This document shows, one piece after another, positions 1 to 64,000 of a stretch of 64,000 nucleotides of DNA (position 1 is the first letter of the stretch; every line of letters begins with the position of its first letter). A program made the position numbers and the translations under genes. The stretch is from a virus. The stretch covers positions 32,001 through 96,000 of the IMG/VR virus record IMGVR_UViG_3300025941_000015. One strand, 5' to 3'. The notes beneath the pieces are model-generated. The model was given only the letters and a program-made list of their open reading frames with translations. It did no database searches and was not told the origin of the DNA.

Positions 1-2
1 AC

Positions 3-953
3 CTCCCGCTGCTGCACGAGGCCATGGCCGACGTCATGTACCGGAAGAGCCGGAAGGATGTCGCCGACCAGTTCCCCCGCATCAACACCGCTGTCATCCC
101 GTTCTACCTCAGCGATGTTGAGGCGACGATGTACGAGCGCGTGCGCGACTACGTCCTGAACCTCTTGCTCGACGCCACGGCACAGTTCGGTGCCAGCTTC
201 AACCTCGCTGCGCACTACGGCGCCGACCACGACCCGGCCAGCGAGCAGATGAAGGGCGACATCATGGCTGGGGTCATGCTCCTGCGGCAGATCTCCGACG
301 ACGCCAACCTCGTGCTGCAGTCGGCAGCCAACTACGACACGGGCAGGGGCACCGGCTCGAAGCTGGCACACGAGCTGGTCGCACAGGGATGGTTCGACAA
401 CGTCCCCGACGTCTCGTCGAAGCGTGCCATGTTCTTCGAGTTCATCGAGGAGGTGCTGGCCGAGGACTGCGACTCGAAGGTCGTCGGCTTCTCCACGTTC
501 AAGGGCATGCTGCGATCGCTCGCCCTCGACACGGCGCCACTCACCAAGAGCACGGCGTTGACCGGCGACATGAACGCCAGGGACAGGGACACATCGATCC
601 AGCAGTTCAAGACCGACAAGGCCACCCGTCTGTTCCTGTCGAGCGACGCTGGCGGGTACGGCATCGACCTGCCCAACGCCAACCACCTCGTGTCGCTCGA
701 CCTGCCCTGGTCGACGGGCAGCTACGAGCAGCGCGAGGCCCGCATCATCCGCATCAGCTCCGAGTTCGAGCAGGTGTTCATCACCATGCTGCTGGCGCAG
801 GGGACGATCGACATGCGCATGCACGAGATGATCGAGGAGAAGGGTGGCGTCGCCGACGCCTGGCTCGACGGCAGCGTCGACGCCAAGGGTGGGTTCGAGC
901 TGAACCTGGGCAGCCTGACTGACTTCCTGGCCACAGCGAAGTTGCGTCCGTAA
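3..953 (+). CDS. SNF2-family helicase, C-terminal part (5' truncated by window)
   Basis: HELICc motifs: VVGFSTF, LFLSSDAGGYGIDL, DLPWS..YEQREARIIRI; frame open to the window edge. Confidence 0.85.
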   Translation, partial: LPLLHEAMADVMYRKSRKDVADQFPRINTAVIPFYLSDVEATMYERVRDYVLNLLLDATAQFGASFNLAAHYGADHDPASEQMKGDIMAGVMLLRQISDDANLVLQSAANYDTGRGTGSKLAHELVAQGWFDNVPDVSSKRAMFFEFIEEVLAEDCDSKVVGFSTFKGMLRSLALDTAPLTKSTALTGDMNARDRDTSIQQFKTDKATRLFLSSDAGGYGIDLPNANHLVSLDLPWSTGSYEQREARIIRISSEFEQVFITMLLAQGTIDMRMHEMIEEKGGVADAWLDGSVDAKGGFELNLGSLTDFLATAKLRP

Positions 954-970
954 TCGATAGTTGCTACTGT
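942..970 (+). promoter_or_regulatory. SigA-like promoter
   Basis: TTGCGT-17 bp-TACTGT with TGn extension, 9 nt before ATG 980. Confidence 0.55.
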
Positions 971-979
971 TGCGACCTC

Positions 980-1405
980 ATGGCTGTCAAGAAGCTCGCA
1001 CGGGGCATCAACAAGACCAACTTCCCGCAGTACCTACAGCGGTTCCTCCAGGCCAAGGCCATGGCCAACGAGGCGACGCAGCGGTCCAACGACCAGCGCG
1101 ATCAGCTCATGGCCTTCGTCGAGAAGCACGGCATCGAGGACGAGAAGGGGCACGTGCGTGTCGAGGCTCCCGGCATCGGCTTCGCCAAGCGCGAGCGCAA
1201 GGTGTCCGACGTCTTCGACGCCGAGTTCGCCGAGGAGTATCTCAAGAAGACCAAGCTCTGGCTCAAGGCCACCGAGACCATCACGGTCATCGACGAGGAC
1301 AAGCTGCTCGCCCTGATCTACGACGGGACCATCCCCGAGGAGGTCGGTGAGCTGATGTACACCAAGAAGATCTCATACGCATTCCGCGTGGAGGAAGAGA
1401 AGTGA
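980..1405 (+). CDS. hypothetical protein (apparent paralog of 25546..25929)
   Basis: Phage-like codon use; N-terminal helix plus similar C-terminal pattern to 25546 ORF. Confidence 0.7.
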   Translation: MAVKKLARGINKTNFPQYLQRFLQAKAMANEATQRSNDQRDQLMAFVEKHGIEDEKGHVRVEAPGIGFAKRERKVSDVFDAEFAEEYLKKTKLWLKATETITVIDEDKLLALIYDGTIPEEVGELMYTKKISYAFRVEEEK

Positions 1406-1433
1406 AGACCACCCCTACCAAGAAGGAGGCTTG

Positions 1434-1769
1434 ATGCCTTACGGACTATCAATCGACCTCGACGCCATCAAGTGTGTGGACATGGGTCACCACTGGATCG
1501 AGACGTTCTACGGACGGTGTCCGTCCGGCAAGTTGAAGGGCACGCCGATGCGTGCGGCTGTCTGTGTCACCTGTGGCTCGGGCAAGATCGACCACCTGTC
1601 GTGGAGCGGCAAGGTCACCGGCACCGACCGCGACACCGACGAGGTGTACATCACCAACGCCCGACTGCTGGGGGACCACCACCAACGACGCATGGCGTTG
1701 CGGCAGGCGAAGAACGAACGCATGAAGAAGGAAGGCGACAAGGGAGCACTCAATGGGCAAGATGACTGA
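1434..1769 (+). CDS. hypothetical Cys/His-containing protein
   Basis: AAGGAGG RBS; C...GHHW and CVTC. Confidence 0.6.
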   Translation: MPYGLSIDLDAIKCVDMGHHWIETFYGRCPSGKLKGTPMRAAVCVTCGSGKIDHLSWSGKVTGTDRDTDEVYITNARLLGDHHQRRMALRQAKNERMKKEGDKGALNGQDD

Positions 1770-2112
1770 TGAAGCCAAAGAGAACATGATCATGGGGCAG
1801 AAGGCGATGCGCGCCGTCGAGGCGTACCTCGTCTACATCAACCAGTACAAGACGCGTGGTCGTCCGATGAGTCAGGCTGCGCTCAGCGGCAAGATCATTG
1901 AAGAGACCAACCTGGCCAAGAAGGTCATCCTGATCGCCCAGATGCACGAGGCAATTCGACGTGCCGAGTGGGCCCAGAAGGAGGCTGAGCTGAAACAGGA
2001 GTTCCTCAAATACGCACCCTGGTTCTCTGAGCAGCACGGCGTGACGTACCCGGCCTGGCGTGAGATCGGTGTGTCAGCCTCCGTGCTGGCCGAGGCGGGG
2101 ATCACCGGGTGA
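1753..2112 (+). CDS. conserved hypothetical protein resembling an Acidimicrobiia chromosomal family
   Basis: RAVEAYL...RGRP...F...A..FSEQHGVTYPAWREIGVSASVLAEAGI pattern, recalled from memory. Confidence 0.6.
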   Translation: MGKMTDEAKENMIMGQKAMRAVEAYLVYINQYKTRGRPMSQAALSGKIIEETNLAKKVILIAQMHEAIRRAEWAQKEAELKQEFLKYAPWFSEQHGVTYPAWREIGVSASVLAEAGITG

Positions 2113-2265
2113 CCGATGTGCACTACCTGCAGCGGCCGCGGCTTGTGCACCAGCTCGTCAGTCGGTCGGGCAAGGAGTACACGGCCAGGTGTGGGGTAGT
2201 GACCGAGGACGTCGGTGACGTGACCGGATGGCATCAGTTCATCACGTGTGAGGAGTGTCTGAACC

Positions 2266-2721
2266 ATGAGCGATGAACTAGACCGTGCCCTGGCCGACCT
2301 GCCGGGCTTCAACTTCCCCAGTGGTGTGAAGCCACGCCGCACGTCCGCAGCTACCAAGGCGCGGGTCGAGCCCGTGGCCGACGACTGGGATGCCAACCCG
2401 ACCATCAAGAAGCTCAAGGGTGTCGACACAGAGTTCTTCACCATCGGCAACCTCGCCGCTGCACTGGGCAACAAGCCGGTCACCGTGCGCTCGTGGGAGC
2501 GCAAGGGCTGGCTGCCCCTGAGCCGGTTCCGCACACCCGCCCCGTCTACCCACCCCATCGAGGGGAAGAAGCCCATGGGTAAGCGGCTGTACACCAGGGC
2601 TCAGATCGAGGCGGTCGTCAAGGCTGCTCGCGATGCAGGCGTGCTCGACCCGTCAGTGCCCCGGCCGAACTGGCCGAAGTTCACCAGGCAGGTTGTCGAT
2701 GCCTGGAAGTTGAACACGTAG
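2266..2721 (+). CDS. MerR-like HTH DNA-binding protein
   Basis: FTIGNLAAALGNKPVTVRSWERKGWLP...RLYTRAQIE. Confidence 0.75.
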   Translation: MSDELDRALADLPGFNFPSGVKPRRTSAATKARVEPVADDWDANPTIKKLKGVDTEFFTIGNLAAALGNKPVTVRSWERKGWLPLSRFRTPAPSTHPIEGKKPMGKRLYTRAQIEAVVKAARDAGVLDPSVPRPNWPKFTRQVVDAWKLNT

Positions 2722-2757
2722 ACTCACCAGTCCCCACCACACAGGAGATCACACACA

Positions 2758-3528
2758 ATGGTTCTGAAACTGGCCAAGAAGACCCCGGTCACGGCCGCCC
2801 CGGCGAAGAAGGTTGCGGCGAAGAAGGTGGCGCCGAAGAAGCTCGCACCTCGTCGCGTCGACGACGACGAGGCACCGACACCGAAGAAGAAGAAGGCTGC
2901 TGCCGCCGCTCCACCCACCGGCTCCCGCAAGGGTGTTGTCACCTCCGGGTGGGACGGTGCCAAGGGCATGGGTGGCAGCGGTGACTTCATCAAGGCGCTC
3001 GACTTCAAGAACGAGGCCGACCGTCTCGGCGACACGCTCTACTTCGTCGGCAAGTTCATCGACGACGAGCCGTACGCCAACGTCAAGATCCACTGGACCG
3101 ACCGCAAGGGCAAGCGCTCGTTCGTGTGCATCGGTGACGACTGCCCGCTGTGCGACATCGGTGCGGACGTGAAGACCGAGATGCGATTCAACTTCGCTGT
3201 GTTCACCGAGGATGCACCGAAGCTGCGCTCGTGGGCAGCGGGCTGGAAGATCTTCAAGAAGATCGAGCAGTACTCCATCGCCCCGCTCACCAAGCCGCTG
3301 TCGAAGCGGTACTACCTCGCGACACGCACCGGCAAGACCTTCAACGAGATCGCCTACGACCTGCAGAAGGTCACCGCCGATGAGATCGGCGAGGGCTACC
3401 CCGACATCTACGTCCCCACTGCTGAGGAGATCGCCGAGCTTGGTGGGTACACCCTCGACGATGTCGTCAAGGAGTACTCGACGATGGAAGAGCTGGAAGA
3501 AGTCGCAGCCGAGATCGTCGAAGGGTGA
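2758..3528 (+). CDS. putative single-stranded DNA-binding protein with Lys/Ala/Pro-rich N-tail
   Basis: H..C...DCPLC Zn motif, acidic C-terminus, directly upstream of polA; AGGAG RBS. Confidence 0.55.
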   Translation: MVLKLAKKTPVTAAPAKKVAAKKVAPKKLAPRRVDDDEAPTPKKKKAAAAAPPTGSRKGVVTSGWDGAKGMGGSGDFIKALDFKNEADRLGDTLYFVGKFIDDEPYANVKIHWTDRKGKRSFVCIGDDCPLCDIGADVKTEMRFNFAVFTEDAPKLRSWAAGWKIFKKIEQYSIAPLTKPLSKRYYLATRTGKTFNEIAYDLQKVTADEIGEGYPDIYVPTAEEIAELGGYTLDDVVKEYSTMEELEEVAAEIVEG

Positions 3529-5639
3529 TCATCACTGGCGAGCGCCAGCTCCGACAGCTCGTCAAGGAGTACCAGCAGCACGACGCTCTGGTCTTCGATC
3601 TGGAGACCATGTACGTGGCGACGGAGGAGGAGCAGGCGGAGAGCGATCGCATCCACGAGCGCCCGCAGCACCAGTGGTCAGCAGACGAGAAGGCGTGGAT
3701 CAACGTCTTCGATCTCAAGGCCACCGACCCGCACATCAACACCACCATCTGGTTCGGGATGGCCACGGCAGGACGCAGCGATGCCATCGCCGTGGGCCAC
3801 CCGAAGGGTGAGCTGATCGAGCCCGCCCACAAGATCAAGACGACTGCCGCCGACTACTACGGCGTCGGGGATGACCGTGCGTATACACCGACGGGCAGGC
3901 TCTCCTCGCGTGCGATGGAGGTGCTCGTGCCCGCACGGTTCGAGCCCCCGCCACCGCAGCTCACACTGGAGCAGGCGTGCGAGATCCTCCGCCCGCTGTT
4001 CTTCGACGAGGGCCGGAGGATCGTCAACCAGAACCTCAAGTTCGACATCAAGTCTCTTGTGCGTGCCTACGACGGGGAGTTCATCCCCGGTCCGTACGGC
4101 GACACGATCGTGGCGCAGCACACGGTGGATGAGAACGCCTTCATGTCCCTCAACCTGGGTGCCATGGTCGAGCGGCACTTCGGCCACAGCTACGACAAGC
4201 TGGGCTCGAAGGGCGTGCACAACTTCTCCTTCAACGCAGCGGCGCGGTACGCCGAGCAGGATGCGAAGTTCACCTGGCTGCTGTGGAAGCGCTACGAACG
4301 GATCCTCAAGCGCGAGGGCCTGTTCGACCTGTTCGAGTTCAAGATGCAGGTCATGGAGATGCTGATGCGGAAGGAGTGGGCCGGGGCCTACGTCGACAGC
4401 AAGGCCATGGAGATCACGCGCCAGACGTACGAGAAGCGCAAGCGCGACACGGTCGCCCGGCTGCTGTCCGAGCACTCGGTGCCCCCGACCTTCAACCCCG
4501 ACAGCACGCTGCACAAGGCCGACCTGCTGTTCACGAGGCTCAAGGCACCAGTGTTGAAGAGGACGGGCACGGGCAAGGCGTCGGTCGATGCTGAGACCCT
4601 GGAGAAGGTCGCCCAGATGCCAGGCGAGGCGGGGCAGGCAGCGCAGACGCTGCTCGACTACGCCGAGGTCTCGAAGGTCATCGGCACGTACTTCGTGGGC
4701 ATGGGTGCCAAGCTCGACGGCGCTGGCTTCCTGCACCCCGACTTCACACAGCATGCTGCCGACACCGGGCGCCTCGCATGTCGCACCCCGAACCTCCACA
4801 ACATCCCACGTGAGTCCGACATGCGCGACATGTTCACGGCACCGAAGGGGTACGTCGTGGTCGGCGCTGACTACGACCAGATCGAGCTGCGGTTCATCTG
4901 TGCCGAGTCGCAGGACACCACGATGCAGGAGGTGTTCCTCTCCGGGGAGGACGTCCATGCCACGACCGCTGCGCTCGTACTCAACAAGCCCCTCGACGAG
5001 GTGACCAAAGACGAGCGCTCGAACTTCGGCAAGATGCCGAACTTCCTCATCGGCTACGGCGGCACGGCCTTCCTCCTCGCAGCCAAGACGGGCATCACCG
5101 TGGACGAGGCCGACGCTGTGTTCAAGGCGTACTTCTCCCGCTTCTCGCGCATCAACCCGTGGAAGGAAGAGGTCATCGCCGAGGCTGTCGCTCGCGCCAC
5201 GTGGAAGGACGGCAACCTCATCGTCCCGCCGTACGTCACCACGATGATGGGCCAGCGCCGTCGACTGCCCGACCTCCTCCGCAAGACGAACAGGAACATG
5301 AGCAAGGAGGAGTGGCGGGAGACGATGAAGCTGCGGTCGCGTGCCGAGCGTCAGGCCGTCAACGCTGTGACCCAGGGGTCTGCTGCGGAGACGTTGCAGA
5401 TCGCCATGCTCGACATCGATCGCTACTGCCGGGAGCGCAAGTTCCCGATGCGCCTCGCCATCAACATCCACGACGAGGTGGTTGCGTACTGCAAGGAGAG
5501 CCACGCCGAGGAGGGTCAGCTCATCGTCGAATCCCTCATGGGTGATGTGGTCAACCCCTTCACGGGCGAGCCACCTTTACGTGACTTCGTGCCGCTGATA
5601 GCGTCCGGCTATATCGCTGATCGCTGGCGTAAGGTCTAG
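3525..5639 (+). CDS. polA: DNA polymerase family A with 3'-5' exonuclease domain
   Basis: ExoI FDLET, ExoII NLKFD, ExoIII YAEQD; motif A DYDQIELR, motif B KMPNFLIGYG, motif C IHDE. Confidence 0.95.
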   Translation: MIITGERQLRQLVKEYQQHDALVFDLETMYVATEEEQAESDRIHERPQHQWSADEKAWINVFDLKATDPHINTTIWFGMATAGRSDAIAVGHPKGELIEPAHKIKTTAADYYGVGDDRAYTPTGRLSSRAMEVLVPARFEPPPPQLTLEQACEILRPLFFDEGRRIVNQNLKFDIKSLVRAYDGEFIPGPYGDTIVAQHTVDENAFMSLNLGAMVERHFGHSYDKLGSKGVHNFSFNAAARYAEQDAKFTWLLWKRYERILKREGLFDLFEFKMQVMEMLMRKEWAGAYVDSKAMEITRQTYEKRKRDTVARLLSEHSVPPTFNPDSTLHKADLLFTRLKAPVLKRTGTGKASVDAETLEKVAQMPGEAGQAAQTLLDYAEVSKVIGTYFVGMGAKLDGAGFLHPDFTQHAADTGRLACRTPNLHNIPRESDMRDMFTAPKGYVVVGADYDQIELRFICAESQDTTMQEVFLSGEDVHATTAALVLNKPLDEVTKDERSNFGKMPNFLIGYGGTAFLLAAKTGITVDEADAVFKAYFSRFSRINPWKEEVIAEAVARATWKDGNLIVPPYVTTMMGQRRRLPDLLRKTNRNMSKEEWRETMKLRSRAERQAVNAVTQGSAAETLQIAMLDIDRYCRERKFPMRLAINIHDEVVAYCKESHAEEGQLIVESLMGDVVNPFTGEPPLRDFVPLIASGYIADRWRKV

Positions 5640-5672
5640 GGTCGTGATGTCTGTTCAGCGACTGGGAGAGCC

Positions 5673-5993
5673 GTGACCATCGTTGCTGATCTACACACCA
5701 AGAAGCGCTTCCTGCAGCGTGCGTTCTTCCCACTGGGAACGGAGGTGTGCTCCGAGATAGGACTAGTACCGCCGTCCGAGGAGGTCGCCGAGTCCGAGCA
5801 GAACCAGGCGTACACCGAGATGGGCCACGCCGCCCAGCTCTACCTCCCGTACATCTCCAAGCGGATCCAGTGGTACCTGCAGGGTGTCGAGGGCCTCGCA
5901 GCATCGGGCCTGCCGGTGGAGGAGAAGACGTTGGGTGAGAACCTGCTGTCGTTCACACTGGCGATGATGGTCGATGAAGGGAGAATGTCGTGA
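5673..5993 (+). CDS. hypothetical protein
   Basis: ORF with GGAG RBS, overlaps the start of the next gene. Confidence 0.55.
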   Translation: MTIVADLHTKKRFLQRAFFPLGTEVCSEIGLVPPSEEVAESEQNQAYTEMGHAAQLYLPYISKRIQWYLQGVEGLAASGLPVEEKTLGENLLSFTLAMMVDEGRMS

Positions 5994-6424
5994 CTGACAA
6001 CGCAGCTTGGTTCGCCGCACGCATGGCGCGAGAGGCTGGCACGGCTCAGCAGTACGTGCCACCGCAGCAGCTACCGCCCGTGGCACCACCGCAACAGGTG
6101 TACCCACAGCAGCAGCAGTATCCACAGCAGCAGTACCAGCAGCCCGCACCCCAACCCATCTCCGAGCAGGCTGTGATCCAGGCCGCTCGTGATGGACAGA
6201 TCACTGCGTTCCAGGTGTTCGACTACGTGGCGCAGAAGGGTGGCGGCAAGGGTGCGAGGACTGAGCGCGACCTCTGCCCCGAGTGCGGGAGCAACCACTA
6301 CTTCCAGCGCAAGGCGGCCAGCAAGATGGGGATGCCGCCCGCCCCCTACTGCCACTCGTGTGGCTACAACGGTATGTACGAGCAGTTCGGCACCGGGGAA
6401 GTCCCGGTAACACCAGAAGGATGA
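5990..6424 (+). CDS. Gln/Pro-rich protein with C-terminal Zn ribbon
   Basis: PQQ/YPQQQ repeats; CPECGS...CHSCG. Confidence 0.7.
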   Translation: MTDNAAWFAARMAREAGTAQQYVPPQQLPPVAPPQQVYPQQQQYPQQQYQQPAPQPISEQAVIQAARDGQITAFQVFDYVAQKGGGKGARTERDLCPECGSNHYFQRKAASKMGMPPAPYCHSCGYNGMYEQFGTGEVPVTPEG

Positions 6425-6425
6425 G

Positions 6426-7544
6426 ATGACAACACGGAGCACGCTCGCCCAGATCAGGCGAGACATTGAGAAGAAGTACGGACCGGACGCACTCATCAAC
6501 GGAGCAGAGTTGAAGAACCGTGTCATCCAACGCATCACCACAGGCTCGTTGAGCCTCGACGTGATGCTGGGTGGTGGCTGGCCCGTCAATCACTTCAACG
6601 AGATCGTCGGTGAGTTCTCCAGCGGTAAGACATCGCTGGTGTACAAGACCATTGCTGCCAACCAGGCGCTCGACCCCAAGTGGTTCGTCGTGTGGGTGGC
6701 GAGCGAGCCGTTCGTTGCTGAGTGGGCCGAGGCTGCCGGGTGTGACCTGTCTCGCTTCGAGATCATCGACGACAACGTCATCGAGTCTGCGTTCACCATG
6801 CTGTTGATGTTCGTCGAGAACCATGCGTGCGACTGCGTTGTGATCGATTCGCTGCCAGCCATGCTCCCGTCGGACGAGAACGACAACGGTCTGGACAACT
6901 GGCAGGTGGGGCTGGCTGCCCGGCTCAACAACAAGTTCTTCCGAGTGGCAGGCTCCAAGGTCAAGCGCTCGATGACCGGTGACGAGCGCGCCTGCACCTT
7001 CCTCGTCGTGAACCAGTTCCGAGAGAAGATCGGTGTGACCCACGGTGACAACCGCACGACGCCCGGCGGCAGGGGCAAGGACTTCGCCTACTTCACCAAG
7101 ACCGAGGTGCGTCGCAAGGAGTGGCTGGAGGTCGACAAGGAGCGTGTCGGTGTCCGTATCGCTGCCCGCACGGTGAAGAACAAGAGCGCCCCGCCGCAGC
7201 GTGGTGCCGAGGTCAACTTCTACTTCGCCGATGCACCTGGCTTCCCGGCAGGATCGTTCGACGTCGCCGATGACCTCGTCGGCACGGCTGTGTACACCGA
7301 CGTCATCCACCGCATCGACGGCGGCACGACGTACTGGTTCGACGACCAGAAGCTGGGCGTAGGTCTGGCGAAGACCTTGGCCCTGGTGCGTGAGGATCTC
7401 GACCTCCAACGTGCGATCCGCGAGCGAACCCTCAAGGTCACGGCAACCTCATACGCACCGGACATCGACCTCACCGTGGCCGAGCAGATCGTTCCTGAAC
7501 CCCCGCCTCGCAAGCTCAAGCTGGCAGCGAAGAATGCCTCGTGA
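6426..7544 (+). CDS. recA: RecA-like recombinase
   Basis: TGSLSLDVMLGGG, Walker A GEFSSGKTS, VVIDS, NQFREKIG, TTPGGRG, VKNKSAPP. Confidence 0.93.
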   Translation: MTTRSTLAQIRRDIEKKYGPDALINGAELKNRVIQRITTGSLSLDVMLGGGWPVNHFNEIVGEFSSGKTSLVYKTIAANQALDPKWFVVWVASEPFVAEWAEAAGCDLSRFEIIDDNVIESAFTMLLMFVENHACDCVVIDSLPAMLPSDENDNGLDNWQVGLAARLNNKFFRVAGSKVKRSMTGDERACTFLVVNQFREKIGVTHGDNRTTPGGRGKDFAYFTKTEVRRKEWLEVDKERVGVRIAARTVKNKSAPPQRGAEVNFYFADAPGFPAGSFDVADDLVGTAVYTDVIHRIDGGTTYWFDDQKLGVGLAKTLALVREDLDLQRAIRERTLKVTATSYAPDIDLTVAEQIVPEPPPRKLKLAAKNAS

Positions 7545-7851
7545 CACCAAGCTCAAGAGGAGCCTGGCGCAGGAGAAGCGCACCGCCGGTCAGTACAACG
7601 GTGCACGGGTGCCGATGTCCGGCGCCACGTGGCACTCGAAGAACGACGTGCGCACCGACGACCTGCTGATCGAGAACAAGCGCACCGACAACGTGTCGAG
7701 CATCACCATCAAGGCCAAGGATCTTGAAGAGCTGGACCGACACGCATGTCAGGAGGGTCGGCAGGGGATTCTGCAGTTCGACCTCAACGGACGGGAGTAC
7801 GTCATACTCCGCAGCGGGTTTGCGCGGGAGCTTCTCGGGCTGGATGGGTAG
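7534..7851 (+). CDS. PD-(D/E)xK Holliday-junction-resolvase-like nuclease
   Basis: QEKR...SGA...NDV...LIENK. Confidence 0.65.
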   Translation: MPRDTKLKRSLAQEKRTAGQYNGARVPMSGATWHSKNDVRTDDLLIENKRTDNVSSITIKAKDLEELDRHACQEGRQGILQFDLNGREYVILRSGFARELLGLDG

Positions 7852-7853
7852 CT

Positions 7854-8234
7854 GTGTCGGTGTCGATCGAGGTCACTGCCATCTATGTGCGGGTGGTGCA
7901 GCGACCCCCCGTCGACCTCCGACACTGGCGCTACTTCTTCCAGGCCGAGGAGGACCGAGCGGCACAGGACGCATGGATGACCTACGGCAAGTGCTACGGC
8001 AAGGGTCACCTCAACGAGGTGTTCAACCCGCCCGTCGATGACGACGAGGAGAACCCCAGCAAGACGGCCCGCATCATCACCATTGAGGCGAAGAAGTACT
8101 GCAACGGTACTGTGGACGGCATGCGCTGCTCAGTGCGGGCGCAGTGCCTGGCGTACGCAATCGAGAACCAGATCAACTACGGAGTATGGGGTGGCAAGAC
8201 AGTGAGAGAACGACGACGACGAGCGGGAGCGTGA
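7854..8234 (+). CDS. whiB: WhiB-family Fe-S transcription factor (start uncertain)
   Basis: Four Cys (KC, YC, CSVRAQC) and YGVWGG..RERR. Confidence 0.85.
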   Translation: MSVSIEVTAIYVRVVQRPPVDLRHWRYFFQAEEDRAAQDAWMTYGKCYGKGHLNEVFNPPVDDDEENPSKTARIITIEAKKYCNGTVDGMRCSVRAQCLAYAIENQINYGVWGGKTVRERRRRAGA

Positions 8235-9223
8235 TCTCGAACCGGGCCAAGGTCGCAGCGGCTGCAGCCAAGCGGCGCGACAAGATCGCCTCGCTCAAGA
8301 CACAGACCTCCAGTGGCTGGGTCAAGGACAGGGTCACCAAGAAGGGGCACCCTCTCATCGAGGAGCTGCGGCAGTACATGATCGACGCCGTCGACACGCG
8401 CAACAAGCCGAGGGACACCGAGCACATCCACCCGTCGGAGATCTCGAAGTCGGACTGGTGCCCACGGCAGACCTACTACCGCATCAGCGGTGTGCCCCAC
8501 GACAAGGGGTACGAGGCGGGCAGGTTGTACTGGCGCCTCGCCTCCATCTACGAAGAGGGCCACGAGATCCACCACAAGCACCAGACCTGCTTCTGGGAGA
8601 TGGGCACGCTCGAAGGGGCGTGGTCGTGCATGCGCTGCGAGCACTACTGGTGGGCCGTCGCCCCGGCGGTGTGTCCCGAGTGTGCGTCGTGGCACATCGA
8701 GTACCGCGAGGTGCCGATCGTCAACGAGGTGGCCCACATCATCGGGCACACCGACGGGCTGCACAACGAGCACGGTGTGCGTCGCAACCTGGAGATGAAG
8801 TCGGTCGGCGTGCGCTCCATCGAGATCGAGATCCCCGGCGTGTACCTCCGGTGGAAGGAGTCCGGCGGCACGCTCGAAGGACTCTGGGGTCAGATCAAGA
8901 TCCCCTTCCCCTCGCACCAGCGACAGGTGCAGATCTACATGGACACGCTCAACCTCATGGGCTACGAGGTCAACGAGACTGTGTTCATCTACGAGTTCAA
9001 GGCGAACCAGGATCTCAAGGGGTTCACGGTGAAGTACGACCCGGTGAAGGCGGGCAAGCTCATCGCTCGTGCCGAGGCCGTCGTCGCTGCACGTGATACA
9101 GGTATCCCACCGGAGCGCCCCGACGCACTGACGGTGACGAGCAAGACGTGTAAGGAATGTCCATGGAGAACAGAATGCTGGAGCATCGATGCCGTACAAG
9201 TTGGTCAGACACAAGAAGCGTGA
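8231..9223 (+). CDS. Cas4-like / PD-(D/E)xK exonuclease
   Basis: HPSE...WCPR, GHTDG..LEMKS, QVQIYM, C-terminal CKECPWRTEC. Confidence 0.8.
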   Translation: MISNRAKVAAAAAKRRDKIASLKTQTSSGWVKDRVTKKGHPLIEELRQYMIDAVDTRNKPRDTEHIHPSEISKSDWCPRQTYYRISGVPHDKGYEAGRLYWRLASIYEEGHEIHHKHQTCFWEMGTLEGAWSCMRCEHYWWAVAPAVCPECASWHIEYREVPIVNEVAHIIGHTDGLHNEHGVRRNLEMKSVGVRSIEIEIPGVYLRWKESGGTLEGLWGQIKIPFPSHQRQVQIYMDTLNLMGYEVNETVFIYEFKANQDLKGFTVKYDPVKAGKLIARAEAVVAARDTGIPPERPDALTVTSKTCKECPWRTECWSIDAVQVGQTQEA

Positions 9224-9446
9224 GCAGTCTGAGCGGGAGAAGCGTGCGCATGCGTGGGCCAGGTCACTCGGCTTCACCGACGAGGAGCGACACGAGCTGG
9301 CGCGCATGCTGCCGACGATCGAGGAGCATCACGACGGCTCGTGGAAGCTGCTCACCGAGGAACAGTTCCATGACATGCTCACGATGTTCGAGGGCTACGT
9401 CTGGATCACACACATGATGCAGGAGAGAGATGACCAAGTCGGGTGA
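9189..9446 (+). CDS. hypothetical protein
   Basis: ORF with GGAG RBS between two nucleases. Confidence 0.55.
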   Translation: MPYKLVRHKKREQSEREKRAHAWARSLGFTDEERHELARMLPTIEEHHDGSWKLLTEEQFHDMLTMFEGYVWITHMMQERDDQVG

Positions 9447-9789
9447 CGCTGGACGTGACGGCGAGAACAAGGTGCGCGACTACCTCATCCAGCGTGGCTA
9501 CAACTACGCCAAGCGCATCAGGTTGAAGGGCTCCAGTGACGAGGGCGACGTGGTGCTGGGCGACCGCTACCCCGTCGCCGTCGAGGTGAAGGCCGGGCAG
9601 GGAGGTGCCAAGGTCATCTGGTCAGCCGGGCGTGAGCTGCTCGACGAGATCGCCAACTCCAATGCGGAGACCGGCTTCTGTGTCATCAAGAAGCCCCGCT
9701 GTGCTGACGTCGGTCAGTGGATGGTGTGCATCCCGATGAAGGAGTACGTCGACCAGCAGCTCTCGGTCATGTACCCGCCAGGCCGTTGA
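9430..9789 (+). CDS. second Holliday-junction-resolvase-like nuclease
   Basis: G..GENKVRDYL...GDV...VAVEVK. Confidence 0.7.
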   Translation: MTKSGDAGRDGENKVRDYLIQRGYNYAKRIRLKGSSDEGDVVLGDRYPVAVEVKAGQGGAKVIWSAGRELLDEIANSNAETGFCVIKKPRCADVGQWMVCIPMKEYVDQQLSVMYPPGR

Positions 9790-9802
9790 GTAGTCTTGCC
9801 AC

Positions 9803-10072
9803 ATGCTCATTGCAGCCATCCGGTTCATCCCCGAGCGCGAGGGTGCGACCGCCGACGGGTGGCAGGCCAGCATCGGTGACGAGCAGGCTCAGCCAACGAT
9901 CACCTACTACGCCACGCTCACCCTGGCACAGGCAGCGGTGAAGGCGGCGTTCCAGGCTGACACCGCCGTCGACGGCTACTTCCTGACGGCTGCGCAGGCC
10001 AGCGTGCTCACCACCAACAACGCTGCCGTCACCTCAGCGAAGAACGCCCTGCGCGCCGCCGACGGGTTGTAG
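9803..10072 (+). CDS. hypothetical protein, likely leaderless
   Basis: TAGTCT-6 nt-ATG. Confidence 0.6.
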   Translation: MLIAAIRFIPEREGATADGWQASIGDEQAQPTITYYATLTLAQAAVKAAFQADTAVDGYFLTAAQASVLTTNNAAVTSAKNALRAADGL

Positions 10073-10074
10073 CC

Positions 10075-10515
10075 ATGGTGAAGCTGGGGTCTCAGTTCGA
10101 CTACTACACAGCGGCAGAGGACAACCCGTACCTGGAGGAGCACCTCGACGCCGTCACCACCCTGGCCCACGGCACTCACGAGGATCCATGGGCGGAGAAC
10201 GCCTACGGCGAAGAGCTTCCGGCGACGCGCACACACGTCGACCCGTGGCACGTCAACGCCATGGGTGGGCACACCATGCAGCGGATCGACCGTGCCAGGG
10301 AGGGCTACCGAAGCAACCCTGAGAAGATCCCGCCAGTCGTGTTGGTGCAGCGAGGTACGTGGGATCAGGATGACCCGAGGGCAGGCCACCCCAAGTACGA
10401 GGTGGCTGACGGACACCACCGGACGAAGGCCGCCCGAGCCAACGGGATGTCCGCTCTCCACGCCATCGTGGTGAAGAGCCCCCACGACTACGAGCTGGAG
10501 CTGCCGTCGTACTGA
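10075..10515 (+). CDS. ParB/Srx-like domain protein
   Basis: IPPVVLV...YEVADGHHRTKAA. Confidence 0.7.
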   Translation: MVKLGSQFDYYTAAEDNPYLEEHLDAVTTLAHGTHEDPWAENAYGEELPATRTHVDPWHVNAMGGHTMQRIDRAREGYRSNPEKIPPVVLVQRGTWDQDDPRAGHPKYEVADGHHRTKAARANGMSALHAIVVKSPHDYELELPSY

Positions 10516-10581
10516 GGCGTAGGCCCGGCCCGACAGGGGGTGGGCACTACCCTCGTGATAGGAGCCAACCAGGGAGCACAC

Positions 10582-10905
10582 ATGTCCGCACTAGCCGAGG
10601 TCGTCACGGTGACCACCAATCAGGAGGCGGCCATCAAGGTTGCAGCCCGGAGCGACGCCAAGGCTCTCGCCAAGACGATCGCCGGGGCGCTCGCCGACTC
10701 CTCGAAGGTGCAGGTGCGTGCGATCGGGGCAGGCTCTGTGAACCAGGCCATGAAGGCCATCGCCATCGCCCGAGGGTACGTTGCACAGCGTGGTCACGAC
10801 CTCGTCTGTCGGCCTGGCTTCGAGACCACATCGGACATCAATCGCCCCGGCACCTCAGGATCCAACGAGCTGTCGGTGCTGGTGCTGTTTCTGACAGTCG
10901 AGTAG
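10582..10905 (+). CDS. spoVS: SpoVS-family protein
   Basis: IKVAARS...IAGAL...VRAIGAGSVNQAMKAIAIARGYV...LVCRPGF. Confidence 0.85.
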   Translation: MSALAEVVTVTTNQEAAIKVAARSDAKALAKTIAGALADSSKVQVRAIGAGSVNQAMKAIAIARGYVAQRGHDLVCRPGFETTSDINRPGTSGSNELSVLVLFLTVE

Positions 10906-10914
10906 GAGGACGAC

Positions 10915-13270
10915 GTGGGAAGGGACGACGAACAAGACCTGGGGCTTCAGCAGATCCGAGAGGATCTGGACGCTCGCATCCAAGCGGAGCGCTATGGCGG
11001 TGGTGGGATGCCAGCGCCCTACCATCCGGTCGCTCCGCCTCCGGCAGCTCAGGCAGAGGGCCCGCGTGTCCGAGCATCCATGGGCTACGCCGGAGCACTC
11101 GGCGGGGCCAACTCCTACATGGAGATGCTCGTGCAACGCCGTGACTCTCAGGCAGCGCAGCGCATCCCCCGGTCGGCCAACTCGTGGTCGGCTGAGAACA
11201 AGCGACCCGGCTCATGGATGTCCGGTGTCGGCAGCATCTCCCCGGTCGGCACCGGCCGCCAGTACGCCAGCGGCATAGGCCGCCCGCTCATCCAACAGAG
11301 GGACAGTTGACATGACGATCAAGATGAACAAGCGCTATGCGCAGACCTCTCACTACGTCCCGACGCAGGCGACACCGTGGGCGATCGAGAGCCTGAACCG
11401 CGACGCCAACGCCGAGCACACCGAGGGCATGCTGTCGGCCCACGCCGTGCGTACCCAGGAGGCAGTGGAGAACCAGCACCACGCTCCCGGTGGAGCATCG
11501 GGCATGGAGCATGCTGCGGGCCGCCTGAAGACAGCGGGCTACATCAGCGCCATCAATGACTCCACTGGCCGCGACGCCTTCGGCTTCGACACCCACCCTC
11601 TGCCCGAGGTCACCAACCATGGTGGCGGCATCGTCGCCCGCTCGCCCGAGCGCGACGCCGAGCTGCACCTGAAGAACCCCGGCCTGATGGATCGCTGGCT
11701 CCAGCAGGGCAGCCGATCAGATGGAGGGCACTGATGAGCACCGGTATCACCAACCCCAACCAGTTCAGTGCGCACTGGCGCAACGCCGAGACGGGTGAGA
11801 TGGAGCCCGTGTCCGACGAGGTGTACGCGACCAACCGAGCGGCGTTGAAGCAGAAGAACCAGCAGGCCGAGGCGTGGTCGCAGCTCCGAGGCGACCGGTA
11901 CTTCAAGCAGGGCTGACATGCAGCAGAGCTTCAATCACACGCAGGATCTGCAGGGCATGGCGACGGGGCTCAGCCCGCGCTCTGGTCCTGAACCCCTGAT
12001 TCGTGATGCGATGGAAGCGGCGCGCCTCGCCTGGCGACACACGCCCGAGGCCGACTACCCCGACGGGTACCTGGGCACGACGACGGCTCGACGTGAGGAC
12101 AAGCTCGCCAACGCCGTCTGGCGCAACAAGAAGTCGTACGACCGTGGCGCACACAAGGGCGAGCGCCTCGACATGTCGGACTACCTCTGGCCGGACGTGT
12201 TCAACCTGGAGACAGGTCTCAGGATGGAAGCGGCTGGCTCAAAGTTCACCTCCGTTGCCTACGCCCAGGAACCTGTCGTACTCACGAACGACGGGCGCCC
12301 CGGTCCTCGCGACGTGGCGGGCATGATGGGTCAGCCCAACACGGGTGTGCCGGTGATGCCCGACCCGCAGCGCATCGGTCAGCTCCAGAGGATGAGGCCG
12401 ACCTGGCGGTGACGCCACGTCTAGCATTGACCCATGCCAGCACCAGTCAACGCCGATCGTGCGAACGACCTGCTGCCGCAGTACTACTCGAAGCCGGGAC
12501 AGCTCCGGCAGGAGTACGCAGTGGACTCTGTGCTCCGGCTCGCCACGGTGCCGGGTGAGATCATCGCCCAGCAGCGCCCCCCGGTCCCGCAGTTCCTCTT
12601 CCCTGAGAAGTACGGGTACCGGCAAGACCCGCTGACGATCATCGACGTGCTCTCCACCGATCGCTGGGCACCACAGCAGCGCTCGTGGGTGTCGGGGGCA
12701 CCGAGCCTTGGCAACCCTCGTGTCGAAGAGGTCGACGGTGCCGAGGGATCGTTCGGTCCCAACACCCTCACGGGCATGACCTACCAGCAGTGACGACTAC
12801 CATGGACGCAGGAGGTTCACAATGACGATGCGCACCAACCGCAGCATGAACGAAGACCTGAGGCGAGGTGCCGTCGACGGCAAGCTCCGCTTCCTGCGGC
12901 CGAATGCTGGTGGCCCGGCCGACGAGACGCACGCTCTGCAGCGCTCCGGCGAGCTGCATACCGAGAACTACGGCTCGATGGGCATCAGCCAGTTCCAGAC
13001 CGACCTCATCCAGCAGAACGTGGCGACCTCTCCGGCGCCCTTCATCGGGGGTCAGTGATGGGTTGCGAGAACTACGACTACCTGCCACCGGGCGAGCACA
13101 TGCGGGTCGCTCCTGAACCCACAGATGACCCGACGACCTGGCCGGGCTCGTACGTGACTCGTGAGCCGTACCCCGATGACATCCCGCAGCGCATCAAGGA
13201 GCTGCACGAGTACTGGGAGCCGACCGTCGGCGTCCAGTGGTACCAGCTCCCTCGCGGCACAGCACGATGA
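10915..13270 (+). other. run of 7 small Pro/Gly-rich hypothetical genes (10915-11310, 11312-11734, 11734-11916, 11918-12412, 12434-12793, 12822-13058, 13058-13270)
   Basis: Tightly packed co-oriented ORFs with RBS or stop/start overlaps; no recognisable enzyme motifs. Confidence 0.6.
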
Positions 13271-13327
13271 GCGCAGCCCCGTTGAGGGGCTAGCGTCGAA
13301 CACCCGGAGAACCCAAGGAGCACAACG

Positions 13328-13843
13328 ATGTCGATCCCACTGCACGAGCTGTCGAACCGCAAGGCGCTGCGCATCGCCTACTGCTACCAGTGCAAGACCA
13401 TGACGAAGGTCGAGCCCTACGAGGGTCCACCCGAGTACGACCAGCACCTGCAGTATTGGATCGACCAGCACCTCCACGGCAAGACGCCTGACGACGCTCG
13501 CGGCATGGTGTTCGTCAAGGACGCCTCGCAGTTCGATCATTCCGGTGTGGCCGGAGACGCCATCGAGGAGCAGATGATCGAGGAGGTCCGAGCCGAGCTG
13601 GCCGAGGCCAACCTGGAGGTCTACGCCATGCGCGACGGCCTCAAGTACGACGCCGTCGTCTGCCACCGCAAGCACGGTCAGCCGTCGTGGCCCGGCAAGC
13701 TCTGTGGCGACTACCAGGCCGACCAGAAGCGCGTGGGCCGCAACGACGTGCCCGAGCAGTACCAGCAGTACCTGTGCACCTATTGCCCGTACGAGGAGAC
13801 CGTGCGAGTGCAGAAGCGTTGGCAGGCCGGACAGTACAAGTAG
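13328..13843 (+). CDS. Cys-rich hypothetical protein
   Basis: AAGGAG RBS; CYQC, CHRKH, LCTYCP. Confidence 0.7.
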   Translation: MSIPLHELSNRKALRIAYCYQCKTMTKVEPYEGPPEYDQHLQYWIDQHLHGKTPDDARGMVFVKDASQFDHSGVAGDAIEEQMIEEVRAELAEANLEVYAMRDGLKYDAVVCHRKHGQPSWPGKLCGDYQADQKRVGRNDVPEQYQQYLCTYCPYEETVRVQKRWQAGQYK

Positions 13844-13846
13844 CTC

Positions 13847-14305
13847 ATGCGCCTCCTCATCGTCGAGGCTCCGGGCGTCCTGTACCCCTACGATCAGCAG
13901 CCACCCAACGCTGACCCGATCTACAGCGGCCTGCGCTTCGTGCGGGCGCTCACCGAGGGCTACGGCGTGTCGGTGCTCATCGTGGGGCAGCTCTCCGCCG
14001 TCGACCCCGACATGCAGCTCAAGGAGTGGCTCAGGATCTACGACGTCCAGCACGCTTGGATCCTGACCGGTGACGGCTCGAAGCCCGACAGGGAGTTCTG
14101 GGAGACAGACGTGCTGACGTACATAGGCAAACTGCGCGGAACACCGACCATGGCTGTCGTCCCTCATACTCCAACCGCAACGATGCTCGCCCGGCGCAGT
14201 GTCCCGGTCCTGCGCTTCCTCCCGCCCGTCGGCAAGGTTCCTGACTGGGGCCCGACCAACTCGTCGTGGGCCTCGAAGCAGCCCGTGGAAGAGGCGGTCT
14301 CGTGA
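13847..14305 (+). CDS. hypothetical protein, possibly a degenerate HAD fold
   Basis: LLIVEAPGVL resembles DxDGVL without the catalytic Asp. Confidence 0.45.
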   Translation: MRLLIVEAPGVLYPYDQQPPNADPIYSGLRFVRALTEGYGVSVLIVGQLSAVDPDMQLKEWLRIYDVQHAWILTGDGSKPDREFWETDVLTYIGKLRGTPTMAVVPHTPTATMLARRSVPVLRFLPPVGKVPDWGPTNSSWASKQPVEEAVS

Positions 14306-15606
14306 GGGTCTGGTTGAGCGGTGGTGAGGTGCCGAAGCACCGTGACCTGTTCGGCCGTGCCGGTGCCGAGAAGATCGCCATCAACCTCTCCAGCGTCGTC
14401 AAGGACCGCGCTGGCGGTCTGGGTGATCTCGACACCCTGCTCCCGTACGCCAAGCTGTTCTACACGTCCCAGAGCGACCTCGAACCGAGCGCCTACGACG
14501 ACGTCCTGAACCGCTACATGACCGATGACAGCCTTGTGCTGGGTATCGAGTCACCGTTGGCCATGGGAGCGGGCCTGTACGTCCCTGAGTGGCACGGCGG
14601 CGACGTTGACGAGCTACTCGACCTCGCCGTCGAGTACGGCCGTGTGGCGGTGTCTGAGGGGGTGCTGGCGACAGAATCGTTGATGAAGCCGATCGCCGTC
14701 TTCCACGCCCGGAACCCTCATGTGGCCATCTTCGCCACCACCTCGAAGACGAAGCTGATCGCCCCGAAGATCGCCACCGACATCCTCGTGTCCGGCTGGC
14801 TGTCGGCGCAGAAGCACCGTGAGCTGCAGGTGTGGGACGGCGCCAAGGTGGCCCGGTTCCCCCGCTCGACGCGCAACAACCAGATCGAGGCGCACCGTGC
14901 CCAGATCATCAACCTGGGGTGCGACCCCGAGCTGATCGCCGAGGGCGACGTTCCAGAGTCGATGAAGCTGGCCGTGGTCTCGTGGCTGCAGTACGAGAAG
15001 GTAGTTGCTACCGGGCAGGTCATCGACCTGTCGTTACACCGTCCGGGGGGTGCCATAGATGTTGCTACTGACACCCGGCAAGCTCGCAAGCGCGACGACC
15101 TCGTGATGCTGCCCGTACTGCGCCCTCCCACCGAGGACGTTCCTGAACCCCGACCTGAGTCCAGCTCGATGCGCCAGTGCAACGTCTGCTCGCTCTCGGC
15201 CGTCTGTCCGAAGTACGAGCGCGACGCCCTGTGCGGCTTCGCCATCCCCGTGACCCTCCGCACGAAGACCGAGCTGTCATCGATGTTGGCCACCCTGCTG
15301 GAGATCCAGAGCCAGCGCGCACTCATGGCCAAGTTCGAGGAAGACCTGATGTCGCAAGGCGCATCGTCCGAGGCGAGTGCCGAGCTGGAGCGCTTCTTCC
15401 GCCTCGCCGAGTCGGCCAAGAGGATCTCCGAGGACCGCCAGACGTTGACCGTCGTTGCCACCGCCACCGGCTCCGGCGAGGGCCCGCTGTCGTCCCTGTT
15501 CGGCTCCCGAGTGGGTGAGCTGAGCCAGGGTCTCCGCAACCCGATTCAGTCCGAGGACATCATCGATGCTGCAGAGATCATCGACGCTCCGTTGGGCGAT
15601 TCGTAG
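14302..15606 (+). CDS. conserved hypothetical protein with a 4-Cys cluster
   Basis: GTG overlapping the upstream stop; CNVC.....CP.......C then a helical C-terminus. Confidence 0.7.
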   Translation: MRVWLSGGEVPKHRDLFGRAGAEKIAINLSSVVKDRAGGLGDLDTLLPYAKLFYTSQSDLEPSAYDDVLNRYMTDDSLVLGIESPLAMGAGLYVPEWHGGDVDELLDLAVEYGRVAVSEGVLATESLMKPIAVFHARNPHVAIFATTSKTKLIAPKIATDILVSGWLSAQKHRELQVWDGAKVARFPRSTRNNQIEAHRAQIINLGCDPELIAEGDVPESMKLAVVSWLQYEKVVATGQVIDLSLHRPGGAIDVATDTRQARKRDDLVMLPVLRPPTEDVPEPRPESSSMRQCNVCSLSAVCPKYERDALCGFAIPVTLRTKTELSSMLATLLEIQSQRALMAKFEEDLMSQGASSEASAELERFFRLAESAKRISEDRQTLTVVATATGSGEGPLSSLFGSRVGELSQGLRNPIQSEDIIDAAEIIDAPLGDS

Positions 15607-15665
15607 CAACTACGGTTGGGTACTCCGGCACCAATCCAGTGACATGTTCCGAGGAGGGACCAGCA

Positions 15666-16028
15666 ATGAGCGATACCGACATCGAAGATCCGCACGTCGA
15701 GGCGTGGGAGAACCGTCAGGAAGACCCGGCGTTCTCCGACGGCACCGTTGCCACTCCCGGCACCGAGTACCCGGTCGAGCCCGGCCCCGGCCCGGTAGAC
15801 GAGGAGGGCAATCCCGTCGACCCCAACGCTCCCGCCCGTGAGCCCGAGGCTCTCGGCCGCGGCAAGGCCGCCGACGACGACGATGATGACGACGGCTTCG
15901 ACCCCGCCGACTACTCCGTCGAAGAGGTGAACGCCTACGTCGACGCCAACCCGGAGTACGCATCCGAGATCGCCTCTCTGGAGGCCGGAGGGAAGAACCG
16001 CAAGGGCGTCCTCGACCACATCGGTTGA
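15666..16028 (+). CDS. acidic protein with small C-terminal helical domain
   Basis: GGAGG RBS; PADYSVEEVNAYV...E..GKNRKGVL. Confidence 0.65.
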   Translation: MSDTDIEDPHVEAWENRQEDPAFSDGTVATPGTEYPVEPGPGPVDEEGNPVDPNAPAREPEALGRGKAADDDDDDDGFDPADYSVEEVNAYVDANPEYASEIASLEAGGKNRKGVLDHIG

Positions 16029-16054
16029 CCAACAACGCTGTGAGGCGATACCCT
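16025..16054 (+). promoter_or_regulatory. promoter with operator-like site in the spacer
   Basis: TTGACC-18-TACCCT; CAACGCTGTG at 16033; GC hairpin 16102-16137 downstream. Confidence 0.5.
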
Positions 16055-16172
16055 CACGGCGGCAACAGCGACGGGTGCCTTGACAGTCCACCCGGTCCAC
16101 GCAGCGCCCTCTCCCTTCTCGGGGATAGAGGGCGCTGTGTCGCGAAGAACCCACTACCAGGAGAACGAAGAC

Positions 16173-16865
16173 ATGGCGAACAAGACCAAGGGCTCATGGC
16201 CCGCCGACACCCCGCGGGACATATGTTCGATGACGTGGTGGCCGAGCAACGCCGAGATGATGTACGACCTCGTGCGCATCGGCTACGTCGATCCCAACCG
16301 CAAGATCGTCGACCTCACCTACGGGCGCGGCACGTGGTGGACGATGCTCCGAGCCGAGGGCCACAAGCTGCGTCACCTCGTCGAGCACGACGTGTCGATC
16401 GACGGCGTCGACTTCCGCGACCCGCTGCCCGAGCGCGCAGGGTCGGCGCACACCGTCACCTTCGATCCTCCCTACGTCTCGACCGGCGGCCGGACCACCT
16501 CGACCATCCCCGAGTTCAACGGCCGCTACGGCGTGATGTACGCAGAGCGCACACCCGAGCTGAACCAGGAGCTGCTGATCAACCCCGGCATCCTGAACGC
16601 GAAACGGATCCTGAACCCCGACGGCAAGCTCATCGTCAAGGCCACGAACTACATCAGCTCGAACACCTACAAGCAGGCCGCCCGGTGGTCGATCGAGTAC
16701 GCCGAGTCGATCGGCCTGGAGCTGCGCGACCAGTGGTTCACCGCCGGTCACGTCCGAGCCCAGCCCGGCGGTCGCAAGGTCAACCACGCCCGCAACAACT
16801 GGAGCGTGGCGCTCGTCTTTCAGCCCGGCAAGACGATGCGGAAGCGGCCCGCCAAGAAGGCGTGA
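16173..16865 (+). CDS. amino (N6A/N4C) DNA methyltransferase
   Basis: SAM motif VDLTYGRG and catalytic FDPPY; AGGAG RBS. Confidence 0.75.
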   Translation: MANKTKGSWPADTPRDICSMTWWPSNAEMMYDLVRIGYVDPNRKIVDLTYGRGTWWTMLRAEGHKLRHLVEHDVSIDGVDFRDPLPERAGSAHTVTFDPPYVSTGGRTTSTIPEFNGRYGVMYAERTPELNQELLINPGILNAKRILNPDGKLIVKATNYISSNTYKQAARWSIEYAESIGLELRDQWFTAGHVRAQPGGRKVNHARNNWSVALVFQPGKTMRKRPAKKA

Positions 16866-17031
16866 CCGTGGACCGAGGTGGCGCCGTGCATCGGGCACTC
16901 GCTGTTGCTCCCAGGAGCGGCCCACTGCCCCGGCACCCGGCAGAGGCAAGCCGAGCAGACGGGGCACCAGTGCCCGTCGTACATGTCCTCACAGCGCTTC
17001 ACGGGAGCACACTACCGTTGTGTACAGCAGG

Positions 17032-17067
17032 TTGCTTTCCACAACGTTGTTGTGTACAGTGGTGTCC
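17032..17067 (+). promoter_or_regulatory. divergent leaderless promoter P1 with operator in the spacer
   Basis: TTGCTT-17-TACAGT-7-ATG 17068; CAACGTTGTTG at 17042. Confidence 0.65.
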
Positions 17068-17921
17068 ATGAGCAAATACGACACCATCGAGATCGACGTC
17101 TGCAGCGACTGCCTGAACTGGATCGCCAACGGCACCCTCCCCGACGACGGGGAGCGCGACGAAGTCAACGCCAACAGCTTCGACGCCATCACCACGGCCC
17201 CCGGCATCGACGAGGGCTACGACGTCGTGCCCGGTTCCGGCGACGACGAGGGGCACTTCTCCCACCAGCCGTGCGACGCCTGCCGCCGCCCGTTCGGTGG
17301 CCAGCGCTACAAGGCCACCATGATCTCCCCGATCCCCAACGACAGAGAGGAAGCCTGACATGGGCCAGATGAGTGCAGAAGAGATGGCCGCCGCCGTCGG
17401 CGAGCACGAGACCACGATGCGCATGGCGCTGACCTGGCACCTCACGAGCAACCACTTCCCCCCGGTCCACACGATGTTCGTGGACGCAGCGATGGAAGCG
17501 ATTCAGCTCGCTGCGGACGAGGACTTCGACTACGTCATCCATCTCCCCAACGACAAGGATCTGACGGTCACCGAGATCGTCGACGAGCTGCACCTGTGGC
17601 CGTTTGTCGACAACGCTCTTGGGGCAGACTTCGACTGATGTCAACGGTTGACCGAGTCCTCAGCGTCTTCGCCACGCCCGACTGCCCTGACTGTCAAGGC
17701 AAGGGAGTGGTGATGGGGCGGGTCTGGCAGAACGGTCGGGCTTGGGTCAAGGACAACGACCGGATCTGCAACTGTGTTCCGAGGATCACGGTGAGCCAGC
17801 GAAACTAGACCTTGGCGCTCCACCCTGGTAGGGGTCATTCAGTACGAGAGTGGCATCTCGGAAATGGGAGCGCTACATGCCACCGGAGGAGCGTCGGGTT
17901 TCGGCCCGGCGCTCTTTCGCG

Positions 17922-17965
17922 TCCTGAACCCCTATGTTCAGAAACCGATCCTGAACCCCTGTGTT
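17922..17965 (+). repeat. tandem TCCTGAACCCCT(A/G)TGTT in a non-coding stretch
   Basis: Copies at 17922 and 17949, 27 bp apart. Confidence 0.8.
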
Positions 17966-18094
17966 TCGATTCCCGTTTCACACGGGTACAACGTGTGCTG
18001 CGGCGGGCCCCTCGCAGCATCCCGAGCGGCCCGCCGACCAAGCCCCCTCCCCCTCCGCAACGATGTTGCGATCGTGTGACGATGGGCACCGAGG

Positions 18095-18129
18095 TTGGAA
18101 CAGCGTTGTGGACCGTGTACTCTGGCCAC
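18095..18129 (+). promoter_or_regulatory. cassette promoter P2
   Basis: TTGGAA-17-TACTCT-GGCCAC-ATG 18130 (gene to 18480). Confidence 0.85.
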
Positions 18130-19685
18130 ATGACACGAACCAAGCCAACCCACACACCGTCCTCGATCTACTCCGAGCCCAACCCCATGGAGCGCCTGCT
18201 CCGCCGTGCGACGTACGACCTGCGCAACGCTCAGCTCACGCTCGACGGCATCGACAAGGACATCCTCCGGCTGCGCAAGCTGGCCCGGCACTACGCCGAG
18301 GAGGGCAACCACAGCGCCAAGCGGAGCGCCAACGACCATGCCGATCGGCGGGTGCTCGAACAGCGCAAGAAGACCGTTGAGCGCGACGCCCTCCAGCAGG
18401 AGCTGGAAGTGCTCAAGGTGCTCGTGGCGAACCACGAGTACTGGGTACCGCAGCCCCGCTTCTGGGAGCAGCAGTCATGACCACCTACACCGCCGTGAGG
18501 GTGTCCCTCACCGCCTTCGCCGTCATGGACGGCAACGACATCGTCGCTGTGTGCGAGAACATGGCGACCGCCCGCAAGGTCTACGACGAGACGACCGAGA
18601 TCTACGCCTCGATCCCCCGTCGGTTCAAGATCATCAAGGTTCCCTACATCAAGGACGAAGCATGACCACCACCTCCGACACCCTCCTCCTGCTCGACAAG
18701 GCCACGGCGTACTGGTACGCCTGCGGCTACAACGACCACCGCGATGGGGACATCGCCCCGTACTGCGATCCGCACGCGTTCGCTGAGCACTGGATCGCTC
18801 TGTGCGCCCGGCCCTCTCGCCCCAGCATGCAGGACGCTTTCCAGCAGTTCGCATTCGGGGTGAAGTGCACCCGGTGCCACGGCAACGAGGTCATCACCGT
18901 CGGTGCCGACCGCCCGGACTACTGGGGCAACTACGACACCGAGGAGATCCCCTGCCCGGAGTGCCAGGGAGAGGTGGAGTGATGGACACGATCGACTACA
19001 ACGCCATGCAGGAAGCTGCCATGCACATCATCAGCGCCCAGCGCTCGCTGCCCATCATCCACACCGTCACCATCACCCTCGACGGGGCGACCGGCGGCGC
19101 CCTGGTCACCATCGAGGGATTCACCTCCGATGAGCTGGACGAAACACTCACCCTCGAAAGGACCGTCCGATGACCACCCTCCCCGACCTCGACAACGACA
19201 CGTTGAAGTACACGTTCAGGAAGCAAGACCCCACGTCGTACAAGATCGTGTACAACATCTGGCGCTCGATCAACGGCCGCCCCGAGCAGAAGATCGGCAC
19301 CGTCGTCAAGACCCGCGATGGCGACTGGAGCCAGTCGGCGCACTGGGTGGCTGAGAGCAGCGACGGCGAACACCGGGGCAGTGGCGACACTCGACAGAGT
19401 GCCGTGCGCTCGCTGGAGAACCGGCTGCAAGGGCCGGAGTACACCGAGCGGAAGCTCCAGGCGTACCGCGACCAGCTTGCCGCCGAGGGCGCCAAGGCGG
19501 CCGCAGCCAAGGCGGCGGACGAGGATCTGATCGACGCCCTCATGGCCCGCTGGCCAGCGATCGCCGAGCGGTTGCTCCCGCTCCGCGAGAACGCCGGTCG
19601 CTTCACCAGCTACGCCGTCACCACTCAGCAGGTCATCGACATGCTCAACGCTCTGGAGACTTCACGATGAATCTGACATCCGAGG

Positions 19686-19720
19686 TTGGCAACAGCGTTG
19701 CGGACGTGTACTCTGTTCAC
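19686..19720 (+). promoter_or_regulatory. cassette promoter P3
   Basis: TTGGCA-17-TACTCT-GTTCAC-ATG 19721 (gene to 20095). Confidence 0.85.
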
Positions 19721-20520
19721 ATGACCCCAACCACCATCTTCCAGTCCCTCTGGGACGCCCCGCTCTCCGCTCGTGGCTTCATGAGCATCTCGACCCACGA
19801 CGAGGTCACCTTCAACGGCCTGCAGCACGGCGAGCTGTCGATCATCGGCCTGCGCAACGTGGCGGGCCTGGGCACCACGCTCACGATCCACGAGAAGGGC
19901 AGCACGCACTGGACGGGCCGGGGCATGAAGCCCTCCTACAACGGCGCCTCGATCATCACGATCCTCATCTCGGACGACCTCTGGGCGGGCGGCACCTCGC
20001 GTCGCTACATCGAGCTGTCCCGTGCGATCTCCGCCTCGACCAGCGTCACCGAGCGCGACTCGCTCAACGCCCTCCACGTCGGGATGCTGCGATGAGCCCC
20101 GAGCTGACCAACGCCCTGGTCGCTGCACACCGCTCTGCGCAGCTCGCTGCCAGCAACGCTCGTGAAGCCCTGAGCTACGCACAGACGGCCCTCAGGAAGG
20201 CCCAGGAGGCCGCTGACGAGGCGGACCTCGCCGCTGCGCACATCGCCGGTGCCTTCAAGATCGTTGAGCAGGACGCACGATGAGCGCCCGCCCGAAGCTC
20301 GTGCCCGGCCACACGTACCGGTTCACGTTCACGCCGACCGAGGCGCTCATCGCTGCGAGGCCGTACAACGTGACCCCCTACACCACCACCGTGACCATCA
20401 GCACGACGCCCGGTGGCGTGCACACGCCCAAGTCGGTCACGATGTGGGCGAACCGCTGGTGCACCCGTGGCCGGTACACGGTCGAGATCGTCGAATTGGT
20501 CGAGGAATCTGCCTCCGAGG

Positions 20521-20555
20521 TTGTAACGGCGTTGTGAGCCGTGTATCTTGATCAC
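20521..20555 (+). promoter_or_regulatory. cassette promoter P4
   Basis: TTGTAA-17-TATCTT-GATCAC-ATG 20556 (gene to 20897). Confidence 0.85.
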
Positions 20556-21094
20556 ATGACCGCAACCACCACCACCGCACCCGCCACCTACGCCAAGGCC
20601 GCCGCCGTCGCCGAGCAGATCACGCTCGCCGAACTGGCCGAACTGCTCGCCGCCGACGACAACCCGGACGTCTACCCCGGCAAGGGCAAGCGCAAGCAGA
20701 TCGCCATGAACGCCCGCCTGCGGGTGAACACGCTCGACACGGGCGCCACCCGCGGCTGGGTCGGCTACGACCGCTGCACCTTCGGCACCGGCTACACGAC
20801 CTTCGACGGCGTCACGGTCGGCTACCGCTACGACCGGCCCGTGTTCCGCTTCGAGCGCCACGGCGTCCGCATCGTGCAGGTCGTGGTCCCGTCATGAGCA
20901 GCAAGAGCACGGCCGCCCGTCGGGCATCGCAGGCCCGGTCGAACTACGCCGCCATGAAGCGGGCGTCCGACCAGGGCAAGAAGCAACTGGCGTGCCCCCA
21001 CGAGGTCGTCAACCCCGTTGAGGGGTTCGAGGGCATGATCCAGTGCGCCGCCTGTGGCGCCTACGGACCTTTCTGAGGAATCACCTCATCGACG

Positions 21095-21128
21095 TTGCAA
21101 CGACGTTGAAACGGTGTACACTGGCCAC
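21095..21128 (+). promoter_or_regulatory. cassette promoter P5
   Basis: TTGCAA-16-TACACT-GGCCAC-ATG 21129 (gene to 21458). Confidence 0.85.
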
Positions 21129-21565
21129 ATGACAAACACCACCATCACCTCCGCCTGGAACTGCAACGACACGACCAGGACCGCCTCCGTCCTCACGGCC
21201 GAGCAGGCCGCTGCTGCGGGCATCCTGCTCGCCGACGACGACGAGTTCGTCATGAACCTCCGCTCCTGGGACGTCGACGCCCCGTTCTTCATCATCGGCC
21301 GCTTCACCGGCCGCACGCGTCGCATGTGGCAGGAGACGTGCCGCACGATCGAGACCTTCGATGTCGAGACCGTCGCCATCGAGGACGACCGCGACGGGAC
21401 GTTCGCCATCTGGGGCGTCAGCGGCGCACGGCGCAAGGGCACCTGGGCCTGCCGCTGATCTGCGCAGGTCGCTCCGGGCGGGGCGACCGTGCGCGTGCCG
21501 GGGAGACGGGTAGACGGGACCGTCTCCCCGGCGACAACATCGTACGAAGAATCCTCCCTCTGACG

Positions 21566-21599
21566 TTGGAACAGCGTTGAAGACGTGTACACTGATCAC
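21566..21599 (+). promoter_or_regulatory. cassette promoter P6
   Basis: TTGGAA-16-TACACT-GATCAC-ATG 21600 (gene to 21902). Confidence 0.85.
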
Positions 21600-22109
21600 A
21601 TGACCGCAACCACACTCTCCACCACATTCGGCCCCGTCAAGACGGGCTCGACCGCCGCCTTCATCGCTGTTGTCAAGGCCGAGCGCCTGTGCCGCATCGG
21701 CACGACGTCCGTCGAGGGCACCAAGGTGCTCTGGCGTGCCGAGACCAGCCAAGCGCTGGAGACGCGCCTGCGCCGGGCTGGCCTGGGCCGCTCGTCCGAG
21801 TCCGGCCTGTGGTTCATGCGTGGCCGCTCCTCGTTCGCCGAGGGCGCCATCGTCCCCGGCGAGCTGATCGCCACGGTCGAGATCGTCGAGGTGGCCAAGT
21901 GAGCCGCCGCATCTTCCCCACGTTCGAGGCGTTCGTCCAGTACCACCCGATGTACCTCCAGAACCGGTACGGCGGCAAGTGCTTCGAGTGCGGGCAGTTC
22001 GTCCCACAGTTCAAGGGCAGCGTGGTCAAGGTGCACGGGAAGCACCGCATCGCCCACCTCCCGGTCGAGGGCCATTGCGAGGGTGCGAAGTGATTCTTCC
22101 ACACCGAGG

Positions 22110-22143
22110 TTGCAATGCCGTTGAAGACGTGTACACTGACCAC
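22110..22143 (+). promoter_or_regulatory. cassette promoter P7
   Basis: TTGCAA-16-TACACT-GACCAC-ATG 22144. Confidence 0.85.
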
Positions 22144-22908
22144 ATGACAAACACCACCACCAACACCGCCCCGAACGCCCACCAAGCCGAAGTCGACGGC
22201 CGCATCGCCGAGGCGAGCGTCGCCTACGCCAAGGCCGCCCAGAACGCCGCCTGGTGGGAGAAGCACACCACGTCCGCCTACGACGGCGAAGCCAAGCTCG
22301 CCGAGGCCGTCGCCAAGCGCGACGACACCCTGGCCGCCCTCTCCGCGGTCGAGGCCGAGTTCGAGGGCTGGAGCCGCTTCTTCCTCGTGCAGGCCAGCAA
22401 CGGCCACATCCACAAGAGCCTGTGGTGCTCGACGTGCTTCCCCACGACGCAGTACGCCTGGCTCCCGGCCCTGTCCGGCCTGACCGAGGCCGAGGCCGTC
22501 GCCGAGTACGGCGGCATCCTCTGCTCGATCTGCTTCCCCTCCGCCCCGGTCGAGTGGACGACGGGCACGAACAAGAAGGACGCCGAGCGCAAGGCCGCTG
22601 AGGCCGCCTTGAAGGCGATCGCCAAGACGCCCGAGGGCAAGGCCGTCATCCGCAAGCGCGACCTCGTGCGCAGCCACCAGTACGCGATCGACTCGTTCGA
22701 CCGCACGATCGCACGGCCCGCCGAGACGATCGCATTCGCCGCCAGCCGGGGCATCACGGTCACGCTCGACGACGAGCGCGTCGCCAAGGAAGTGCAGTGG
22801 GCCAACGAGGCCCAGGCCAAGCGCGAGCCCGTCGTCAAGAAGCTGGCCAAGGCCCAGGCGCAGCTCGACGTCGCCGAGGCGGCGCTGAACGCCGCTCTGG
22901 GGATCTGA
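22144..22908 (+). CDS. Zn-binding hypothetical phage protein
   Basis: WSRFFLV...GHIH....CSTC...LCSICFPSAPVEW. Confidence 0.75.
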   Translation: MTNTTTNTAPNAHQAEVDGRIAEASVAYAKAAQNAAWWEKHTTSAYDGEAKLAEAVAKRDDTLAALSAVEAEFEGWSRFFLVQASNGHIHKSLWCSTCFPTTQYAWLPALSGLTEAEAVAEYGGILCSICFPSAPVEWTTGTNKKDAERKAAEAALKAIAKTPEGKAVIRKRDLVRSHQYAIDSFDRTIARPAETIAFAASRGITVTLDDERVAKEVQWANEAQAKREPVVKKLAKAQAQLDVAEAALNAALGI

Positions 22909-22929
22909 TCAGGAATCACCTCCACGACG

Positions 22930-22963
22930 TTGCAACGGCGTTGTGGAGGTGTACACTGATCAC
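22930..22963 (+). promoter_or_regulatory. cassette promoter P8
   Basis: TTGCAA-16-TACACT-GATCAC-ATG 22964 (gene to 23188). Confidence 0.85.
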
Positions 22964-23206
22964 ATGACTGCAACCACCACCTCCGTTTCCACCCTCGCCG
23001 CAGGCGCCGTCATGGGCGCCGCGGCCCGCTGCTTCGCCGTTGGCGACACGGGCCCCAAGAAGGGCCACCGCATCATCGCTGAGATGCGCGGCGAGCGCGT
23101 CGGAGCCGAGGCCGAATGGTTCGCCCTGTGCGGCGTGCTCGCGCTCGTCCGCTTCGTCAAGGTCTCGGGCATCACTGAGATCTTCTGAGGAATCACCGTC
23201 GCAACG

Positions 23207-23240
23207 TTGCAACAGCGTTGCGACGGTGTACACTGTTCAC
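23207..23240 (+). promoter_or_regulatory. cassette promoter P9
   Basis: TTGCAA-16-TACACT-GTTCAC-ATG 23241 (gene to 23501). Confidence 0.85.
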
Positions 23241-24326
23241 ATGACACAAACCACCACCATCGCATCCGCCTCCGCCTACGACACCCCGCACTGGCTGCGC
23301 AACGCCGGGCTCGACGTCGAGGGCACGCACGAGGCATTCGTCGTGCTGTTCGACGACCTCGACCAGGCGCTCGCCTGCGTCAAGCTGGCCAGCGCCCAGG
23401 CGTTCGCCGCCTACGTGCGCCAGGGCGGCAACGCCCGCAACAAGCGTGCGTTCAGCGCCCAGTTCGCAGCCGTGACCAAGGCCCTCCGGGCCGCAGCCTG
23501 ACCAACCACCACCAAGGAGAGAACCCCCACCACCATGAGCGCAGCTCGATACACCGTCATCGGAGCGTGGCACGACCACGACTCCACGTACTTCCCCTTC
23601 ATCGTCCAGGCCGCCGACCTCTTCGACAACCGCTCGAAGCAGCTCTACAGCAACGGCGCCATGCGCGTCGTCTTCGACGGCAAGCCCGCCGTGCGCGGCA
23701 AGGGCGGCACAACGCCCTTCAAGGGCGAGACCGCCTGGGCGCACGCTGAGAGCCTCGCACGCTCCCTGCAGGTCTCTGAGCGCTACGTGAGGACCGTCTG
23801 ATGGCGCGCCTCCCGCTCGCCGAGCGCCTCGCCATGGTGCTCAACAGCCTGCCGAGCTACGCCGAGGTCGACGTCGTGTGCGTGCCCTACGAGGGTGCGC
23901 GCACCAACGAGTTCCGGCTGATGGCCCGAGACTTCCCCACGTACGACATCGAGCTGTCCCGCCGGTTCACGAACCTCACGACCGGCACCGAGTGGTTCGT
24001 CAAAGCTGAATCGCTCGCAGCGTTCGGCGTAGTCTCGGTGGAGATCCACCTCGACGACGTCAAGAACTGGAGCATCCAATGAGCAAAGGTCACGGCTTCC
24101 CCAGCGAGATGATCCACACGCACGCCTTCGAGCTGCAGGCACACCGCAAGAGCACCGCAGGACGGGCCCTGGTGCCGCTCACGCTGTTGAAGAGCAACGA
24201 CCGGGCGGAAGTCGAGGCGGAGCACGCACGGCGCTCTGAGGTCAATTCACAGCTCCGCAACCCCAGCCGCCTCATCATCGTTGAGAACAAGCGGTGGCGA
24301 GATGATGGAGTTTCTGGCCCCTGAGG

Positions 24327-24361
24327 TTGGAACAGCGTTGTGCGTCGTGTATCTTGATCAC
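24327..24361 (+). promoter_or_regulatory. cassette promoter P10
   Basis: TTGGAA-17-TATCTT-GATCAC-ATG 24362 (gene to 24592). Confidence 0.85.
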
Positions 24362-24790
24362 ATGACCGCAACCACCACCTTCAAGATCACCGTCCCCGTC
24401 GCCCACGTCTGGGCCTCCGGCGCCATGCGCGGCACGGGCGTCCGCATCGTCGAGATCGTCGAGGAGGCCACCATCCTGGGCGGCTGCCGGGCGATCGACG
24501 CCGCCGTCGCCCAGTGCAAGCACCCCCTCGCCGACGCCTCGCCCGAGATCGAGCCCAACCCCGCCCTCATGGGCTGGGCGCTGGGAGCGTGAGCGCCGTG
24601 ACGACCCGTCGCCTCTGCCCCGGCCTCTACGAGGTCTCCACGCCCCAGGGCGTGTTCACGATCGACCGCATCACGAACGAGTACGGCGGCTCGACGTACA
24701 CCGAGTGGTTCATCACGTGGCCAGGCGAGCGGAGCCCCGACGCCATCGGCATCACGCTGCGAGACGCCAAGATGATTGTGGCGGCAGAGG

Positions 24791-24824
24791 TTGGAACAGC
24801 GTTGTGAGCGTGTACACTGACCAC
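24791..24824 (+). promoter_or_regulatory. cassette promoter P11
   Basis: TTGGAA-16-TACACT-GACCAC-ATG 24825 (gene to 25142). Confidence 0.85.
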
Positions 24825-25320
24825 ATGACAACGACCATGAGCTGCGACACCTGCTACGACACGAAGACCATCGACCAGGGCGGGCGCGAGATCCCCTGCC
24901 CGGACTGTGTCTTCCGGTATCACCCGTCGAGCGTGACGATCGAGACCAACCCGGACTACGACCCCAAGTCGACCTCGATGTTCAACGTCCGGTACATCAT
25001 CCGCGACCGCTCGATGGGCAACTTCATCTACGGGAAGGCCCGCAACATGGACGACGCCATCCGCATCCAGCGCAAGCGCCAGGGCGTGATCAAGGCGGCG
25101 CTCACCCGCCGGGCGAACAAGGCTGCGAGGGCCGCCAAGTGAGCACGCTCATCCACTACGGCAAGCCGCGCACGCGGTCGTTCCCGACCGACGTCGACAT
25201 CTGGCTCCCCGAGGGCGCCATCGTCCTCCACACCGAGCGCCATCGCGCTGCCACGGTCATCACGTACCTCGTGCCGAGCGGGCGCACGTCGAGGCCCATC
25301 TGAGGAATCTCACAACGGCG

Positions 25321-25355
25321 TTGCAAGAGCGTTGTGACCGTGTACACTGGTCACC
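25321..25355 (+). promoter_or_regulatory. cassette promoter P12
   Basis: TTGCAA-16-TACACT-GGTCACC-ATG 25356; extra CAACGGCGTTG at 25313. Confidence 0.85.
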
Positions 25356-25478
25356 ATGACAGGCAACCAAGACCACGACCAAGACCGCCGCTTCCCGGCC
25401 ATGACCGCCACCCGCTACGGCAGCAACCACGACTGGTGCTACCGGGGCGACAACACCAAGTACAAGAACAAGAAGTGA
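25356..25478 (+). CDS. 40-aa peptide missed by the ORF track (MTGNQDHDQDRRFPAMTATRYGSNHDWCYRGDNTKYKNKK)
   Basis: Starts at the leaderless position of P12. Confidence 0.55.
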   Translation: MTGNQDHDQDRRFPAMTATRYGSNHDWCYRGDNTKYKNKK

Positions 25479-25545
25479 GCCCCAGCGGCCACTGTCACAC
25501 CCCCCAGTCACACTGAATCCCCTACCCAACGAAACCAGGAGAACC

Positions 25546-25929
25546 ATGACCACCACCATCAGCAACCCCGAGGTCCGCTCGACCGACCTCCTCGTGCACG
25601 AGCTGCTCGTGCAGCTCCGGGCCGCCGAGCGCGCCGAGGAGCGCGCCGACGCCATCAAGGCCGAGCTGGTCGAGCGCCTGGGCGACGGCGGCAAGGTTGA
25701 GACCCACGAGGCGAAGATCGCCATCGTGGCCAACAAGACCCAGGTCGTCGACATCGACGCCCTGCAGACCGTCGCCTCGAAGGGCTTCTTCTACAAGGTC
25801 ACCAAGCGGGTCGTCGACAACACCGCCTTCAAGGCGTTCCTCGCCCTGGAGCAGGTGCCCCAGGACGTGCTCGACATCGTGACCACGAAGGTCAGCAAGC
25901 CCGCCGTCCGAGTCACGATCAAGAAGTGA
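25546..25929 (+). CDS. hypothetical protein (similar to 980..1405)
   Basis: AGGAG RBS; similar sequence pattern. Confidence 0.7.
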   Translation: MTTTISNPEVRSTDLLVHELLVQLRAAERAEERADAIKAELVERLGDGGKVETHEAKIAIVANKTQVVDIDALQTVASKGFFYKVTKRVVDNTAFKAFLALEQVPQDVLDIVTTKVSKPAVRVTIKK

Positions 25930-26223
25930 TCCTCGACGACGGCCACCAGCACCACGTCGAGATCGAGCGTGAGAACCTCCCGCCCCGCTCGTGGTACCCA
26001 CGCTGCGACTGCGGCTGGGAGGGGTTCGGCCAGGCGTCTCGACGTGACGCTGAGGACGACGGCGACGGCCACGTCCTCAGCTTCACCCGCTGATCGCCCG
26101 TCGACGTGAGGCCGGTCAGGTAGGTGGCGCCACTGACGACCGGCCACAGCGCCCGGTAAAGCCGGATCGGGTTGGGAGCGCCCTCTGCACACCGCAGGGG
26201 GCGCTCTCGCGTACGCTGGAGCC

Positions 26224-26991
26224 ATGGAGTCTCGATCGAGGAGCCGGGCGCCGTCGGGCGCCGACCCGCACCTCGCTGCGCGCCTGGGGCGCCAGCAGGA
26301 GAACCGTGATCGCATCATCGGTGCGGGCGCCGGTCGCGAGCGCGTGCTGGGCAATCGAGCTGCGCTCTTCGAGGCCGGTGAGATCGACTTCGACCCGCAC
26401 ACGCTGTCGATGGAGTCGCTGGGCATCCGCAACGTCGAGCGCGACGTGCTGCACAACCGTGTCGAGAACAAGGTGCCGTACGGGCCGCACGATGCGTCGG
26501 TGTTCCGCAAGGCTGGTGAGGTGCGAGAGGTGCCCCTGACGGGCCCTGACGCCGTCACAACGATGCAGAGCCACGTGAGCCCCGCACGTGTCGCTGAGAT
26601 CGTCAGAGACCCGCACAGCGGCTCTGATCCACGCTTCCGAGGCACGCCTGCAGCCGAGATGCCACTGGTCGTCGAGCACATGACGCGCCACCCGGAGACG
26701 GGCGCCTGGGGCCGCACGAACGTGGTCTACAACGGCAACCACCGCATCGTCGCGGCCCTGCAGCAGGGGCAGACCTCGATCCCCGCTCGTGTCATCACGA
26801 GGGAGCAGCGCGAGTCTGCGTCCGACGTGTTCCGGCGAGACAGGACGCGCTTCAAGGACTCACGAGAGCAGCGCCTCGATGTCGGCAGCACCCGCCTGGT
26901 GATGGGCGATCCCACGATCAAGAGGGGCATGGGCGCTGGCATCTGGGACGAGGTCGCCAAGCAGGACATCGAGAACTACGGGAATACCTAG
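26224..26991 (+). CDS. ParB/Srx-like domain protein
   Basis: VTTMQSHV...MPLVV...VVYNGNHRIVAA...IPARVI; TACGCT-6-ATG. Confidence 0.65.
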   Translation: MESRSRSRAPSGADPHLAARLGRQQENRDRIIGAGAGRERVLGNRAALFEAGEIDFDPHTLSMESLGIRNVERDVLHNRVENKVPYGPHDASVFRKAGEVREVPLTGPDAVTTMQSHVSPARVAEIVRDPHSGSDPRFRGTPAAEMPLVVEHMTRHPETGAWGRTNVVYNGNHRIVAALQQGQTSIPARVITREQRESASDVFRRDRTRFKDSREQRLDVGSTRLVMGDPTIKRGMGAGIWDEVAKQDIENYGNT

Positions 26992-27000
26992 CCCGGCAGG

Positions 27001-27034
27001 TTGCAACTGCGTTGTGGTCGTGTACACTGGCCAC
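27001..27034 (+). promoter_or_regulatory. cassette promoter P13
   Basis: TTGCAA-16-TACACT-GGCCAC-ATG 27035 (gene to 27403). Confidence 0.85.
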
Positions 27035-27560
27035 ATGACCTACCACACCACCACCCCCGCCAACTACACCCCCGTCCTTGGCTCCGTTGTCCCCGGACCC
27101 TGGAACTCGAAGTACGCCGTCTCGGAGCACACGCTCGCCGTGAACCTCGCCAGCACCGCTGCGATCGAGGACGACGACCACACGGTCGTCCGGGCGATCG
27201 ACGACGCCGTCGCCGTGTTCGAGGACGACGACCTCATCAACGACGGCTCGATCCGAGGCTTCTGGGCCTGGGTCTGGAGCGGGCTCGACCGCGGCACGCA
27301 GCGTGACGTCGCCAAGCGCGCCGAGGCGCTCCTCGAAGCGCACCGCGCTGGCGGGTACGGCAGCAAGGCCGACCTCTTCGAGATGTTCGACGGCCAGCGG
27401 TGAGCGCGCTCACTGGCAAGGCGCTCGTCGAGCACCGCCGGGACCGCCTCGCCGACCTCGTCGAGATGCGGGCCCGGCAGGCCGCCGAGCTGGCCGAGAC
27501 CGATGAGGCGATCGCCGAGTGCATCGCCTCGATCCTCGACGCAGCCTCCGAGGAGCTGTC

Positions 27561-28196
27561 ATGAACCAGAGTCACGAGGATTGGCTCAACGCCGCCGGAG
27601 ACCCGGCCGCCACGCACGCCCTGATCAACCAGGCGGGCTCGTACGAGAACGGCCCGCACCAGCTCCCCCACACCACGCTGATCGCCGGGCTGATGTACGG
27701 GGCAGGCGCCCTCTACGTGCCGAAGGGCCGTGCGCAGTTGTGGTACGCCCTCGTCGTCCCGCTGTTCATCGCCGGGTGCCACTTCCTCCGCGACGGGGGC
27801 CGCACCCCGGCCTCTGAGTCATCGTGGTGGTGGTACGGCGAGTTCCACCAGACCCCGCTCTCGCTGTTCTTCTTCGCCCTGTCGATCGCCAGCGTGTTCC
27901 TGCTGAACGCCGAGGTGAACCGGCACAAGCGTGCCCGGTACTACGCCGCGGCCGCTGCCGCTCAGCTCGACGCAGACACCGCCTGGATCGCTCAGGGCGG
28001 GCGCACGGTCGTCGAGGCGACGGTTCGCTCTCACAACGACGTTGAGCCCTCACAGGGCCACACAGCGCCTCTCCCGACGTTGTGGCTGCCGAGCAGCCCC
28101 GAGCGCCGGGTGCGCCGTGGCGGCACGACGCTCAACGGCACACCGATCAAGGATCGCCGATCGGTCAACCCCGAGACACTCTTCGACGAGTACTGA
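27561..28196 (+). CDS. membrane protein
   Basis: About three hydrophobic segments; GAGGAG RBS. Confidence 0.6.
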   Translation: MNQSHEDWLNAAGDPAATHALINQAGSYENGPHQLPHTTLIAGLMYGAGALYVPKGRAQLWYALVVPLFIAGCHFLRDGGRTPASESSWWWYGEFHQTPLSLFFFALSIASVFLLNAEVNRHKRARYYAAAAAAQLDADTAWIAQGGRTVVEATVRSHNDVEPSQGHTAPLPTLWLPSSPERRVRRGGTTLNGTPIKDRRSVNPETLFDEY

Positions 28197-28206
28197 CAAC
28201 CCATGG

Positions 28207-28240
28207 TTGCAACAGCGTTGTGACCGTGTACACTGCACAC
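28207..28240 (+). promoter_or_regulatory. cassette promoter P14 (leadered)
   Basis: TTGCAA-16-TACACT, short leader with GGAG, ATG 28269. Confidence 0.8.
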
Positions 28241-28268
28241 CGACCCCTACCCACTGGAGAACGCCACC

Positions 28269-29000
28269 ATGGCACGAATCAACACCGTCAAGAGCGCGCA
28301 GCAGCGCTACCGCACCGTCCCCGTCCTCGACGAGGCGGGCCAGCCCAAGAGCACCCCGGTGCTCCGCAAGGACGGCACGCCCAAGACCACCAAGACCGGC
28401 CGGGCCATCACCCGCCGGGTGACGGTCGCCGACAAGACCCAGCCGCTGCCCAACCACACGTGCGGCAAGTGCGGTGTGGAGATCGAGGTCGGCCACCCGT
28501 ACCGCTGGGTGCAGATCAAGAGCGGCCCGTACGGCGGACGCACGATGTACCGCTGCATGAGCTGCCCCTCGTGGCGCCAGTCCGAGCTGACCAGCTCGAA
28601 GATGGCGGGCATCTACGCCGCCCAGGAGCACCTGAGCGACATCATCGACAGCCTGGAGACGGTCGACGATCTCACCGACGCAGCGCAGACGTTCGCCGAT
28701 GCCGTCCGCGAGGTCGGCGAGGAGTACCGCGAGTCGCAGTCCAACATGGTCGACGGCTTCGGCCACGACACCTCGATGAGCGACGAGCTGGGCGAGAAGG
28801 CCGACATGCTCGACGACTGGGCGAACGACATCGAGTACCTCGACTTCGAGGACTTCGACGAGGAGCCGCCCGAGGAGGACGACTTCGAGGATGAGGACGC
28901 CTTCGAGACCGCCAAGGAGGACTGGAACGCGAACGCTGACGCCCACTGGGAAGACCAGCGCGCCGTCCTCATCGACGCATCGGACGAGTGCCCGCTCTGA
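28269..29000 (+). CDS. Zn-ribbon protein with acidic helical C-terminus
   Basis: CGKCG...CMSC; D/E-rich tail. Confidence 0.7.
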   Translation: MARINTVKSAQQRYRTVPVLDEAGQPKSTPVLRKDGTPKTTKTGRAITRRVTVADKTQPLPNHTCGKCGVEIEVGHPYRWVQIKSGPYGGRTMYRCMSCPSWRQSELTSSKMAGIYAAQEHLSDIIDSLETVDDLTDAAQTFADAVREVGEEYRESQSNMVDGFGHDTSMSDELGEKADMLDDWANDIEYLDFEDFDEEPPEEDDFEDEDAFETAKEDWNANADAHWEDQRAVLIDASDECPL

Positions 29001-29621
29001 TGCGCAAGCGGGCCGTGCTCGAACACATCGGCAAGTACGTCGAGATCGAGCACGGCCCGTTCCGGCCCCGCAGCCTGGCCATCGTGCTGGGCTACGGGTA
29101 CCGGCAGCGCCACGGTCGCGGCTCGCCGCTCGAAGAAGACTGGACGTCGCGCTCAGGCGGCAGCCAGGTCGCCGTGGCCATGCGCCACGAGGACGGCTCG
29201 TGGACCCCCGAGGCCGTCCATCTGATTTCAATCCACCGATGCTCCGAGGAGGAGTCATGAACCGAGATGCCCCCATTCTGCGACTGGTCACACCGGCCGT
29301 CGATCACGCTGTTGACGTCGTCATGCACAACGCTGACCCCGAGCGCTTCCACCGCCAGCACGGCGTGCCGTGCGAGCTGTGCCCCGAGCCCGAGACCGAG
29401 CTGCAGAAGGAGATCGCTCGCAAGATCGATGAGCTGATGGGTGACACCGAGATGGCCCCGTGGCAACGCAAGCTGGCCAGCGAGGTGCTCGCCGCACAGA
29501 TGGCGCCTGACAGCATCGAGATGTCCGACGCACTGCAGACCTACCTCGACGACCGCAGCCTGATGGCTGACCCCGGCGAGATCGAGGACGACGAAGATGA
29601 CGAAGAGATTGACGAGTGAGG

Positions 29622-29655
29622 TTGCAACGGCGTTGCGACCGTGTACACTGATCAC
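29622..29655 (+). promoter_or_regulatory. cassette promoter P15
   Basis: TTGCAA-16-TACACT-GATCAC-ATG 29656. Confidence 0.85.
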
Positions 29656-30369
29656 ATGACCAACGCCACCGCAACCCCCCGCCAGTTCGACTTCATCGCC
29701 AAGCTCGTTGACGAGCGCAAGGCCACCTGCGGCGTCACCGACGTCGCCGCCTTCATGCAGGTGCTCGCCGACCAGCGCCTCACCAAGACCGGCGCCAGCG
29801 CCCTCATCGACAACCTGCTCTCGCAGAAGCCGGACGCCAAGGTCGCCCCGGCCCCGGTCGCAGGCGCCACCCCGGCCCAGCCCGCGGTGCGCCCCAACCG
29901 CTTCGACGCCAAGTGCGACCGCTGCGGCAAGAACGTGCCCGCGGGCACCGGCACGCTCAACGGTGGCCCTGGCCGCTGGATCGTCGCCCACGTCGAGGGT
30001 GGCTGCCCGGTCGACCTGCAGGTCGAGCTGAACCAGCTCCTCGCCGAGATCCCCAAGGGCTACTACGCCATCCCGTTCATCGGCCTCGACGCCGCCCGCA
30101 ACGACCTCACCTTCCTCGCCGTCGGCACGAAGGACAACGGCGACCGCACGCTGCGCCACGTGGTCGGTGGCCACGGCGAGCTGGACGGCATGAGCATCGA
30201 GTGGTGCCGCCGGGCCGTCGCCGGGCTCAACGCCACGAGCCTCGAAGTGGCAGCCGCCACCTACGGCCAGGAGTACTCCCACTGCGGACGCTGCGGCCGG
30301 TCGCTGACCGACGACGCCAGCCGTGCCCGCGGCATCGGCCCGGAGTGCGCCACCAAGCTCTGGAGCTGA
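29656..30369 (+). CDS. DUF6011-like Zn-finger protein
   Basis: YG....HCGRCGRSLTDDASRARGIGPECA. Confidence 0.75.
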   Translation: MTNATATPRQFDFIAKLVDERKATCGVTDVAAFMQVLADQRLTKTGASALIDNLLSQKPDAKVAPAPVAGATPAQPAVRPNRFDAKCDRCGKNVPAGTGTLNGGPGRWIVAHVEGGCPVDLQVELNQLLAEIPKGYYAIPFIGLDAARNDLTFLAVGTKDNGDRTLRHVVGGHGELDGMSIEWCRRAVAGLNATSLEVAAATYGQEYSHCGRCGRSLTDDASRARGIGPECATKLWS

Positions 30370-30375
30370 CCACGG

Positions 30376-30417
30376 CAACGGGGTTGCGATTGGCGCAACC
30401 CCGTGTACACTGACCAC
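30376..30417 (+). promoter_or_regulatory. cassette promoter P16 (palindromic variant, leadered)
   Basis: TTGCGA-16-TACACT-GACCAC; 11-bp inverted repeat 30378-30404. Confidence 0.75.
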
Positions 30418-30459
30418 ACCCTTCCCCTACCAATGACAACCACCAAGGAGACCACCAAC

Positions 30460-31170
30460 ATGAACACCGACACCACGATCCTCGTCTCGAAGATCGAGAA
30501 GCTCTGGCGCAAGGCCAACAGCGCGGGCTCGACCCCGGCCGAGCGTGACACGTTCGAGGCCAAGGCCCTGAGCCTCATGGAAGAGAACCGCATCACGATG
30601 GCGATGCTGGAGATCGACGACCAGGACATCCTGGGCGACTACGAGTACGGCGACATCTCGGGCCGCTACGCCCGGCCCGTGCTGGCCATCTTGACCGCCG
30701 TGGCCCACGCCTACGACTGCAAGGTCTGGTGGCGCGACTTCGGCTCGACGAAGCAGGTCTGGCTGTTCGGCTTCAAGAGCGACTGCGAGCGCACCAAGCT
30801 GCTCGCCCGCATGCTCATCGCCGATGCGCAGGCGCAAGCCACGTCCGAGTCGGGCTACTCGCCCGGCGAGACGTTCTCGTTGCGCCACAGCTTCCTCCAC
30901 GGCTTCTCGTCGGCGATCGCCATGCGTCTCCGCGAGGCCGCCGTCATGGCCAACAAGGCGTTCGACCAGGAGGCCGCCAAGGGCTCCGCCCTGGTGCTCG
31001 TGGCCCGCCGTGAGCAGATGCACGTGGAGTACTCGAAGAAGCGCCTGCGCAGCGCCAGCCCGAGCTACGCCCGTCGGGGCGGCGCCCGTGGCCGCGGCGT
31101 CGAGGCGGGCAACAACGCCCGTCTCTCGACGCAGGGGCAGGTCGTCAACCGCAAGGCGCTCGCATCATGA
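30460..31170 (+). CDS. DUF2786-domain protein
   Basis: KIEKLWRKA...TPAERDTFEAKALSLM; SFLHGFSSAIAMRL. Confidence 0.75.
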   Translation: MNTDTTILVSKIEKLWRKANSAGSTPAERDTFEAKALSLMEENRITMAMLEIDDQDILGDYEYGDISGRYARPVLAILTAVAHAYDCKVWWRDFGSTKQVWLFGFKSDCERTKLLARMLIADAQAQATSESGYSPGETFSLRHSFLHGFSSAIAMRLREAAVMANKAFDQEAAKGSALVLVARREQMHVEYSKKRLRSASPSYARRGGARGRGVEAGNNARLSTQGQVVNRKALAS

Positions 31171-31673
31171 GCAGCGACCCCGACAAGGACACGGTGTACG
31201 CCGCTGAGGCGCTCGCCTTCCTGGGCACGCCCCTCGCAGACCGCCAGCAGGAGTCGAGCATCGTGGAGGGCTACCACACGATGCTCGACGCCCCCTGGTG
31301 GAAGTGGGGCACCATCGAGATCCGCCAGGCACGCGCCGACATGGTGCGCGCAGGCGGGTACGCCAGCCTGTTCGGCATCAGCACGAGCGCTGGCCGCGTG
31401 GAGCGCTACACGATCAGCCACGAGCTGGCTCACATGGTGGTCAAGCGCCAGGGCATCTGTGATCGACACGGGCCCCAGTTCCGCACGGCGCACCTGTACA
31501 CCGTCGGTGCCGGGTTCGGCCGCCAGTACGCAGACCTCCTCGCTCAGGCGTACGAGGACTACAACCTCCCGGTGTTCCTCACGCCGGGTGGGCTGGGCAT
31601 CCCCCCGGTGCCCACGATCAACATCGATGCTCTCAGCATCGCAGCAGCCCCTCGGGGCGGATGGAGAAGGTAA
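31167..31673 (+). CDS. HExxH metallohydrolase (TIGR04338/SprT-like)
   Basis: VYAAE...ISHELAH...HGPQF. Confidence 0.75.
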   Translation: MSSDPDKDTVYAAEALAFLGTPLADRQQESSIVEGYHTMLDAPWWKWGTIEIRQARADMVRAGGYASLFGISTSAGRVERYTISHELAHMVVKRQGICDRHGPQFRTAHLYTVGAGFGRQYADLLAQAYEDYNLPVFLTPGGLGIPPVPTINIDALSIAAAPRGGWRR

Positions 31674-31864
31674 TGATGGTTCACACAACGGACATCGCAG
31701 GCATCCGCGACATCGCTCAGCACTTCGGTGTGAAGCCCAACGTCGTCAGCAACTGGTCAGCTCGCTACAGCGACTTCCCCGCGCCGATCGCAGAGGTGGC
31801 TGCTGGCCGCCTGTGGGATCTGCAGGAGGTCGTCGAGTGGTACAACGATCGCTGGGCATCGTGA
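31673..31864 (+). CDS. AlpA/excisionase-like HTH protein
   Basis: GIRDIAQHFGV....VSNW..RY.DFPAP.......LWD..EV.EW. Confidence 0.75.
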   Translation: MMVHTTDIAGIRDIAQHFGVKPNVVSNWSARYSDFPAPIAEVAAGRLWDLQEVVEWYNDRWAS

Positions 31865-32568
31865 TCCAGAGTCTGGAGCGCGTCGCACACGACGAGGCGT
31901 ACCACGTCGCGAGGCGCTCGAAGCACGGCGACTTGAAGCAGATCACGCGCAGCACGGGTGACCTCGACGAGGCACGAGCGTGGTGCCACGACGCTGACAC
32001 CGTCGTGGTGCTCGTGCGCTCCGAGACGTACGTGGTGCGCTGATGGGGCTCCAGTCACACTCCAGGCGTGCACGGCTGACCAAGGTCATCATCGCCCCGC
32101 CGGTCGCACCCGGCAAGCGTCGGTGCCAGGGTGAGATCTACGAGCGCGCTCGTCACCATCACGTGGCGATCGGCTACGACGCCGGGGGCCACCGCGTCTG
32201 GCAGAAGCAGTGGATCGACGAGCACCTTCGCCCGTGTCTCAACCCGTGCTCGACGTTCGTCACTGAGGTCAACTACTGCGCGCATCACATGCCCACCGAC
32301 TGGGTGGTGCTCGCCAACGCTCGTGTCGAGCTGTGGAACCAGCTCTCGATCGAGGCATGGGAGCACGTGCTCGACACGTACCCTGGCATCGACCCGTGAC
32401 GCGCAAGCTCGTCACGTCACACGTCGGTGATGCGCAGCGCGCCATCATCGGCGAGTGGTGGACCGATGAGATCATCACCAACCAGTACGTCCCCGACGAC
32501 AAGGTCTACATCATCGACACCGACGCACTCGATGTGATCCTCGCACCGGAGTGGATATGGGAGTGAGG

Positions 32569-32603
32569 GTGGAACAGCGTTGTGCGTCGTGTACACTGAC
32601 CAC
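32569..32603 (+). promoter_or_regulatory. cassette promoter P17
   Basis: GTGGAA-17-TACACT-GACCAC-ATG 32604 (gene to 32828). Confidence 0.8.
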
Positions 32604-32973
32604 ATGCCTACCACCATCACCTACACCACCCCCTTCGGAGAAGCCGCCTCGTTCACGATCGAGGTCGACCCGGACACCGGCCACGCCACGATCACGGCCG
32701 ACCTCCGCGACGGCAATGCAGGCGTCGCTCACTTCGTCGACCTCATCGCGGCGACCGACGTCGCGCTGCGCATCGTGCGCCAGGGCATCGAGGCCAACGC
32801 CTCGATCGCACCGTGGATCGAGGTGTGACTCGAACGCCCGCCGCCTCCGGGCGGCGGGCTCCACGGGGCGGGCCAGCGGCCACGCCGCTACCGCACCCGG
32901 TGGGGACGGGATCCGCCATGCACTTCGTGCGATCGAGCCTCGCGCAACGGCGCTGAGGAATCTCGCATGCAGG

Positions 32974-33008
32974 TTGGAACGGCGTTGTGCACCGTGTACG
33001 CTGTTCAC
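32974..33008 (+). promoter_or_regulatory. cassette promoter P18
   Basis: TTGGAA-17-TACGCT-GTTCAC-ATG 33009. Confidence 0.85.
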
Positions 33009-34538
33009 ATGACCTTCACCACCACCGAAACCCGCTCCGCCCTCGGCGCCCTCGCCGACATCATCATGCCGCACCTCGCCGGTCAGGCCGTCAGCATCCC
33101 CACGGGCCTCGCCCACATGTCCTCGGCGCACGACGCTGAGCTGGTCGGCCACCCGCTCGCATCGGTGCTCTTCCCCTACCAGCGCGCAGGCGTGGCCTAC
33201 GCCCTCAAGGCACGCCGTGCCATGATCGGTCACGGCATGGGCCTCGGCAAGACCATCCAGGCCATCGCCACGCTCATGGCCAGCGACAGCTACCCGGCCG
33301 TCGTCGTCGTGCCGCCGAACCTCGCGCTCAACTGGGTCCGCGAGTTCGCGAAGTGGGCGCCCTCGATCACGACGGCCCGCCTCACCGGCCAGACCCCTGG
33401 CTCGATCCCCGACGTCGACGTGCTCATCATCGGTGACTCGGTCGTCGCCCACTGGGCCGACACGATCATCGCCCACGGTCCCCGCGCCCTCGTGATCGAC
33501 GAGTCGCAGCGGATGAAGAACCGCAGCGCCAAGCGGACGAAGGCGGTGCTGGAGATCAGCCGCAAGCTCCCGGCCGATGCCATCGTGCTCGCCCTGACCG
33601 GCACGGCCGTCAAGGCCAACCACGGCGAGCTGCTCCCGCAGATCGAGATCCTCGGCGTCACCGACCTCTTCGGCGGCACGTTCGAGTACCTCAACCGCTA
33701 CTACCCCAAGGTCGGCCGCTTCGACCGCGAGAACCGCAACGGCCTGGAGCTGTTCAATCGCATGAGCGATTCGTTCTACGCACGCCTGCAGTTCGAGGAC
33801 GTGGCCTACCAGATGGGCGACAGCGCGCCGCAGGGTGTCATCCGGGTGCCGCTCGCCGTCGAGCTGGAAGGCAAGGCCGGTCGTGACTACACGAAGGCTC
33901 GTGACAACCTCCGCTCGTACCTCATCGAGACCCGCGGCGAGCGCGCCGCCAACAGCGCCATGCGCGCTGAGGCCCTCGCCCAGCTCGGTGTGCTGCGTCA
34001 GCTCATCGGCCTGGCCAAGGTCATCCCGACCGCCGCTCACGTGCGCAACCTCGTCGAGGACGGCGAGCAGGTCATCGTGTTCGCATGGCACCGCGCCGTG
34101 GTCGACGAGCTGGTCGAGGCCATCAGCGCCTTCACCACGGTCGGCAAGGTCTACGGCTCGATGAAGGTTGAGAACGTCGAGGCTGCCAAGGAGCGCTTCC
34201 AGGCCGGGACCGACCGGGTCATCGTCCTCAACATCGAGGCGGGCTCGGTTGGCCACACGCTGACCGCCGCAGCGAACGTGGTCTTCTGCGAGTACGCCTG
34301 GAGCCCCTCGGACATGCAGCAGGCTGAGGCCCGCTCGAACCGCATCGGCCAGACCCGCAAGGTCGTCAGCCACTGGCTGATGGGAGCCAACGGTGTGCAG
34401 ACGATCGACGAGCGCCTCGTCGAGATCCTCAACGACAAGGCCCTCATCACTGGCACACTGCTCGACGGCAAGGGTGAGACCATGGTCGACAGCGACTCGA
34501 TCACCGACGCCCTGCTCGATTGGGCAGAGAACGGCTGA
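33009..34538 (+). CDS. SNF2/HARP-like helicase
   Basis: LFPYQ, MGLGKTIQA, IDESQ, LTGT, GHTLTAA, QAEARSNRIGQ. Confidence 0.9.
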   Translation: MTFTTTETRSALGALADIIMPHLAGQAVSIPTGLAHMSSAHDAELVGHPLASVLFPYQRAGVAYALKARRAMIGHGMGLGKTIQAIATLMASDSYPAVVVVPPNLALNWVREFAKWAPSITTARLTGQTPGSIPDVDVLIIGDSVVAHWADTIIAHGPRALVIDESQRMKNRSAKRTKAVLEISRKLPADAIVLALTGTAVKANHGELLPQIEILGVTDLFGGTFEYLNRYYPKVGRFDRENRNGLELFNRMSDSFYARLQFEDVAYQMGDSAPQGVIRVPLAVELEGKAGRDYTKARDNLRSYLIETRGERAANSAMRAEALAQLGVLRQLIGLAKVIPTAAHVRNLVEDGEQVIVFAWHRAVVDELVEAISAFTTVGKVYGSMKVENVEAAKERFQAGTDRVIVLNIEAGSVGHTLTAAANVVFCEYAWSPSDMQQAEARSNRIGQTRKVVSHWLMGANGVQTIDERLVEILNDKALITGTLLDGKGETMVDSDSITDALLDWAENG

Positions 34539-34846
34539 GGCATCATGGTCACCACGAGGGGCGCCACTCGGCGCCCCTCTCCCATCGCGAGAGGAACGAA
34601 CATGAGAGAACGACGAAACCAAGTCATCGACAGGTACAACGCAGCTCGACTGCTGCGACGGTTCGAGATCACGGGCATGACCCTCGGGGCGCTCGCATTC
34701 ATCGTGGGCACGGCGCTCACCGCGCTGGCCGGACCGGGCGAGGACGACAGGTGGAACAGCAACACCGCGCTGGTGGCTGGGATCCTCATCATCAGCGGGC
34801 CGCTGTTCGCGCTGTGGCTCCTGTGGACGATGGAGGACGGGGAGCG

Positions 34847-35314
34847 ATGAGGCTCTACCTCGACATCGACGGTGTGATCACCGCCGACCCCAGCTCGTTC
34901 GAGGGCATCGAGTCGTTCGGTGTGGGGGACCACCCCGCGGCAGCCATGATCGACTGGCACCCCGCGCTGTTCGGCGAGATCGCCGACCGCTTCGAGATCG
35001 TGTGGGCCACGTCGTGGATCTGTGCACCGGCTGAGCTGACGCGCCTGGAGCATGCGCTCAATGTGCAGTGCCCGCGAGTCGACCTCACGTACGAGGAGTA
35101 CATCAGCACTCACAACGCACGCTCGTGCGGCAAGCTGCGCGCCGTGCGTCGTCACTTCGAGGCCGACCCCGCGCCGTTCATCTGGGCGGACGATCACATG
35201 GGGCTGCTCGATCGCATCTGGGCCAGCGAGGTGGGCGGGTACGCCATCGCGCCGTCGTACGACGAGGGCGGCCTGTACGCGCTGCTCGACGTGTTGGAGG
35301 TCATGTGCTCATGA
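34847..35314 (+). CDS. HAD-family phosphatase (RNA-repair / Swiss-army-knife type)
   Basis: LYLDIDGVI...IVWATSW...K...FIWADD. Confidence 0.75.
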   Translation: MRLYLDIDGVITADPSSFEGIESFGVGDHPAAAMIDWHPALFGEIADRFEIVWATSWICAPAELTRLEHALNVQCPRVDLTYEEYISTHNARSCGKLRAVRRHFEADPAPFIWADDHMGLLDRIWASEVGGYAIAPSYDEGGLYALLDVLEVMCS

Positions 35315-36623
35315 CCAAGGCGGAGCGGCAGACAGGGCGCACCACGCGCATGTTGAAGCTGGCTCTCGTCCGCAGGCAGACCGCGCCCGTGCGCATCGTG
35401 GTGCTCAACGCGGCGATGATCAAGGTGTGCCTACGCATGGAGCCGGAGCTGAGGCACAACGACTTCGTTGTGATCTCACGAGACCTCGATCACCGGCTGC
35501 GCGGCATGCGCAGTCAGTCACAGGTGTTCGTCGACCATGCAGTGTGGGAGCAAGCCTCGACCAGGGATCTCAAACGGCTGCGCGCCGTGCTCCGGCTGAT
35601 GGACGTGCGCCCATGACCGCGCTGCACGATGCGATCGACAAGCTCGACGGGCTGCGCCGGATCCCAGGCACGTGGTCACAGCTCATCACGAACGCCTCGA
35701 ACGACGGCACGCCGTTGTGGTCCCTCTCATGCAAGTACGGGCCGGAGCATCGGAGCGTGCACTACTCATCAACAGATCTGCTCGAAGTGGTCACCAACCT
35801 GGAGACGCACCTCGGGCACCAAGGGCTCACACCAGAGCAACCAACCCCAACCAAGTACAAACTGAAACGGAGCACAACATGATCAAGATCAAAGTCACCG
35901 GGTACCTCTACGTCGAGGACGACGAGGCTGACCTCGAACACGACAGCGGTCTCACACAGGAAGCGTTCGACGACTACAGCGAGCAGTTCCCGCTCGACGA
36001 CCTCACCTTCGAGGTCGCCCCGGCATGACCTACACGACGTGGAAGCGAGGGCTACGGGCGGGCACGCGCCTGTTCGTCGAGAACCATCGACGGCCGTGGC
36101 TCTCGCGCCACGTCGTTGTCGTGTCAGTGAGCAAGCGCCACATCGAGGTTGACACTGTGGACGGCAGCTATCCCCGCGCCCGCATCGCTCTGCCCGCTGC
36201 GAGCTTCACCTCGATGAAGGACAACGTGTGCACGATCCTCGCCGATCACGACGGGCCCCGCTTCAACATTGAGCGTGGCAAGATCAGCTCATCGTTGTTG
36301 CTCGCCGGTCAGCCACTGCTGAGCATCGAGCTGCTGCAGTGAGAGACGCACGATTCCACCTCGCATGGCTGATGTGGTGCTACCAGCAGGGCTACACCGC
36401 GCCGGAGGACCGCGAGGGCGGCATGGGCAACTGGCTGCTGCGTGACCCCACGCTGCTCGTCGAGGAGGACGCCATCGAGCGTGAGCATCTGCTCGCCATG
36501 GCCGACGAGATCCTCGCACTGCTGCAGTGAAGCTCCCCAGTGACGGCACGCTCCACGCCATCACACATCTCATCATCGCTGTGTGGCTGCTCGTCCTCAC
36601 GTACGTCGTGACTCGAAGCTGAG

Positions 36624-36980
36624 TCACAGGCCCATGCGATGGGCCACGTGCACGTACGGGTAGACATCGACGTTGTGCCACGCCTGTCGACGCCCCGCCA
36701 CCAGCTCGGCATCGAGGCCGAACCGATCGACCGCATCGAGCACGAGCACTGGAGCATCGGTGCGATGCACGTGAGCGAGGCGCTCCATGCTGCCCGACGC
36801 CCACTTGAGGCCCCGGTGCGTGATCCACCGATTCATGCGCCCCGCCGCATCGATGATGTCGTCGTACTTGCCCAGCTCGAAGTCGCCCTCGATGGTGGTG
36901 ACATTCACGTGGTATCGGCCGTCGCCGTTCGGGCCGCAGTCATGCAGCAGGGTGAGCGTTGCGTTGTGGTTTGTCATCAC
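36624..36980 (-). CDS. hypothetical protein on the minus strand
   Basis: ORF with a perfect TTGACA upstream (37009-37014, minus strand), but -10 spacing is poor. Confidence 0.5.
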   Translation of the reverse strand: MMTNHNATLTLLHDCGPNGDGRYHVNVTTIEGDFELGKYDDIIDAAGRMNRWITHRGLKWASGSMERLAHVHRTDAPVLVLDAVDRFGLDAELVAGRRQAWHNVDVYPYVHVAHRMGL

Positions 36981-37717
36981 CTACTACAAGGAGCGCTCGA
37001 CCTCGAAGTGTCAAAGCTCTTGGGAGAAACTTCAGATTGCTGCTACCCTCCCGCAACAGCGATGCCCCGTAAGGTGCGCACCGTTCCAAGGGTCGGCAAA
37101 CGTGGGTTCAACTCCCATGACCTCGGTACGGGTCATCGTGAGTGGAGGCATCCACCGGGTCACCAGGCTCGTCGAGGTGGGTAGGCAGAAGGCTTAGCGG
37201 CCCGACACCTGGCACCTCGACGACCTGTCCGGTTGGTATGCCGAATCGGCGGCCCGCTCCAAGCTCGAATCCATGGAGTCAAGAGAGAGCACAGCATGGC
37301 CACTCCCACTGCAGTGCCGTTGTGCAACACCAGTGCAGTCGAGGAGCTGTGCGTGTACGTGCTACCGGCTGTGAGCCATGTGCCGTATGCCTGGGCTCAG
37401 TCCGGCTCGCCCCCACGTCAGAGGCCCTTTCCGTCGTACGCAGCGCCCCGACGGCCCGCTACAGTGCCCCCATGCCCATCACCATCATCACCAGCCACCA
37501 CCAGCTCGAACGAGACCATCTGAGCGATGAGGAGATCGCCGTGCACGCCCCACACCGGGTGCGCTGTTTGAGCTGCCCCAGCACACCGCTGATGACCATC
37601 GCTGTTGCACAAGAGCACTGTGCCAAGCCGCCCCGCAACCCCACTCCCACGCTCCACCGGCTGTTCACCATCGCCTGAGTACGGGCCTCCCCGTGCATAG
37701 GTGTTGCAGCTACCATG

Positions 37718-37840
37718 GCAACGCTGTTGCACAAGACCTGTGTGATCCCCGTATCACCACAGGGTGCGGGAGGATACCAGCAGGGCGTGCCGAACACAAC
37801 GTCGTTGCAGTGTGACGTCTGACCTACGCAACGACGTTGT
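37718..37840. promoter_or_regulatory. cluster of three CAAC-N3-GTTG palindromes
   Basis: CAACGCTGTTG 37719, CAACGTCGTTG 37797, CAACGACGTTG 37829 in non-coding DNA. Confidence 0.7.
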
Positions 37841-37940
37841 GATCCAGCCGCCTGCACGGTAGCCTACCCCCCCACCGCTTAACCGATCTGACGCCAGCCG
37901 GGCGGGCCAGGTCACCCTCAGTCGTAAAGGCCCTTCAACC

Positions 37941-38378
37941 CTATTCCTCGTACTCAAGAGCAACGGAGTTGTCGTACTCAAGCCCCAACAAGGCCATACG
38001 CTCCTGGTGCTTCTCCCAATACCACTCCACTGCATCGTCGTAGTCGTTGAAGTGCTTCTCGATACGCCGCCCGTCTGGCCACCGCAGGCGACAGCGCCAA
38101 CGGCCCTTGTGCCACCCAACATTCGGTGTTTCCACTGAAACGCTGTTGAGCTGGTTGTGGCGATCGCCCCCTATACGCAGGTTGCGCCTCCGGTTGTCCA
38201 GCGTGTTCTTGTTGATGTGGTCGACCACGTCACCCGGCTGGGCGCCCATGATGTGCCGGTGGAGGTACACCATCTTGCCGTTCAAGCGCCTTACGGCATA
38301 GCGGTAGCTCTTCCCATGGCGCCCAAACTCGCAGATGTACCAGCCTGTGAGGTCAATATCCGGGTCGGCAACGATCAT
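37941..38378 (-). CDS. HNH homing endonuclease with AP2-like C-terminus
   Basis: YLHRHIM...VVDHINKNTLDNRRRNLR; GVW-like/WRCRL...KHF. Confidence 0.85.
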   Translation of the reverse strand: MIVADPDIDLTGWYICEFGRHGKSYRYAVRRLNGKMVYLHRHIMGAQPGDVVDHINKNTLDNRRRNLRIGGDRHNQLNSVSVETPNVGWHKGRWRCRLRWPDGRRIEKHFNDYDDAVEWYWEKHQERMALLGLEYDNSVALEYEE

Positions 38379-38405
38379 GTCGAAAGGGTAGCAGCGCAGG
38401 GGCTG

Positions 38406-38442
38406 TAACAGCGTTGTGGCTGGCCGCCCATCGTGCTACCCT
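38406..38442 (+). promoter_or_regulatory. promoter with operator overlapping the -35
   Basis: TAACAGCGTTG; TTGTGG-17-TACCCT; AAGGAGG then GTG 38469. Confidence 0.6.
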
Positions 38443-38468
38443 CCTCCCTCTACCAAGGAGGATCAGCA

Positions 38469-41400
38469 GTGGAAGCGCACATCAGTACCTACGGCACCGA
38501 GGCGGGGAGCACTCAGCACTGGCAGTTGTTCGTCGACGGCCTGTTCATTGCCGAAACGTCGGTACCGGAGCATCTGGTGGTGTTCCAGCGCATTGCTGAT
38601 GTGGTCAATGTTGGAGCCTGTACCTGTCAGCCGTACTGGCCTGTCGGCCATCCGAACCACATCTGCACCTGTGGGGCGTTTGTGAGCAACAGCGTTGAAT
38701 CTGGCGGCACGGCGAACCATGGGGCATGAATGGGTCGATTTCACCGTGCGGGCGAAGCTCTCACGACACAACTCCGCTCAGGACGACTTCGACGACGAGC
38801 GGTGGGCCGAATTGCGCCGTTTGATCGAGGAGCTGTGCAAGCAGTTCACTGATATTGACGCAGAGGCGTACTCATGAGCGTGCAGTGCCACGGAACCACC
38901 AGTCAGGGGCGCTGTCGTCGTCAGGCCGAAGAGGGTTCAATTACCTGCCATCTGCACGAGCACCACGACGTCCGTGGTGCGTACGAGTTGAAGACGAATA
39001 CGGAGATCCGGCGGCCCGGTGAAGTGGCTATCGGCGTATTCGGCGGCAAGCCGGACGGATTCGCCTGGGTGTCGGCCGACAAGGCTCGGGCCTTCGCTAT
39101 GGAGCTGTTGCGGGCGGCTCGCGACGCCGATGACTACGCTCAGGGGCTCCCATGACCGAACGGCATTGCAAGTGGTGCGGTATCCGGCTGCCGTGGTGGC
39201 GCTGGAGGAACTGTCGAGACTGCCACTTCGATCTTGTGTTCGACCGCTCGTCCCCCACTCACCGCAAGAACGCCCGCTACCCGTCAGTAACGGACGAACC
39301 ATGATCACGGCGACCATCCACGACGACTACAACGGATCAGGCCGAGTAACCCAAGTGCGCGTCGGCAACGTCATCGTCTGGACTTGGGCCTGGCACGTCG
39401 ATGGCCCACCATCAGCCGACCTCGCCGACCTGCTCAACACACTTGCCCGTTACCCGTCAGTAACGGACCAAGCCACACACAACACCGAGGAGTACTACGG
39501 CTTCGAGCCGGGTCAGAAGGTAGGAGAAGTCATGACCGGACCAGAAGGCTTCGTGGACGACGATCCACGAGGCGTGCCCACCGAGCTGCTGCAAGCATGG
39601 TGGCACGAGACGATCGACAACATGTTCAACGACGGGCTGCTGCCGTTGCGCATGATCTGTGACAACAAGGCGGGCAACCGCATGAGCATCAGCTACATGG
39701 CACCAGAGGAAGAGGAAGAATGAGCAAGGACGTGAACATCACCAGCGAGAGCGGTAAGCGGGTGACGATCGAGCGCAACGTCGTTTCCAACACGGAGCAC
39801 GCCGTCTACCGGTCGGAGATCGGTGTGTGGCCCGACGACAAGCCCTCCCAGCGCGCCTGGGCGCTCTCGGTCGTGACACAGAAGCTGATCCCGCTGTTCA
39901 AGACCGATGACGACCTGAGTGAGCTGTTCGAGGCCGCTGAGCGGATCGTGGAGTGGGTAGAGAACGGGAAGGAAGAGGAATCGTGATCCCCCAAGGACGA
40001 GTTACACCGGCCACGCTGCAGAAGCGGGCCGAGGAGATGGCGAAGCTGTTCGCCGAGTTCGCCGACATGGTGAAACGGGTGCAACTGCCTGAGTCGGCGC
40101 TCGGGCAGCAGTACATCGACCCGAAGGGCTCCTACATCGAGCGGAGCCGGGCGAAGCAGGACTGGTACCGGGACACGCCGACCATGCCCCTGCACGTGGT
40201 CACCACGCCCCCGAGCGAGCACGTCGAGCAACTGCAGGCCATCTCCAGGGGCATGGCCAACGCTGTTCGGCGGATCCGAAAGCTGGAGGAGGACGTGCGT
40301 CTCCTGCACGAGGCGCAGTTGGCTACTGTTCAGGACGTGCTCAGACTGCAGGAGAGCGTGAGACGTCTGGAACACCACGATGGCTCGCAGCAGGAGCACG
40401 GCTGATGCCCCGCCCCGCTGCCGCCCAGGAGCCCCATCTCGGGTGGGCCACCTCCGAAGACATGATGCGTGAACTGATCTGCCGGTTCAAGATGACTCAG
40501 TACACCGACGGCATCGAATCGTTCGCCGCCGTGGAACGTGCCCTGGTCTTGGCGGAGATGCTCGGCAGCATGAGTGCCCCCGAGCGCGAGTACCGAACGG
40601 TGGACGGCTGATGCCCGGACCCGCCACCGTCGACTCGCTCGTCTTCCAGGGCTGCTCCATCCATCGGGGCCACAACGTGAAGCTCTGCATCGGGTGTGTG
40701 GACGATTCGCTCCGCAGGCTCGTCATGGTCGTCCAGACGCTGGTCGACGTCAGCGAGGAGCGTCACGCCGCCACCCTGGAGCGCCAGGATGCCACCATCG
40801 AATCCTTCAAGGCCATCAAGACCGCTCTAGAGCTGTTGCACCCAGAGGAGATCACCGAGTGAACCGCGTCGGCTGGCGCAAGACCGAAGTGGTCGAGGGC
40901 CACTTCCACTGGTACCAGCCGAGCGATGATCTGACCGTCACGGGCATCAACATGCCAATGACGGGCGGGATGCCGGAGATCTTCCACACACACATGATCA
41001 GGGGTGCGATCGGCACGACCACGAGCGGTCAGGTCGAGAAGGACGCCCCGTTCCACTTCCACCAGTTCCCAGCCCCATGAGCGACGACATCTCTGTGCGC
41101 GAGGAGCGCTTCATCGCGCCTGACCTTCACGGCGACGAGATCCGCATGGGCATCCGCATGATGTCGGTCGGGCCCGCTGGCGAAGAGTGGCTGAACGAGC
41201 ATGCGCCCGGCTGGCGCGACCACGTGACCACCATGGACATGAACGTCGCCCTCACAGTCTCCGACTCCGAGGTGCTGCGTACGGCAGCACCGATCCAACT
41301 GATCAAGAGCTGCCGAGCCATGCTCGCCAGAGCGCTGGCGGAGAAGATCATCGATCGCCTCGAACCCATCACCTCGCGCTACACCACCGACCGCCACGAG

Positions 41401-41782
41401 CACATCCGAGTGTCGAAGTGACGGGCTGCCCGATCTGCGGTGCGGCTGCGCCCCCGGCGAGGGACGCCGTGACCCGCTGCGACAACGGCCACGTGTTCTC
41501 ACTGAACGACAGCGTGCCGAGCAGCCCCGAGGTGAACGACGAGCACTGGGATGAGCTGTGGCTCAGATTCAACGACGTCAAGGGGGAGTTCGAGCTGTCA
41601 TGAAGCACGATCTGAACTTCGGGATCACTCGCGAGGAGTACATGCGCGACATCGAGCCCTCGCTGACAAGGCCGCTGTCGCTAGGTGCTCAGCAGACACG
41701 GGGCCCGGCGGTCGGGGCCGCAGGGGCCAATCAGCTCAAGGACATTGAGGTGCGCCGCAAGAAGCCGCCCAAGGACGGCTGA
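38469..41782 (+). other. run of about 15 small hypothetical genes
   Basis: Co-oriented short ORFs with stop/start overlaps. Confidence 0.6.
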
Positions 41783-42201
41783 CTCAGCGTCTATGGTGAG
41801 GTAGTCCCCCCGCCCGACAACAATCAACTCTTGTGCAGGGTGAGGCCCGGCGCGTCGCTAACTTCATTACTCACAGGCGGACGGGGGGACACCTCAGGGC
41901 CGATTGTCCACATCCCACCGTCTACTCTGGGGACAACGCCTACACAGGAGGAATCATGTTTGCAGTCGTGCTCGCAGCGGATGACGGGATCTGGACAGGC
42001 AAGTTCACGCTTGCCGATGTCTGCTTCCTCGTTGCCTTCATTCTGTTCATCATCGCCTTCGTGATCCGGGTCCAGGCCAAGGCGATCGACGCAGCGATCG
42101 TTGCCGCAGCGTTCGCTGCCGTGGCGCTCGGCTGGCTCGTCCTATGACCCCCTGATCTCGACCTCATTCCCTGACATACGAAAGGGGGTGCTGTATCTGC
42201 C

Positions 42202-42225
42202 AGGAGGGGCCTTCGGGCCCCTTCT
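42202..42225 (+). terminator. intrinsic terminator-like hairpin
   Basis: GGGGCC-TTCG-GGCCCC-TTCT. Confidence 0.65.
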
Positions 42226-42237
42226 GCGCGTGTTAGG

Positions 42238-42267
42238 TTGCGCACAACAACAATGACGTTGTAGAGT
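42238..42267 (+). promoter_or_regulatory. promoter of the HTH gene, operator in the spacer
   Basis: TTGCGC-18-TAGAGT; CAATGACGTTG 42251-42261. Confidence 0.6.
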
Positions 42268-42306
42268 GGTACCCGTAACACCCAACCACAACAAGGAGAA
42301 CAGAAC

Positions 42307-42726
42307 ATGGCAACCATCGAGATCGTCGGAGCCGCAGAGGTGGCCGAGATCCTCGGCATTGGGAACACGAACTTCTCCCACCTGCGCAAGCAGCGGGCCG
42401 GTACTGACGATGCGTTCCCTGATCCCATCGTCGTGCTCAAGTGTGGCCCGATCTGGAAGAAGAGCGACGCCGTCAAGTACGCCAAGACGTATGCGGCTCG
42501 CCGTCGGCACATCCCCGCTCCGGCGGCGCCGAATGGCACGGCAGTCGAGGCGAAGAACGGCACGGCCGTTGCCAAGAAGGTCGCCTCGACCCCCAAGGCC
42601 AAGGCCACTCCAGTGGAGAAGGCCGCTGCGACCCCGAGCAAGAAGGTCGCTCCCCGCGAGAAGGTCGCTCCCCGCAAGCTGCCCGCCAAGAAGGCTCCGG
42701 TCAAGAAGCTGGCCCTGGCGCGATGA
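42307..42726 (+). CDS. AlpA/Xis-like HTH protein with histone-like PAKK tail; candidate regulator
   Basis: IVGAAEVAEILGI...FPDP......GPIW; C-terminal KVAP/PAKK repeats; AAGGAG RBS. Confidence 0.75.
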   Translation: MATIEIVGAAEVAEILGIGNTNFSHLRKQRAGTDDAFPDPIVVLKCGPIWKKSDAVKYAKTYAARRRHIPAPAAPNGTAVEAKNGTAVAKKVASTPKAKATPVEKAAATPSKKVAPREKVAPRKLPAKKAPVKKLALAR

Positions 42727-42788
42727 TGTCTCTGACCTTGGAGCGGTGGACCGTCCTCCACCGCTCCTCGGTCTGAGTCGAGGCTCTG

Positions 42789-43121
42789 ATGGCATTCCCA
42801 GGAAGCAAGTTCGCCCCCGGCACGGTCAACACCGAGGTGCTCCAGCCGGAGCAGTTCTCCAAGCCCGGCCCGTGGTACCCCATGGTCTCCTCACGTGTGA
42901 CCGAGGCGCGCTACGACAAGGGCCTCATGCAGATCCACGTCATCTTCCGAGACGGCACCCCGTGGGTGTACGACGGCGTGCCCACCAACATCTGGCGCAA
43001 CTTCCGTCGATCCGCATCACCCGGCAAGTTCATCAACCGTGTGCTCAACGGGTACAGCAATTACCACGGTGGCTTCAACTACGCTGATGACAGTGGGGAA
43101 GACGAAGACGACGGTGAGTGA
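42789..43121 (+). CDS. KTSC-domain protein
   Basis: SSRV..ARYD......VIFRDG..WVYDGVP...W..F..S.SPGKFIN. Confidence 0.8.
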   Translation: MAFPGSKFAPGTVNTEVLQPEQFSKPGPWYPMVSSRVTEARYDKGLMQIHVIFRDGTPWVYDGVPTNIWRNFRRSASPGKFINRVLNGYSNYHGGFNYADDSGEDEDDGE

Positions 43122-43360
43122 TCACCATCCGGCATGGTTGAAGTTCCACAGGATCTTGTAACCAGCGATCGCTGCTGCCACCGCTAGCAGGATCGGCACA
43201 ACGGTGTGATACCAGGCCAGCTCGCCCTGGCGAGGGGGTCTCTTTCGCACCGGACTACTCCTACCAAGGATCACTCGACGCTCACATGACCTTTGTGGCT
43301 TCTCGGAGCTGAAGGCATTAGCGTCGCGGGTTCGTAACCCGACCGAAGGGAAACCGAAAC

Positions 43361-43867
43361 ATGACAAGCAAACGTTTGATGGCGATCGCCCTGGGTGCAC
43401 TTGCCCTGGCGACCACCGCCTGTACACCGTCCCAGATCAACACCTGGGTCAGTTGGCACAACAGCGATCCTGCTGCTGCCGATGCGTTCTTGGAGACACC
43501 CGAGTTCCAAGAACTCAGCGACGATGGTCTGCAAGAAGCAGTCCGACTCAACCCACCTGCCGCCCCGGCTGGAGGGTCAACCGACTCATCCAATGGACAG
43601 TGCGTCGGATTCAAGGGTCTGCTCGCTCAGTACAACCCCGGCTGGTCCGTAGACCGCATGGCCGGGATCATGTACCGCGAGAGTCGCTGTGATCCCTCGG
43701 CTTCCAACTCGTGCTGTTCGGGACTGCTCCAGATGCACCGGATGCACGTTCCTGTCCCCGAGTGCGGCGTGTGGTCTCGTAACGACCTCTACAACGCCGA
43801 AGCCAACGTCTGTGCCGCCGCTCAACTGTTCAGGGCATCGGGCTACGGCGCCTGGTCAACGTCATGA
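43361..43867 (+). CDS. lipoprotein lytic transglycosylase (SLT-like)
   Basis: Signal peptide ending LATTAC; IMYRESRC, GLLQM, AEANVCAAAQL, GYGAW. Confidence 0.75.
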   Translation: MTSKRLMAIALGALALATTACTPSQINTWVSWHNSDPAAADAFLETPEFQELSDDGLQEAVRLNPPAAPAGGSTDSSNGQCVGFKGLLAQYNPGWSVDRMAGIMYRESRCDPSASNSCCSGLLQMHRMHVPVPECGVWSRNDLYNAEANVCAAAQLFRASGYGAWSTS

Positions 43868-45548
43868 ACATCACCAGCGTTGTGGCAAGCCTGGTGGAGC
43901 TGTAGCATGTCGCCCGTCGGGTTCCCCCGCATTCAACGCCCCTGCCGCTTCAACCCGGTATGCGGGGAACGCACAAGCGAACGGCACCGTCCATCGGGTC
44001 TCTGGATTCACGTCCTATTCCCAGGGCACCGCCCGCCGCACGTCCCTTCCCAGGGGGAGCCCGACGCGCCATGACCGACGACGGACTGATTGCTTTCGTG
44101 GCCTGGTGCCGCATGAACAAGCCGACCATCGTGTTCGACCCCGAGGTAGCACGACGCGTCTACGATGCCTATGACAACGACCGTGACCCGAGGGTGCGGT
44201 ACCCGTCAGTAACGAACGACCCTGACCCTCTCAACCCACCGGGACCGCAAGGAAGATGAAGCGCAGCACAGCAGCCAACGTCGTCATCGTGGCGGCGCTC
44301 TTCGTCTTGATGGTCGTGCTGTTCGTCATTGCTGGCTGGATCCTGAATGGCGCTCTGTGATCGTCCAGATCGTCGCTGGTGCTGGTCTCATCTTCTTGGG
44401 GGCCTTGACGATCGGTCTGATCATCGAGGACTGGATCGAGAACGGTAGATGAGCCGCGGTATCCCCCCGATCGAGCGCTTGCCGCTCTGTGGCAAGGAGT
44501 ACCGGTACGCCAAGAAGACCCTGACCTGTAGACGGGCCGAGGGACACAGAGGGAAGCACCGCGTGTCACGCGAGGCCATCACCGACGAGATCAGGATCCG
44601 AGCACGCAATGCAAACACCTGACTATGTAGTCATCGCCGTCATCATCGGCATTCTCACCGCCTGCCTCCTCCTCGATGTGTGGGTCAGGAAGAAGTGGGG
44701 TGGGTGATGAACAAGGTGTGGCTTCACAGCTACTGGGTGATGCTCGGCGTCGAGTCGGGTGAGCGCTCGAAGCTCATCCAACGGGCCTGGCTCACCTCTG
44801 TATTACCGCCCTTCTATCGGGGTACAGGTATCTCGATCCGCCTCGGCAGGCGTTCTCTCAAGGTCGGCGTGTGCTATCCCCGCATGCCCGTGACCGTGGA
44901 CGAGTACACCTACGTTGACGACATGGAGCAGAACCTCGATGCCCTCCTTGGGTACGAGCTGAAACAGGAGCAAGAGGAGATCAGGAAGTGGCGCGTAGAC
45001 GAACAGAGCCCGACAAGCACGACACCGACTTCAGACGCAAGCTGAGCCGCATCCCCAAGAGGGATGTGATGACGATGGTCGACGGCCACGTCGGGGAGGT
45101 CAGCAGAGCTGTGCTGGCAATGCAGACGGGCCCCGAGCCGCAGTTCGCCCACGCTCTGTGGGAAGCGACCCGTTTGTCAAGAGAGTTGACGATCATGCTC
45201 GAAGAGCTGAGCCCCTTTGAGACCTAAACGTCATTGTTTGAATCCTGTTGATCCGGTAACTTGTTACACATGAGCAATGGGCATTACGAAGCACAGGAAG
45301 CGGCTTCCGACGTTCGTGCCTTCATGGCGAGCTACGGGGCCGATTGCGAGGTGTTGCCTGCGGGCGATCGCGTCGTCATCCATATCCCCCTCCAGTCCGT
45401 TACCGATCTGCTCTCTGCGTCTCTCATTCGAGGACACGTCGTGTCGCGGCCACGACCGAGCCTCGAATCCGTCTGACCCCCAAGTCAGTAGCCAACAGCC
45501 GGGCCGCCCAGGGCCCGGCTGCTGCGCGCCCGTAGTAGCGTTGTGCGC

Positions 45549-47150
45549 GTGACGACGGTCGTGGAGATCCCAGAGGACGAGATCGCCCCTCCTCAATACG
45601 ACGCAGTCGACGACTCCGCCTACGGGGAGGACGAGGATGACGCCATCTACCTCGACCCGTCGAGCGAGGAGTTCATCCACGAGCTGACGGTGCGGACCCT
45701 CATCTTCGCTGAGGAGTTCTGTGCGGTGAACCTGTTCCCGTACCAGAAGGAAGTGGCCTACCGGGTCATCCAGTCGGTGCTGCTCGGCGACGGTGAGGAG
45801 ATCACCGTGCTCCAGGCCCGCCAGTCGGGCAAGAGTGAGACCCTCGCCTGCTGCATCGTGGCCATCATGGTGCTCCTGCCGCTCCTGGCGAAGAGCTACC
45901 CGGAGCTGCTCGGCAAGTTCTCCAAGGGATGCTGGGTCGGCGTGTTCGCCCCGACCGAGCTGCAGGCCGAGACGGTGTGGTCCCGTGTGCACGACCGCCT
46001 GACGAGTGAGAAGGCCATCCAGACGCTCGGGCACCCCGAGATCGACGACAAGGCTGTGAAGTCGGGTGGCAAGGCCAAGACGGTCACACTGCGCGGCAGC
46101 GGCTCGCTGTGCCGCATGCAGACGGCCAACCCGAAGGCCAAGATCGAGTCGAAGAGCTACCACTTCGTGCTGGTGGACGAGGCCCAGGAGTGCGACGACT
46201 ACATCGTCCAGAAGTCGATCTCACCGACCCTGGCCTTCTACAACGGCACAAAGGTGTTCACCGGCACCCCCAACCGCACCAAGAACTTCTTCTACAACAG
46301 CATCCGCTACAACAAGACCCGCCAGACCCGAGCACGGCAGCGGCAGAACCACTTCGAGTACAACTACAAGACCGTCATCAAGCACAACCCCGACTACCAC
46401 AAGTTCGTGCTCAAGGAGCGGGCCCGCCTCGGCGAGGACTCTGACGAGTTCCAGATGTCGTACAACTGCAAGTGGATGCTCGAACAGGGCATGTACGTGA
46501 CGGAGGATCGCCTCGACGAGCTGTGCGATCCCGGCATGGGCCTCGTGCGCTCGTGGTACCGCGACCCGATCGTGATCGGCATCGACCCGGCCCGTACGAC
46601 CGACTCCACGGTGCTCACCGCCATGTGGGTGGACTGGAACGCCCCGGACCGCTTCGGCTACTTCGAGCACCGCATCCTCAACTGGCTGGAGATCCACAAC
46701 AAGACGTGGGAGGAGCAGTACGCCCTGATGTACGACTTCATCTCCTCCTACAACGTGCTGCGCATCGGCGTTGACGGTCAGGGCATGGGGTCGGCCGTCG
46801 CCGAGCGCGTGCAGGCCATGTTCCCCGACATCGACGTGCACTCCTGCACCTCGGACTCGAAGAACCAGTCAGAGCGCTGGAAGCACCTCTTGGCGCTGAT
46901 CGAGCGGGGCATGTTCATCTACCCAGGGAGCGCTCAGGCGCGCCGCACCCGACCGTGGAAGAGGTTCAAGCAGCAGATGGTGGACTTGGAGAAGAAGTTC
47001 CAGGGGCCCTACCTGCTCGCCGAGGCGCCCGACGTGCGTGGCGCCCACGACGACTACCCCGACTCGGCAGCGCTCGCCGCCATCATGACGATCGAGGACA
47101 TCGTGGAAGAGGTCGAGTCCATCGACACCCCGTTCTCACGGGCCCGCTGA
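45549..47150 (+). CDS. terL: terminase large subunit
   Basis: Walker A ARQSGKS, Walker B LVDEAQ, TGT, RNase H IGIDPAR, HDDYPDS. Confidence 0.92.
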   Translation: MTTVVEIPEDEIAPPQYDAVDDSAYGEDEDDAIYLDPSSEEFIHELTVRTLIFAEEFCAVNLFPYQKEVAYRVIQSVLLGDGEEITVLQARQSGKSETLACCIVAIMVLLPLLAKSYPELLGKFSKGCWVGVFAPTELQAETVWSRVHDRLTSEKAIQTLGHPEIDDKAVKSGGKAKTVTLRGSGSLCRMQTANPKAKIESKSYHFVLVDEAQECDDYIVQKSISPTLAFYNGTKVFTGTPNRTKNFFYNSIRYNKTRQTRARQRQNHFEYNYKTVIKHNPDYHKFVLKERARLGEDSDEFQMSYNCKWMLEQGMYVTEDRLDELCDPGMGLVRSWYRDPIVIGIDPARTTDSTVLTAMWVDWNAPDRFGYFEHRILNWLEIHNKTWEEQYALMYDFISSYNVLRIGVDGQGMGSAVAERVQAMFPDIDVHSCTSDSKNQSERWKHLLALIERGMFIYPGSAQARRTRPWKRFKQQMVDLEKKFQGPYLLAEAPDVRGAHDDYPDSAALAAIMTIEDIVEEVESIDTPFSRAR

Positions 47151-47590
47151 TGGGCGACTTCCACACGGGTGTTTGCATCGTGGGACTGCCTCGCGACGCC
47201 GTCGAGGACGAGCACATCACCATCGTGTACGCCGGGGAGACCGATCAGCTCGTGAGCGCCCCGTTCTCGACCATGTGTGAGGTCGTGAACCGCATGGCGT
47301 CGCTGTTCAACCCCTTCCCAGCGTCGGTCATCGGCCACGACTGGTTCGGCCCGCCGGACGAGCGGGTGCAGGTGGCCAAGCTCGACAGCCCCTTCCTGTA
47401 CACGATGCGGAGCTGTGTGGAGCACTTCCACAACAGCCAGTTCGGCTTCCGGCCGCACATCACGGCCGTCAACGGCGTCCTGCGCCCCGTCGGCTCAACG
47501 GTCTGGTTCAACCGCATTGCCGTCTGGTACGGGGAGGACCGCATGGAGCGCGTGCTCGGTGTGGGCATGCCGATGTTCAGCATGCGCTGA
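47150..47590 (+). CDS. 2H phosphoesterase (LigT/Acb1-like)
   Basis: Two HxT motifs (EHITIVYAG, FRPHITA); TGATG-coupled to terL. Confidence 0.8.
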   Translation: MGDFHTGVCIVGLPRDAVEDEHITIVYAGETDQLVSAPFSTMCEVVNRMASLFNPFPASVIGHDWFGPPDERVQVAKLDSPFLYTMRSCVEHFHNSQFGFRPHITAVNGVLRPVGSTVWFNRIAVWYGEDRMERVLGVGMPMFSMR

Positions 47591-47662
47591 GCCACGGTCG
47601 ATCCGGCTGAGGCGGCGCATGTACCATGAGGTTGTAGCAGGTCCGACACTCAAGGAGAGCAC

Positions 47663-48064
47663 ATGTCACTCGCACCAAACCCGCTGTACCCCGAGCGTGG
47701 TGCTCAGGGTTTCGACCAGGGCCTCGCCCCGTCGATCCCCGGCGGCCGCGGTCCACTCCGGTTCGAGGAGGGCATCGCCACCGACACCGACGTGCCGTCC
47801 GACTTCGCTCGTGGTGCGTACTTCGACCCGACGTTCTCGCCGACCCGGTTGAACCACAACAACCCCGAGATGCTGTACAAGCGTGCGGAGGAGACCCTCC
47901 GGGCTCGTGCGCACGTCGGCTCCAGCACGTGGATCGAGGCTCCGGCCATGCTGAGCGACTTCGTCATCGGCGCACAGAGCGGCCAGACGCTGCCGCAGTA
48001 CGAGACGGCCATGAACCCTGACTACCGTCAGGCCCGCATGGCGCCGTCCGTCGTCCTCGACTGA
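47663..48064 (+). CDS. conserved hypothetical protein, probably virion-associated
   Basis: GPLRFEEGIATDTDVP...RAHVGSSTWIEAP; AAGGAG RBS. Confidence 0.65.
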   Translation: MSLAPNPLYPERGAQGFDQGLAPSIPGGRGPLRFEEGIATDTDVPSDFARGAYFDPTFSPTRLNHNNPEMLYKRAEETLRARAHVGSSTWIEAPAMLSDFVIGAQSGQTLPQYETAMNPDYRQARMAPSVVLD

Positions 48065-48072
48065 GGAGCCTC

Positions 48073-48849
48073 ATGCCCTACAACCCGAACTCGGCCTACC
48101 CAAGGAAGACGACGTACATCCCACCGACGTACGGCGACCATTCCTTCAGGCGCTCTGTGAACTCGCCGGACTTCTCCAGCCAGAACACGTTCGGTGGCGG
48201 CCCGGTCCGGCCGCGGGGTGGAGAGATCTACAACTCGATGATCGCTGCGGCAGCGGTCTCGGCGATTCACCCCGGAGCTGCATCAGGGATGGCGGCCGCC
48301 AGTCGTCATCCCATCCTGAACAAGCTCTCACCCATCGGTGAGCGGGGTATCGCCACGGGTGTGCAGGCGGTAGCGAACGTCGCTGTGCCAGCAGCCCAGG
48401 CAGCGATCACCGGGAACGTCACGCCTCTGCTCAAGAAGGCTGGAACGGCCGTGACCAACCGTGTGGCCACCCGAGTGCTGGGTGGCCCCATCCACGGTCC
48501 CACGCGGCCTCCGATGGCACACGGCAACCCGGCAGCCATCAAGACACGGGCCGCCAACACGGCGATGGCCGATCAGCTCGGCGGCATGGTGCTCGACGGC
48601 TCCATGCCTGGCGAGACCGGCGCAGCCAACATCCCGAAGCTCATCATCCCAACCAGATACTAGGAAGTGACCATCATGGCCCAGCAAGAGCGCCCCCAGG
48701 ACGTCCCCAACGCGAACCAGATCGCCCCCGGTGCCGAAGCAGGCGCCATGGGCCAGGACGTGCCGTACGCCGGATGGCGCCGGAGTGAGCACATCGGCTA
48801 CAGCCTGAACGAGTCATTCGGTCTCGGTATCGAGTGGGGCCGCGAGTAA
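48073..48849 (+). other. two hypothetical genes (48073-48663, 48667-48849)
   Basis: ORFs with RBS-like sequences. Confidence 0.55.
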
Positions 48850-48871
48850 CCCACCTCTTCGTACAACAGGA

Positions 48872-50791
48872 GTGATCATGGCGACCCAGAAGGCGGCTGC
48901 GGCTGCGATCAACAAGAAGAAGCCTGTGAAGAAGCCGACGACGGTGAAGGAAGGGTTCAAGAAGCCCAAGCCCCAGCCTGACATGAGCACTCAGACGCAA
49001 GCTGAGCGCGACTACGCCTCTGGTGCGCGTCTCGACCCGCCCCAACTCCACGAGATGTCGCAGACGAGCGCCGACGTGGTCCGTGCGGGCTTCACCGAGT
49101 CGATGTCGAACTGGAAGACCCGTGAGCAGACCATGCGGGACGAGCTGACCCCGAAGGGGAAGGTGAAGTCGTCAGCTCTCAAGCAGACCACGATCGACCG
49201 GCTCGACGATCGCACGGTGGACGTCCCTGCCGCTGGCCACAACATGGCTCAGGCGTGGGACCGCATGATGGACGCCCCGGACAAGCCCGCTCCGGCGTGG
49301 TACTTCGGGCACCACCGTCGCCTCAAGAGGGTCGCAGACCAGTACGGGCTCGACGCTGACACCGTCATGAGCGCCTCGGCTGGCATGTCGCCGCAGAACG
49401 GCCCGGACAACGAGTTCGACGCCGTCTCCTCTATGGCCGACGCCCACGTCAACAAGCGCCGTATCAAGGCCATCAACGACGTCTGGACGACCCCTTCCGA
49501 AGATGAGAAGAAGAAGGGCATCCAGCCCCGCCTGGTGATGAAGAAGGGTGAGGTTCGTCAGCTCAACAAGATGTCCGGTGAGGACATGCAGGCCGCCACG
49601 AGCACAGCCATGGCGAAGAACGTCAAGGTTGCCAGGGGCTTCAGGCTGGAGGGCTTCCGCAACGCCGGTACCAACCGTCAGGGTGGGTTCAGGACGATCA
49701 CCGACCCGGACTACAACGCCGTTGCCGAGATGGGGACCGCCAAGGTTCCCCTCTACGACAAGGCCATCCGCATGTCGACGCCGGACTCGCCGCTGCATCA
49801 CGAGTACGAGGCGCGCTTCACCGACCAGACAGCGGCCCGCAAGGTCCGCCTCGACAAAGAGGCAGACGCCAGCGCCAACCGGCAGGGGTCCGAGACGATC
49901 CGGGGCACGGGCGACCGCGTCGACCTGTACGGCCTCATGGGCAAGGGTGCGGAGGCGCACGACGCCGACCCGATCCACGACCACCCCATCCTCGGCAAGC
50001 GTGGCATCGCTGTACCCGACACGTGGGTCGCTGGCATCCTCTCCGGCCAGGACATGACCGACGCTGCAGAGCCCGAAGGGATGTCGGCCTCTCCGGCCAA
50101 GATCGCTGGCTCGCAGACGCGCACCACGTCCTCCAATGTGCCCGGCACGACCTTCCCCGGTCCGGCCGCAGCGAAGGCCGCTGGGGGCAAGAAGCTCACC
50201 GGCAACGCTGCGTGGGGCATGGCGGCCGTCGAGGCCATCCAGGGAGCGGCCACAGAGGCTCGCGAGGCCGGTTCGCAGACCAGCATCCCGCCCGTGATGA
50301 TGCAGGAGATGACGTGGACCCACGAGCGCTCGGAGGTGGCCAAGTCCACACTGCGAGCTGCTGCATCAGGCTTGCTGAAGAAGCACTTGGTCGGCGCCCG
50401 TGTGGCGAAGCTGACGAGCGGTGGCCTGCAGGGTGAGAAGGAGTTCCGCCCCGAGCAGGGGCCTCCTGCGCCCAGTAGGAAGGTCGAGACGCCCGGACTG
50501 TTCAGCCGTGGGTACGAGGGCAACTCGCTCGACACAGACCAGATGAGGGTCGTCCCCGGCGCTGGAGGCCCTGGCTCCACCAGGGGCCGCAACGCCGCCA
50601 TGGACTCCTTCCACGAGCGCGCTTCAGGTCCGGCTCCCTCCGAACTCGCCAAGCGGGCAGCGATCCACGCTGCGCTCGGCGTGCACGGTGAAGAGCGTGC
50701 CGCCCGTGGCATCACCGCTCCGAACGACGGAGGCGCTGCCTACGGCGGACCAGGGCCCCGCCCCTTGCGCAACCTCCGGGGTCCGAGCTGA
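48872..50791 (+). CDS. large protein with a possible HhH glycosylase-like core
   Basis: WY...AGMSPQN...N...K...Y...VPDTW...QEMTW pattern. Confidence 0.5.
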   Translation: MIMATQKAAAAAINKKKPVKKPTTVKEGFKKPKPQPDMSTQTQAERDYASGARLDPPQLHEMSQTSADVVRAGFTESMSNWKTREQTMRDELTPKGKVKSSALKQTTIDRLDDRTVDVPAAGHNMAQAWDRMMDAPDKPAPAWYFGHHRRLKRVADQYGLDADTVMSASAGMSPQNGPDNEFDAVSSMADAHVNKRRIKAINDVWTTPSEDEKKKGIQPRLVMKKGEVRQLNKMSGEDMQAATSTAMAKNVKVARGFRLEGFRNAGTNRQGGFRTITDPDYNAVAEMGTAKVPLYDKAIRMSTPDSPLHHEYEARFTDQTAARKVRLDKEADASANRQGSETIRGTGDRVDLYGLMGKGAEAHDADPIHDHPILGKRGIAVPDTWVAGILSGQDMTDAAEPEGMSASPAKIAGSQTRTTSSNVPGTTFPGPAAAKAAGGKKLTGNAAWGMAAVEAIQGAATEAREAGSQTSIPPVMMQEMTWTHERSEVAKSTLRAAASGLLKKHLVGARVAKLTSGGLQGEKEFRPEQGPPAPSRKVETPGLFSRGYEGNSLDTDQMRVVPGAGGPGSTRGRNAAMDSFHERASGPAPSELAKRAAIHAALGVHGEERAARGITAPNDGGAAYGGPGPRPLRNLRGPS

Positions 50792-51255
50792 ACCACAAGC
50801 CTCCGGCGATAGCGCTCATCAGGACCGTCTTCGCCCCTCTCCTGGCTGGAGGGTTCCTCTCCACGCTGTTGCTGTCGTTCACCGACCCTTCGGTCGAGCT
50901 GTTCGCAGCGCTGGCCACGATCCTCGCTGTGCTGTGGTACGCCCTCGCTCGGTACCTGGAGACCAAGAACCGCTACTGGGGCTTCCTGCTCGGCGTGGCG
51001 GTGCCGCCCCACTACGAGGGCGAGGACACCAAAGGTGCACTCCTGACGTCTCTCAAGCGCACTGTGGTGCCGCTCGTGATCGGGTGGGCTGTCGCTGTGC
51101 TCGCCCGAGCCGGGTACGACACACACGATGAGTCGTTATCCCTGACGTTGCAGGCCATCGTCACCTCGGTGTACTACGGGGCGGTCTGCCTCATCGAGGA
51201 GCGTCAGCCGAGCGCCGGTCTCCTCATCGGCGGCACGCAGCAACCGACCTACTAG
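50788..51255 (+). CDS. holin-like membrane protein made of two tandem domains (start uncertain)
   Basis: Twice RTV..P...WY/YY.....LE/IE...G.L.G...P.Y. Confidence 0.55.
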   Translation: MNHKPPAIALIRTVFAPLLAGGFLSTLLLSFTDPSVELFAALATILAVLWYALARYLETKNRYWGFLLGVAVPPHYEGEDTKGALLTSLKRTVVPLVIGWAVAVLARAGYDTHDESLSLTLQAIVTSVYYGAVCLIEERQPSAGLLIGGTQQPTY

Positions 51256-51271
51256 ATCCTCCGACAAGGAC

Positions 51272-51305
51272 GGCAGAGGGGTCGGGGCTCACCCGGCCCC
51301 TCTGC
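51272..51305 (+). terminator. GC-rich hairpin after the holin-like gene
   Basis: GCAGAGGGGTCGGG-gctca-CCCGGCCCCTCTGC. Confidence 0.55.
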
Positions 51306-51621
51306 TGCGTCTACGATGGGCATCATGTCAAGCATCGCCTCGGCGTCACCAGGCCGCTGGTACACCAAGACCGTCGATGATCCCATCACAGGGATACCGG
51401 ATGCGTCCCCCGCCGTGGCTGGAGCTGTCGACACGTCGTGGTCGCGGGAGCAGTACGACTGGAACACGCCCGCCGGAACAGGGCTCACTTCGACGCCGAT
51501 CGTGGCCTTGCCCTACAACTCGTGGCCGCCCGTCAACCCTCAACCAGACACTCTCTACTTGAGGATGGCTCCCTGATCTCAGGGGCCACGCACCAGATTC
51601 AACCCAGTACAAGGAGACACA

Positions 51622-52375
51622 ATGGCCCTGCTCGACAACATCCTCGTCATCGGGGCCACCCCCATGAGGACGGCGATCACGCACATCGCTCTGTCCACGG
51701 CGGACCCCGGTACGACCACCGGCATCAACCAGTCGTCAGCAGCGCGCCAGGCGGCGAACTGGGCAACGGTCACGACCGGTGGCGACTTCTCCCTGACGTC
51801 GGCGCTCAACTTCACTGGCGGTGCGCTCGGCGGCCCGGTCCACTCGGCCTGCTTCTGGTCGGCGCTCACGGCGGGCACGTTCTACGGCTCGCAGCCGCTG
51901 ACAGGCGACCTCTTCTTCAACGGTGCTGGCGAGTACACGATCACTGCTCTGACCGTCAACGGCTCCTCGACGTAAGGCGTAGGCCGTGGCCCTCGGACTC
52001 TCAGTAGCAACAGCGAATGGGTTGCTCAACGCCCTGTGCCGCGGCACGAGCTACGTCAACTCGGGAGGCATCTGGATCCAACTGCATATCGCCGACCCTG
52101 GAGCTGCAGGAACGGCGAGCATCGCGACAGAGACACGCCGGATGCAGGCAACGATGGGGACGAACGCTGCGAGCGGTCTGATCTCCAACACGGCTGCTGT
52201 GACGTGGTCGACGATCGTCGGTTCGCAGGATGCAAGCCACTACTCGATGTGGGATGCCTCGACGGCCGGTACCTTCCTCGGCTCGGGCCTCATCAACGCC
52301 AACTCGTACATCGCTGGTGACACCTACAACATGGCGATCGGGGCAGTCGTTCTCGGTTTCGGGCTCGCTGCGTAA
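51622..52375 (+). other. two paralogous small fibre-associated genes (51622-51975, 51986-52375)
   Basis: Shared L(S/H).ADPG..G...W.A.TAGTF motif. Confidence 0.65.
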
Positions 52376-52387
52376 CGGGAGCCTCTC

Positions 52388-55300
52388 ATGGCTACCTACG
52401 TCGGGGCAGGAACACCAGGCACCACTACGGCAGGAACACCTGCCGGTGTTGCCGTTGGCGACTACGTAGGCGTCTTCGCCTACCGCAACGCTGGTACCGC
52501 CCCGACCCTCCCGGCAGGGTGGACGCTCTGCATCAGCAACAACACCAACCCCGCCAGCGTCGCAGCGTTCCGCGAGTGGGACGGCGTCTGGACGATGGCG
52601 TCGGCGGTGTTCACCAACGCCAACAGGTGTGTCTCCTTCGCCGTGCGCGCTGCATCGGGCAAAGAGATAGCGATCGGCTACGCCGACGACACGGCGCGCA
52701 ACAACTCCAATGTCGTGTGGCCGACAATGGCGCTGCACGTCACGGATGGCTCGTCGGTCATCATCCGCGGTGTAGCGCACACCCGGCCCGACTCCACGAT
52801 CCCGACGCCGACCAACCACACGCTGATCGACTCGAACGGCACGCAGCCCGGCTACGGCACGTACCGCAAGAACTCCTCGACCGACGGCAACACCGTCACG
52901 GTGACGATCAGCCGCTCGACCACAATGACCTTGCCGCAGGTCGAGTACAAGGACGTGATCCCGGTTGCTGTCACGCAGGCGGCGTACCAGTGGTTCAGCG
53001 AGGGAACCGAGAGCGGGGCGGCGGCGCTGGCATCACAGGACACCAAGTACGTCGGCAACATCGCCACTGACGACGTCGAGGTCGGGCTGCGGATACGGCT
53101 CCAGAACGCTGGTGGTGGCGCACCCACACTGGCGACCGACGACTGGCAGCTTCAGGTCGCGAAGAACGGTGGAGCGTGGTCGAACGTTACGGTCGGGGCT
53201 TCGATCGTTTACGCCGAGACGAATGTCAGTGTTGACTCGATCATGCTCCCAAGTTCTGGCGCCAATGCTCTGGGTCAGTCGTTCCAGGGCAACGGTGGTC
53301 TGCTGTGGCGATTCGGTGCCTGGATGCACAAAGGTAGTCAGATCTCTGACACCGTCGTTGCCACCCTGTACTCCCACACGGGAACGTTCGGCTCGACGGG
53401 GGTTCCTGGGACGGTGCTGGCCACTTCAGCACCGTTGTCTGTCAGTGACATACCTAGCTCCTATGGCTGGGTGTACTTCACCTTCGATCAGACGTTCACA
53501 CTGACGAACGGCACCCCGTACTTCATCGGTGTGTCATGCACCGACGGTCCCGTTTACTGGGGGTTTGATAACACCGCTTCTACAGCTCCAGGCAACGCTG
53601 CATCTCGTTCTGGAACAACTTGGTCCCTGGATTCCACTGGGGACTACGTTTACCAAGTCTTCACTGGCTCGTCCGCTCCCGTTATCGGGTATGCCTGCCC
53701 CAACACCGTTGATGGTGGAGCGACGACCAACCGGCTGACCGGCGGCTCCGGCACGTTCGTTGCGGGCAAGGTGTCCGAGGACGGCTTGGTCGACGACCTC
53801 GGCTGGTCGGGTAACAACTACACCGAAGTGCTCTACGAATTGGTGGCCTTGAAGGCCAATCTCGCCAGCCAGGACATCTTGACCTTCCGCGTCCTCCGCA
53901 ACGGTGGTACGTCGGACATGACGTACGAGGCGTTGATATCCGGCTACGACGAGACCAACGCTGCTGCGGGGGGAACGTCGGTTAGCCCCGGCCAGAGGGG
54001 GGCGCAGTCTTTCCTTGGTGACGGTAGGAACCTGACGAAAGCCGGGTTCTACCTCAAGAAGTTCGGTGCTCCTACCGGCAATATGGTGGCGGAGTTGTTC
54101 GCCCACACTGGCACGTTCGGGTCGAATGGTGTGCCGACCGGAACGGCGTTGGCGACATCTGCACCAATCGACATGTCCACGCTTTCAACTGCGTATGGCT
54201 GGTTTGACTTCACGTTTACTCCACCCGTTCCGTTGACGAATGGAACTCCTTACTTCATTGCCTTCAGTAACATCGGCACTGGCGACGGTGGCAACGCCCC
54301 GATCTTCGGCCAAGACTCGACTTCCCCGACTGCCCCTGGAAACGCTGCGTCGTACTTCTCAGGTAGTTGGAGCGGTACTCCACCAGCATACGAAGTGGTC
54401 TACCGGGTCAAGACGGAGGCCACCCCGACCTTGGAGATCACGGTCGGATCTGTCCAGCGTGAAGCGACGATCTCAACGCTGTTCACGTTCACCGCTACCG
54501 CCGTTGTCCACATGGACGTACAGGCGGCGATCTCATCGACGTTCACGTTCACCGCCACGGCGATAGCCGGTCCTCCGATCGCTCAGTTGTTCTTCGGTGG
54601 ACCGTTCGCCAACCCTCCCATCTCTGCTGGTCTCCACAGGGCGACCAACAGCGCCAAGCTGAACGGGCAGGCGTTGGGATGGATACCGATTGGCGCTTCT
54701 CCGTACCGAACAACAACAGGTTCGCAGGCAACGCTTCAACCAAGCTCTGTCGCCGGTCCGACCAATGGCATTGAGGTGATCCAATCAGGTAACCCGGTGG
54801 AATGGATCTCCCCTCCCCTCGACAGGAACGTGACGATCTCGGGAACGATCTCAGCGCAACTGTGGGACAGCTCCTCCGCAGGAACCAACGCTGCCATCAA
54901 CGTGATCGTCGAACGTCTCGACAGCAAGATGCTCGTCGTCTCAACGGTAGGTCGATCCAACAACACAGTTGCGGCTGATGTCAGCACTAAGCGGAACATG
55001 TCCTTCACGCCGACCAGCACGAACATGCTCAAGGGTGATCGGTTCCGTATTCGTGCCTTCTTCGATGATGCACCGACGATGGCTGTCGGAGGCGGCACGA
55101 TGTCGTTCCTCGTGGGAGCGTTGGTCGAGGACGCCGTTGGCGACTGTTGGATCAAGTTCACAGAGTTGTTCTCGTTCCAATCGACTACGCCAGCCGGAAC
55201 CGTTCTCTACCTCACCGATACCCAGAGCGACATGGACGCCGGGGTCAAGGCCGAGAAGGTGATGTGGACCGACCGGGGAACGGTGTCTACCTCTGGCACC

Positions 55301-58300
55301 TACACCATCCCCGCCACAGCCTGGGCCGTACCAGCTCAGTTCGTCAACGTGGGTGCTCTTGAGTGGTACTCCAAGCCTCTCGCCGGGTTCACGCTGGACG
55401 GGCTCGTCGAGCTGAACATGCGTATCTCCGGTACGGGGTCGCTGGACTTTGGTGTGAGGGCCGAACTCGACATTGTCGACCAACAGAACTTCCTGATGAC
55501 CAACTGGGCCGCAGGAAGCATGATCAACAGCACTGCGCCAATAGGTGTCGTGGTTGCGGGGTCGGACAACCTGGGTGGCAACCCGATCACACAGACGCAA
55601 TGGAAGTCGTGGCTGTCCGGTCCTACCTTCGTGGTCGATCCGCAATGGCGGATTCGCCTCAGGATGTACGTCTCCAACCAGGCCCAACAGCAGCAGTTCA
55701 CCGGCACGACCGCCTCCCTTCACTACAACGGGCCCACTCCGGGTGCGAGCGGTGATGCGTGGATTCAACTCCCTCAGGCCATCAGTGAGTTCTCCACGGG
55801 CCCGGCGACTCGTGAGGCGACGATCGCCACAACGTTCTTGTTCACAGGGACCGCAGCGGCTGTCAGGACGCTCCCGGCCACCATCGCCGCCTCCTACACC
55901 TTCACGGCGACGGCTACAGCGGGGCCCTTGCCGACGCTGGGCAATGCGACCGCCGCCCACGTGTGGAACATCTCCCCGATCCAGGGCAGGCGGCCGATGG
56001 GCGGTCTGGCCACGTCCGCACACCTGTGGACGATCAGCCCCCTGACCAGCAAGAAGATCATGAAGGGGCAGGCGACCTCTGCCCACCTGTGGACGCTCGC
56101 GGTCACCAGCAAGCGCATCATGAAGAGCCAGGTGACCGCAGCCCATCTGTGGAATGTCGCCCCGGCAACAGGCACCGCACCAGTCCTCCCGGTCAAGCAG
56201 GGGTCCGCCACCGCCTCGTGGACAGCGACGCTGACGGCAACTGGCAAGAAGATCCAGAAGGGCACAGCCACTACCTCCTGGCGGGCGGTAGTTGGCTACT
56301 TCGTCGAAGACGAGTTCAACGGTGCTGTAGACACCACGCTCTCCTCGCTGGGGTACTTGACCATGTACGGCGGCACGCTCTACCTCGACGGCAGCGGCAG
56401 CGCCTACACGAAGGGAGGCTTGGGAGGCAACACCAACCCCAACGCTGTTCCTAACAACTCGTGGATGGAGACCACCTTCCGGCTCGACGACACATCCAGC
56501 TACAGCATCAGCCTGCTGTTCAGGCTGCCGACGGCATCGGCAGCCAACGGTGTTGACACCGGGTACGCCGTCACGATCACCGAGCTGGGCATCGGTGTCA
56601 ACCGCCTCGGTGCGAGCAAGTCGAGCGTTGCACAGACGCTGGTGAACACCAAGGACTACGTCATACGGGCCGACTGGGTGGGGGCCAACATCACGGTCAC
56701 CCTGGACGGCACTGGGATCATCAACTGGACCGACCCCGCCCCGCTCGTCGGCACCTACATCGGGCTCTACCTCGACAACAACTATGGCGGAACGTCCGAC
56801 CGTCTTCGGTACCTTCGTGCAGGCACTGCTGCCGTCGGCAAGACCCCGATCACAGCGCCGGGCGCAGGGTCGGCCACAGCGACACACACGTGGAACGTCA
56901 CCCCGGCTCAGGGCAAGAGGATCACCAAGACCGCTCAGGTCACCGCTGCTCATCTGTGGACGATCGCTCCTGCCACGGGCAAGAAGATCCCCGTAACGCT
57001 CCAGGTCACTGCGACGCACCTCTGGACGATCGCACCTGCAACGGGTGTGATGCCGGTCCTGGGGGTGAAGCAGGGCACCTCTGTTGCATCGTGGACAGCG
57101 ACCGTTGCGCCCGCCACCGGCAAGCGCATCACCAAGACGACGTCCATGGCGGCCGCTCACGTCTGGACGGTGGCTCCGTCGACCGGCAAGAAGATCATGA
57201 AGGCGCTGGCGGCAGCCGCCGCCCACACCTGGACGATCGGCCCGGTCACAGGTAAGCGCATCATGAAGAGCGCCATCACGGCGGCTCACCTTTGGACGAT
57301 CGCTCCGACCACCGGCAGGCGCGTCACCTACGGCCAGGCAACAGCGACCCATCTCTGGAACACCTTCCCAGCCTCCGGCATCTTCCCCATCGTCGGAGTG
57401 AAGCAGGGCACTGCCCTTGCCCGACACGACTGGACGACCTCCCCGGCCACCGGTAAGAAGTTCCCGCAGTCCCAGGTCACCGCCGCACACACGTGGACGA
57501 TCGCACCGTCCACCGGTCAGAAGATCATGCGGGGCCAGGCCACCGCTGCGCACACCTGGACGGTCTCCCCGTCCACCGGCAAGCGCATCATGAAGAGCGC
57601 CATCACGGCGGCCCACCTCTGGAACCCTGTTGCCACCGGCAAGCGCATCATGCGCGCCGCCGCAACGGCTGCACATCTGTGGAACACCTTCCCGTCGACC
57701 GGCGTCATGCCCATCCTCGGGCTGAAGCAAGGCACAGCGGCCGCCCGACACGACTGGTCGACGACAGCCACCGGCAAGAAGGTGATGAGCGGCAGTGCCA
57801 CTGCGGCCCACGTCTGGACGTTGGTCGTCACCAGCAAGCGGTTCATGAAGGGGGCCGCCACCGCTGCCCACGTCTGGAACGTCTCGCCGAGCACCGGCTC
57901 GAAGCCGCTGCGTGGCCAGACCACGGCGGCCCACCTCTGGACCCTCACCGCTCAGGGCATCAGGCCCGTCATCGGTGCCAAGCAGGGATCGGCGATCGCC
58001 TCCCACACATGGACCGTCGCTCCCATCACGGGCAAGCGCATCATGCGTGGTCCGGCGACGGCCGCTGCACACGTCTGGACGGCGAGCCCTGTCACTGGCA
58101 AGAAGATCATGCGGGGAGTGGCGGCGACGTCCACACACCTGTGGGTTGTCGGCCCGGCCACCGGCAAGAAGATCATGGGCGGCAGCGCTGCTGTCACTCA
58201 TCTGTGGTCGGTCAGTCCCTCGACGGGCCGCAGGCAGACGGTCGGTCTGGCGACAGCCGTCCACGTCTGGCGTCCGACGGCGGAAGGCTTCCGGTTCACC

Positions 58301-58459
58301 AGAGGCACCGCAGTTGTCTTCTTCAAGTTCAAGCCCGACATCGCCAGAGGCTCACCAGGCGTCGTCGGCGTCGTCCAGGGGATCTGGGACGGCTACCCCG
58401 TTGTGGCGATGCAGTACGGCGACAAGCCGATCTTCGAGATCCTGATGGTCGAGGCATAG
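52388..58459 (+). CDS. giant fibre / receptor-binding-like virion protein (2023 aa)
   Basis: Thr/Gly/Trp-rich beta domains, an internal duplication and C-terminal tandem repeats. Confidence 0.75.
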   Translation: MATYVGAGTPGTTTAGTPAGVAVGDYVGVFAYRNAGTAPTLPAGWTLCISNNTNPASVAAFREWDGVWTMASAVFTNANRCVSFAVRAASGKEIAIGYADDTARNNSNVVWPTMALHVTDGSSVIIRGVAHTRPDSTIPTPTNHTLIDSNGTQPGYGTYRKNSSTDGNTVTVTISRSTTMTLPQVEYKDVIPVAVTQAAYQWFSEGTESGAAALASQDTKYVGNIATDDVEVGLRIRLQNAGGGAPTLATDDWQLQVAKNGGAWSNVTVGASIVYAETNVSVDSIMLPSSGANALGQSFQGNGGLLWRFGAWMHKGSQISDTVVATLYSHTGTFGSTGVPGTVLATSAPLSVSDIPSSYGWVYFTFDQTFTLTNGTPYFIGVSCTDGPVYWGFDNTASTAPGNAASRSGTTWSLDSTGDYVYQVFTGSSAPVIGYACPNTVDGGATTNRLTGGSGTFVAGKVSEDGLVDDLGWSGNNYTEVLYELVALKANLASQDILTFRVLRNGGTSDMTYEALISGYDETNAAAGGTSVSPGQRGAQSFLGDGRNLTKAGFYLKKFGAPTGNMVAELFAHTGTFGSNGVPTGTALATSAPIDMSTLSTAYGWFDFTFTPPVPLTNGTPYFIAFSNIGTGDGGNAPIFGQDSTSPTAPGNAASYFSGSWSGTPPAYEVVYRVKTEATPTLEITVGSVQREATISTLFTFTATAVVHMDVQAAISSTFTFTATAIAGPPIAQLFFGGPFANPPISAGLHRATNSAKLNGQALGWIPIGASPYRTTTGSQATLQPSSVAGPTNGIEVIQSGNPVEWISPPLDRNVTISGTISAQLWDSSSAGTNAAINVIVERLDSKMLVVSTVGRSNNTVAADVSTKRNMSFTPTSTNMLKGDRFRIRAFFDDAPTMAVGGGTMSFLVGALVEDAVGDCWIKFTELFSFQSTTPAGTVLYLTDTQSDMDAGVKAEKVMWTDRGTVSTSGTYTIPATAWAVPAQFVNVGALEWYSKPLAGFTLDGLVELNMRISGTGSLDFGVRAELDIVDQQNFLMTNWAAGSMINSTAPIGVVVAGSDNLGGNPITQTQWKSWLSGPTFVVDPQWRIRLRMYVSNQAQQQQFTGTTASLHYNGPTPGASGDAWIQLPQAISEFSTGPATREATIATTFLFTGTAAAVRTLPATIAASYTFTATATAGPLPTLGNATAAHVWNISPIQGRRPMGGLATSAHLWTISPLTSKKIMKGQATSAHLWTLAVTSKRIMKSQVTAAHLWNVAPATGTAPVLPVKQGSATASWTATLTATGKKIQKGTATTSWRAVVGYFVEDEFNGAVDTTLSSLGYLTMYGGTLYLDGSGSAYTKGGLGGNTNPNAVPNNSWMETTFRLDDTSSYSISLLFRLPTASAANGVDTGYAVTITELGIGVNRLGASKSSVAQTLVNTKDYVIRADWVGANITVTLDGTGIINWTDPAPLVGTYIGLYLDNNYGGTSDRLRYLRAGTAAVGKTPITAPGAGSATATHTWNVTPAQGKRITKTAQVTAAHLWTIAPATGKKIPVTLQVTATHLWTIAPATGVMPVLGVKQGTSVASWTATVAPATGKRITKTTSMAAAHVWTVAPSTGKKIMKALAAAAAHTWTIGPVTGKRIMKSAITAAHLWTIAPTTGRRVTYGQATATHLWNTFPASGIFPIVGVKQGTALARHDWTTSPATGKKFPQSQVTAAHTWTIAPSTGQKIMRGQATAAHTWTVSPSTGKRIMKSAITAAHLWNPVATGKRIMRAAATAAHLWNTFPSTGVMPILGLKQGTAAARHDWSTTATGKKVMSGSATAAHVWTLVVTSKRFMKGAATAAHVWNVSPSTGSKPLRGQTTAAHLWTLTAQGIRPVIGAKQGSAIASHTWTVAPITGKRIMRGPATAAAHVWTASPVTGKKIMRGVAATSTHLWVVGPATGKKIMGGSAAVTHLWSVSPSTGRRQTVGLATAVHVWRPTAEGFRFTRGTAVVFFKFKPDIARGSPGVVGVVQGIWDGYPVVAMQYGDKPIFEILMVEA
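55940..58290 (+). repeat. about 28 tandem ~20-aa repeats ATAAH(L/V/T)WT.SP.TGK(K/R)IM
   Basis: 25 HxW units plus 3 SW variants counted in the translation. Confidence 0.9.
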
Positions 58460-58502
58460 GGCGGGGCCAGAGCGCGGCCCAGGTGGCAGCTACTCTGTGG
58501 AA

Positions 58503-59345
58503 GTGGCAACCATCGAGAGCGTCATGGCGGGAGCCCGCAAGTACATGCGGGACTTCCCCCGGTACTTCACCGCCTCGGTGGGTGTCGTTGGCACCCCCAG
58601 GCTCCTCAAGCTCCCGCACCCCAACGTGGTGCCGCAGGAGCTGTCCGTGGAGGCCATCGGCCCGACGTCGTACTGCACGGGGCTGCTGGCGTTGACGGGC
58701 GTCTCGTCGGCTGAAGGTGTGTTCGTCTACACGCTCGACGTGCGCGAGGGCCTCATCAAGATCCTGAACCCGCCCACCAACGGGTGGGGCGACGCCACGA
58801 ACTTCAACATGGACGGCTACTACTTCCCGTGGGTCAGCCCTGGCGACATGCAGTTCTACGCCGAGGTGCTCATCACCGAGCACGGCACTCAGCGGCCCGA
58901 GTTCGATCTCGACGAGGTGTCAGACGCCGAGGAAGACCTCATGCAGCTCGGTACGGCCATCGAGGCGTGCTGGGCCCTGCTGTTCCAGTACTCGCGGGAC
59001 ATCGACGTCAGCACCCCTGAGGCGATCGGTCTGCCCCTTACACAGCGCTTCCGGCAGCTCGAAGACCTCCTCATGCACCTGAGCGAGAAGTACAAGACCA
59101 AGGCCAACATGCTCGGCGTCGGTCTGGAGCGCGTCACGGTCGGCATGCTGCGGCGCACGAGCTACACCACCAACCGTCTCGTGCCGGTGTACCAGCCTCG
59201 CGAGTGGGACGACGGCTCGCCGCCGAAGCGGCTCTTCCCGCCCATCGATCAGAACGCACCGTCGACACCTCCACCCGGCTTCCAACCTGCGGCCGTGGTC
59301 ACGGGCTACTACGAGGAGATCCACGCCTACACCGGAGAAGGCTGA
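58503..59345 (+). CDS. putative neck / head-tail adaptor protein
   Basis: Structural-gene context; DIDVSTPE...QRFRQL pattern. Confidence 0.5.
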   Translation: MATIESVMAGARKYMRDFPRYFTASVGVVGTPRLLKLPHPNVVPQELSVEAIGPTSYCTGLLALTGVSSAEGVFVYTLDVREGLIKILNPPTNGWGDATNFNMDGYYFPWVSPGDMQFYAEVLITEHGTQRPEFDLDEVSDAEEDLMQLGTAIEACWALLFQYSRDIDVSTPEAIGLPLTQRFRQLEDLLMHLSEKYKTKANMLGVGLERVTVGMLRRTSYTTNRLVPVYQPREWDDGSPPKRLFPPIDQNAPSTPPPGFQPAAVVTGYYEEIHAYTGEG

Positions 59346-59854
59346 TGGTGAGCTTCAACGATGTCGAGTTCGGGTCGTTCGGCGATCACCGGGACCAGTA
59401 CCGCGGCACGGACCAGCCGTACGTGCGCCAGGAGATGTACCAGCCGAAGGGCAGCAAGAACCGCTTCGCTCTGACCGAGAGCAACGGCAACGTCACGGCG
59501 CATCGGATCGGCAAGCCCGACTCCGTCCTACCCGGTGGTCGACCGGCCAAGCAGCTCGCTGGTGCCATCTCGGTGTGGGGTGGTGGCACCGGCTCGCCGG
59601 AGGGTCACAAGGAGATCCTGCGGGCCGATGTGCGGGAGGGCTTCCGCGGCACGGGTCTGAGCAGGGCGATGCTGCAGATGGTGGCCGACCGTCACCCCGA
59701 TGTCTCTCATAGCCCGGCGCTCACGCCGCAGGGCGCCCGCTTCGCCGCCCGCAACCCGCTCCCCGGCGACACCGAGGCCACGAAGGCGACGCAGAAGCGC
59801 AGCATCACCGCTGACGTCGCCACCACACTGCTCGGCGGGCCGAGGAGGGTCTGA
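59345..59854 (+). CDS. GNAT-like acetyltransferase
   Basis: EILRADVREGFRGTGLSRAML...HSPALTPQGARFA. Confidence 0.65.
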   Translation: MVSFNDVEFGSFGDHRDQYRGTDQPYVRQEMYQPKGSKNRFALTESNGNVTAHRIGKPDSVLPGGRPAKQLAGAISVWGGGTGSPEGHKEILRADVREGFRGTGLSRAMLQMVADRHPDVSHSPALTPQGARFAARNPLPGDTEATKATQKRSITADVATTLLGGPRRV

Positions 59855-60294
59855 TGCCTGCCAGCGACCACGTGAACCGGACGGAGTTCACCACCATCTT
59901 CCACCCGGCGAACCCGAAGGAGATGGGGGGCCTCTCCTCACACACACTGGAGGCGTGGTCTCCCGAGCACGCTGACACGCCGTGGGCGAGGGAGCACCCC
60001 AGCTCTCGCGTGACCTGGGTCGGGACCGACGTCGACCCTGGCATCAAGCCGATCGCCTCGATGGGATGGCACCACAAGACCGGTGAGATCAGGGGCGTCT
60101 TCACACAGGAAGAGCACCAGCGTCAGGGCATCGCCTCGGCACTGTTCCATGAGGGCAGCTCGATCCCCGGCACCCCGACCCCCAAGCACTCCCCAGACCG
60201 GACACGAGCCGGTGACGCATGGGCGAGGGCCGTCGGAGGGCGGGTTCCGCGTCATACCCGAGGTGACAACCCGTACCCACCGAGGGAGACGTAG
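59854..60294 (+). CDS. GNAT-like acetyltransferase
   Basis: GEIRGVFTQEEHQRQGIASALF...HSPDRTRAGDAWA. Confidence 0.7.
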   Translation: MPASDHVNRTEFTTIFHPANPKEMGGLSSHTLEAWSPEHADTPWAREHPSSRVTWVGTDVDPGIKPIASMGWHHKTGEIRGVFTQEEHQRQGIASALFHEGSSIPGTPTPKHSPDRTRAGDAWARAVGGRVPRHTRGDNPYPPRET

Positions 60295-60296
60295 TC

Positions 60297-61247
60297 ATGG
60301 TTCGTGTATCTGATCTCGGCCCACAGTGGAGTGACTCCTTCGGGCCCGAGCCGGTCGTGGCGAAGGCCACAATGGATGTGAACAGCGGTCGCACCCCGAA
60401 GCAGGCCAACGTGTGGCGTGGTGAGACGAGGAAGATCTACCCGACCCCCGAGTACCCCGACCCGGCCAAGGCGTCGCGGGAAGACCCTGCTGGTCTGATC
60501 GAGCACTGGACTTCGGGGAGCCACCCCTACCCAGCCGACTCGGGCTACGGGACGTACAGAACCAACGACAAGGGAGAGAGCGTCTTCGGACCGGTCAACG
60601 AGGTGACCAGTGGTGTTCACTGGACGGAGTCGCCGCAGTCCATCCCCGAACGGTTCACCGAGAGCACCTTCAAGGCTCTTCAGCACGGCACGAAGATGAG
60701 TGCCAACGAGGCGCGGATGATCAAGGAGGACGAGCGGATAGACGCTCTCACCTTCGGGCCCGACCGCAAGCCCTGGAGGGACGAATGGACACCGGAGGAA
60801 ACGGCTCTGGAGACGAAGGTGGAGCGGCGCAAGAACCAAGGGAAGCAGCCCTTTCGAGATCTCGGCCACCGTGCGGAGATGGGTGGAGGTTCAACGGAGC
60901 CGTACAACATGGGTGTGATCTGGCACGGCAAGATCGACGCCCGTCACATCGATCACAACAACCCGACGACGGACTTCGAGGACGAGGTGAACCTTCGGAT
61001 GGACTCGAACGCTCCGCCCGTTCCGGTCCACGCCATGCAGATCAACGTCCCTGAATCAGGATCCCAGGGGTTCCCTGAGGCGGGAGTGACGCACGACATC
61101 GTCCGCCGGGCAGGGAAGAGTGGCGCGGATGCCGATCCCTACCAGGCGGTGCTACCTCACTCCCTGGTCCCTTGGAGCACGGTGCAGTTCCCCCCTGGCC
61201 AGGAGAAGCAGATCCCCATTCGGGATGGCAGGCGGTCGAACCTCTGA
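60297..61247 (+). CDS. putative ADP-ribosyltransferase-fold protein (R-S-E-like)
   Basis: VWRG...GVHWT...VIWHGKI...EDEVNL. Confidence 0.5.
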   Translation: MVRVSDLGPQWSDSFGPEPVVAKATMDVNSGRTPKQANVWRGETRKIYPTPEYPDPAKASREDPAGLIEHWTSGSHPYPADSGYGTYRTNDKGESVFGPVNEVTSGVHWTESPQSIPERFTESTFKALQHGTKMSANEARMIKEDERIDALTFGPDRKPWRDEWTPEETALETKVERRKNQGKQPFRDLGHRAEMGGGSTEPYNMGVIWHGKIDARHIDHNNPTTDFEDEVNLRMDSNAPPVPVHAMQINVPESGSQGFPEAGVTHDIVRRAGKSGADADPYQAVLPHSLVPWSTVQFPPGQEKQIPIRDGRRSNL

Positions 61248-61750
61248 TGGTCGCGCTCGGTGCTCAGTTCAACGACTCCTTCGGAGCGGAGCCGGTCCGC
61301 TCCAACGCGATCGCCGCCATCAACACCGGGCGTGATCCTCGACGGCCCGGTGGCGTTCTCACCAGGGATGCGGTCAAGACGATCTATCGAGCCACCAACA
61401 TCCGATCGTGGCCCCTGAAGGATCACCCCGAGTACGAGGGGAACGACTACAAGGGCACCCCGTCGCCAGGGTTCCCCGACACCAACACGATGGACTCCGT
61501 CCGCCACGACGAGCCTCTGCACACCAGCCAGGCTCACCTCCACGGGCCGACGTTGGAGCGGTACATGCACGAGGGTGCACCGGAGACGGAGTTCGTCAAC
61601 GGTGAGGAGGACTGGGAGGTGCCGTACTCTCCCGACGTGACAGAGGATCGCCACGGCAACACCTGGATCAACGAGGGCCACCACCGGATGGTCGCTTCCC
61701 GTCTTCGCGGTGACTACAGCACCGATGTGTACAAGGGATACCGAGACTGA
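61247..61750 (+). CDS. ParB/Srx-like domain protein
   Basis: LHTSQAHL...P.V.....WINEGHHRMVASRLRG. Confidence 0.65.
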   Translation: MVALGAQFNDSFGAEPVRSNAIAAINTGRDPRRPGGVLTRDAVKTIYRATNIRSWPLKDHPEYEGNDYKGTPSPGFPDTNTMDSVRHDEPLHTSQAHLHGPTLERYMHEGAPETEFVNGEEDWEVPYSPDVTEDRHGNTWINEGHHRMVASRLRGDYSTDVYKGYRD

Positions 61751-62682
61751 TGGATCTGCGTCAGGAGGCCGAGCACATCTTCGGCAACGGGTTTGACTGG
61801 TACCAGAGCGAGCTGGGCGAGGTCGTGTTCTGGCACGAGTTCCTCTCGATGCAGTCGGCCTACAACGACACCTACGATGAAGGCGGCCGCCGCTACTCCG
61901 CCGGTCTCCTCGTGCCTGCGCTCTGGGTGATCGTCAACGAGGACCGGCATCGCCCCACCCCCGAGGGGCGCAAGCCGACGGAGAAGCTCACCTGCGCCAT
62001 ATCGGTGCGAGCGCTGCAGGACTCGGGCATCTCCGACCCGGAGGACTACACCCGGCGCCTCAACGATCTTGTGCGATACGACGATCGCCTCTGGAGGGTC
62101 ACCGACTTCAACATCCGAGGTCGTGTGCCCGACTCCATCATCATCGGTGTGACCGCCACGCAGATCTTCCCCGACGAGGAGATGGCGTTCGACACGATGC
62201 CCGGTGGTGTGACTGCCCTTGGGGCCACCCGCAGGTACGCCTACCCCAACGAGCGCAACGTACACACCTACGCCGACCACGAGCTGCCCGCCCCCAACGG
62301 GTCGGACATGCTCTCGTACCAGCTCTACAAGGACTTTGACACCAACCCAGAGGATGACGGCGCTACAGCACCGGGCCCGTCACCGGGCCTCTTCTCCATC
62401 AACGTCATACCGGACACGGGGAACCCGTTCAGGTACTCCTTCACCGTGAACGACGACCCGACTCACAACGTTGATTGGGACTACGGAGACGGCTCCACCA
62501 CCAACGATGTGCTCTGCTCCGAGACCATGGTGCACACCTACGAGCAGGCCGGTGACTTCACCGTCACGGCGTACTGCCACAAGGAGACCGTCACCGCTGA
62601 TGTCATCGTGGCACCGGGGACGGGATACGGCCTGGGCCAATACGGCATTGTTCAACCCTATGGAGGTTACGCCAGTGAGTGA
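61750..62682 (+). CDS. putative head-closure/neck protein with C-terminal PKD domain
   Basis: DTYDEG...ND...YD...WRV; WDYGDGS...HTYEQAGDFTVT. Confidence 0.6.
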   Translation: MDLRQEAEHIFGNGFDWYQSELGEVVFWHEFLSMQSAYNDTYDEGGRRYSAGLLVPALWVIVNEDRHRPTPEGRKPTEKLTCAISVRALQDSGISDPEDYTRRLNDLVRYDDRLWRVTDFNIRGRVPDSIIIGVTATQIFPDEEMAFDTMPGGVTALGATRRYAYPNERNVHTYADHELPAPNGSDMLSYQLYKDFDTNPEDDGATAPGPSPGLFSINVIPDTGNPFRYSFTVNDDPTHNVDWDYGDGSTTNDVLCSETMVHTYEQAGDFTVTAYCHKETVTADVIVAPGTGYGLGQYGIVQPYGGYASE

Positions 62683-63370
62683 TGTGACAATGCCGGTCAT
62701 CGGCCAGGAGCCGTGGGGAGAGACCCTCAACACCTGCTTGGAGTACCTGTACGAGGAGATCGAGAGACTGTCCTCTCAGATCGCTACCCACACAACGCAG
62801 ATCGCTGCCAACTCATCGCAGACGACAACGAACACCTCTGAGATCGTCGCCCTCAAGAGTGAAGTCGCCGCCAACCAGACGGCCATCATCAACATGGGCA
62901 ACGACGTGGGCGCCATGTTCGCCCGCCTCAATCAGCTTGAGGCTCAGGTCTCCAGCAACACCAATGGCCTCAACAGCCTTGGTACACGAGTCTCGGTGGT
63001 GGAGGACAGGCCCGACTTCGTCTTCGTCCAGACCTCCTACATGTTCTCTACTGCCTCTCCACCTGCTACCGGCAACCAGATCCGACTCGACAACGCCGAC
63101 CCCAAGCTCGCCACGATCTTGGACGTCCGGCGGGTGGATGCGGACGGTGCCGACCGCAGTTACGGCCTCAGCCTGATAGACACCAAGTCACAGATCAGGC
63201 TCAACGTCTACAACGACGCATCCAACTGGCACCGCTTCACAGTCATTGGCACGCCGACCAAGGCCGGTCCTGACAACTGGTATGTCCCGGTCGCTTGGCA
63301 CTCTGGTGTAGGAACGCTGCCCGGCTCCAAGATCAACGTCGGTCTGTTCATCGATGTCCCGTACCTGTGA
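62675..63370 (+). CDS. coiled-coil fibre-like virion protein
   Basis: P.IGQEPWGETLN N-terminus, heptad region, beta-rich C-terminus; GGAGG RBS. Confidence 0.55.
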   Translation: MSDVTMPVIGQEPWGETLNTCLEYLYEEIERLSSQIATHTTQIAANSSQTTTNTSEIVALKSEVAANQTAIINMGNDVGAMFARLNQLEAQVSSNTNGLNSLGTRVSVVEDRPDFVFVQTSYMFSTASPPATGNQIRLDNADPKLATILDVRRVDADGADRSYGLSLIDTKSQIRLNVYNDASNWHRFTVIGTPTKAGPDNWYVPVAWHSGVGTLPGSKINVGLFIDVPYL

Positions 63371-63690
63371 TGCCTGCCACCGACCACCTCAACCCGTCGC
63401 TCTTCCACGGTACGACGCACCCGTTCAACGCTGGTGACACCATCGAACCGACCGACTCGGACTGGTCGTTCGAGGGCACGCCGATGGCGTTCGCCACTCC
63501 TGATCTCGGCAAGGCGCAGCAGATCAGTCGCACCAAGGCCAAGATGCACAACCGCAAGAACCCCGACGATCCGAGAGAGGCTCATGTCTTCGAGGTCGAG
63601 CACATGAGTGGTCCGGCCGACGTGTGGGGCCTGAAGCCTGAAGTCGCGGACACCGTCGGGTTCCGTGTGAAGCGTAGAGTCGAGGGCTAA
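63370..63690 (+). CDS. small ADP-ribosyltransferase-like protein (Arr-like)
   Basis: LFHGT...F..GDTIEP...AFATPD...A...HVFEVE. Confidence 0.6.
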   Translation: MPATDHLNPSLFHGTTHPFNAGDTIEPTDSDWSFEGTPMAFATPDLGKAQQISRTKAKMHNRKNPDDPREAHVFEVEHMSGPADVWGLKPEVADTVGFRVKRRVEG

Positions 63691-64000
63691 TGGCATTGTC
63701 GTTCTACCCTCCCTCGTACCGAGCGTCGCAATCCGACCTCACCATCTCGATCAGCCCGCTCGGTCTGGTCGAGTTGGCCGACGAGGAGTTCGAGGTTCAC
63801 GGCGTCCGGCTCTCGCGCTACTCGCTGTACTGGGCCCACTACCTCGGCCACATGTACGCCTATCGGCGCGAGGTCGGCGAGCCGCAGTTCGCCGCCAACT
63901 ACGTGCGGGCGCTGAGCGACTACATCACCAACTTCACCTTCGGCAAGGGCATCACCTTCCGCACGCCACCGGCCACAGCGGCCATCATCCCATCACTCCT
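63690..64000 (+). CDS. portal protein, N-terminus (3' truncated)
   Basis: PPSYRA..SDLTISISPLGLVELADEEFEVHG.RL.RY...W..YLGH; matches, from memory, portals of E3/BRock-like actinophages. Confidence 0.65.
   Translation, partial: MALSFYPPSYRASQSDLTISISPLGLVELADEEFEVHGVRLSRYSLYWAHYLGHMYAYRREVGEPQFAANYVRALSDYITNFTFGKGITFRTPPATAAIIPSL

Follow-up and report, generated by a model that had tools for sequence, protein, structure and literature searches.

Does the short palindrome that recurs at the promoters of this phage act as the operator of a single switch, and which protein would read it? All coordinates refer to the window, i.e. the whole stretch of 64,000 nt that was analyzed (positions 32,001-96,000 of IMGVR_UViG_3300025941_000015). 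The phage appears to be a lytic myovirus; no integrase was found in its annotation, which is incomplete. Judging from its sequence, the WhiB-like gene of the phage marks an actinobacterial host.

Enrichment of the palindrome at a single spacing

The window contains 22 copies of CAAC-N3-GTTG compared to 0.70 +/- 0.90 expected from dinucleotide shuffles (maximum 4), so the motif signalled by the earlier note is real. The enrichment is specific of the N3 spacing: among the spacers tested (N0-N12), N3 gives 18 copies in the region 16000-40000 compared to 0-2 for the others, and N4 is not enriched. When all 4-Nk-4 palindromes were scanned without prior choice, CAAC-N3-GTTG came out top in the early region and ranked second elsewhere in the genome. 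The full motif, CAACG-N-CGTTG, is dyad-symmetric and covers 11 bp; nine copies are perfect 5-1-5 palindromes. Tandem sites are spaced by 11, 17, 22 and 32 bp, the latter distance separating the sites at 37797 and 37829. No N3 excess was found in phages BRock and LuckySocke.

Position of the motif in promoters

The motif is present in all 18 early promoter cassettes (including 16 leaderless ones), where it is embedded across the -35 element and the spacer as previously proposed (Table 1). The cassette consensus is A(G/C)GTTG(C/G)AAC(A/G)GCGTTG-N8-9-TACACT-N6-ATG, with the site centred at -26; in the 30376 cassette, the site is centred near -37 and the -35 element, TTGCGA, is supplied by the right arm. 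Within the cassettes, the palindrome is conserved and the next positions (-20 to -16) are variable. Elsewhere, the site is centred at about -38 in four promoters of the TTGTGR/TTGCGA type and at -18/-20 in two others, and the spacers of the promoters carrying sites are 16-18 bp long. Since the centre of the site differs among promoters (-26, about -38 or -18/-20), the palindrome is a module apart from any fixed sigma element, as the earlier note had suggested. Three offsets, dyad symmetry and selected copies devoid of nearby promoter (see below) do not fit a sigma-factor -35 element. What we found is (i) a dyad site enriched at a single spacing that (ii) overlaps promoter elements at positions unfixed relative to the polymerase elements, as expected for a symmetric operator.

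Table 1. Motif sites and candidate regulatory genes in the window
Feature	Position	Strand	Description
Site CAACGTTGTTG	17042..17052		spacer of TTGCTT-17-TACAGT; centre about -20; leaderless ATG 17068
Additional perfect site	18058..18068		40 bp upstream of the 18098 cassette site
Array of 17 cassette promoters	18098..32987	+	11-bp site in each
Cassette site starts, first part	18098, 19690, 20524, 21098, 21569, 22113, 22933, 23210, 24330
Cassette site starts, second part	24794, 25313 + 25324 (tandem), 27004, 28210, 29625, 30376, 32572, 32977
Intragenic perfect site, early region	21010..21020
Intragenic perfect 5-1-5 palindrome CAACGACGTTG	28034..28044
Perfect site	37719..37729		within the 260-bp non-coding region 37680-37940
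Perfect 5-1-5 site CAACGTCGTTG	37797..37807
Perfect 5-1-5 site CAACGACGTTG	37829..37839	+	right arm is the -35 of TTGTGA-17-TAGCCT; centre about -38
Site TAACAGCGTTG	38406..38416	+	overlaps the -35 of TTGTGG-17-TACCCT; upstream of gene 38469-38729
Perfect site	38687..38697		close to the 3' end of gene 38469-38729
Site CAATGACGTTG	42251..42261	+	adjoins the -10 of TTGCGC-18-TAGAGT; promoter of gene 42307
Site CACCAGCGTTG	43872..43882	+	overlaps the -35 of TTGTGG-17-TAGCAT
Near match	45227..45237	-	reverse complement of the 42251 10-mer
Late-gene site CAACGCCGTTG	49714..49724		in-frame reading Asn-x-Val(GTT)
Three late-gene sites	53701, 54961, 56545 (span 53701..56555)		in a 2023-aa gene; all in AAC-NNN-GTT frame
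WhiB-like transcription factor	7980..8234	+
Candidate regulator P0001, 139 aa	42307..42726	+	residues 1-67 MerR/excisionase-like winged helix-turn-helix (predicted)
Alternative candidate, 67 aa	31661..31864	+	excisionase/HTH_17-like winged helix; weak P0001 paralogue
Alternative candidate, 151 aa	2266..2721	+	weak MerR_1 match

Most of the individual sites listed beforehand stood up to inspection. Those at 17042, 18058, 37719, 37797, 37829, 28034 and 38687 are exact, the last but one and the last lying inside genes as announced, and those at 38406 (TAAC), 43872 (CACC), 42251 (CAAT) and 37054 (GATG) carry one mismatch each. The sites at 45227 and 42251 do share the same 10-mer in opposite orientations, and the TTGTGG-17-TANNNT geometry is true at 38406 and 43872 and was found again at 37829. 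Only the 16033 site (CAACGCTGTGA), with two mismatches, is unconvincing and should be dropped. The motif is thus borne by about 22 promoters, in line with the figure of more than 20 put forward previously, and it can fairly be inferred from this count that one switch governs more than 20 promoters.

Against the operator model proposed below, conservation is stronger in the right arm, and in a GTTG located 11 bp upstream, than in the left arm, so the real unit could be a phased direct repeat. GTTG also serves as the TTG of the -35 element, and its conservation therefore partly reflects promoter function.

Selection on copies located inside genes

The palindrome is kept by selection not only on the 22 or so promoters but also inside late genes. 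The codon-preserving shuffle that had been proposed as a check revealed 12 sites in genes outside the early region compared to about 1.45 expected from synonymous shuffles (7 versus 0.70 and 5 versus 0.75), a count reached in none of 300 shuffles. The rare valine codon GTT completes the motif in 11 of 17 contexts compared to a baseline of 15% (p = 5e-6) and is used in 5 of 37 contexts at control spacings; the same codon bias was not found for the equally frequent TGCC-N3-GGCA. Motif copies away from promoters are therefore maintained by selection acting at the DNA level. These late-gene copies, which have no TANNNT at promoter distance, and the conservation in relatives described below are new compared to the earlier note.

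Conservation in metagenomic relatives

The syntenic promoters of metagenomic relatives retain the motif and the TANNNT element. The counterpart of the 37797 site is CAACGTCGTTGCA in two loci (L028 and L037) and has one mismatch in a third one (L036). In L025, the syntenic counterpart of the 38406 site is a perfect CAACGACGTTG and the 45227 near match is retained at its syntenic position. Upstream of P0001 homologues, the 42251-type site and the TANNNT element are kept in nine aligned sequences; the P0001 promoter has a site in every relative found, and three tandem sites in a distant clade. Overall, the motif is retained across phages whose terminases are just 62% identical.

Loci with a P0001 homologue contain 11 N3 sites in 42 kb compared to 0-3 at other spacings, and two high-GC terminase relatives without P0001 homologue contain none in 21.6 kb; this co-occurrence is biased because the loci of relatives were located through P0001 itself. 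Neither the recognition helix of P0001 nor the CGTTG half-site varies among relatives, which leaves the co-variation test proposed by the earlier note without power here: at the level of the aligned sequences, P0001 and the motif are linked by co-conservation, not by co-variation.

Candidate regulator and rival binders

The motif is most likely where a single phage regulator would dock. The three genes previously labelled HTH (42307, 31673 and 2266) all encode MerR/excisionase-like winged-helix candidates. P0001 is a credible candidate for DNA binding. The model of its N-terminal domain is confident (pLDDT about 87), and nearly all its structure matches are winged helices of the MerR type, with BrlR and MtaN at a Foldseek probability of 0.98. 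VIA matches to RacA, BmrR, CvkR and SoxR have Z scores of 5-6.4, all below 8, with a Z of 6.1 and an rmsd of 2.6 over 60 residues for the RacA DNA-binding domain; Z is 4.2 for Pukovnik Xis and 4.5 for BldC. The most conserved columns are those of the helix-turn-helix and wing. Residues 70-139 form a tail predicted to be disordered (pLDDT 43-50), rich in Lys, Ala and Pro and ending in a conserved KKLALAR. P0001 has no match in Pfam, Pfam MerR included, or in PHROG. Its predicted fold thus has the N-terminal winged helix-turn-helix of canonical MerR proteins; the model has neither their long dimerisation helix nor their C-terminal effector domain. A canonical MerR operator, with an over-long spacer of 19-20 bp and activation by DNA distortion, is ruled out by the 16-18 bp spacers.

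As anticipated, the P0001 gene carries a site in its own promoter (CAATGACGTTG at 42251, one mismatch), and the presence of such a site in all relatives fits autoregulation, short of proof. Against P0001, a distance of 6 bp between half-sites leaves little room for a classical HTH dimer, and the protein has no dimerisation helix. A further point against the model is that the terminase gene follows about 3 kb downstream of the P0001 gene and that small terminase subunits have the same fold.

The operator could be read by another phage protein (31661-31864, 2266-2721 or an unannotated small protein, for example of the ribbon-helix-helix type), P0001 being a mere member of the regulon; we consider this possible but unlikely. 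The 67-aa protein, a weak paralogue of P0001, has a PHROG match, phrog_597 ("DNA binding protein", E 1.5e-8), and is predicted to be transcribed from the 30403 cassette operon; made early, it would then exert negative feedback. Furthermore, an 11-bp 5-1-5 palindrome fits a beta-sheet reader, and most early proteins lack annotation. However, P0001 is far more widely conserved, with 32 homologues compared to four close ones for the 67-aa protein, and the motif occurs in a wider clade than the latter; no motif site was seen near 2266-2721, and Pfam did not find any ribbon-helix-helix domain.

It is distinctly unlikely that the binder is a transcription factor of the actinobacterial host, exploited by the phage clade to time or gate its promoters. 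Sharing of the motif by phages with such divergent terminases would agree with it, as would the fact that the motif so far has no direct tie to any phage protein. We know of no actinobacterial operator that matches the motif. The LexA SOS box, GAAC-N4-GTTC, is rejected, since it differs in arms and in spacing from CAAC-N3-GTTG. Moreover, a conserved phage DNA-binding gene with dense tandem sites on its promoter looks autoregulated.

A role in promoter recognition or activation, comparable to that of the T4 MotA box and exerted by an activator or by sigma-A that the WhiB-like protein of the phage would remodel, would make the cassettes middle promoters. The GTTG arms match the TTG of the -35 in each promoter class, the phage has a WhiB-like gene whose product is a possible partner of sigma-A region 4, and cassette conservation spans about 40 bp. 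This is nevertheless improbable: the three offsets, 12 and 6-8 bp apart, match no single activation geometry, the site is dyad-symmetric, the selected late-gene copies lack TANNNT at promoter distance, and the cassettes already possess a usable -35 and a -10, separated by a spacer of 16-17 bp. Lastly, the methyltransferase-like gene directly upstream of the cassette array (16080-16865; its earlier "MTase" label agrees with a phrog_24333 match, E 6e-13, and a Pfam search gave no match) and the usual targets of such enzymes, short interrupted palindromes, recall a methylation or restriction target, which is very improbable since phage genomes avoid restriction targets yet these sites are selected for and cluster on promoters at functional positions.

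Proposed mechanism and its significance

We infer binding, the sign of the regulation and the identity of the binder as follows. One sequence-specific protein of this phage clade, most likely P0001, would bind CAACG-N-CGTTG and, since it would then sit over the -35 element or the spacer, should exclude sigma-A RNA polymerase at about 22 promoters. The leaderless early cassettes would be silenced together, which would constitute a temporal switch, and the late-gene copies may be extra binding points (roadblocks, protein reservoir or compaction nuclei). If P0001, a MerR-like winged helix with a histone-H1-like tail, is the binder, it would also repress its own promoter. We hold this whole model to be moderately probable. 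A bolder version is rather unlikely: P0001 would be a sequence-specific nucleoid-type silencer, combining a RacA/BldC-like winged helix with a histone-H1-like tail, that nucleates on more than 40 sites, shuts about 22 leaderless early promoters at once and, late in infection, maybe spreads and thereby compacts or organises the genome. The sites counted there include those selected inside structural genes through rare GTT codons.

If true, the model would define the main switch of transcription in an uncultured clade of actinobacterial myoviruses from soil. About 20 near-identical, compact and leaderless promoter-operator cassettes and a candidate regulator are on offer, and could be developed into a set of tools for repressible expression in high-GC Gram-positive bacteria. 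The synonymous-codon test separates regulator sites hidden in coding sequence from amino-acid patterns.

Comparison with known systems

In phage P1, a temperate plasmid prophage, the single repressor C1 acts on many operators dispersed over separate transcription units. The sites described here are similarly dispersed but palindromic, whereas those of P1 are asymmetric 17-mers.

Like D29 Gp36, Streptomyces BldC, Bacillus subtilis RacA and phage Xis, P0001 is predicted to be a small winged helix devoid of the MerR coiled coil and effector domain; unlike them, it has an additional 70-residue Lys/Ala/Pro-rich tail, and it shows no detectable sequence similarity to them. Gp36 is a small MerR-like protein that represses phage genes (PMC12266134); it binds direct repeats, as does BldC, whereas RacA, which in addition compacts DNA, forms a symmetric dimer on a short inverted repeat (PMC12266134 and references therein).

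Stoperators of Cluster A phages (L5, Bxb1, TipsytheTRex) are 13-bp asymmetric sites oriented with transcription and bound by a two-domain monomeric repressor that confers lysogenic immunity (PMC9283540). Both systems have more than 20 short sites genome-wide, on promoters and within transcription units, for a single protein (proposed in our case). However, the present site is palindromic, many copies lie within codons, no integrase was found, and the unrelated candidate protein is modelled as one folded domain with a disordered tail.

The Cluster O mycobacteriophages carry more than 30 copies, between and within genes, of a 17-bp repeat, TGTTCGG-N3-CCGAACA, whose binder is unknown (PMC4351075). 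The likeness is architectural only (an actinobacteriophage inverted repeat with a 3-bp spacer and both intergenic and intragenic copies); the sequence differs and the Cluster O arms are longer (7 bp), so identity of the two repeats is rejected. The Cluster O repeat has not been described in a repeated cassette with promoter and leaderless start, and no test for selection at the codon level is known for it. The synonymous-codon test could be reused on other phage repeats such as this unexplained one. Overall, the motif system is most likely an ordinary kind of phage control, found in a new group.

Enrichment and Promoter Geometry of the Motif

CAAC-N3-GTTG occurs 22 times in the window compared to 0.7 expected, and nine copies have the perfect form CAACG-N-CGTTG. 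Spacing N3 alone is enriched between positions 16000 and 40000 (18 copies compared to 0-2 at each of the other spacers in the range N0-N12), and in the early region the motif ranks first among the 2,560 palindromes tested. The earlier note had located the sites correctly, apart from that at 16033, which has two mismatches. A generic scan for sigma-70 promoters and terminators was uninformative on this GC-rich phage.

Eighteen promoters share the consensus A(G/C)GTTG(C/G)AAC(A/G)GCGTTG, followed by 8-9 variable bases and TACACT. In 16 of these 18 early cassettes, the ATG lies exactly 6-7 nt past the -10 hexamer, and leaderless transcripts are therefore predicted. The palindrome spans -31 to -21 (centre -26), sharing bases with the 3′ half of the -35 hexamer TTG(C/G)AA. 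The bases separating it from the -10 element are free to vary, and its conservation is therefore a sign of selection rather than of recent copying. A second GTTG, provided by a degenerate unit upstream, lies exactly 11 bp away, and at 25313 two units are found in direct tandem.

The cassettes carry other features. Their -10 element sits within a perfect 8-bp palindrome, GTGTACAC, found in 12 copies in the early region compared to 0.2 at other spacings and absent from non-cassette promoters. Some cassettes have 13-9-13 extended inverted repeats around the -35 region, with compensatory arm changes from copy to copy; these may be U-less terminator hairpins insulating the cassettes. The leaderless genes start with ATG-AC(C/A) and continue with ACC-rich codons (MT.TTT...); the resulting CA-rich tract past the start may enhance leaderless translation.

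Coordinates of the features discussed in the text (window positions; strand where assigned)
Position	Feature	Remark
2266-2721	MerR-like winged helix protein	No site nearby
16080-16865	DNA methyltransferase-like gene (phrog_24333, E 6e-13; no Pfam match)	Directly upstream of cassette array
17042	Site in spacer, abutting -10 element	Centre -20
17052-32994	18 cassette promoters	Centre -26
18130-33050	Leaderless cassette genes	
21114-21121	GTGTACAC	Example of -10 palindrome
22927-22961, 23204-23238	13-9-13 inverted repeats	
30376	Right arm is -35 element of TTGCGA-16-TACACT	Centre about -38
31661-31864	MerR-like winged helix protein, 67 aa	In cassette operon; only four close homologues
37045-37150 (+)	Structured element after -10-like TACCCT	Also at L025:15-110
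37797-37900	TTGTGA-17-TAGCCT promoter	
37829, 38406, 43872	Right arm is -35 element of TTGTGR-17-TANNNT	Centre about -38
37941-38378 (-)	HNH endonuclease gene	
42251	Site in spacer, abutting -10 element	Centre -18
42307-42726 (+)	P0001, candidate regulator, 139 aa	
42789-43121	KTSC-domain gene (Pfam E 1.2e-11)	

Across all promoters, the sites occupy three offsets, with differences of 12 and 6-8 bp, and fit neither a sigma element nor one activator geometry. Occupancy of the site would block the polymerase at all three offsets, and from this geometry we consider it fairly probable that the motif acts in repression. One caveat on this operator reading is that GTTG doubles as the TTG of the -35 element.

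The TTGTGA-17-TAGCCT promoter is directed at the 3′ end of the convergent HNH endonuclease gene, an identity that led us to reject a minus-strand repressor gene at this place. Downstream of this promoter, CCCCCCCACCGCTTAAC is kept in four metagenomic relatives (L025, L028, L036 and L037) and may represent a small RNA, an origin or the end of the genome. Closed by a long stem, the conserved structured element also contains a hairpin resembling a T-arm, GTGGG-TTCAACT-CCCAT (element MFE -44 kcal/mol, z -2.3). Assignment to a tRNA or an Rfam family was rejected, with no ARAGORN tRNA call and no Rfam match, and the element may be a tRNA-like small RNA.

Motif Copies within Late Genes

Genes outside the early region contain 12 copies compared to about 1.45 predicted by synonymous-codon shuffles; in these codon-preserving shuffles, proposed by the earlier note as a check of enrichment, the observed number was attained in 0 of 300. 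The in-frame control spacings N0, N6 and N9 have 2-3 copies. The reading frame is C-AAC-NNN-GTT-G in 11 of the 12 copies, and the rare codon GTT encodes Val in 11 of 17 such contexts compared to a 15% baseline (p = 5e-6) and to 5 of 37 at control spacings.

These late-gene copies could not be retained as internal promoters, since inspection found no TANNNT at the right distance. A general artefact of N3 palindromes was also ruled out. TGCC-N3-GGCA matches the operator in over-representation (12 compared to 1.3, in the late genes of the whole genome) but lacks synonymous-codon bias (p = 0.29), and is therefore an amino-acid-level effect, reflecting an Ala-x-Gly pattern. Furthermore, the control phages BRock and LuckySocke display a 3-base periodicity only and no N3 excess. 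Overall, the GTT bias, the shuffles and these controls indicate that the late-gene operator copies are maintained at the DNA level.

A Candidate Regulator

P0001 has no match in Pfam (E up to 1), in PHROGs or, by profile search, among PDB sequences. In its AlphaFold2 model, residues 1-67 (pLDDT about 87) form a strand, two helices, a beta-hairpin and a helix in this order, and the part beyond residue 67 is disordered and rich in Lys, Ala and Pro. Foldseek and VIA-align matches to this model are almost exclusively MerR-type winged helices, including the DNA-binding domain of RacA (Z 6.1, rmsd 2.6 over 60 residues), BmrR, CvkR, SoxR, BldC and excisionases. An Atlas search is consistent with this fold, and within the family conservation peaks in the columns of the helix-turn-helix and the wing. 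The N-terminal domain is thus predicted to be a MerR-type winged helix, with only moderate confidence because Z is below 8.

Relatives, Phage and Host

Searches of metagenomes revealed 32 homologues of P0001. Every homologue locus covering the upstream region retains a TANNNT -10 element and an adjoining CA(A/T/C)(C/T)G-N-(C/T)GTTG. In a distant clade (L028, L029, L036 and L037; 41-48% identity), three sites in tandem, at distances of 22 and 17 bp, cover the -35 element TTGTGG and the spacer. The sites at 37797 and 38406 are conserved in synteny, and L025 has a perfect palindrome at a position where the window has TAAC. In 42 kb of homologue loci, 11 N3 sites were counted compared to 0-3 at other spacings, and no N3 site was present in 21.6 kb of two high-GC terminase relatives devoid of P0001 homologue, a co-occurrence that is biased since the relatives were located through P0001 itself. 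The KTSC-domain gene invariably follows the P0001 gene in relatives, and this conserved syntenic pair is located some 3 kb upstream of the terminase.

Scans of IMG/VR viral contigs with the cassette pattern, the SNF2 helicase and the P0001 alignment found no clade relative, and a 19-nt conserved pattern gave only chance matches in low-GC phages. The terminase scan retrieved one fragment belonging to this phage, two contigs of high GC and numerous phages of 43-47% GC, none with a P0001 homologue or the motif. Megablast against isolated phages gave no match.

The window covers bases 32001-96000 of its source, an IMG/VR virus record of 105,626 bp rated complete by CheckV, with 64% GC and almost all genes on the + strand. 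Pfam tallies include tail sheath, tube and baseplate proteins, which identify a myovirus, together with DnaB, primase, DNA polymerase A, RecA, SpoVS and a WhiB-like factor, and no integrase. The WhiB-like factor points to an actinobacterial host. By terminase, the nearest isolated phages are Streptomyces phages (45-48% identity); closer relatives are known only as contigs, from soil metagenomes and, in two cases, from MAGs (one Actinomycetota, one Nocardioidaceae).

Discussion

This analysis shows a site that is selected, conserved, symmetric and positioned to occlude about 22 promoters. It is very probably a real protein-binding site. Its binder may be P0001, a tentative assignment suggested by the presence of sites in its promoter throughout the relatives, a conservation wider than that of the two alternatives encoded at 2266-2721 and 31661-31864, and the modelled DNA-binding fold. 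For a helix-turn-helix dimer, 6 bp between half-sites is tight; the 11-bp-phased GTTG repeats could correspond to head-to-tail binding.

A regulatory role of P0001 is plausible given two precedents: the lytic phage D29 encodes a small MerR-like repressor, Gp36, and a short inverted repeat is bound by a symmetric RacA dimer (PMC12266134). The stoperators of Cluster A phages (PMC9283540) and the C1 operators of P1 follow the same logic as the sites described here, but both are asymmetric and serve lysogeny. In architecture, the motif matches TGTTCGG-N3-CCGAACA, an unexplained repeat of Cluster O phages (PMC4351075).

Follow-up and report, generated by a model that had tools for sequence, protein, structure and literature searches.

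Repeated Promoter-Like Units with Predicted Leaderless Starts in the Genome of an Uncultured Soil Actinophage

The Repeat Array and Its Genes

The 105,626-bp (~106 kb) genome of an uncultured soil actinophage carries, at positions 17032-33011 of the window (the whole 64,000-nucleotide stretch of DNA that was analyzed), 18 copies of a repeat with the consensus TTG(C/G)AAC-NGC-GTTG-N5-6-GTGTACACTG-NN-CAC-ATG. The unit is ca. 45 bases long and fronts unrelated small genes 18 times. Every copy lies on the + strand, within genome positions 49-65 kb, and a whole-genome motif search revealed none elsewhere in the record. The element was found at each of the 18 positions listed in the initial annotation, and the measured distances between neighboring copies (277-2185 bp) and between TTGSAA and TACACT (16-17 bp) agree with the 0.3-2.2 kb and 16-17 bp given there. 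The full 37/38-nt consensus, with three or fewer mismatches allowed, was matched 10 + 4 = 14 times versus 0 expected, and GTGTACACTG, with at most one mismatch, occurred 25 times in the window versus 3.7 +/- 2.0 in shuffled sequences. The copies, together with two other genes of the window, are as follows.

17032-17070, + strand: divergent first copy (TTGCTT ... TACAGT); ATG at 17068, 96-aa gene, matches phrog_3034
18095-18132, + strand: repeat copy with a 17-bp spacer; predicted leaderless ATG at 18130, 116 aa
19686-19723, + strand: repeat copy, TTGGCAAC variant; ATG at 19721, 124 aa
20521-20558, + strand: repeat copy, GTGTATCTTG subtype (like 24327); ATG at 20556, 113 aa
21095-21131, + strand: repeat copy; ATG at 21129, 109 aa
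21566-21602, + strand: repeat copy; ATG at 21600, 100 aa; entire unit missing from contig L009
22110-22146, + strand: repeat copy; ATG at 22144, 254 aa, phrog_2433
22930-22966, + strand: repeat copy, long stem-loop at the -35; ATG at 22964, 74 aa; missing from L009
23207-23243, + strand: repeat copy, 16-bp stem at the -35; ATG at 23241, 86 aa
24327-24364, + strand: repeat copy, GTGTATCTTG subtype; ATG at 24362, 76 aa
24791-24827, + strand: repeat copy; ATG at 24825; MTTT head joined in frame to MSCDTC
25321-25358, + strand: repeat copy, ATG one base farther; ATG at 25356, 40 aa
27001-27037, + strand: repeat copy; ATG at 27035, 122 aa; head length varies in relatives
28207-28271, + strand: repeat copy with a predicted leadered mRNA; GGAG Shine-Dalgarno, ATG at 28269, 243 aa
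29622-29658, + strand: repeat copy; ATG at 29656, 237 aa, DUF6011
30384-30462, + strand: atypical copy, hairpin GGGGTTGCG-ATTGG-CGCAACCCC replacing GCGTTG; ~42-nt leader, AAGGAG, ATG at 30460, DUF2786/DUF7168
32569-32606, + strand: repeat copy, -35 GTGGAA; ATG at 32604, 74 aa
32974-33011, + strand: last copy; ATG at 33009, 509-aa SNF2-type helicase
6426-7544, + strand: RecA-like recombinase gene (PF00154, E=1e-42)
7974-8219, + strand: WhiB-family gene (PF02467, E=1e-13)

The SNF2 helicase is one array-headed gene; most others have no Pfam or PHROG function, the 30 array and neighboring proteins searched being mostly without a match. The early or anti-host role suggested for them in the initial annotation is putative. 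The WhiB gene lies within the replication module adjacent to the array and points to an actinobacterial host. Judged by protein similarity, the nearest named relatives belong to the Streptomyces BS-cluster myophages, with best matches at ~30% amino-acid identity. Neither an integrase nor a repressor was seen in the phage genome.

No match to the array was found by megablast among 50,697 phage records, repeat-motif scans of IMG/VR gave a single match that was judged to be due to chance, and a helicase-based locus search for similar arrays returned nothing. Streptomyces phage Alone3 (BS cluster) contains a small number of promoter-like, hairpin-bearing repeats, each in two copies, and no comparable array.

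Promoter-Like Geometry, Predicted Translation Starts, and Palindromes

The unit can be read as a promoter with a -35 element TTG(C/G)AA, a 16-17-bp spacer, and a -10 element TACACT of the TANNNT type. In 16 of the 18 copies, an ORF of 40-509 aa begins with an ATG 6-7 nt past the -10; the distance from the end of TACACT is 6 nt in 14 copies (ATG at core+15) and 7 nt in two (core+16; cores 17052 and 25340), and it is preserved in every additional copy found in relatives. In Mycobacterium smegmatis, TANNNT is located within about -13 to -6, ~24% of mRNAs are leaderless, and leaderless transcripts of actinobacterial SigA promoters begin at the A or G of the start codon, with TANNNT at about -12 to -7 (PMC6448022). 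The phage repeats match this spacing between TANNNT and start codon, which predicts their +1. The A of the ATG falls at the expected +1, and therefore 16 of the 18 units should yield leaderless mRNAs, with ribosomes loading at a 5'-terminal AUG. The boxes, the spacer, and the ATG distance thus support in silico the promoter-like, leaderless arrangement proposed in the initial annotation; promoter activity, the transcription start site, and the timing of transcription are predictions from sequence.

The two boxes match the E. coli consensus at 8 of 12 positions, and for this reason a generic sigma70 scanner called none of the repeats a promoter. The genome was also searched for sigma70 regions 2 and 4 and for a T7-type RNA polymerase, and none was recognized.

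Shine-Dalgarno sequences are absent before the leaderless ATGs and present for 16 of 25 internal genes. The repeated unit extends into a G-poor, Thr-rich coding head, ATG-ACN-NNN-ACC-ACC: over the first 30 coding bases (+4 to +33), G makes up 10.4% in leaderless genes versus 28% in internal genes (p=3e-7); farther into the coding sequence, it is back at 30%. Head-length variants of gene 27035 among relatives are all in frame. The leaderless geometry without a Shine-Dalgarno sequence, given earlier for 15 of 17 copies, is seen in 16 of 18; the exceptions are copies 28207 and 30384, which have no ATG at the usual place. Their predicted leaders are 43 and 42 nt long, respectively, and their genes begin 43 and 57 nt past the core start, after GGAG and AAGGAG. 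In leadered copy 30384, a frame-changing indel pair is tolerated among relatives, while the AAGGAG is kept. As previously noted, longest-ORF calling runs through the repeat, because the core GTG shares the frame with the ATG.

Each unit heads one to five mostly orphan genes. Since the internal AUGs of first genes lack a Shine-Dalgarno sequence, the transcript made from a first gene's own promoter would be its main template for translation; downstream genes rely on Shine-Dalgarno sequences or stop-start coupling.

Invariant non-consensus bases of the repeat create the palindromes TTGCAA, CAAC-N3-GTTG, and GTGTACAC. The window contains 22 CAAC-N3-GTTG sites versus 0.7 expected, some of them outside the array. 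For a 9-bp stem-loop over the -35, 81.6% of cells are paired, compared with 28-53% when the stem is slid. Stems of 13-16 bp are found in a few copies only and are devoid of U-tracts; a terminator scan predicted fewer terminators than in shuffled sequences, and an Rfam search of the array revealed nothing relevant. The palindromes and the stem-loop are probably an operator, an attenuator of read-through transcription, or both. The operator proposed earlier would have its basis in the embedded palindromes; no regulator emerged among the phage genes, and Pfam plus PHROGs searches of the 30 array and neighboring proteins returned no HTH regulator. Two candidates were rejected: ORF 42307-42726, considered as an HTH protein, had no Pfam match, and the minus-strand gene beside a palindrome cluster, considered as a repressor, is an HNH endonuclease.

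Variation among Related Contigs

Of 19 metagenome matches, three (L010, L017, and L022) were dropped as chance, leaving 16 soil metagenome contigs that carry the same array at 75-99% identity. The array region is highly variable among them. Units 21566 and 22930 are both missing from contig L009, where a chimeric repeat marks each site. In L018, a chimeric 30384/29622 junction was observed, in which DNA preceding repeat 30384 (the end of unit 29622) is joined to the start of unit 29622; the arrangement is compatible with a circle or a tandem duplication, with 2 differences in 101 bases between the two copies. A 45-bp promoter-plus-ATG head of gene 24825 is missing from L006, L019, and L020, and both this gene and gene 23535 have gained or lost heads in frame among relatives. 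Comparison of related contigs, suggested in the initial annotation, thus showed that gene content is not fixed, with units lost, duplicated, and re-attached. The junctions were drawn from metagenome contigs assembled from short reads, and some could for this reason be strain chimeras.

Breakpoints coincided with repeats in 10 of 27 cases versus 16 of 40 at other gene boundaries (p=0.69), and against this gene-boundary null the idea of repeats as preferred breakpoints was rejected. The proposal that the repeats supply recombination homology is consequently upheld in part: chimeric repeats at deletions and duplications and the in-frame gain or loss of heads argue for it, while the lack of enrichment of breakpoints at repeats argues against it. 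Near identity over 40-70 bp and a shared direct orientation also make the copies substrates for homologous recombination, for which the phage RecA-like protein is a candidate enzyme. Recombination at repeats has probably deleted or duplicated whole units and moved the promoter-plus-start head onto other genes.

Alternative Readings, Known Systems, and Implications

We consider it probable, from sequence comparisons, that the repeats are SigA/HrdB-type leaderless promoters for the host RNA polymerase, with probable regulatory palindromes or a stem-loop, which also act as recombination substrates. They could instead be phage-specific, middle-type promoters that need a phage factor, such as a WhiB-like protein on sigma-A region 4 or an activator binding CAAC-N3-GTTG in the spacer, comparable to MotA-dependent T4 middle promoters. 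Invariant GCGTTG, GTG preceding the -10, and G..CAC following it lie outside the hexamers, and since conservation of spacer and flanks exceeds the needs of sigma recognition, a phage factor may be required besides sigma. The incomplete match of the boxes to the E. coli consensus, the excess of CAAC-N3-GTTG, which extends beyond the array, and the nearby WhiB gene, whose product might modify the use of sigma-A promoters, point the same way. However, the genome has no recognized gene for an activator, a sigma factor, or an RNA polymerase, and the -35/-10 geometry is already adequate for SigA, actinobacterial SigA promoters having weak -35 requirements (PMC6448022). We regard dependence on a phage factor as unlikely.

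The units could also be RNA punctuation within one long transcript, the stem-loop terminating, processing, or stabilizing the RNA ahead of a Shine-Dalgarno-independent internal start, with no promoters involved. The genes of the genome all run in one direction, stop codons of upstream genes are located inside or just ahead of the unit, and the stem-loop, kept in most copies, forms on + strand RNA only, because its pairing relies on G-U. Such punctuation would nevertheless leave the series TTGSAA, 16-17 bp, TANNNT, 6-7 nt, and ATG, kept in ~46 distinct copies, unexplained; long stems are limited to a subset of copies, no Rfam family was matched, and internal AUGs without a Shine-Dalgarno sequence or coupling are poor starts, so that we judge this reading improbable. 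Integron-type cassettes are promoterless, carry attC sites, and are moved by a tyrosine recombinase. Imperfect palindromes that flank single-gene units, and the gain or loss of entire units, would fit a comparable system of site-specific recombinase sites; yet no tyrosine or serine recombinase (PF00589, PF00239) was matched in the genome, the chimeric repeats fit exchange anywhere along the shared sequence, and the units, unlike attC sites, carry promoter-like boxes. An integron-like origin is therefore highly improbable.

The promoter reading has a tentative extension, which we think rather doubtful. The 45-bp head (promoter, start codon, and G-poor Thr-rich stub) would be portable, and recombination could attach it in frame to any gene and so make an independently transcribed, leaderless cistron of one that was Shine-Dalgarno-coupled, as in genes 24825 and 23535 among relatives; the palindromes CAAC-N3-GTTG and GTGTACAC would place 18 heads and ~17 dispersed sites under one putative phage DNA-binding protein. 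If so, the shared palindromes would be a genome-wide switch comparable to stoperators, yet in a lytic phage.

Promoter-early stem-loops (PeSLs) are known from the T4-type phages RB49/phi1, T4/PST, and KVP40/nt-1, i.e., myoviruses of Gram-negative bacteria or cyanobacteria, and combine a strong, active sigma70-consensus early promoter, a terminator/attenuator stem-loop, and a 3' Shine-Dalgarno sequence with start codon; they also give rise to mini-circles (Arbiol et al. 2010; PMC2839356, PMC4122927). The analogy to PeSL cassettes drawn in the initial annotation is borne out by composite repeats before ORFans and by chimeric junctions. Both systems have a composite regulatory repeat directly 5' of ORFans in a hyperplastic region (here, 18 in 16 kb), sigma70-type boxes, a stem-loop that can overlap the -35, and an upstream stop codon inside the unit. 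In both, units have been lost, gained, or replaced among relatives, chimeric units are found at junctions, and the phage has its own recombinase. Unlike PeSL carriers, the phage described here has an actinobacterial host and is not T4-like, being kin to the Streptomyces BS cluster and carrying a WhiB gene. Its unit lacks a Shine-Dalgarno sequence, ends in a start codon and a few Thr codons, and is fused to genes in frame; its boxes are non-consensus (versus E. coli) and palindromic, there is no AT-rich tract, and the copies are far more uniform, following one 45-bp consensus.

Cluster O mycobacteriophages (the Corndog group) have 8-9 predicted leaderless SigA-like promoters and a 17-bp palindrome, TGTTCGG-N3-CCGAACA, in >30 copies, mostly not at promoters (PMC4351075). 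They share with the present phage predicted leaderless promoters in an actinophage, an N3-centered palindrome dispersed in intergenic and coding DNA, and indels ascribed to recombination between repeats, but their promoters and palindromes are separate, while here the palindrome is inside an 18-fold promoter unit. Start-associated sequences of Cluster K mycobacteriophages contain a ribosome-binding site and are not promoters, and Cluster A stoperators are asymmetric repressor sites of temperate phages. These, too, are short conserved motifs present in many copies near gene starts or as actinophage repressor sites; the unit described here differs in its promoter geometry, its lack of a ribosome-binding site, and a genome without a recognized integrase or repressor.

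The array may thus represent a leaderless counterpart of the T4-type promoter cassettes, and would extend PeSL-type genome plasticity from T4-type phages to actinobacteriophages. Transcription start, translation start, and first codons would be combined in one exchangeable unit, which would account for misplaced gene-caller starts in such regions and would offer a compact, probably strong, predicted leaderless expression element for actinobacteria. The differences between soil contigs of this phage population may serve as natural experiments in the addition and re-wiring of accessory genes by phages.

A repeated unit with promoter-like geometry and a proximal start codon

The initial annotation placed a repeated promoter-like element at 18 positions, and the element was present at 18/18. 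The sequence GTGTACACTG (one mismatch or fewer) occurred 25 times, versus 3.7 expected, and the full consensus (three mismatches or fewer) was matched by 10 copies with a 5-nt inner spacer and four with a 6-nt spacer, versus an expectation of 0. A genome-wide scan found the unit exclusively on the + strand, confined to genome positions 49-65 kb. The 17-copy consensus reads GAGG-TTG(C/G)AAC-(A/G)GC-GTTG-N5-6-GTGTACACTG-NN-CAC-ATG-AC-N4-ACC-ACC-A. When 46 distinct copies from the present genome and its relatives were aligned, TTG.AA, GCGTTG, GTGTAC.CTG, and CAC were invariant or nearly so.

If TACACT is taken as the -10 element (-12 to -7), TTGSAA lies 16-17 bp upstream, and the A of the ATG, 7 nt past the last T of TACACT, coincides with the expected +1. 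Fourteen copies have the ATG at core+15 and two at core+16, and each of these ATGs starts an ORF of 40-509 aa. No purine-rich Shine-Dalgarno site was found in the 15 nt 5' of the leaderless ATGs, which are occupied by the conserved core; GGAG, GAGG, AGGA, or a similar motif precedes 16/25 internal genes. In M. smegmatis, the SigA -10 element is TANNNT, located at -6 to -13, leaderless transcripts account for ~24%, and a 5'-terminal ATG or GTG is sufficient (PMC6448022). The two hexamers match the E. coli consensus at only 8/12 positions, and a generic promoter scanner called zero promoters over the array.

Copies 28207 and 30384 (named by -35 start) are atypical, the former having a 43-nt leader with GGAG and then an ATG at 28269, and the latter a ~42-nt leader with AAGGAG and then an ATG at 30460. 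In the 30384 unit of a related contig, L008, an indel pair between the first and second ATG changes the frame and retains AAGGAG, so this stretch behaves as a non-coding leader. The head of gene 27035 (genes are named by start ATG) has three length variants among relatives, all in frame with the conserved body, which argues that translation begins at the promoter-proximal ATG.

Leaderless genes share the N-terminus MT(x)TTT. G accounts for 10.4% of their bases from +4 to +33, as opposed to 28.0% for 25 internal genes (p=3e-7 by Mann-Whitney), and 80% of the head is C or A; from +34 to +93, G stands at 30% in both sets. The G-poverty may reflect selection for an unstructured, CA-rich 5' end; shared sequence travelling with the unit is another possible source. 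Leaderless translation in E. coli is reportedly enhanced by CA-rich downstream sequences. The proposal that the unit is a cassette-like promoter with a leaderless start is well supported by the sequence and by comparison with relatives.

Host, polymerase, and candidate binding sites

The virus record (105,626 bp, of which the window is bases 32001-96000; linear per IMG/VR, 100% complete per CheckV) has nearly all genes on the + strand; its products include baseplate and tail-fibre proteins along with a family-A DNA polymerase. A 2023-aa ORF in the head/structural region (window 52388-58459, +) had no PHROG match at E<=1e-5. The closest named phages are the Streptomyces myophages BRock, Alone3, LuckySocke, and GiJojo, the last a member of actinobacteriophage cluster BS (PMC11465772), at an amino-acid identity of only ~30%; no near-identical counterpart of the array's DNA turned up in the phage collection searched. 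Two genes bear on what follows:

Window 7974-8219: WhiB-family gene
Window 6426-7544: RecA-like gene

The WhiB-family gene, together with array-gene homologues confined to actinophages, points to an actinobacterial host. In a six-frame translation of the genome, neither sigma70 region 2 or 4 nor a single-subunit RNA polymerase domain was detected, the latter a weak negative, as that family's controls gave no signal. By default, then, the unit would be read by the host holoenzyme, though it may need a phage factor such as the WhiB protein.

Three palindromes arise from the conserved non-consensus bases, namely TTGCAA, CAAC-N3-GTTG, and GTGTACAC. In the 46-copy alignment, a 9-bp stem (GGTTGCAAC / GTTGYGRCC, loop NGC) was paired in 81.6% of cells, versus 28-53% when the partner was slid by 1-3 columns; since many pairs are G-U, it is workable on + strand RNA only. 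Stems of 13-16 bp with differing arm sequences occur in copies 22930, 23207, and 30384 and in one copy of contig L020. As such long stems are few, their outer arms are mostly unpaired when all copies are considered, and no U-tract follows the stem in array units, we do not treat the stem-loop as a defining part of the unit; it is probably an attenuator in some units.

The window has 22 sites of CAAC-N3-GTTG (0.7 expected) and the whole genome 30, 17 of which lie outside the array, several inside structural genes. Five cluster at window 37719-38697, a partly non-coding stretch of lower GC with a long inverted repeat (CAACGTCGTTGCA ... GCAACGACGTTG), making it a candidate origin or site of regulator binding; others are dispersed (e.g., window 49714, 53701, 54961, 56545). 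The dispersed sites fit a candidate binding site of a DNA-binding protein, a role that has been proposed for a 17-bp palindrome dispersed in Cluster O mycobacteriophages (PMC4351075). A regulator search of the phage gave no HTH_3 or HTH_17 match, and a Pfam search with a candidate, ORF 42307-42726, was empty. The minus-strand gene beside the cluster was ruled out, being an HNH endonuclease (window 37944-38378, -) and among the genome's very few minus-strand genes. A second HNH gene (L008:628-1066) is a relative-only insertion that separates gene 29656 from repeat 30384; each of the two HNH genes probably encodes a homing endonuclease. The operator role and early timing suggested by the initial annotation are putative.

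Another motif, CCTGAACC(CC), has 15 + strand and 2 - strand copies genome-wide (e.g., window 7494, 11987, 13112, 15142, 16610, 17923, 17950, 58763). Many copies seem to specify (I/V)LNP where they fall in a coding frame; a tandem pair sits in the apparently non-coding stretch 17900-17970.

Gene exchange among relatives

Scanning JGI metagenomes for the motif gave 19 contigs: 16 relatives of the array (69-99% DNA identity) and three chance hits. The unit is present in all related contigs with its ATG offset unchanged, even before genes missing from the present genome. Contig L009 lacks the entire unit 22930-23206; in the single repeat at that place, the bases before the core match copy 22930 exactly and those after it match copy 23207 exactly. 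Unit 21566-22109 is also missing from L009, and in the repeat that remains, the downstream half is like that of copy 22110 and the upstream flank resembles that of copy 21566. L018 carries a hybrid repeat, its upstream half from copy 30384 and its downstream half from copy 29622, and gene 29656 starts a second time behind it. This reads as a tandem duplication or circle-type junction, and not as a simple wrap-around, because the two copies differ at 2/101 bases.

Gene 24825 begins MTTT-MSCDTC in the present genome, L015, and L016, and MSCDTC, behind a Shine-Dalgarno site or ATGA overlap, in L006, L019, and L020; the difference is a clean ~45 bp indel, equal to the unit. L020 has a unit 33 nt upstream of gene 23535, in frame, where the present genome has a Shine-Dalgarno site only, and a homologue of gene 20556 in place of gene 24362. 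Other differences are unrelated to repeats: L008 has the HNH insertion, L021 has lost gene 20092, and replacements are seen around 25927-26176 and 27550. Gene 32043 follows an ORF at window 31860-32046 whose product ends ...VRSETYVVR and whose stop overlaps the next start (TGATG). In L005, the two genes after this ORF are missing, the gap spanning precisely the DNA between the ORF's stop and the edge of repeat 32569.

Extended repeats hold 12/37 unique similarity breakpoints and cover 9.3% of the span (p=9e-5, uniform null), but 10/27 gene-edge breakpoints fall at repeats and 16/40 gene junctions carry one (p=0.69). Thus, repeats participate in exchanges, yet are no hotter than other gene boundaries, and the gene shuffling initially proposed holds as to participation, while a preferential role is weakened. 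As a RecA-like gene is present and no tyrosine or serine recombinase was found in the phage genome, homologous rather than site-specific exchange between units is favoured.

Among described systems, the closest is the promoter-early stem-loop (PeSL) cassette, known from T4-type phages. Each PeSL pairs a sigma70-type early promoter with a stem-loop that may overlap the -35; the repeated copies precede ORFans in hyperplastic regions, and indels between sister phages are explained by recombination between copies (PMC2839356; PMC4122927). Streptomyces phage Alone3 (L024, BS-cluster) has two-copy repeats (33665-33721 and 34049-34105; 39727-39803 and 39945-40021) upstream of small genes, with a promoter-like layout of TTGACA, spacer hairpin, -10-like box, and Shine-Dalgarno site; they look PeSL-like, with leaders. 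Predicted leaderless SigA promoters are also known from Cluster O mycobacteriophages, as is a dispersed palindrome with a part in indels (PMC4351075), but there the promoters and palindrome are separate elements. The array would work like a PeSL system but departs from PeSLs in two of their defining features: its phage lineage is unrelated to the T4-type, and the unit runs into a start codon and coding stub, which leaves no Shine-Dalgarno site. Its palindromic, non-consensus boxes are a further difference.
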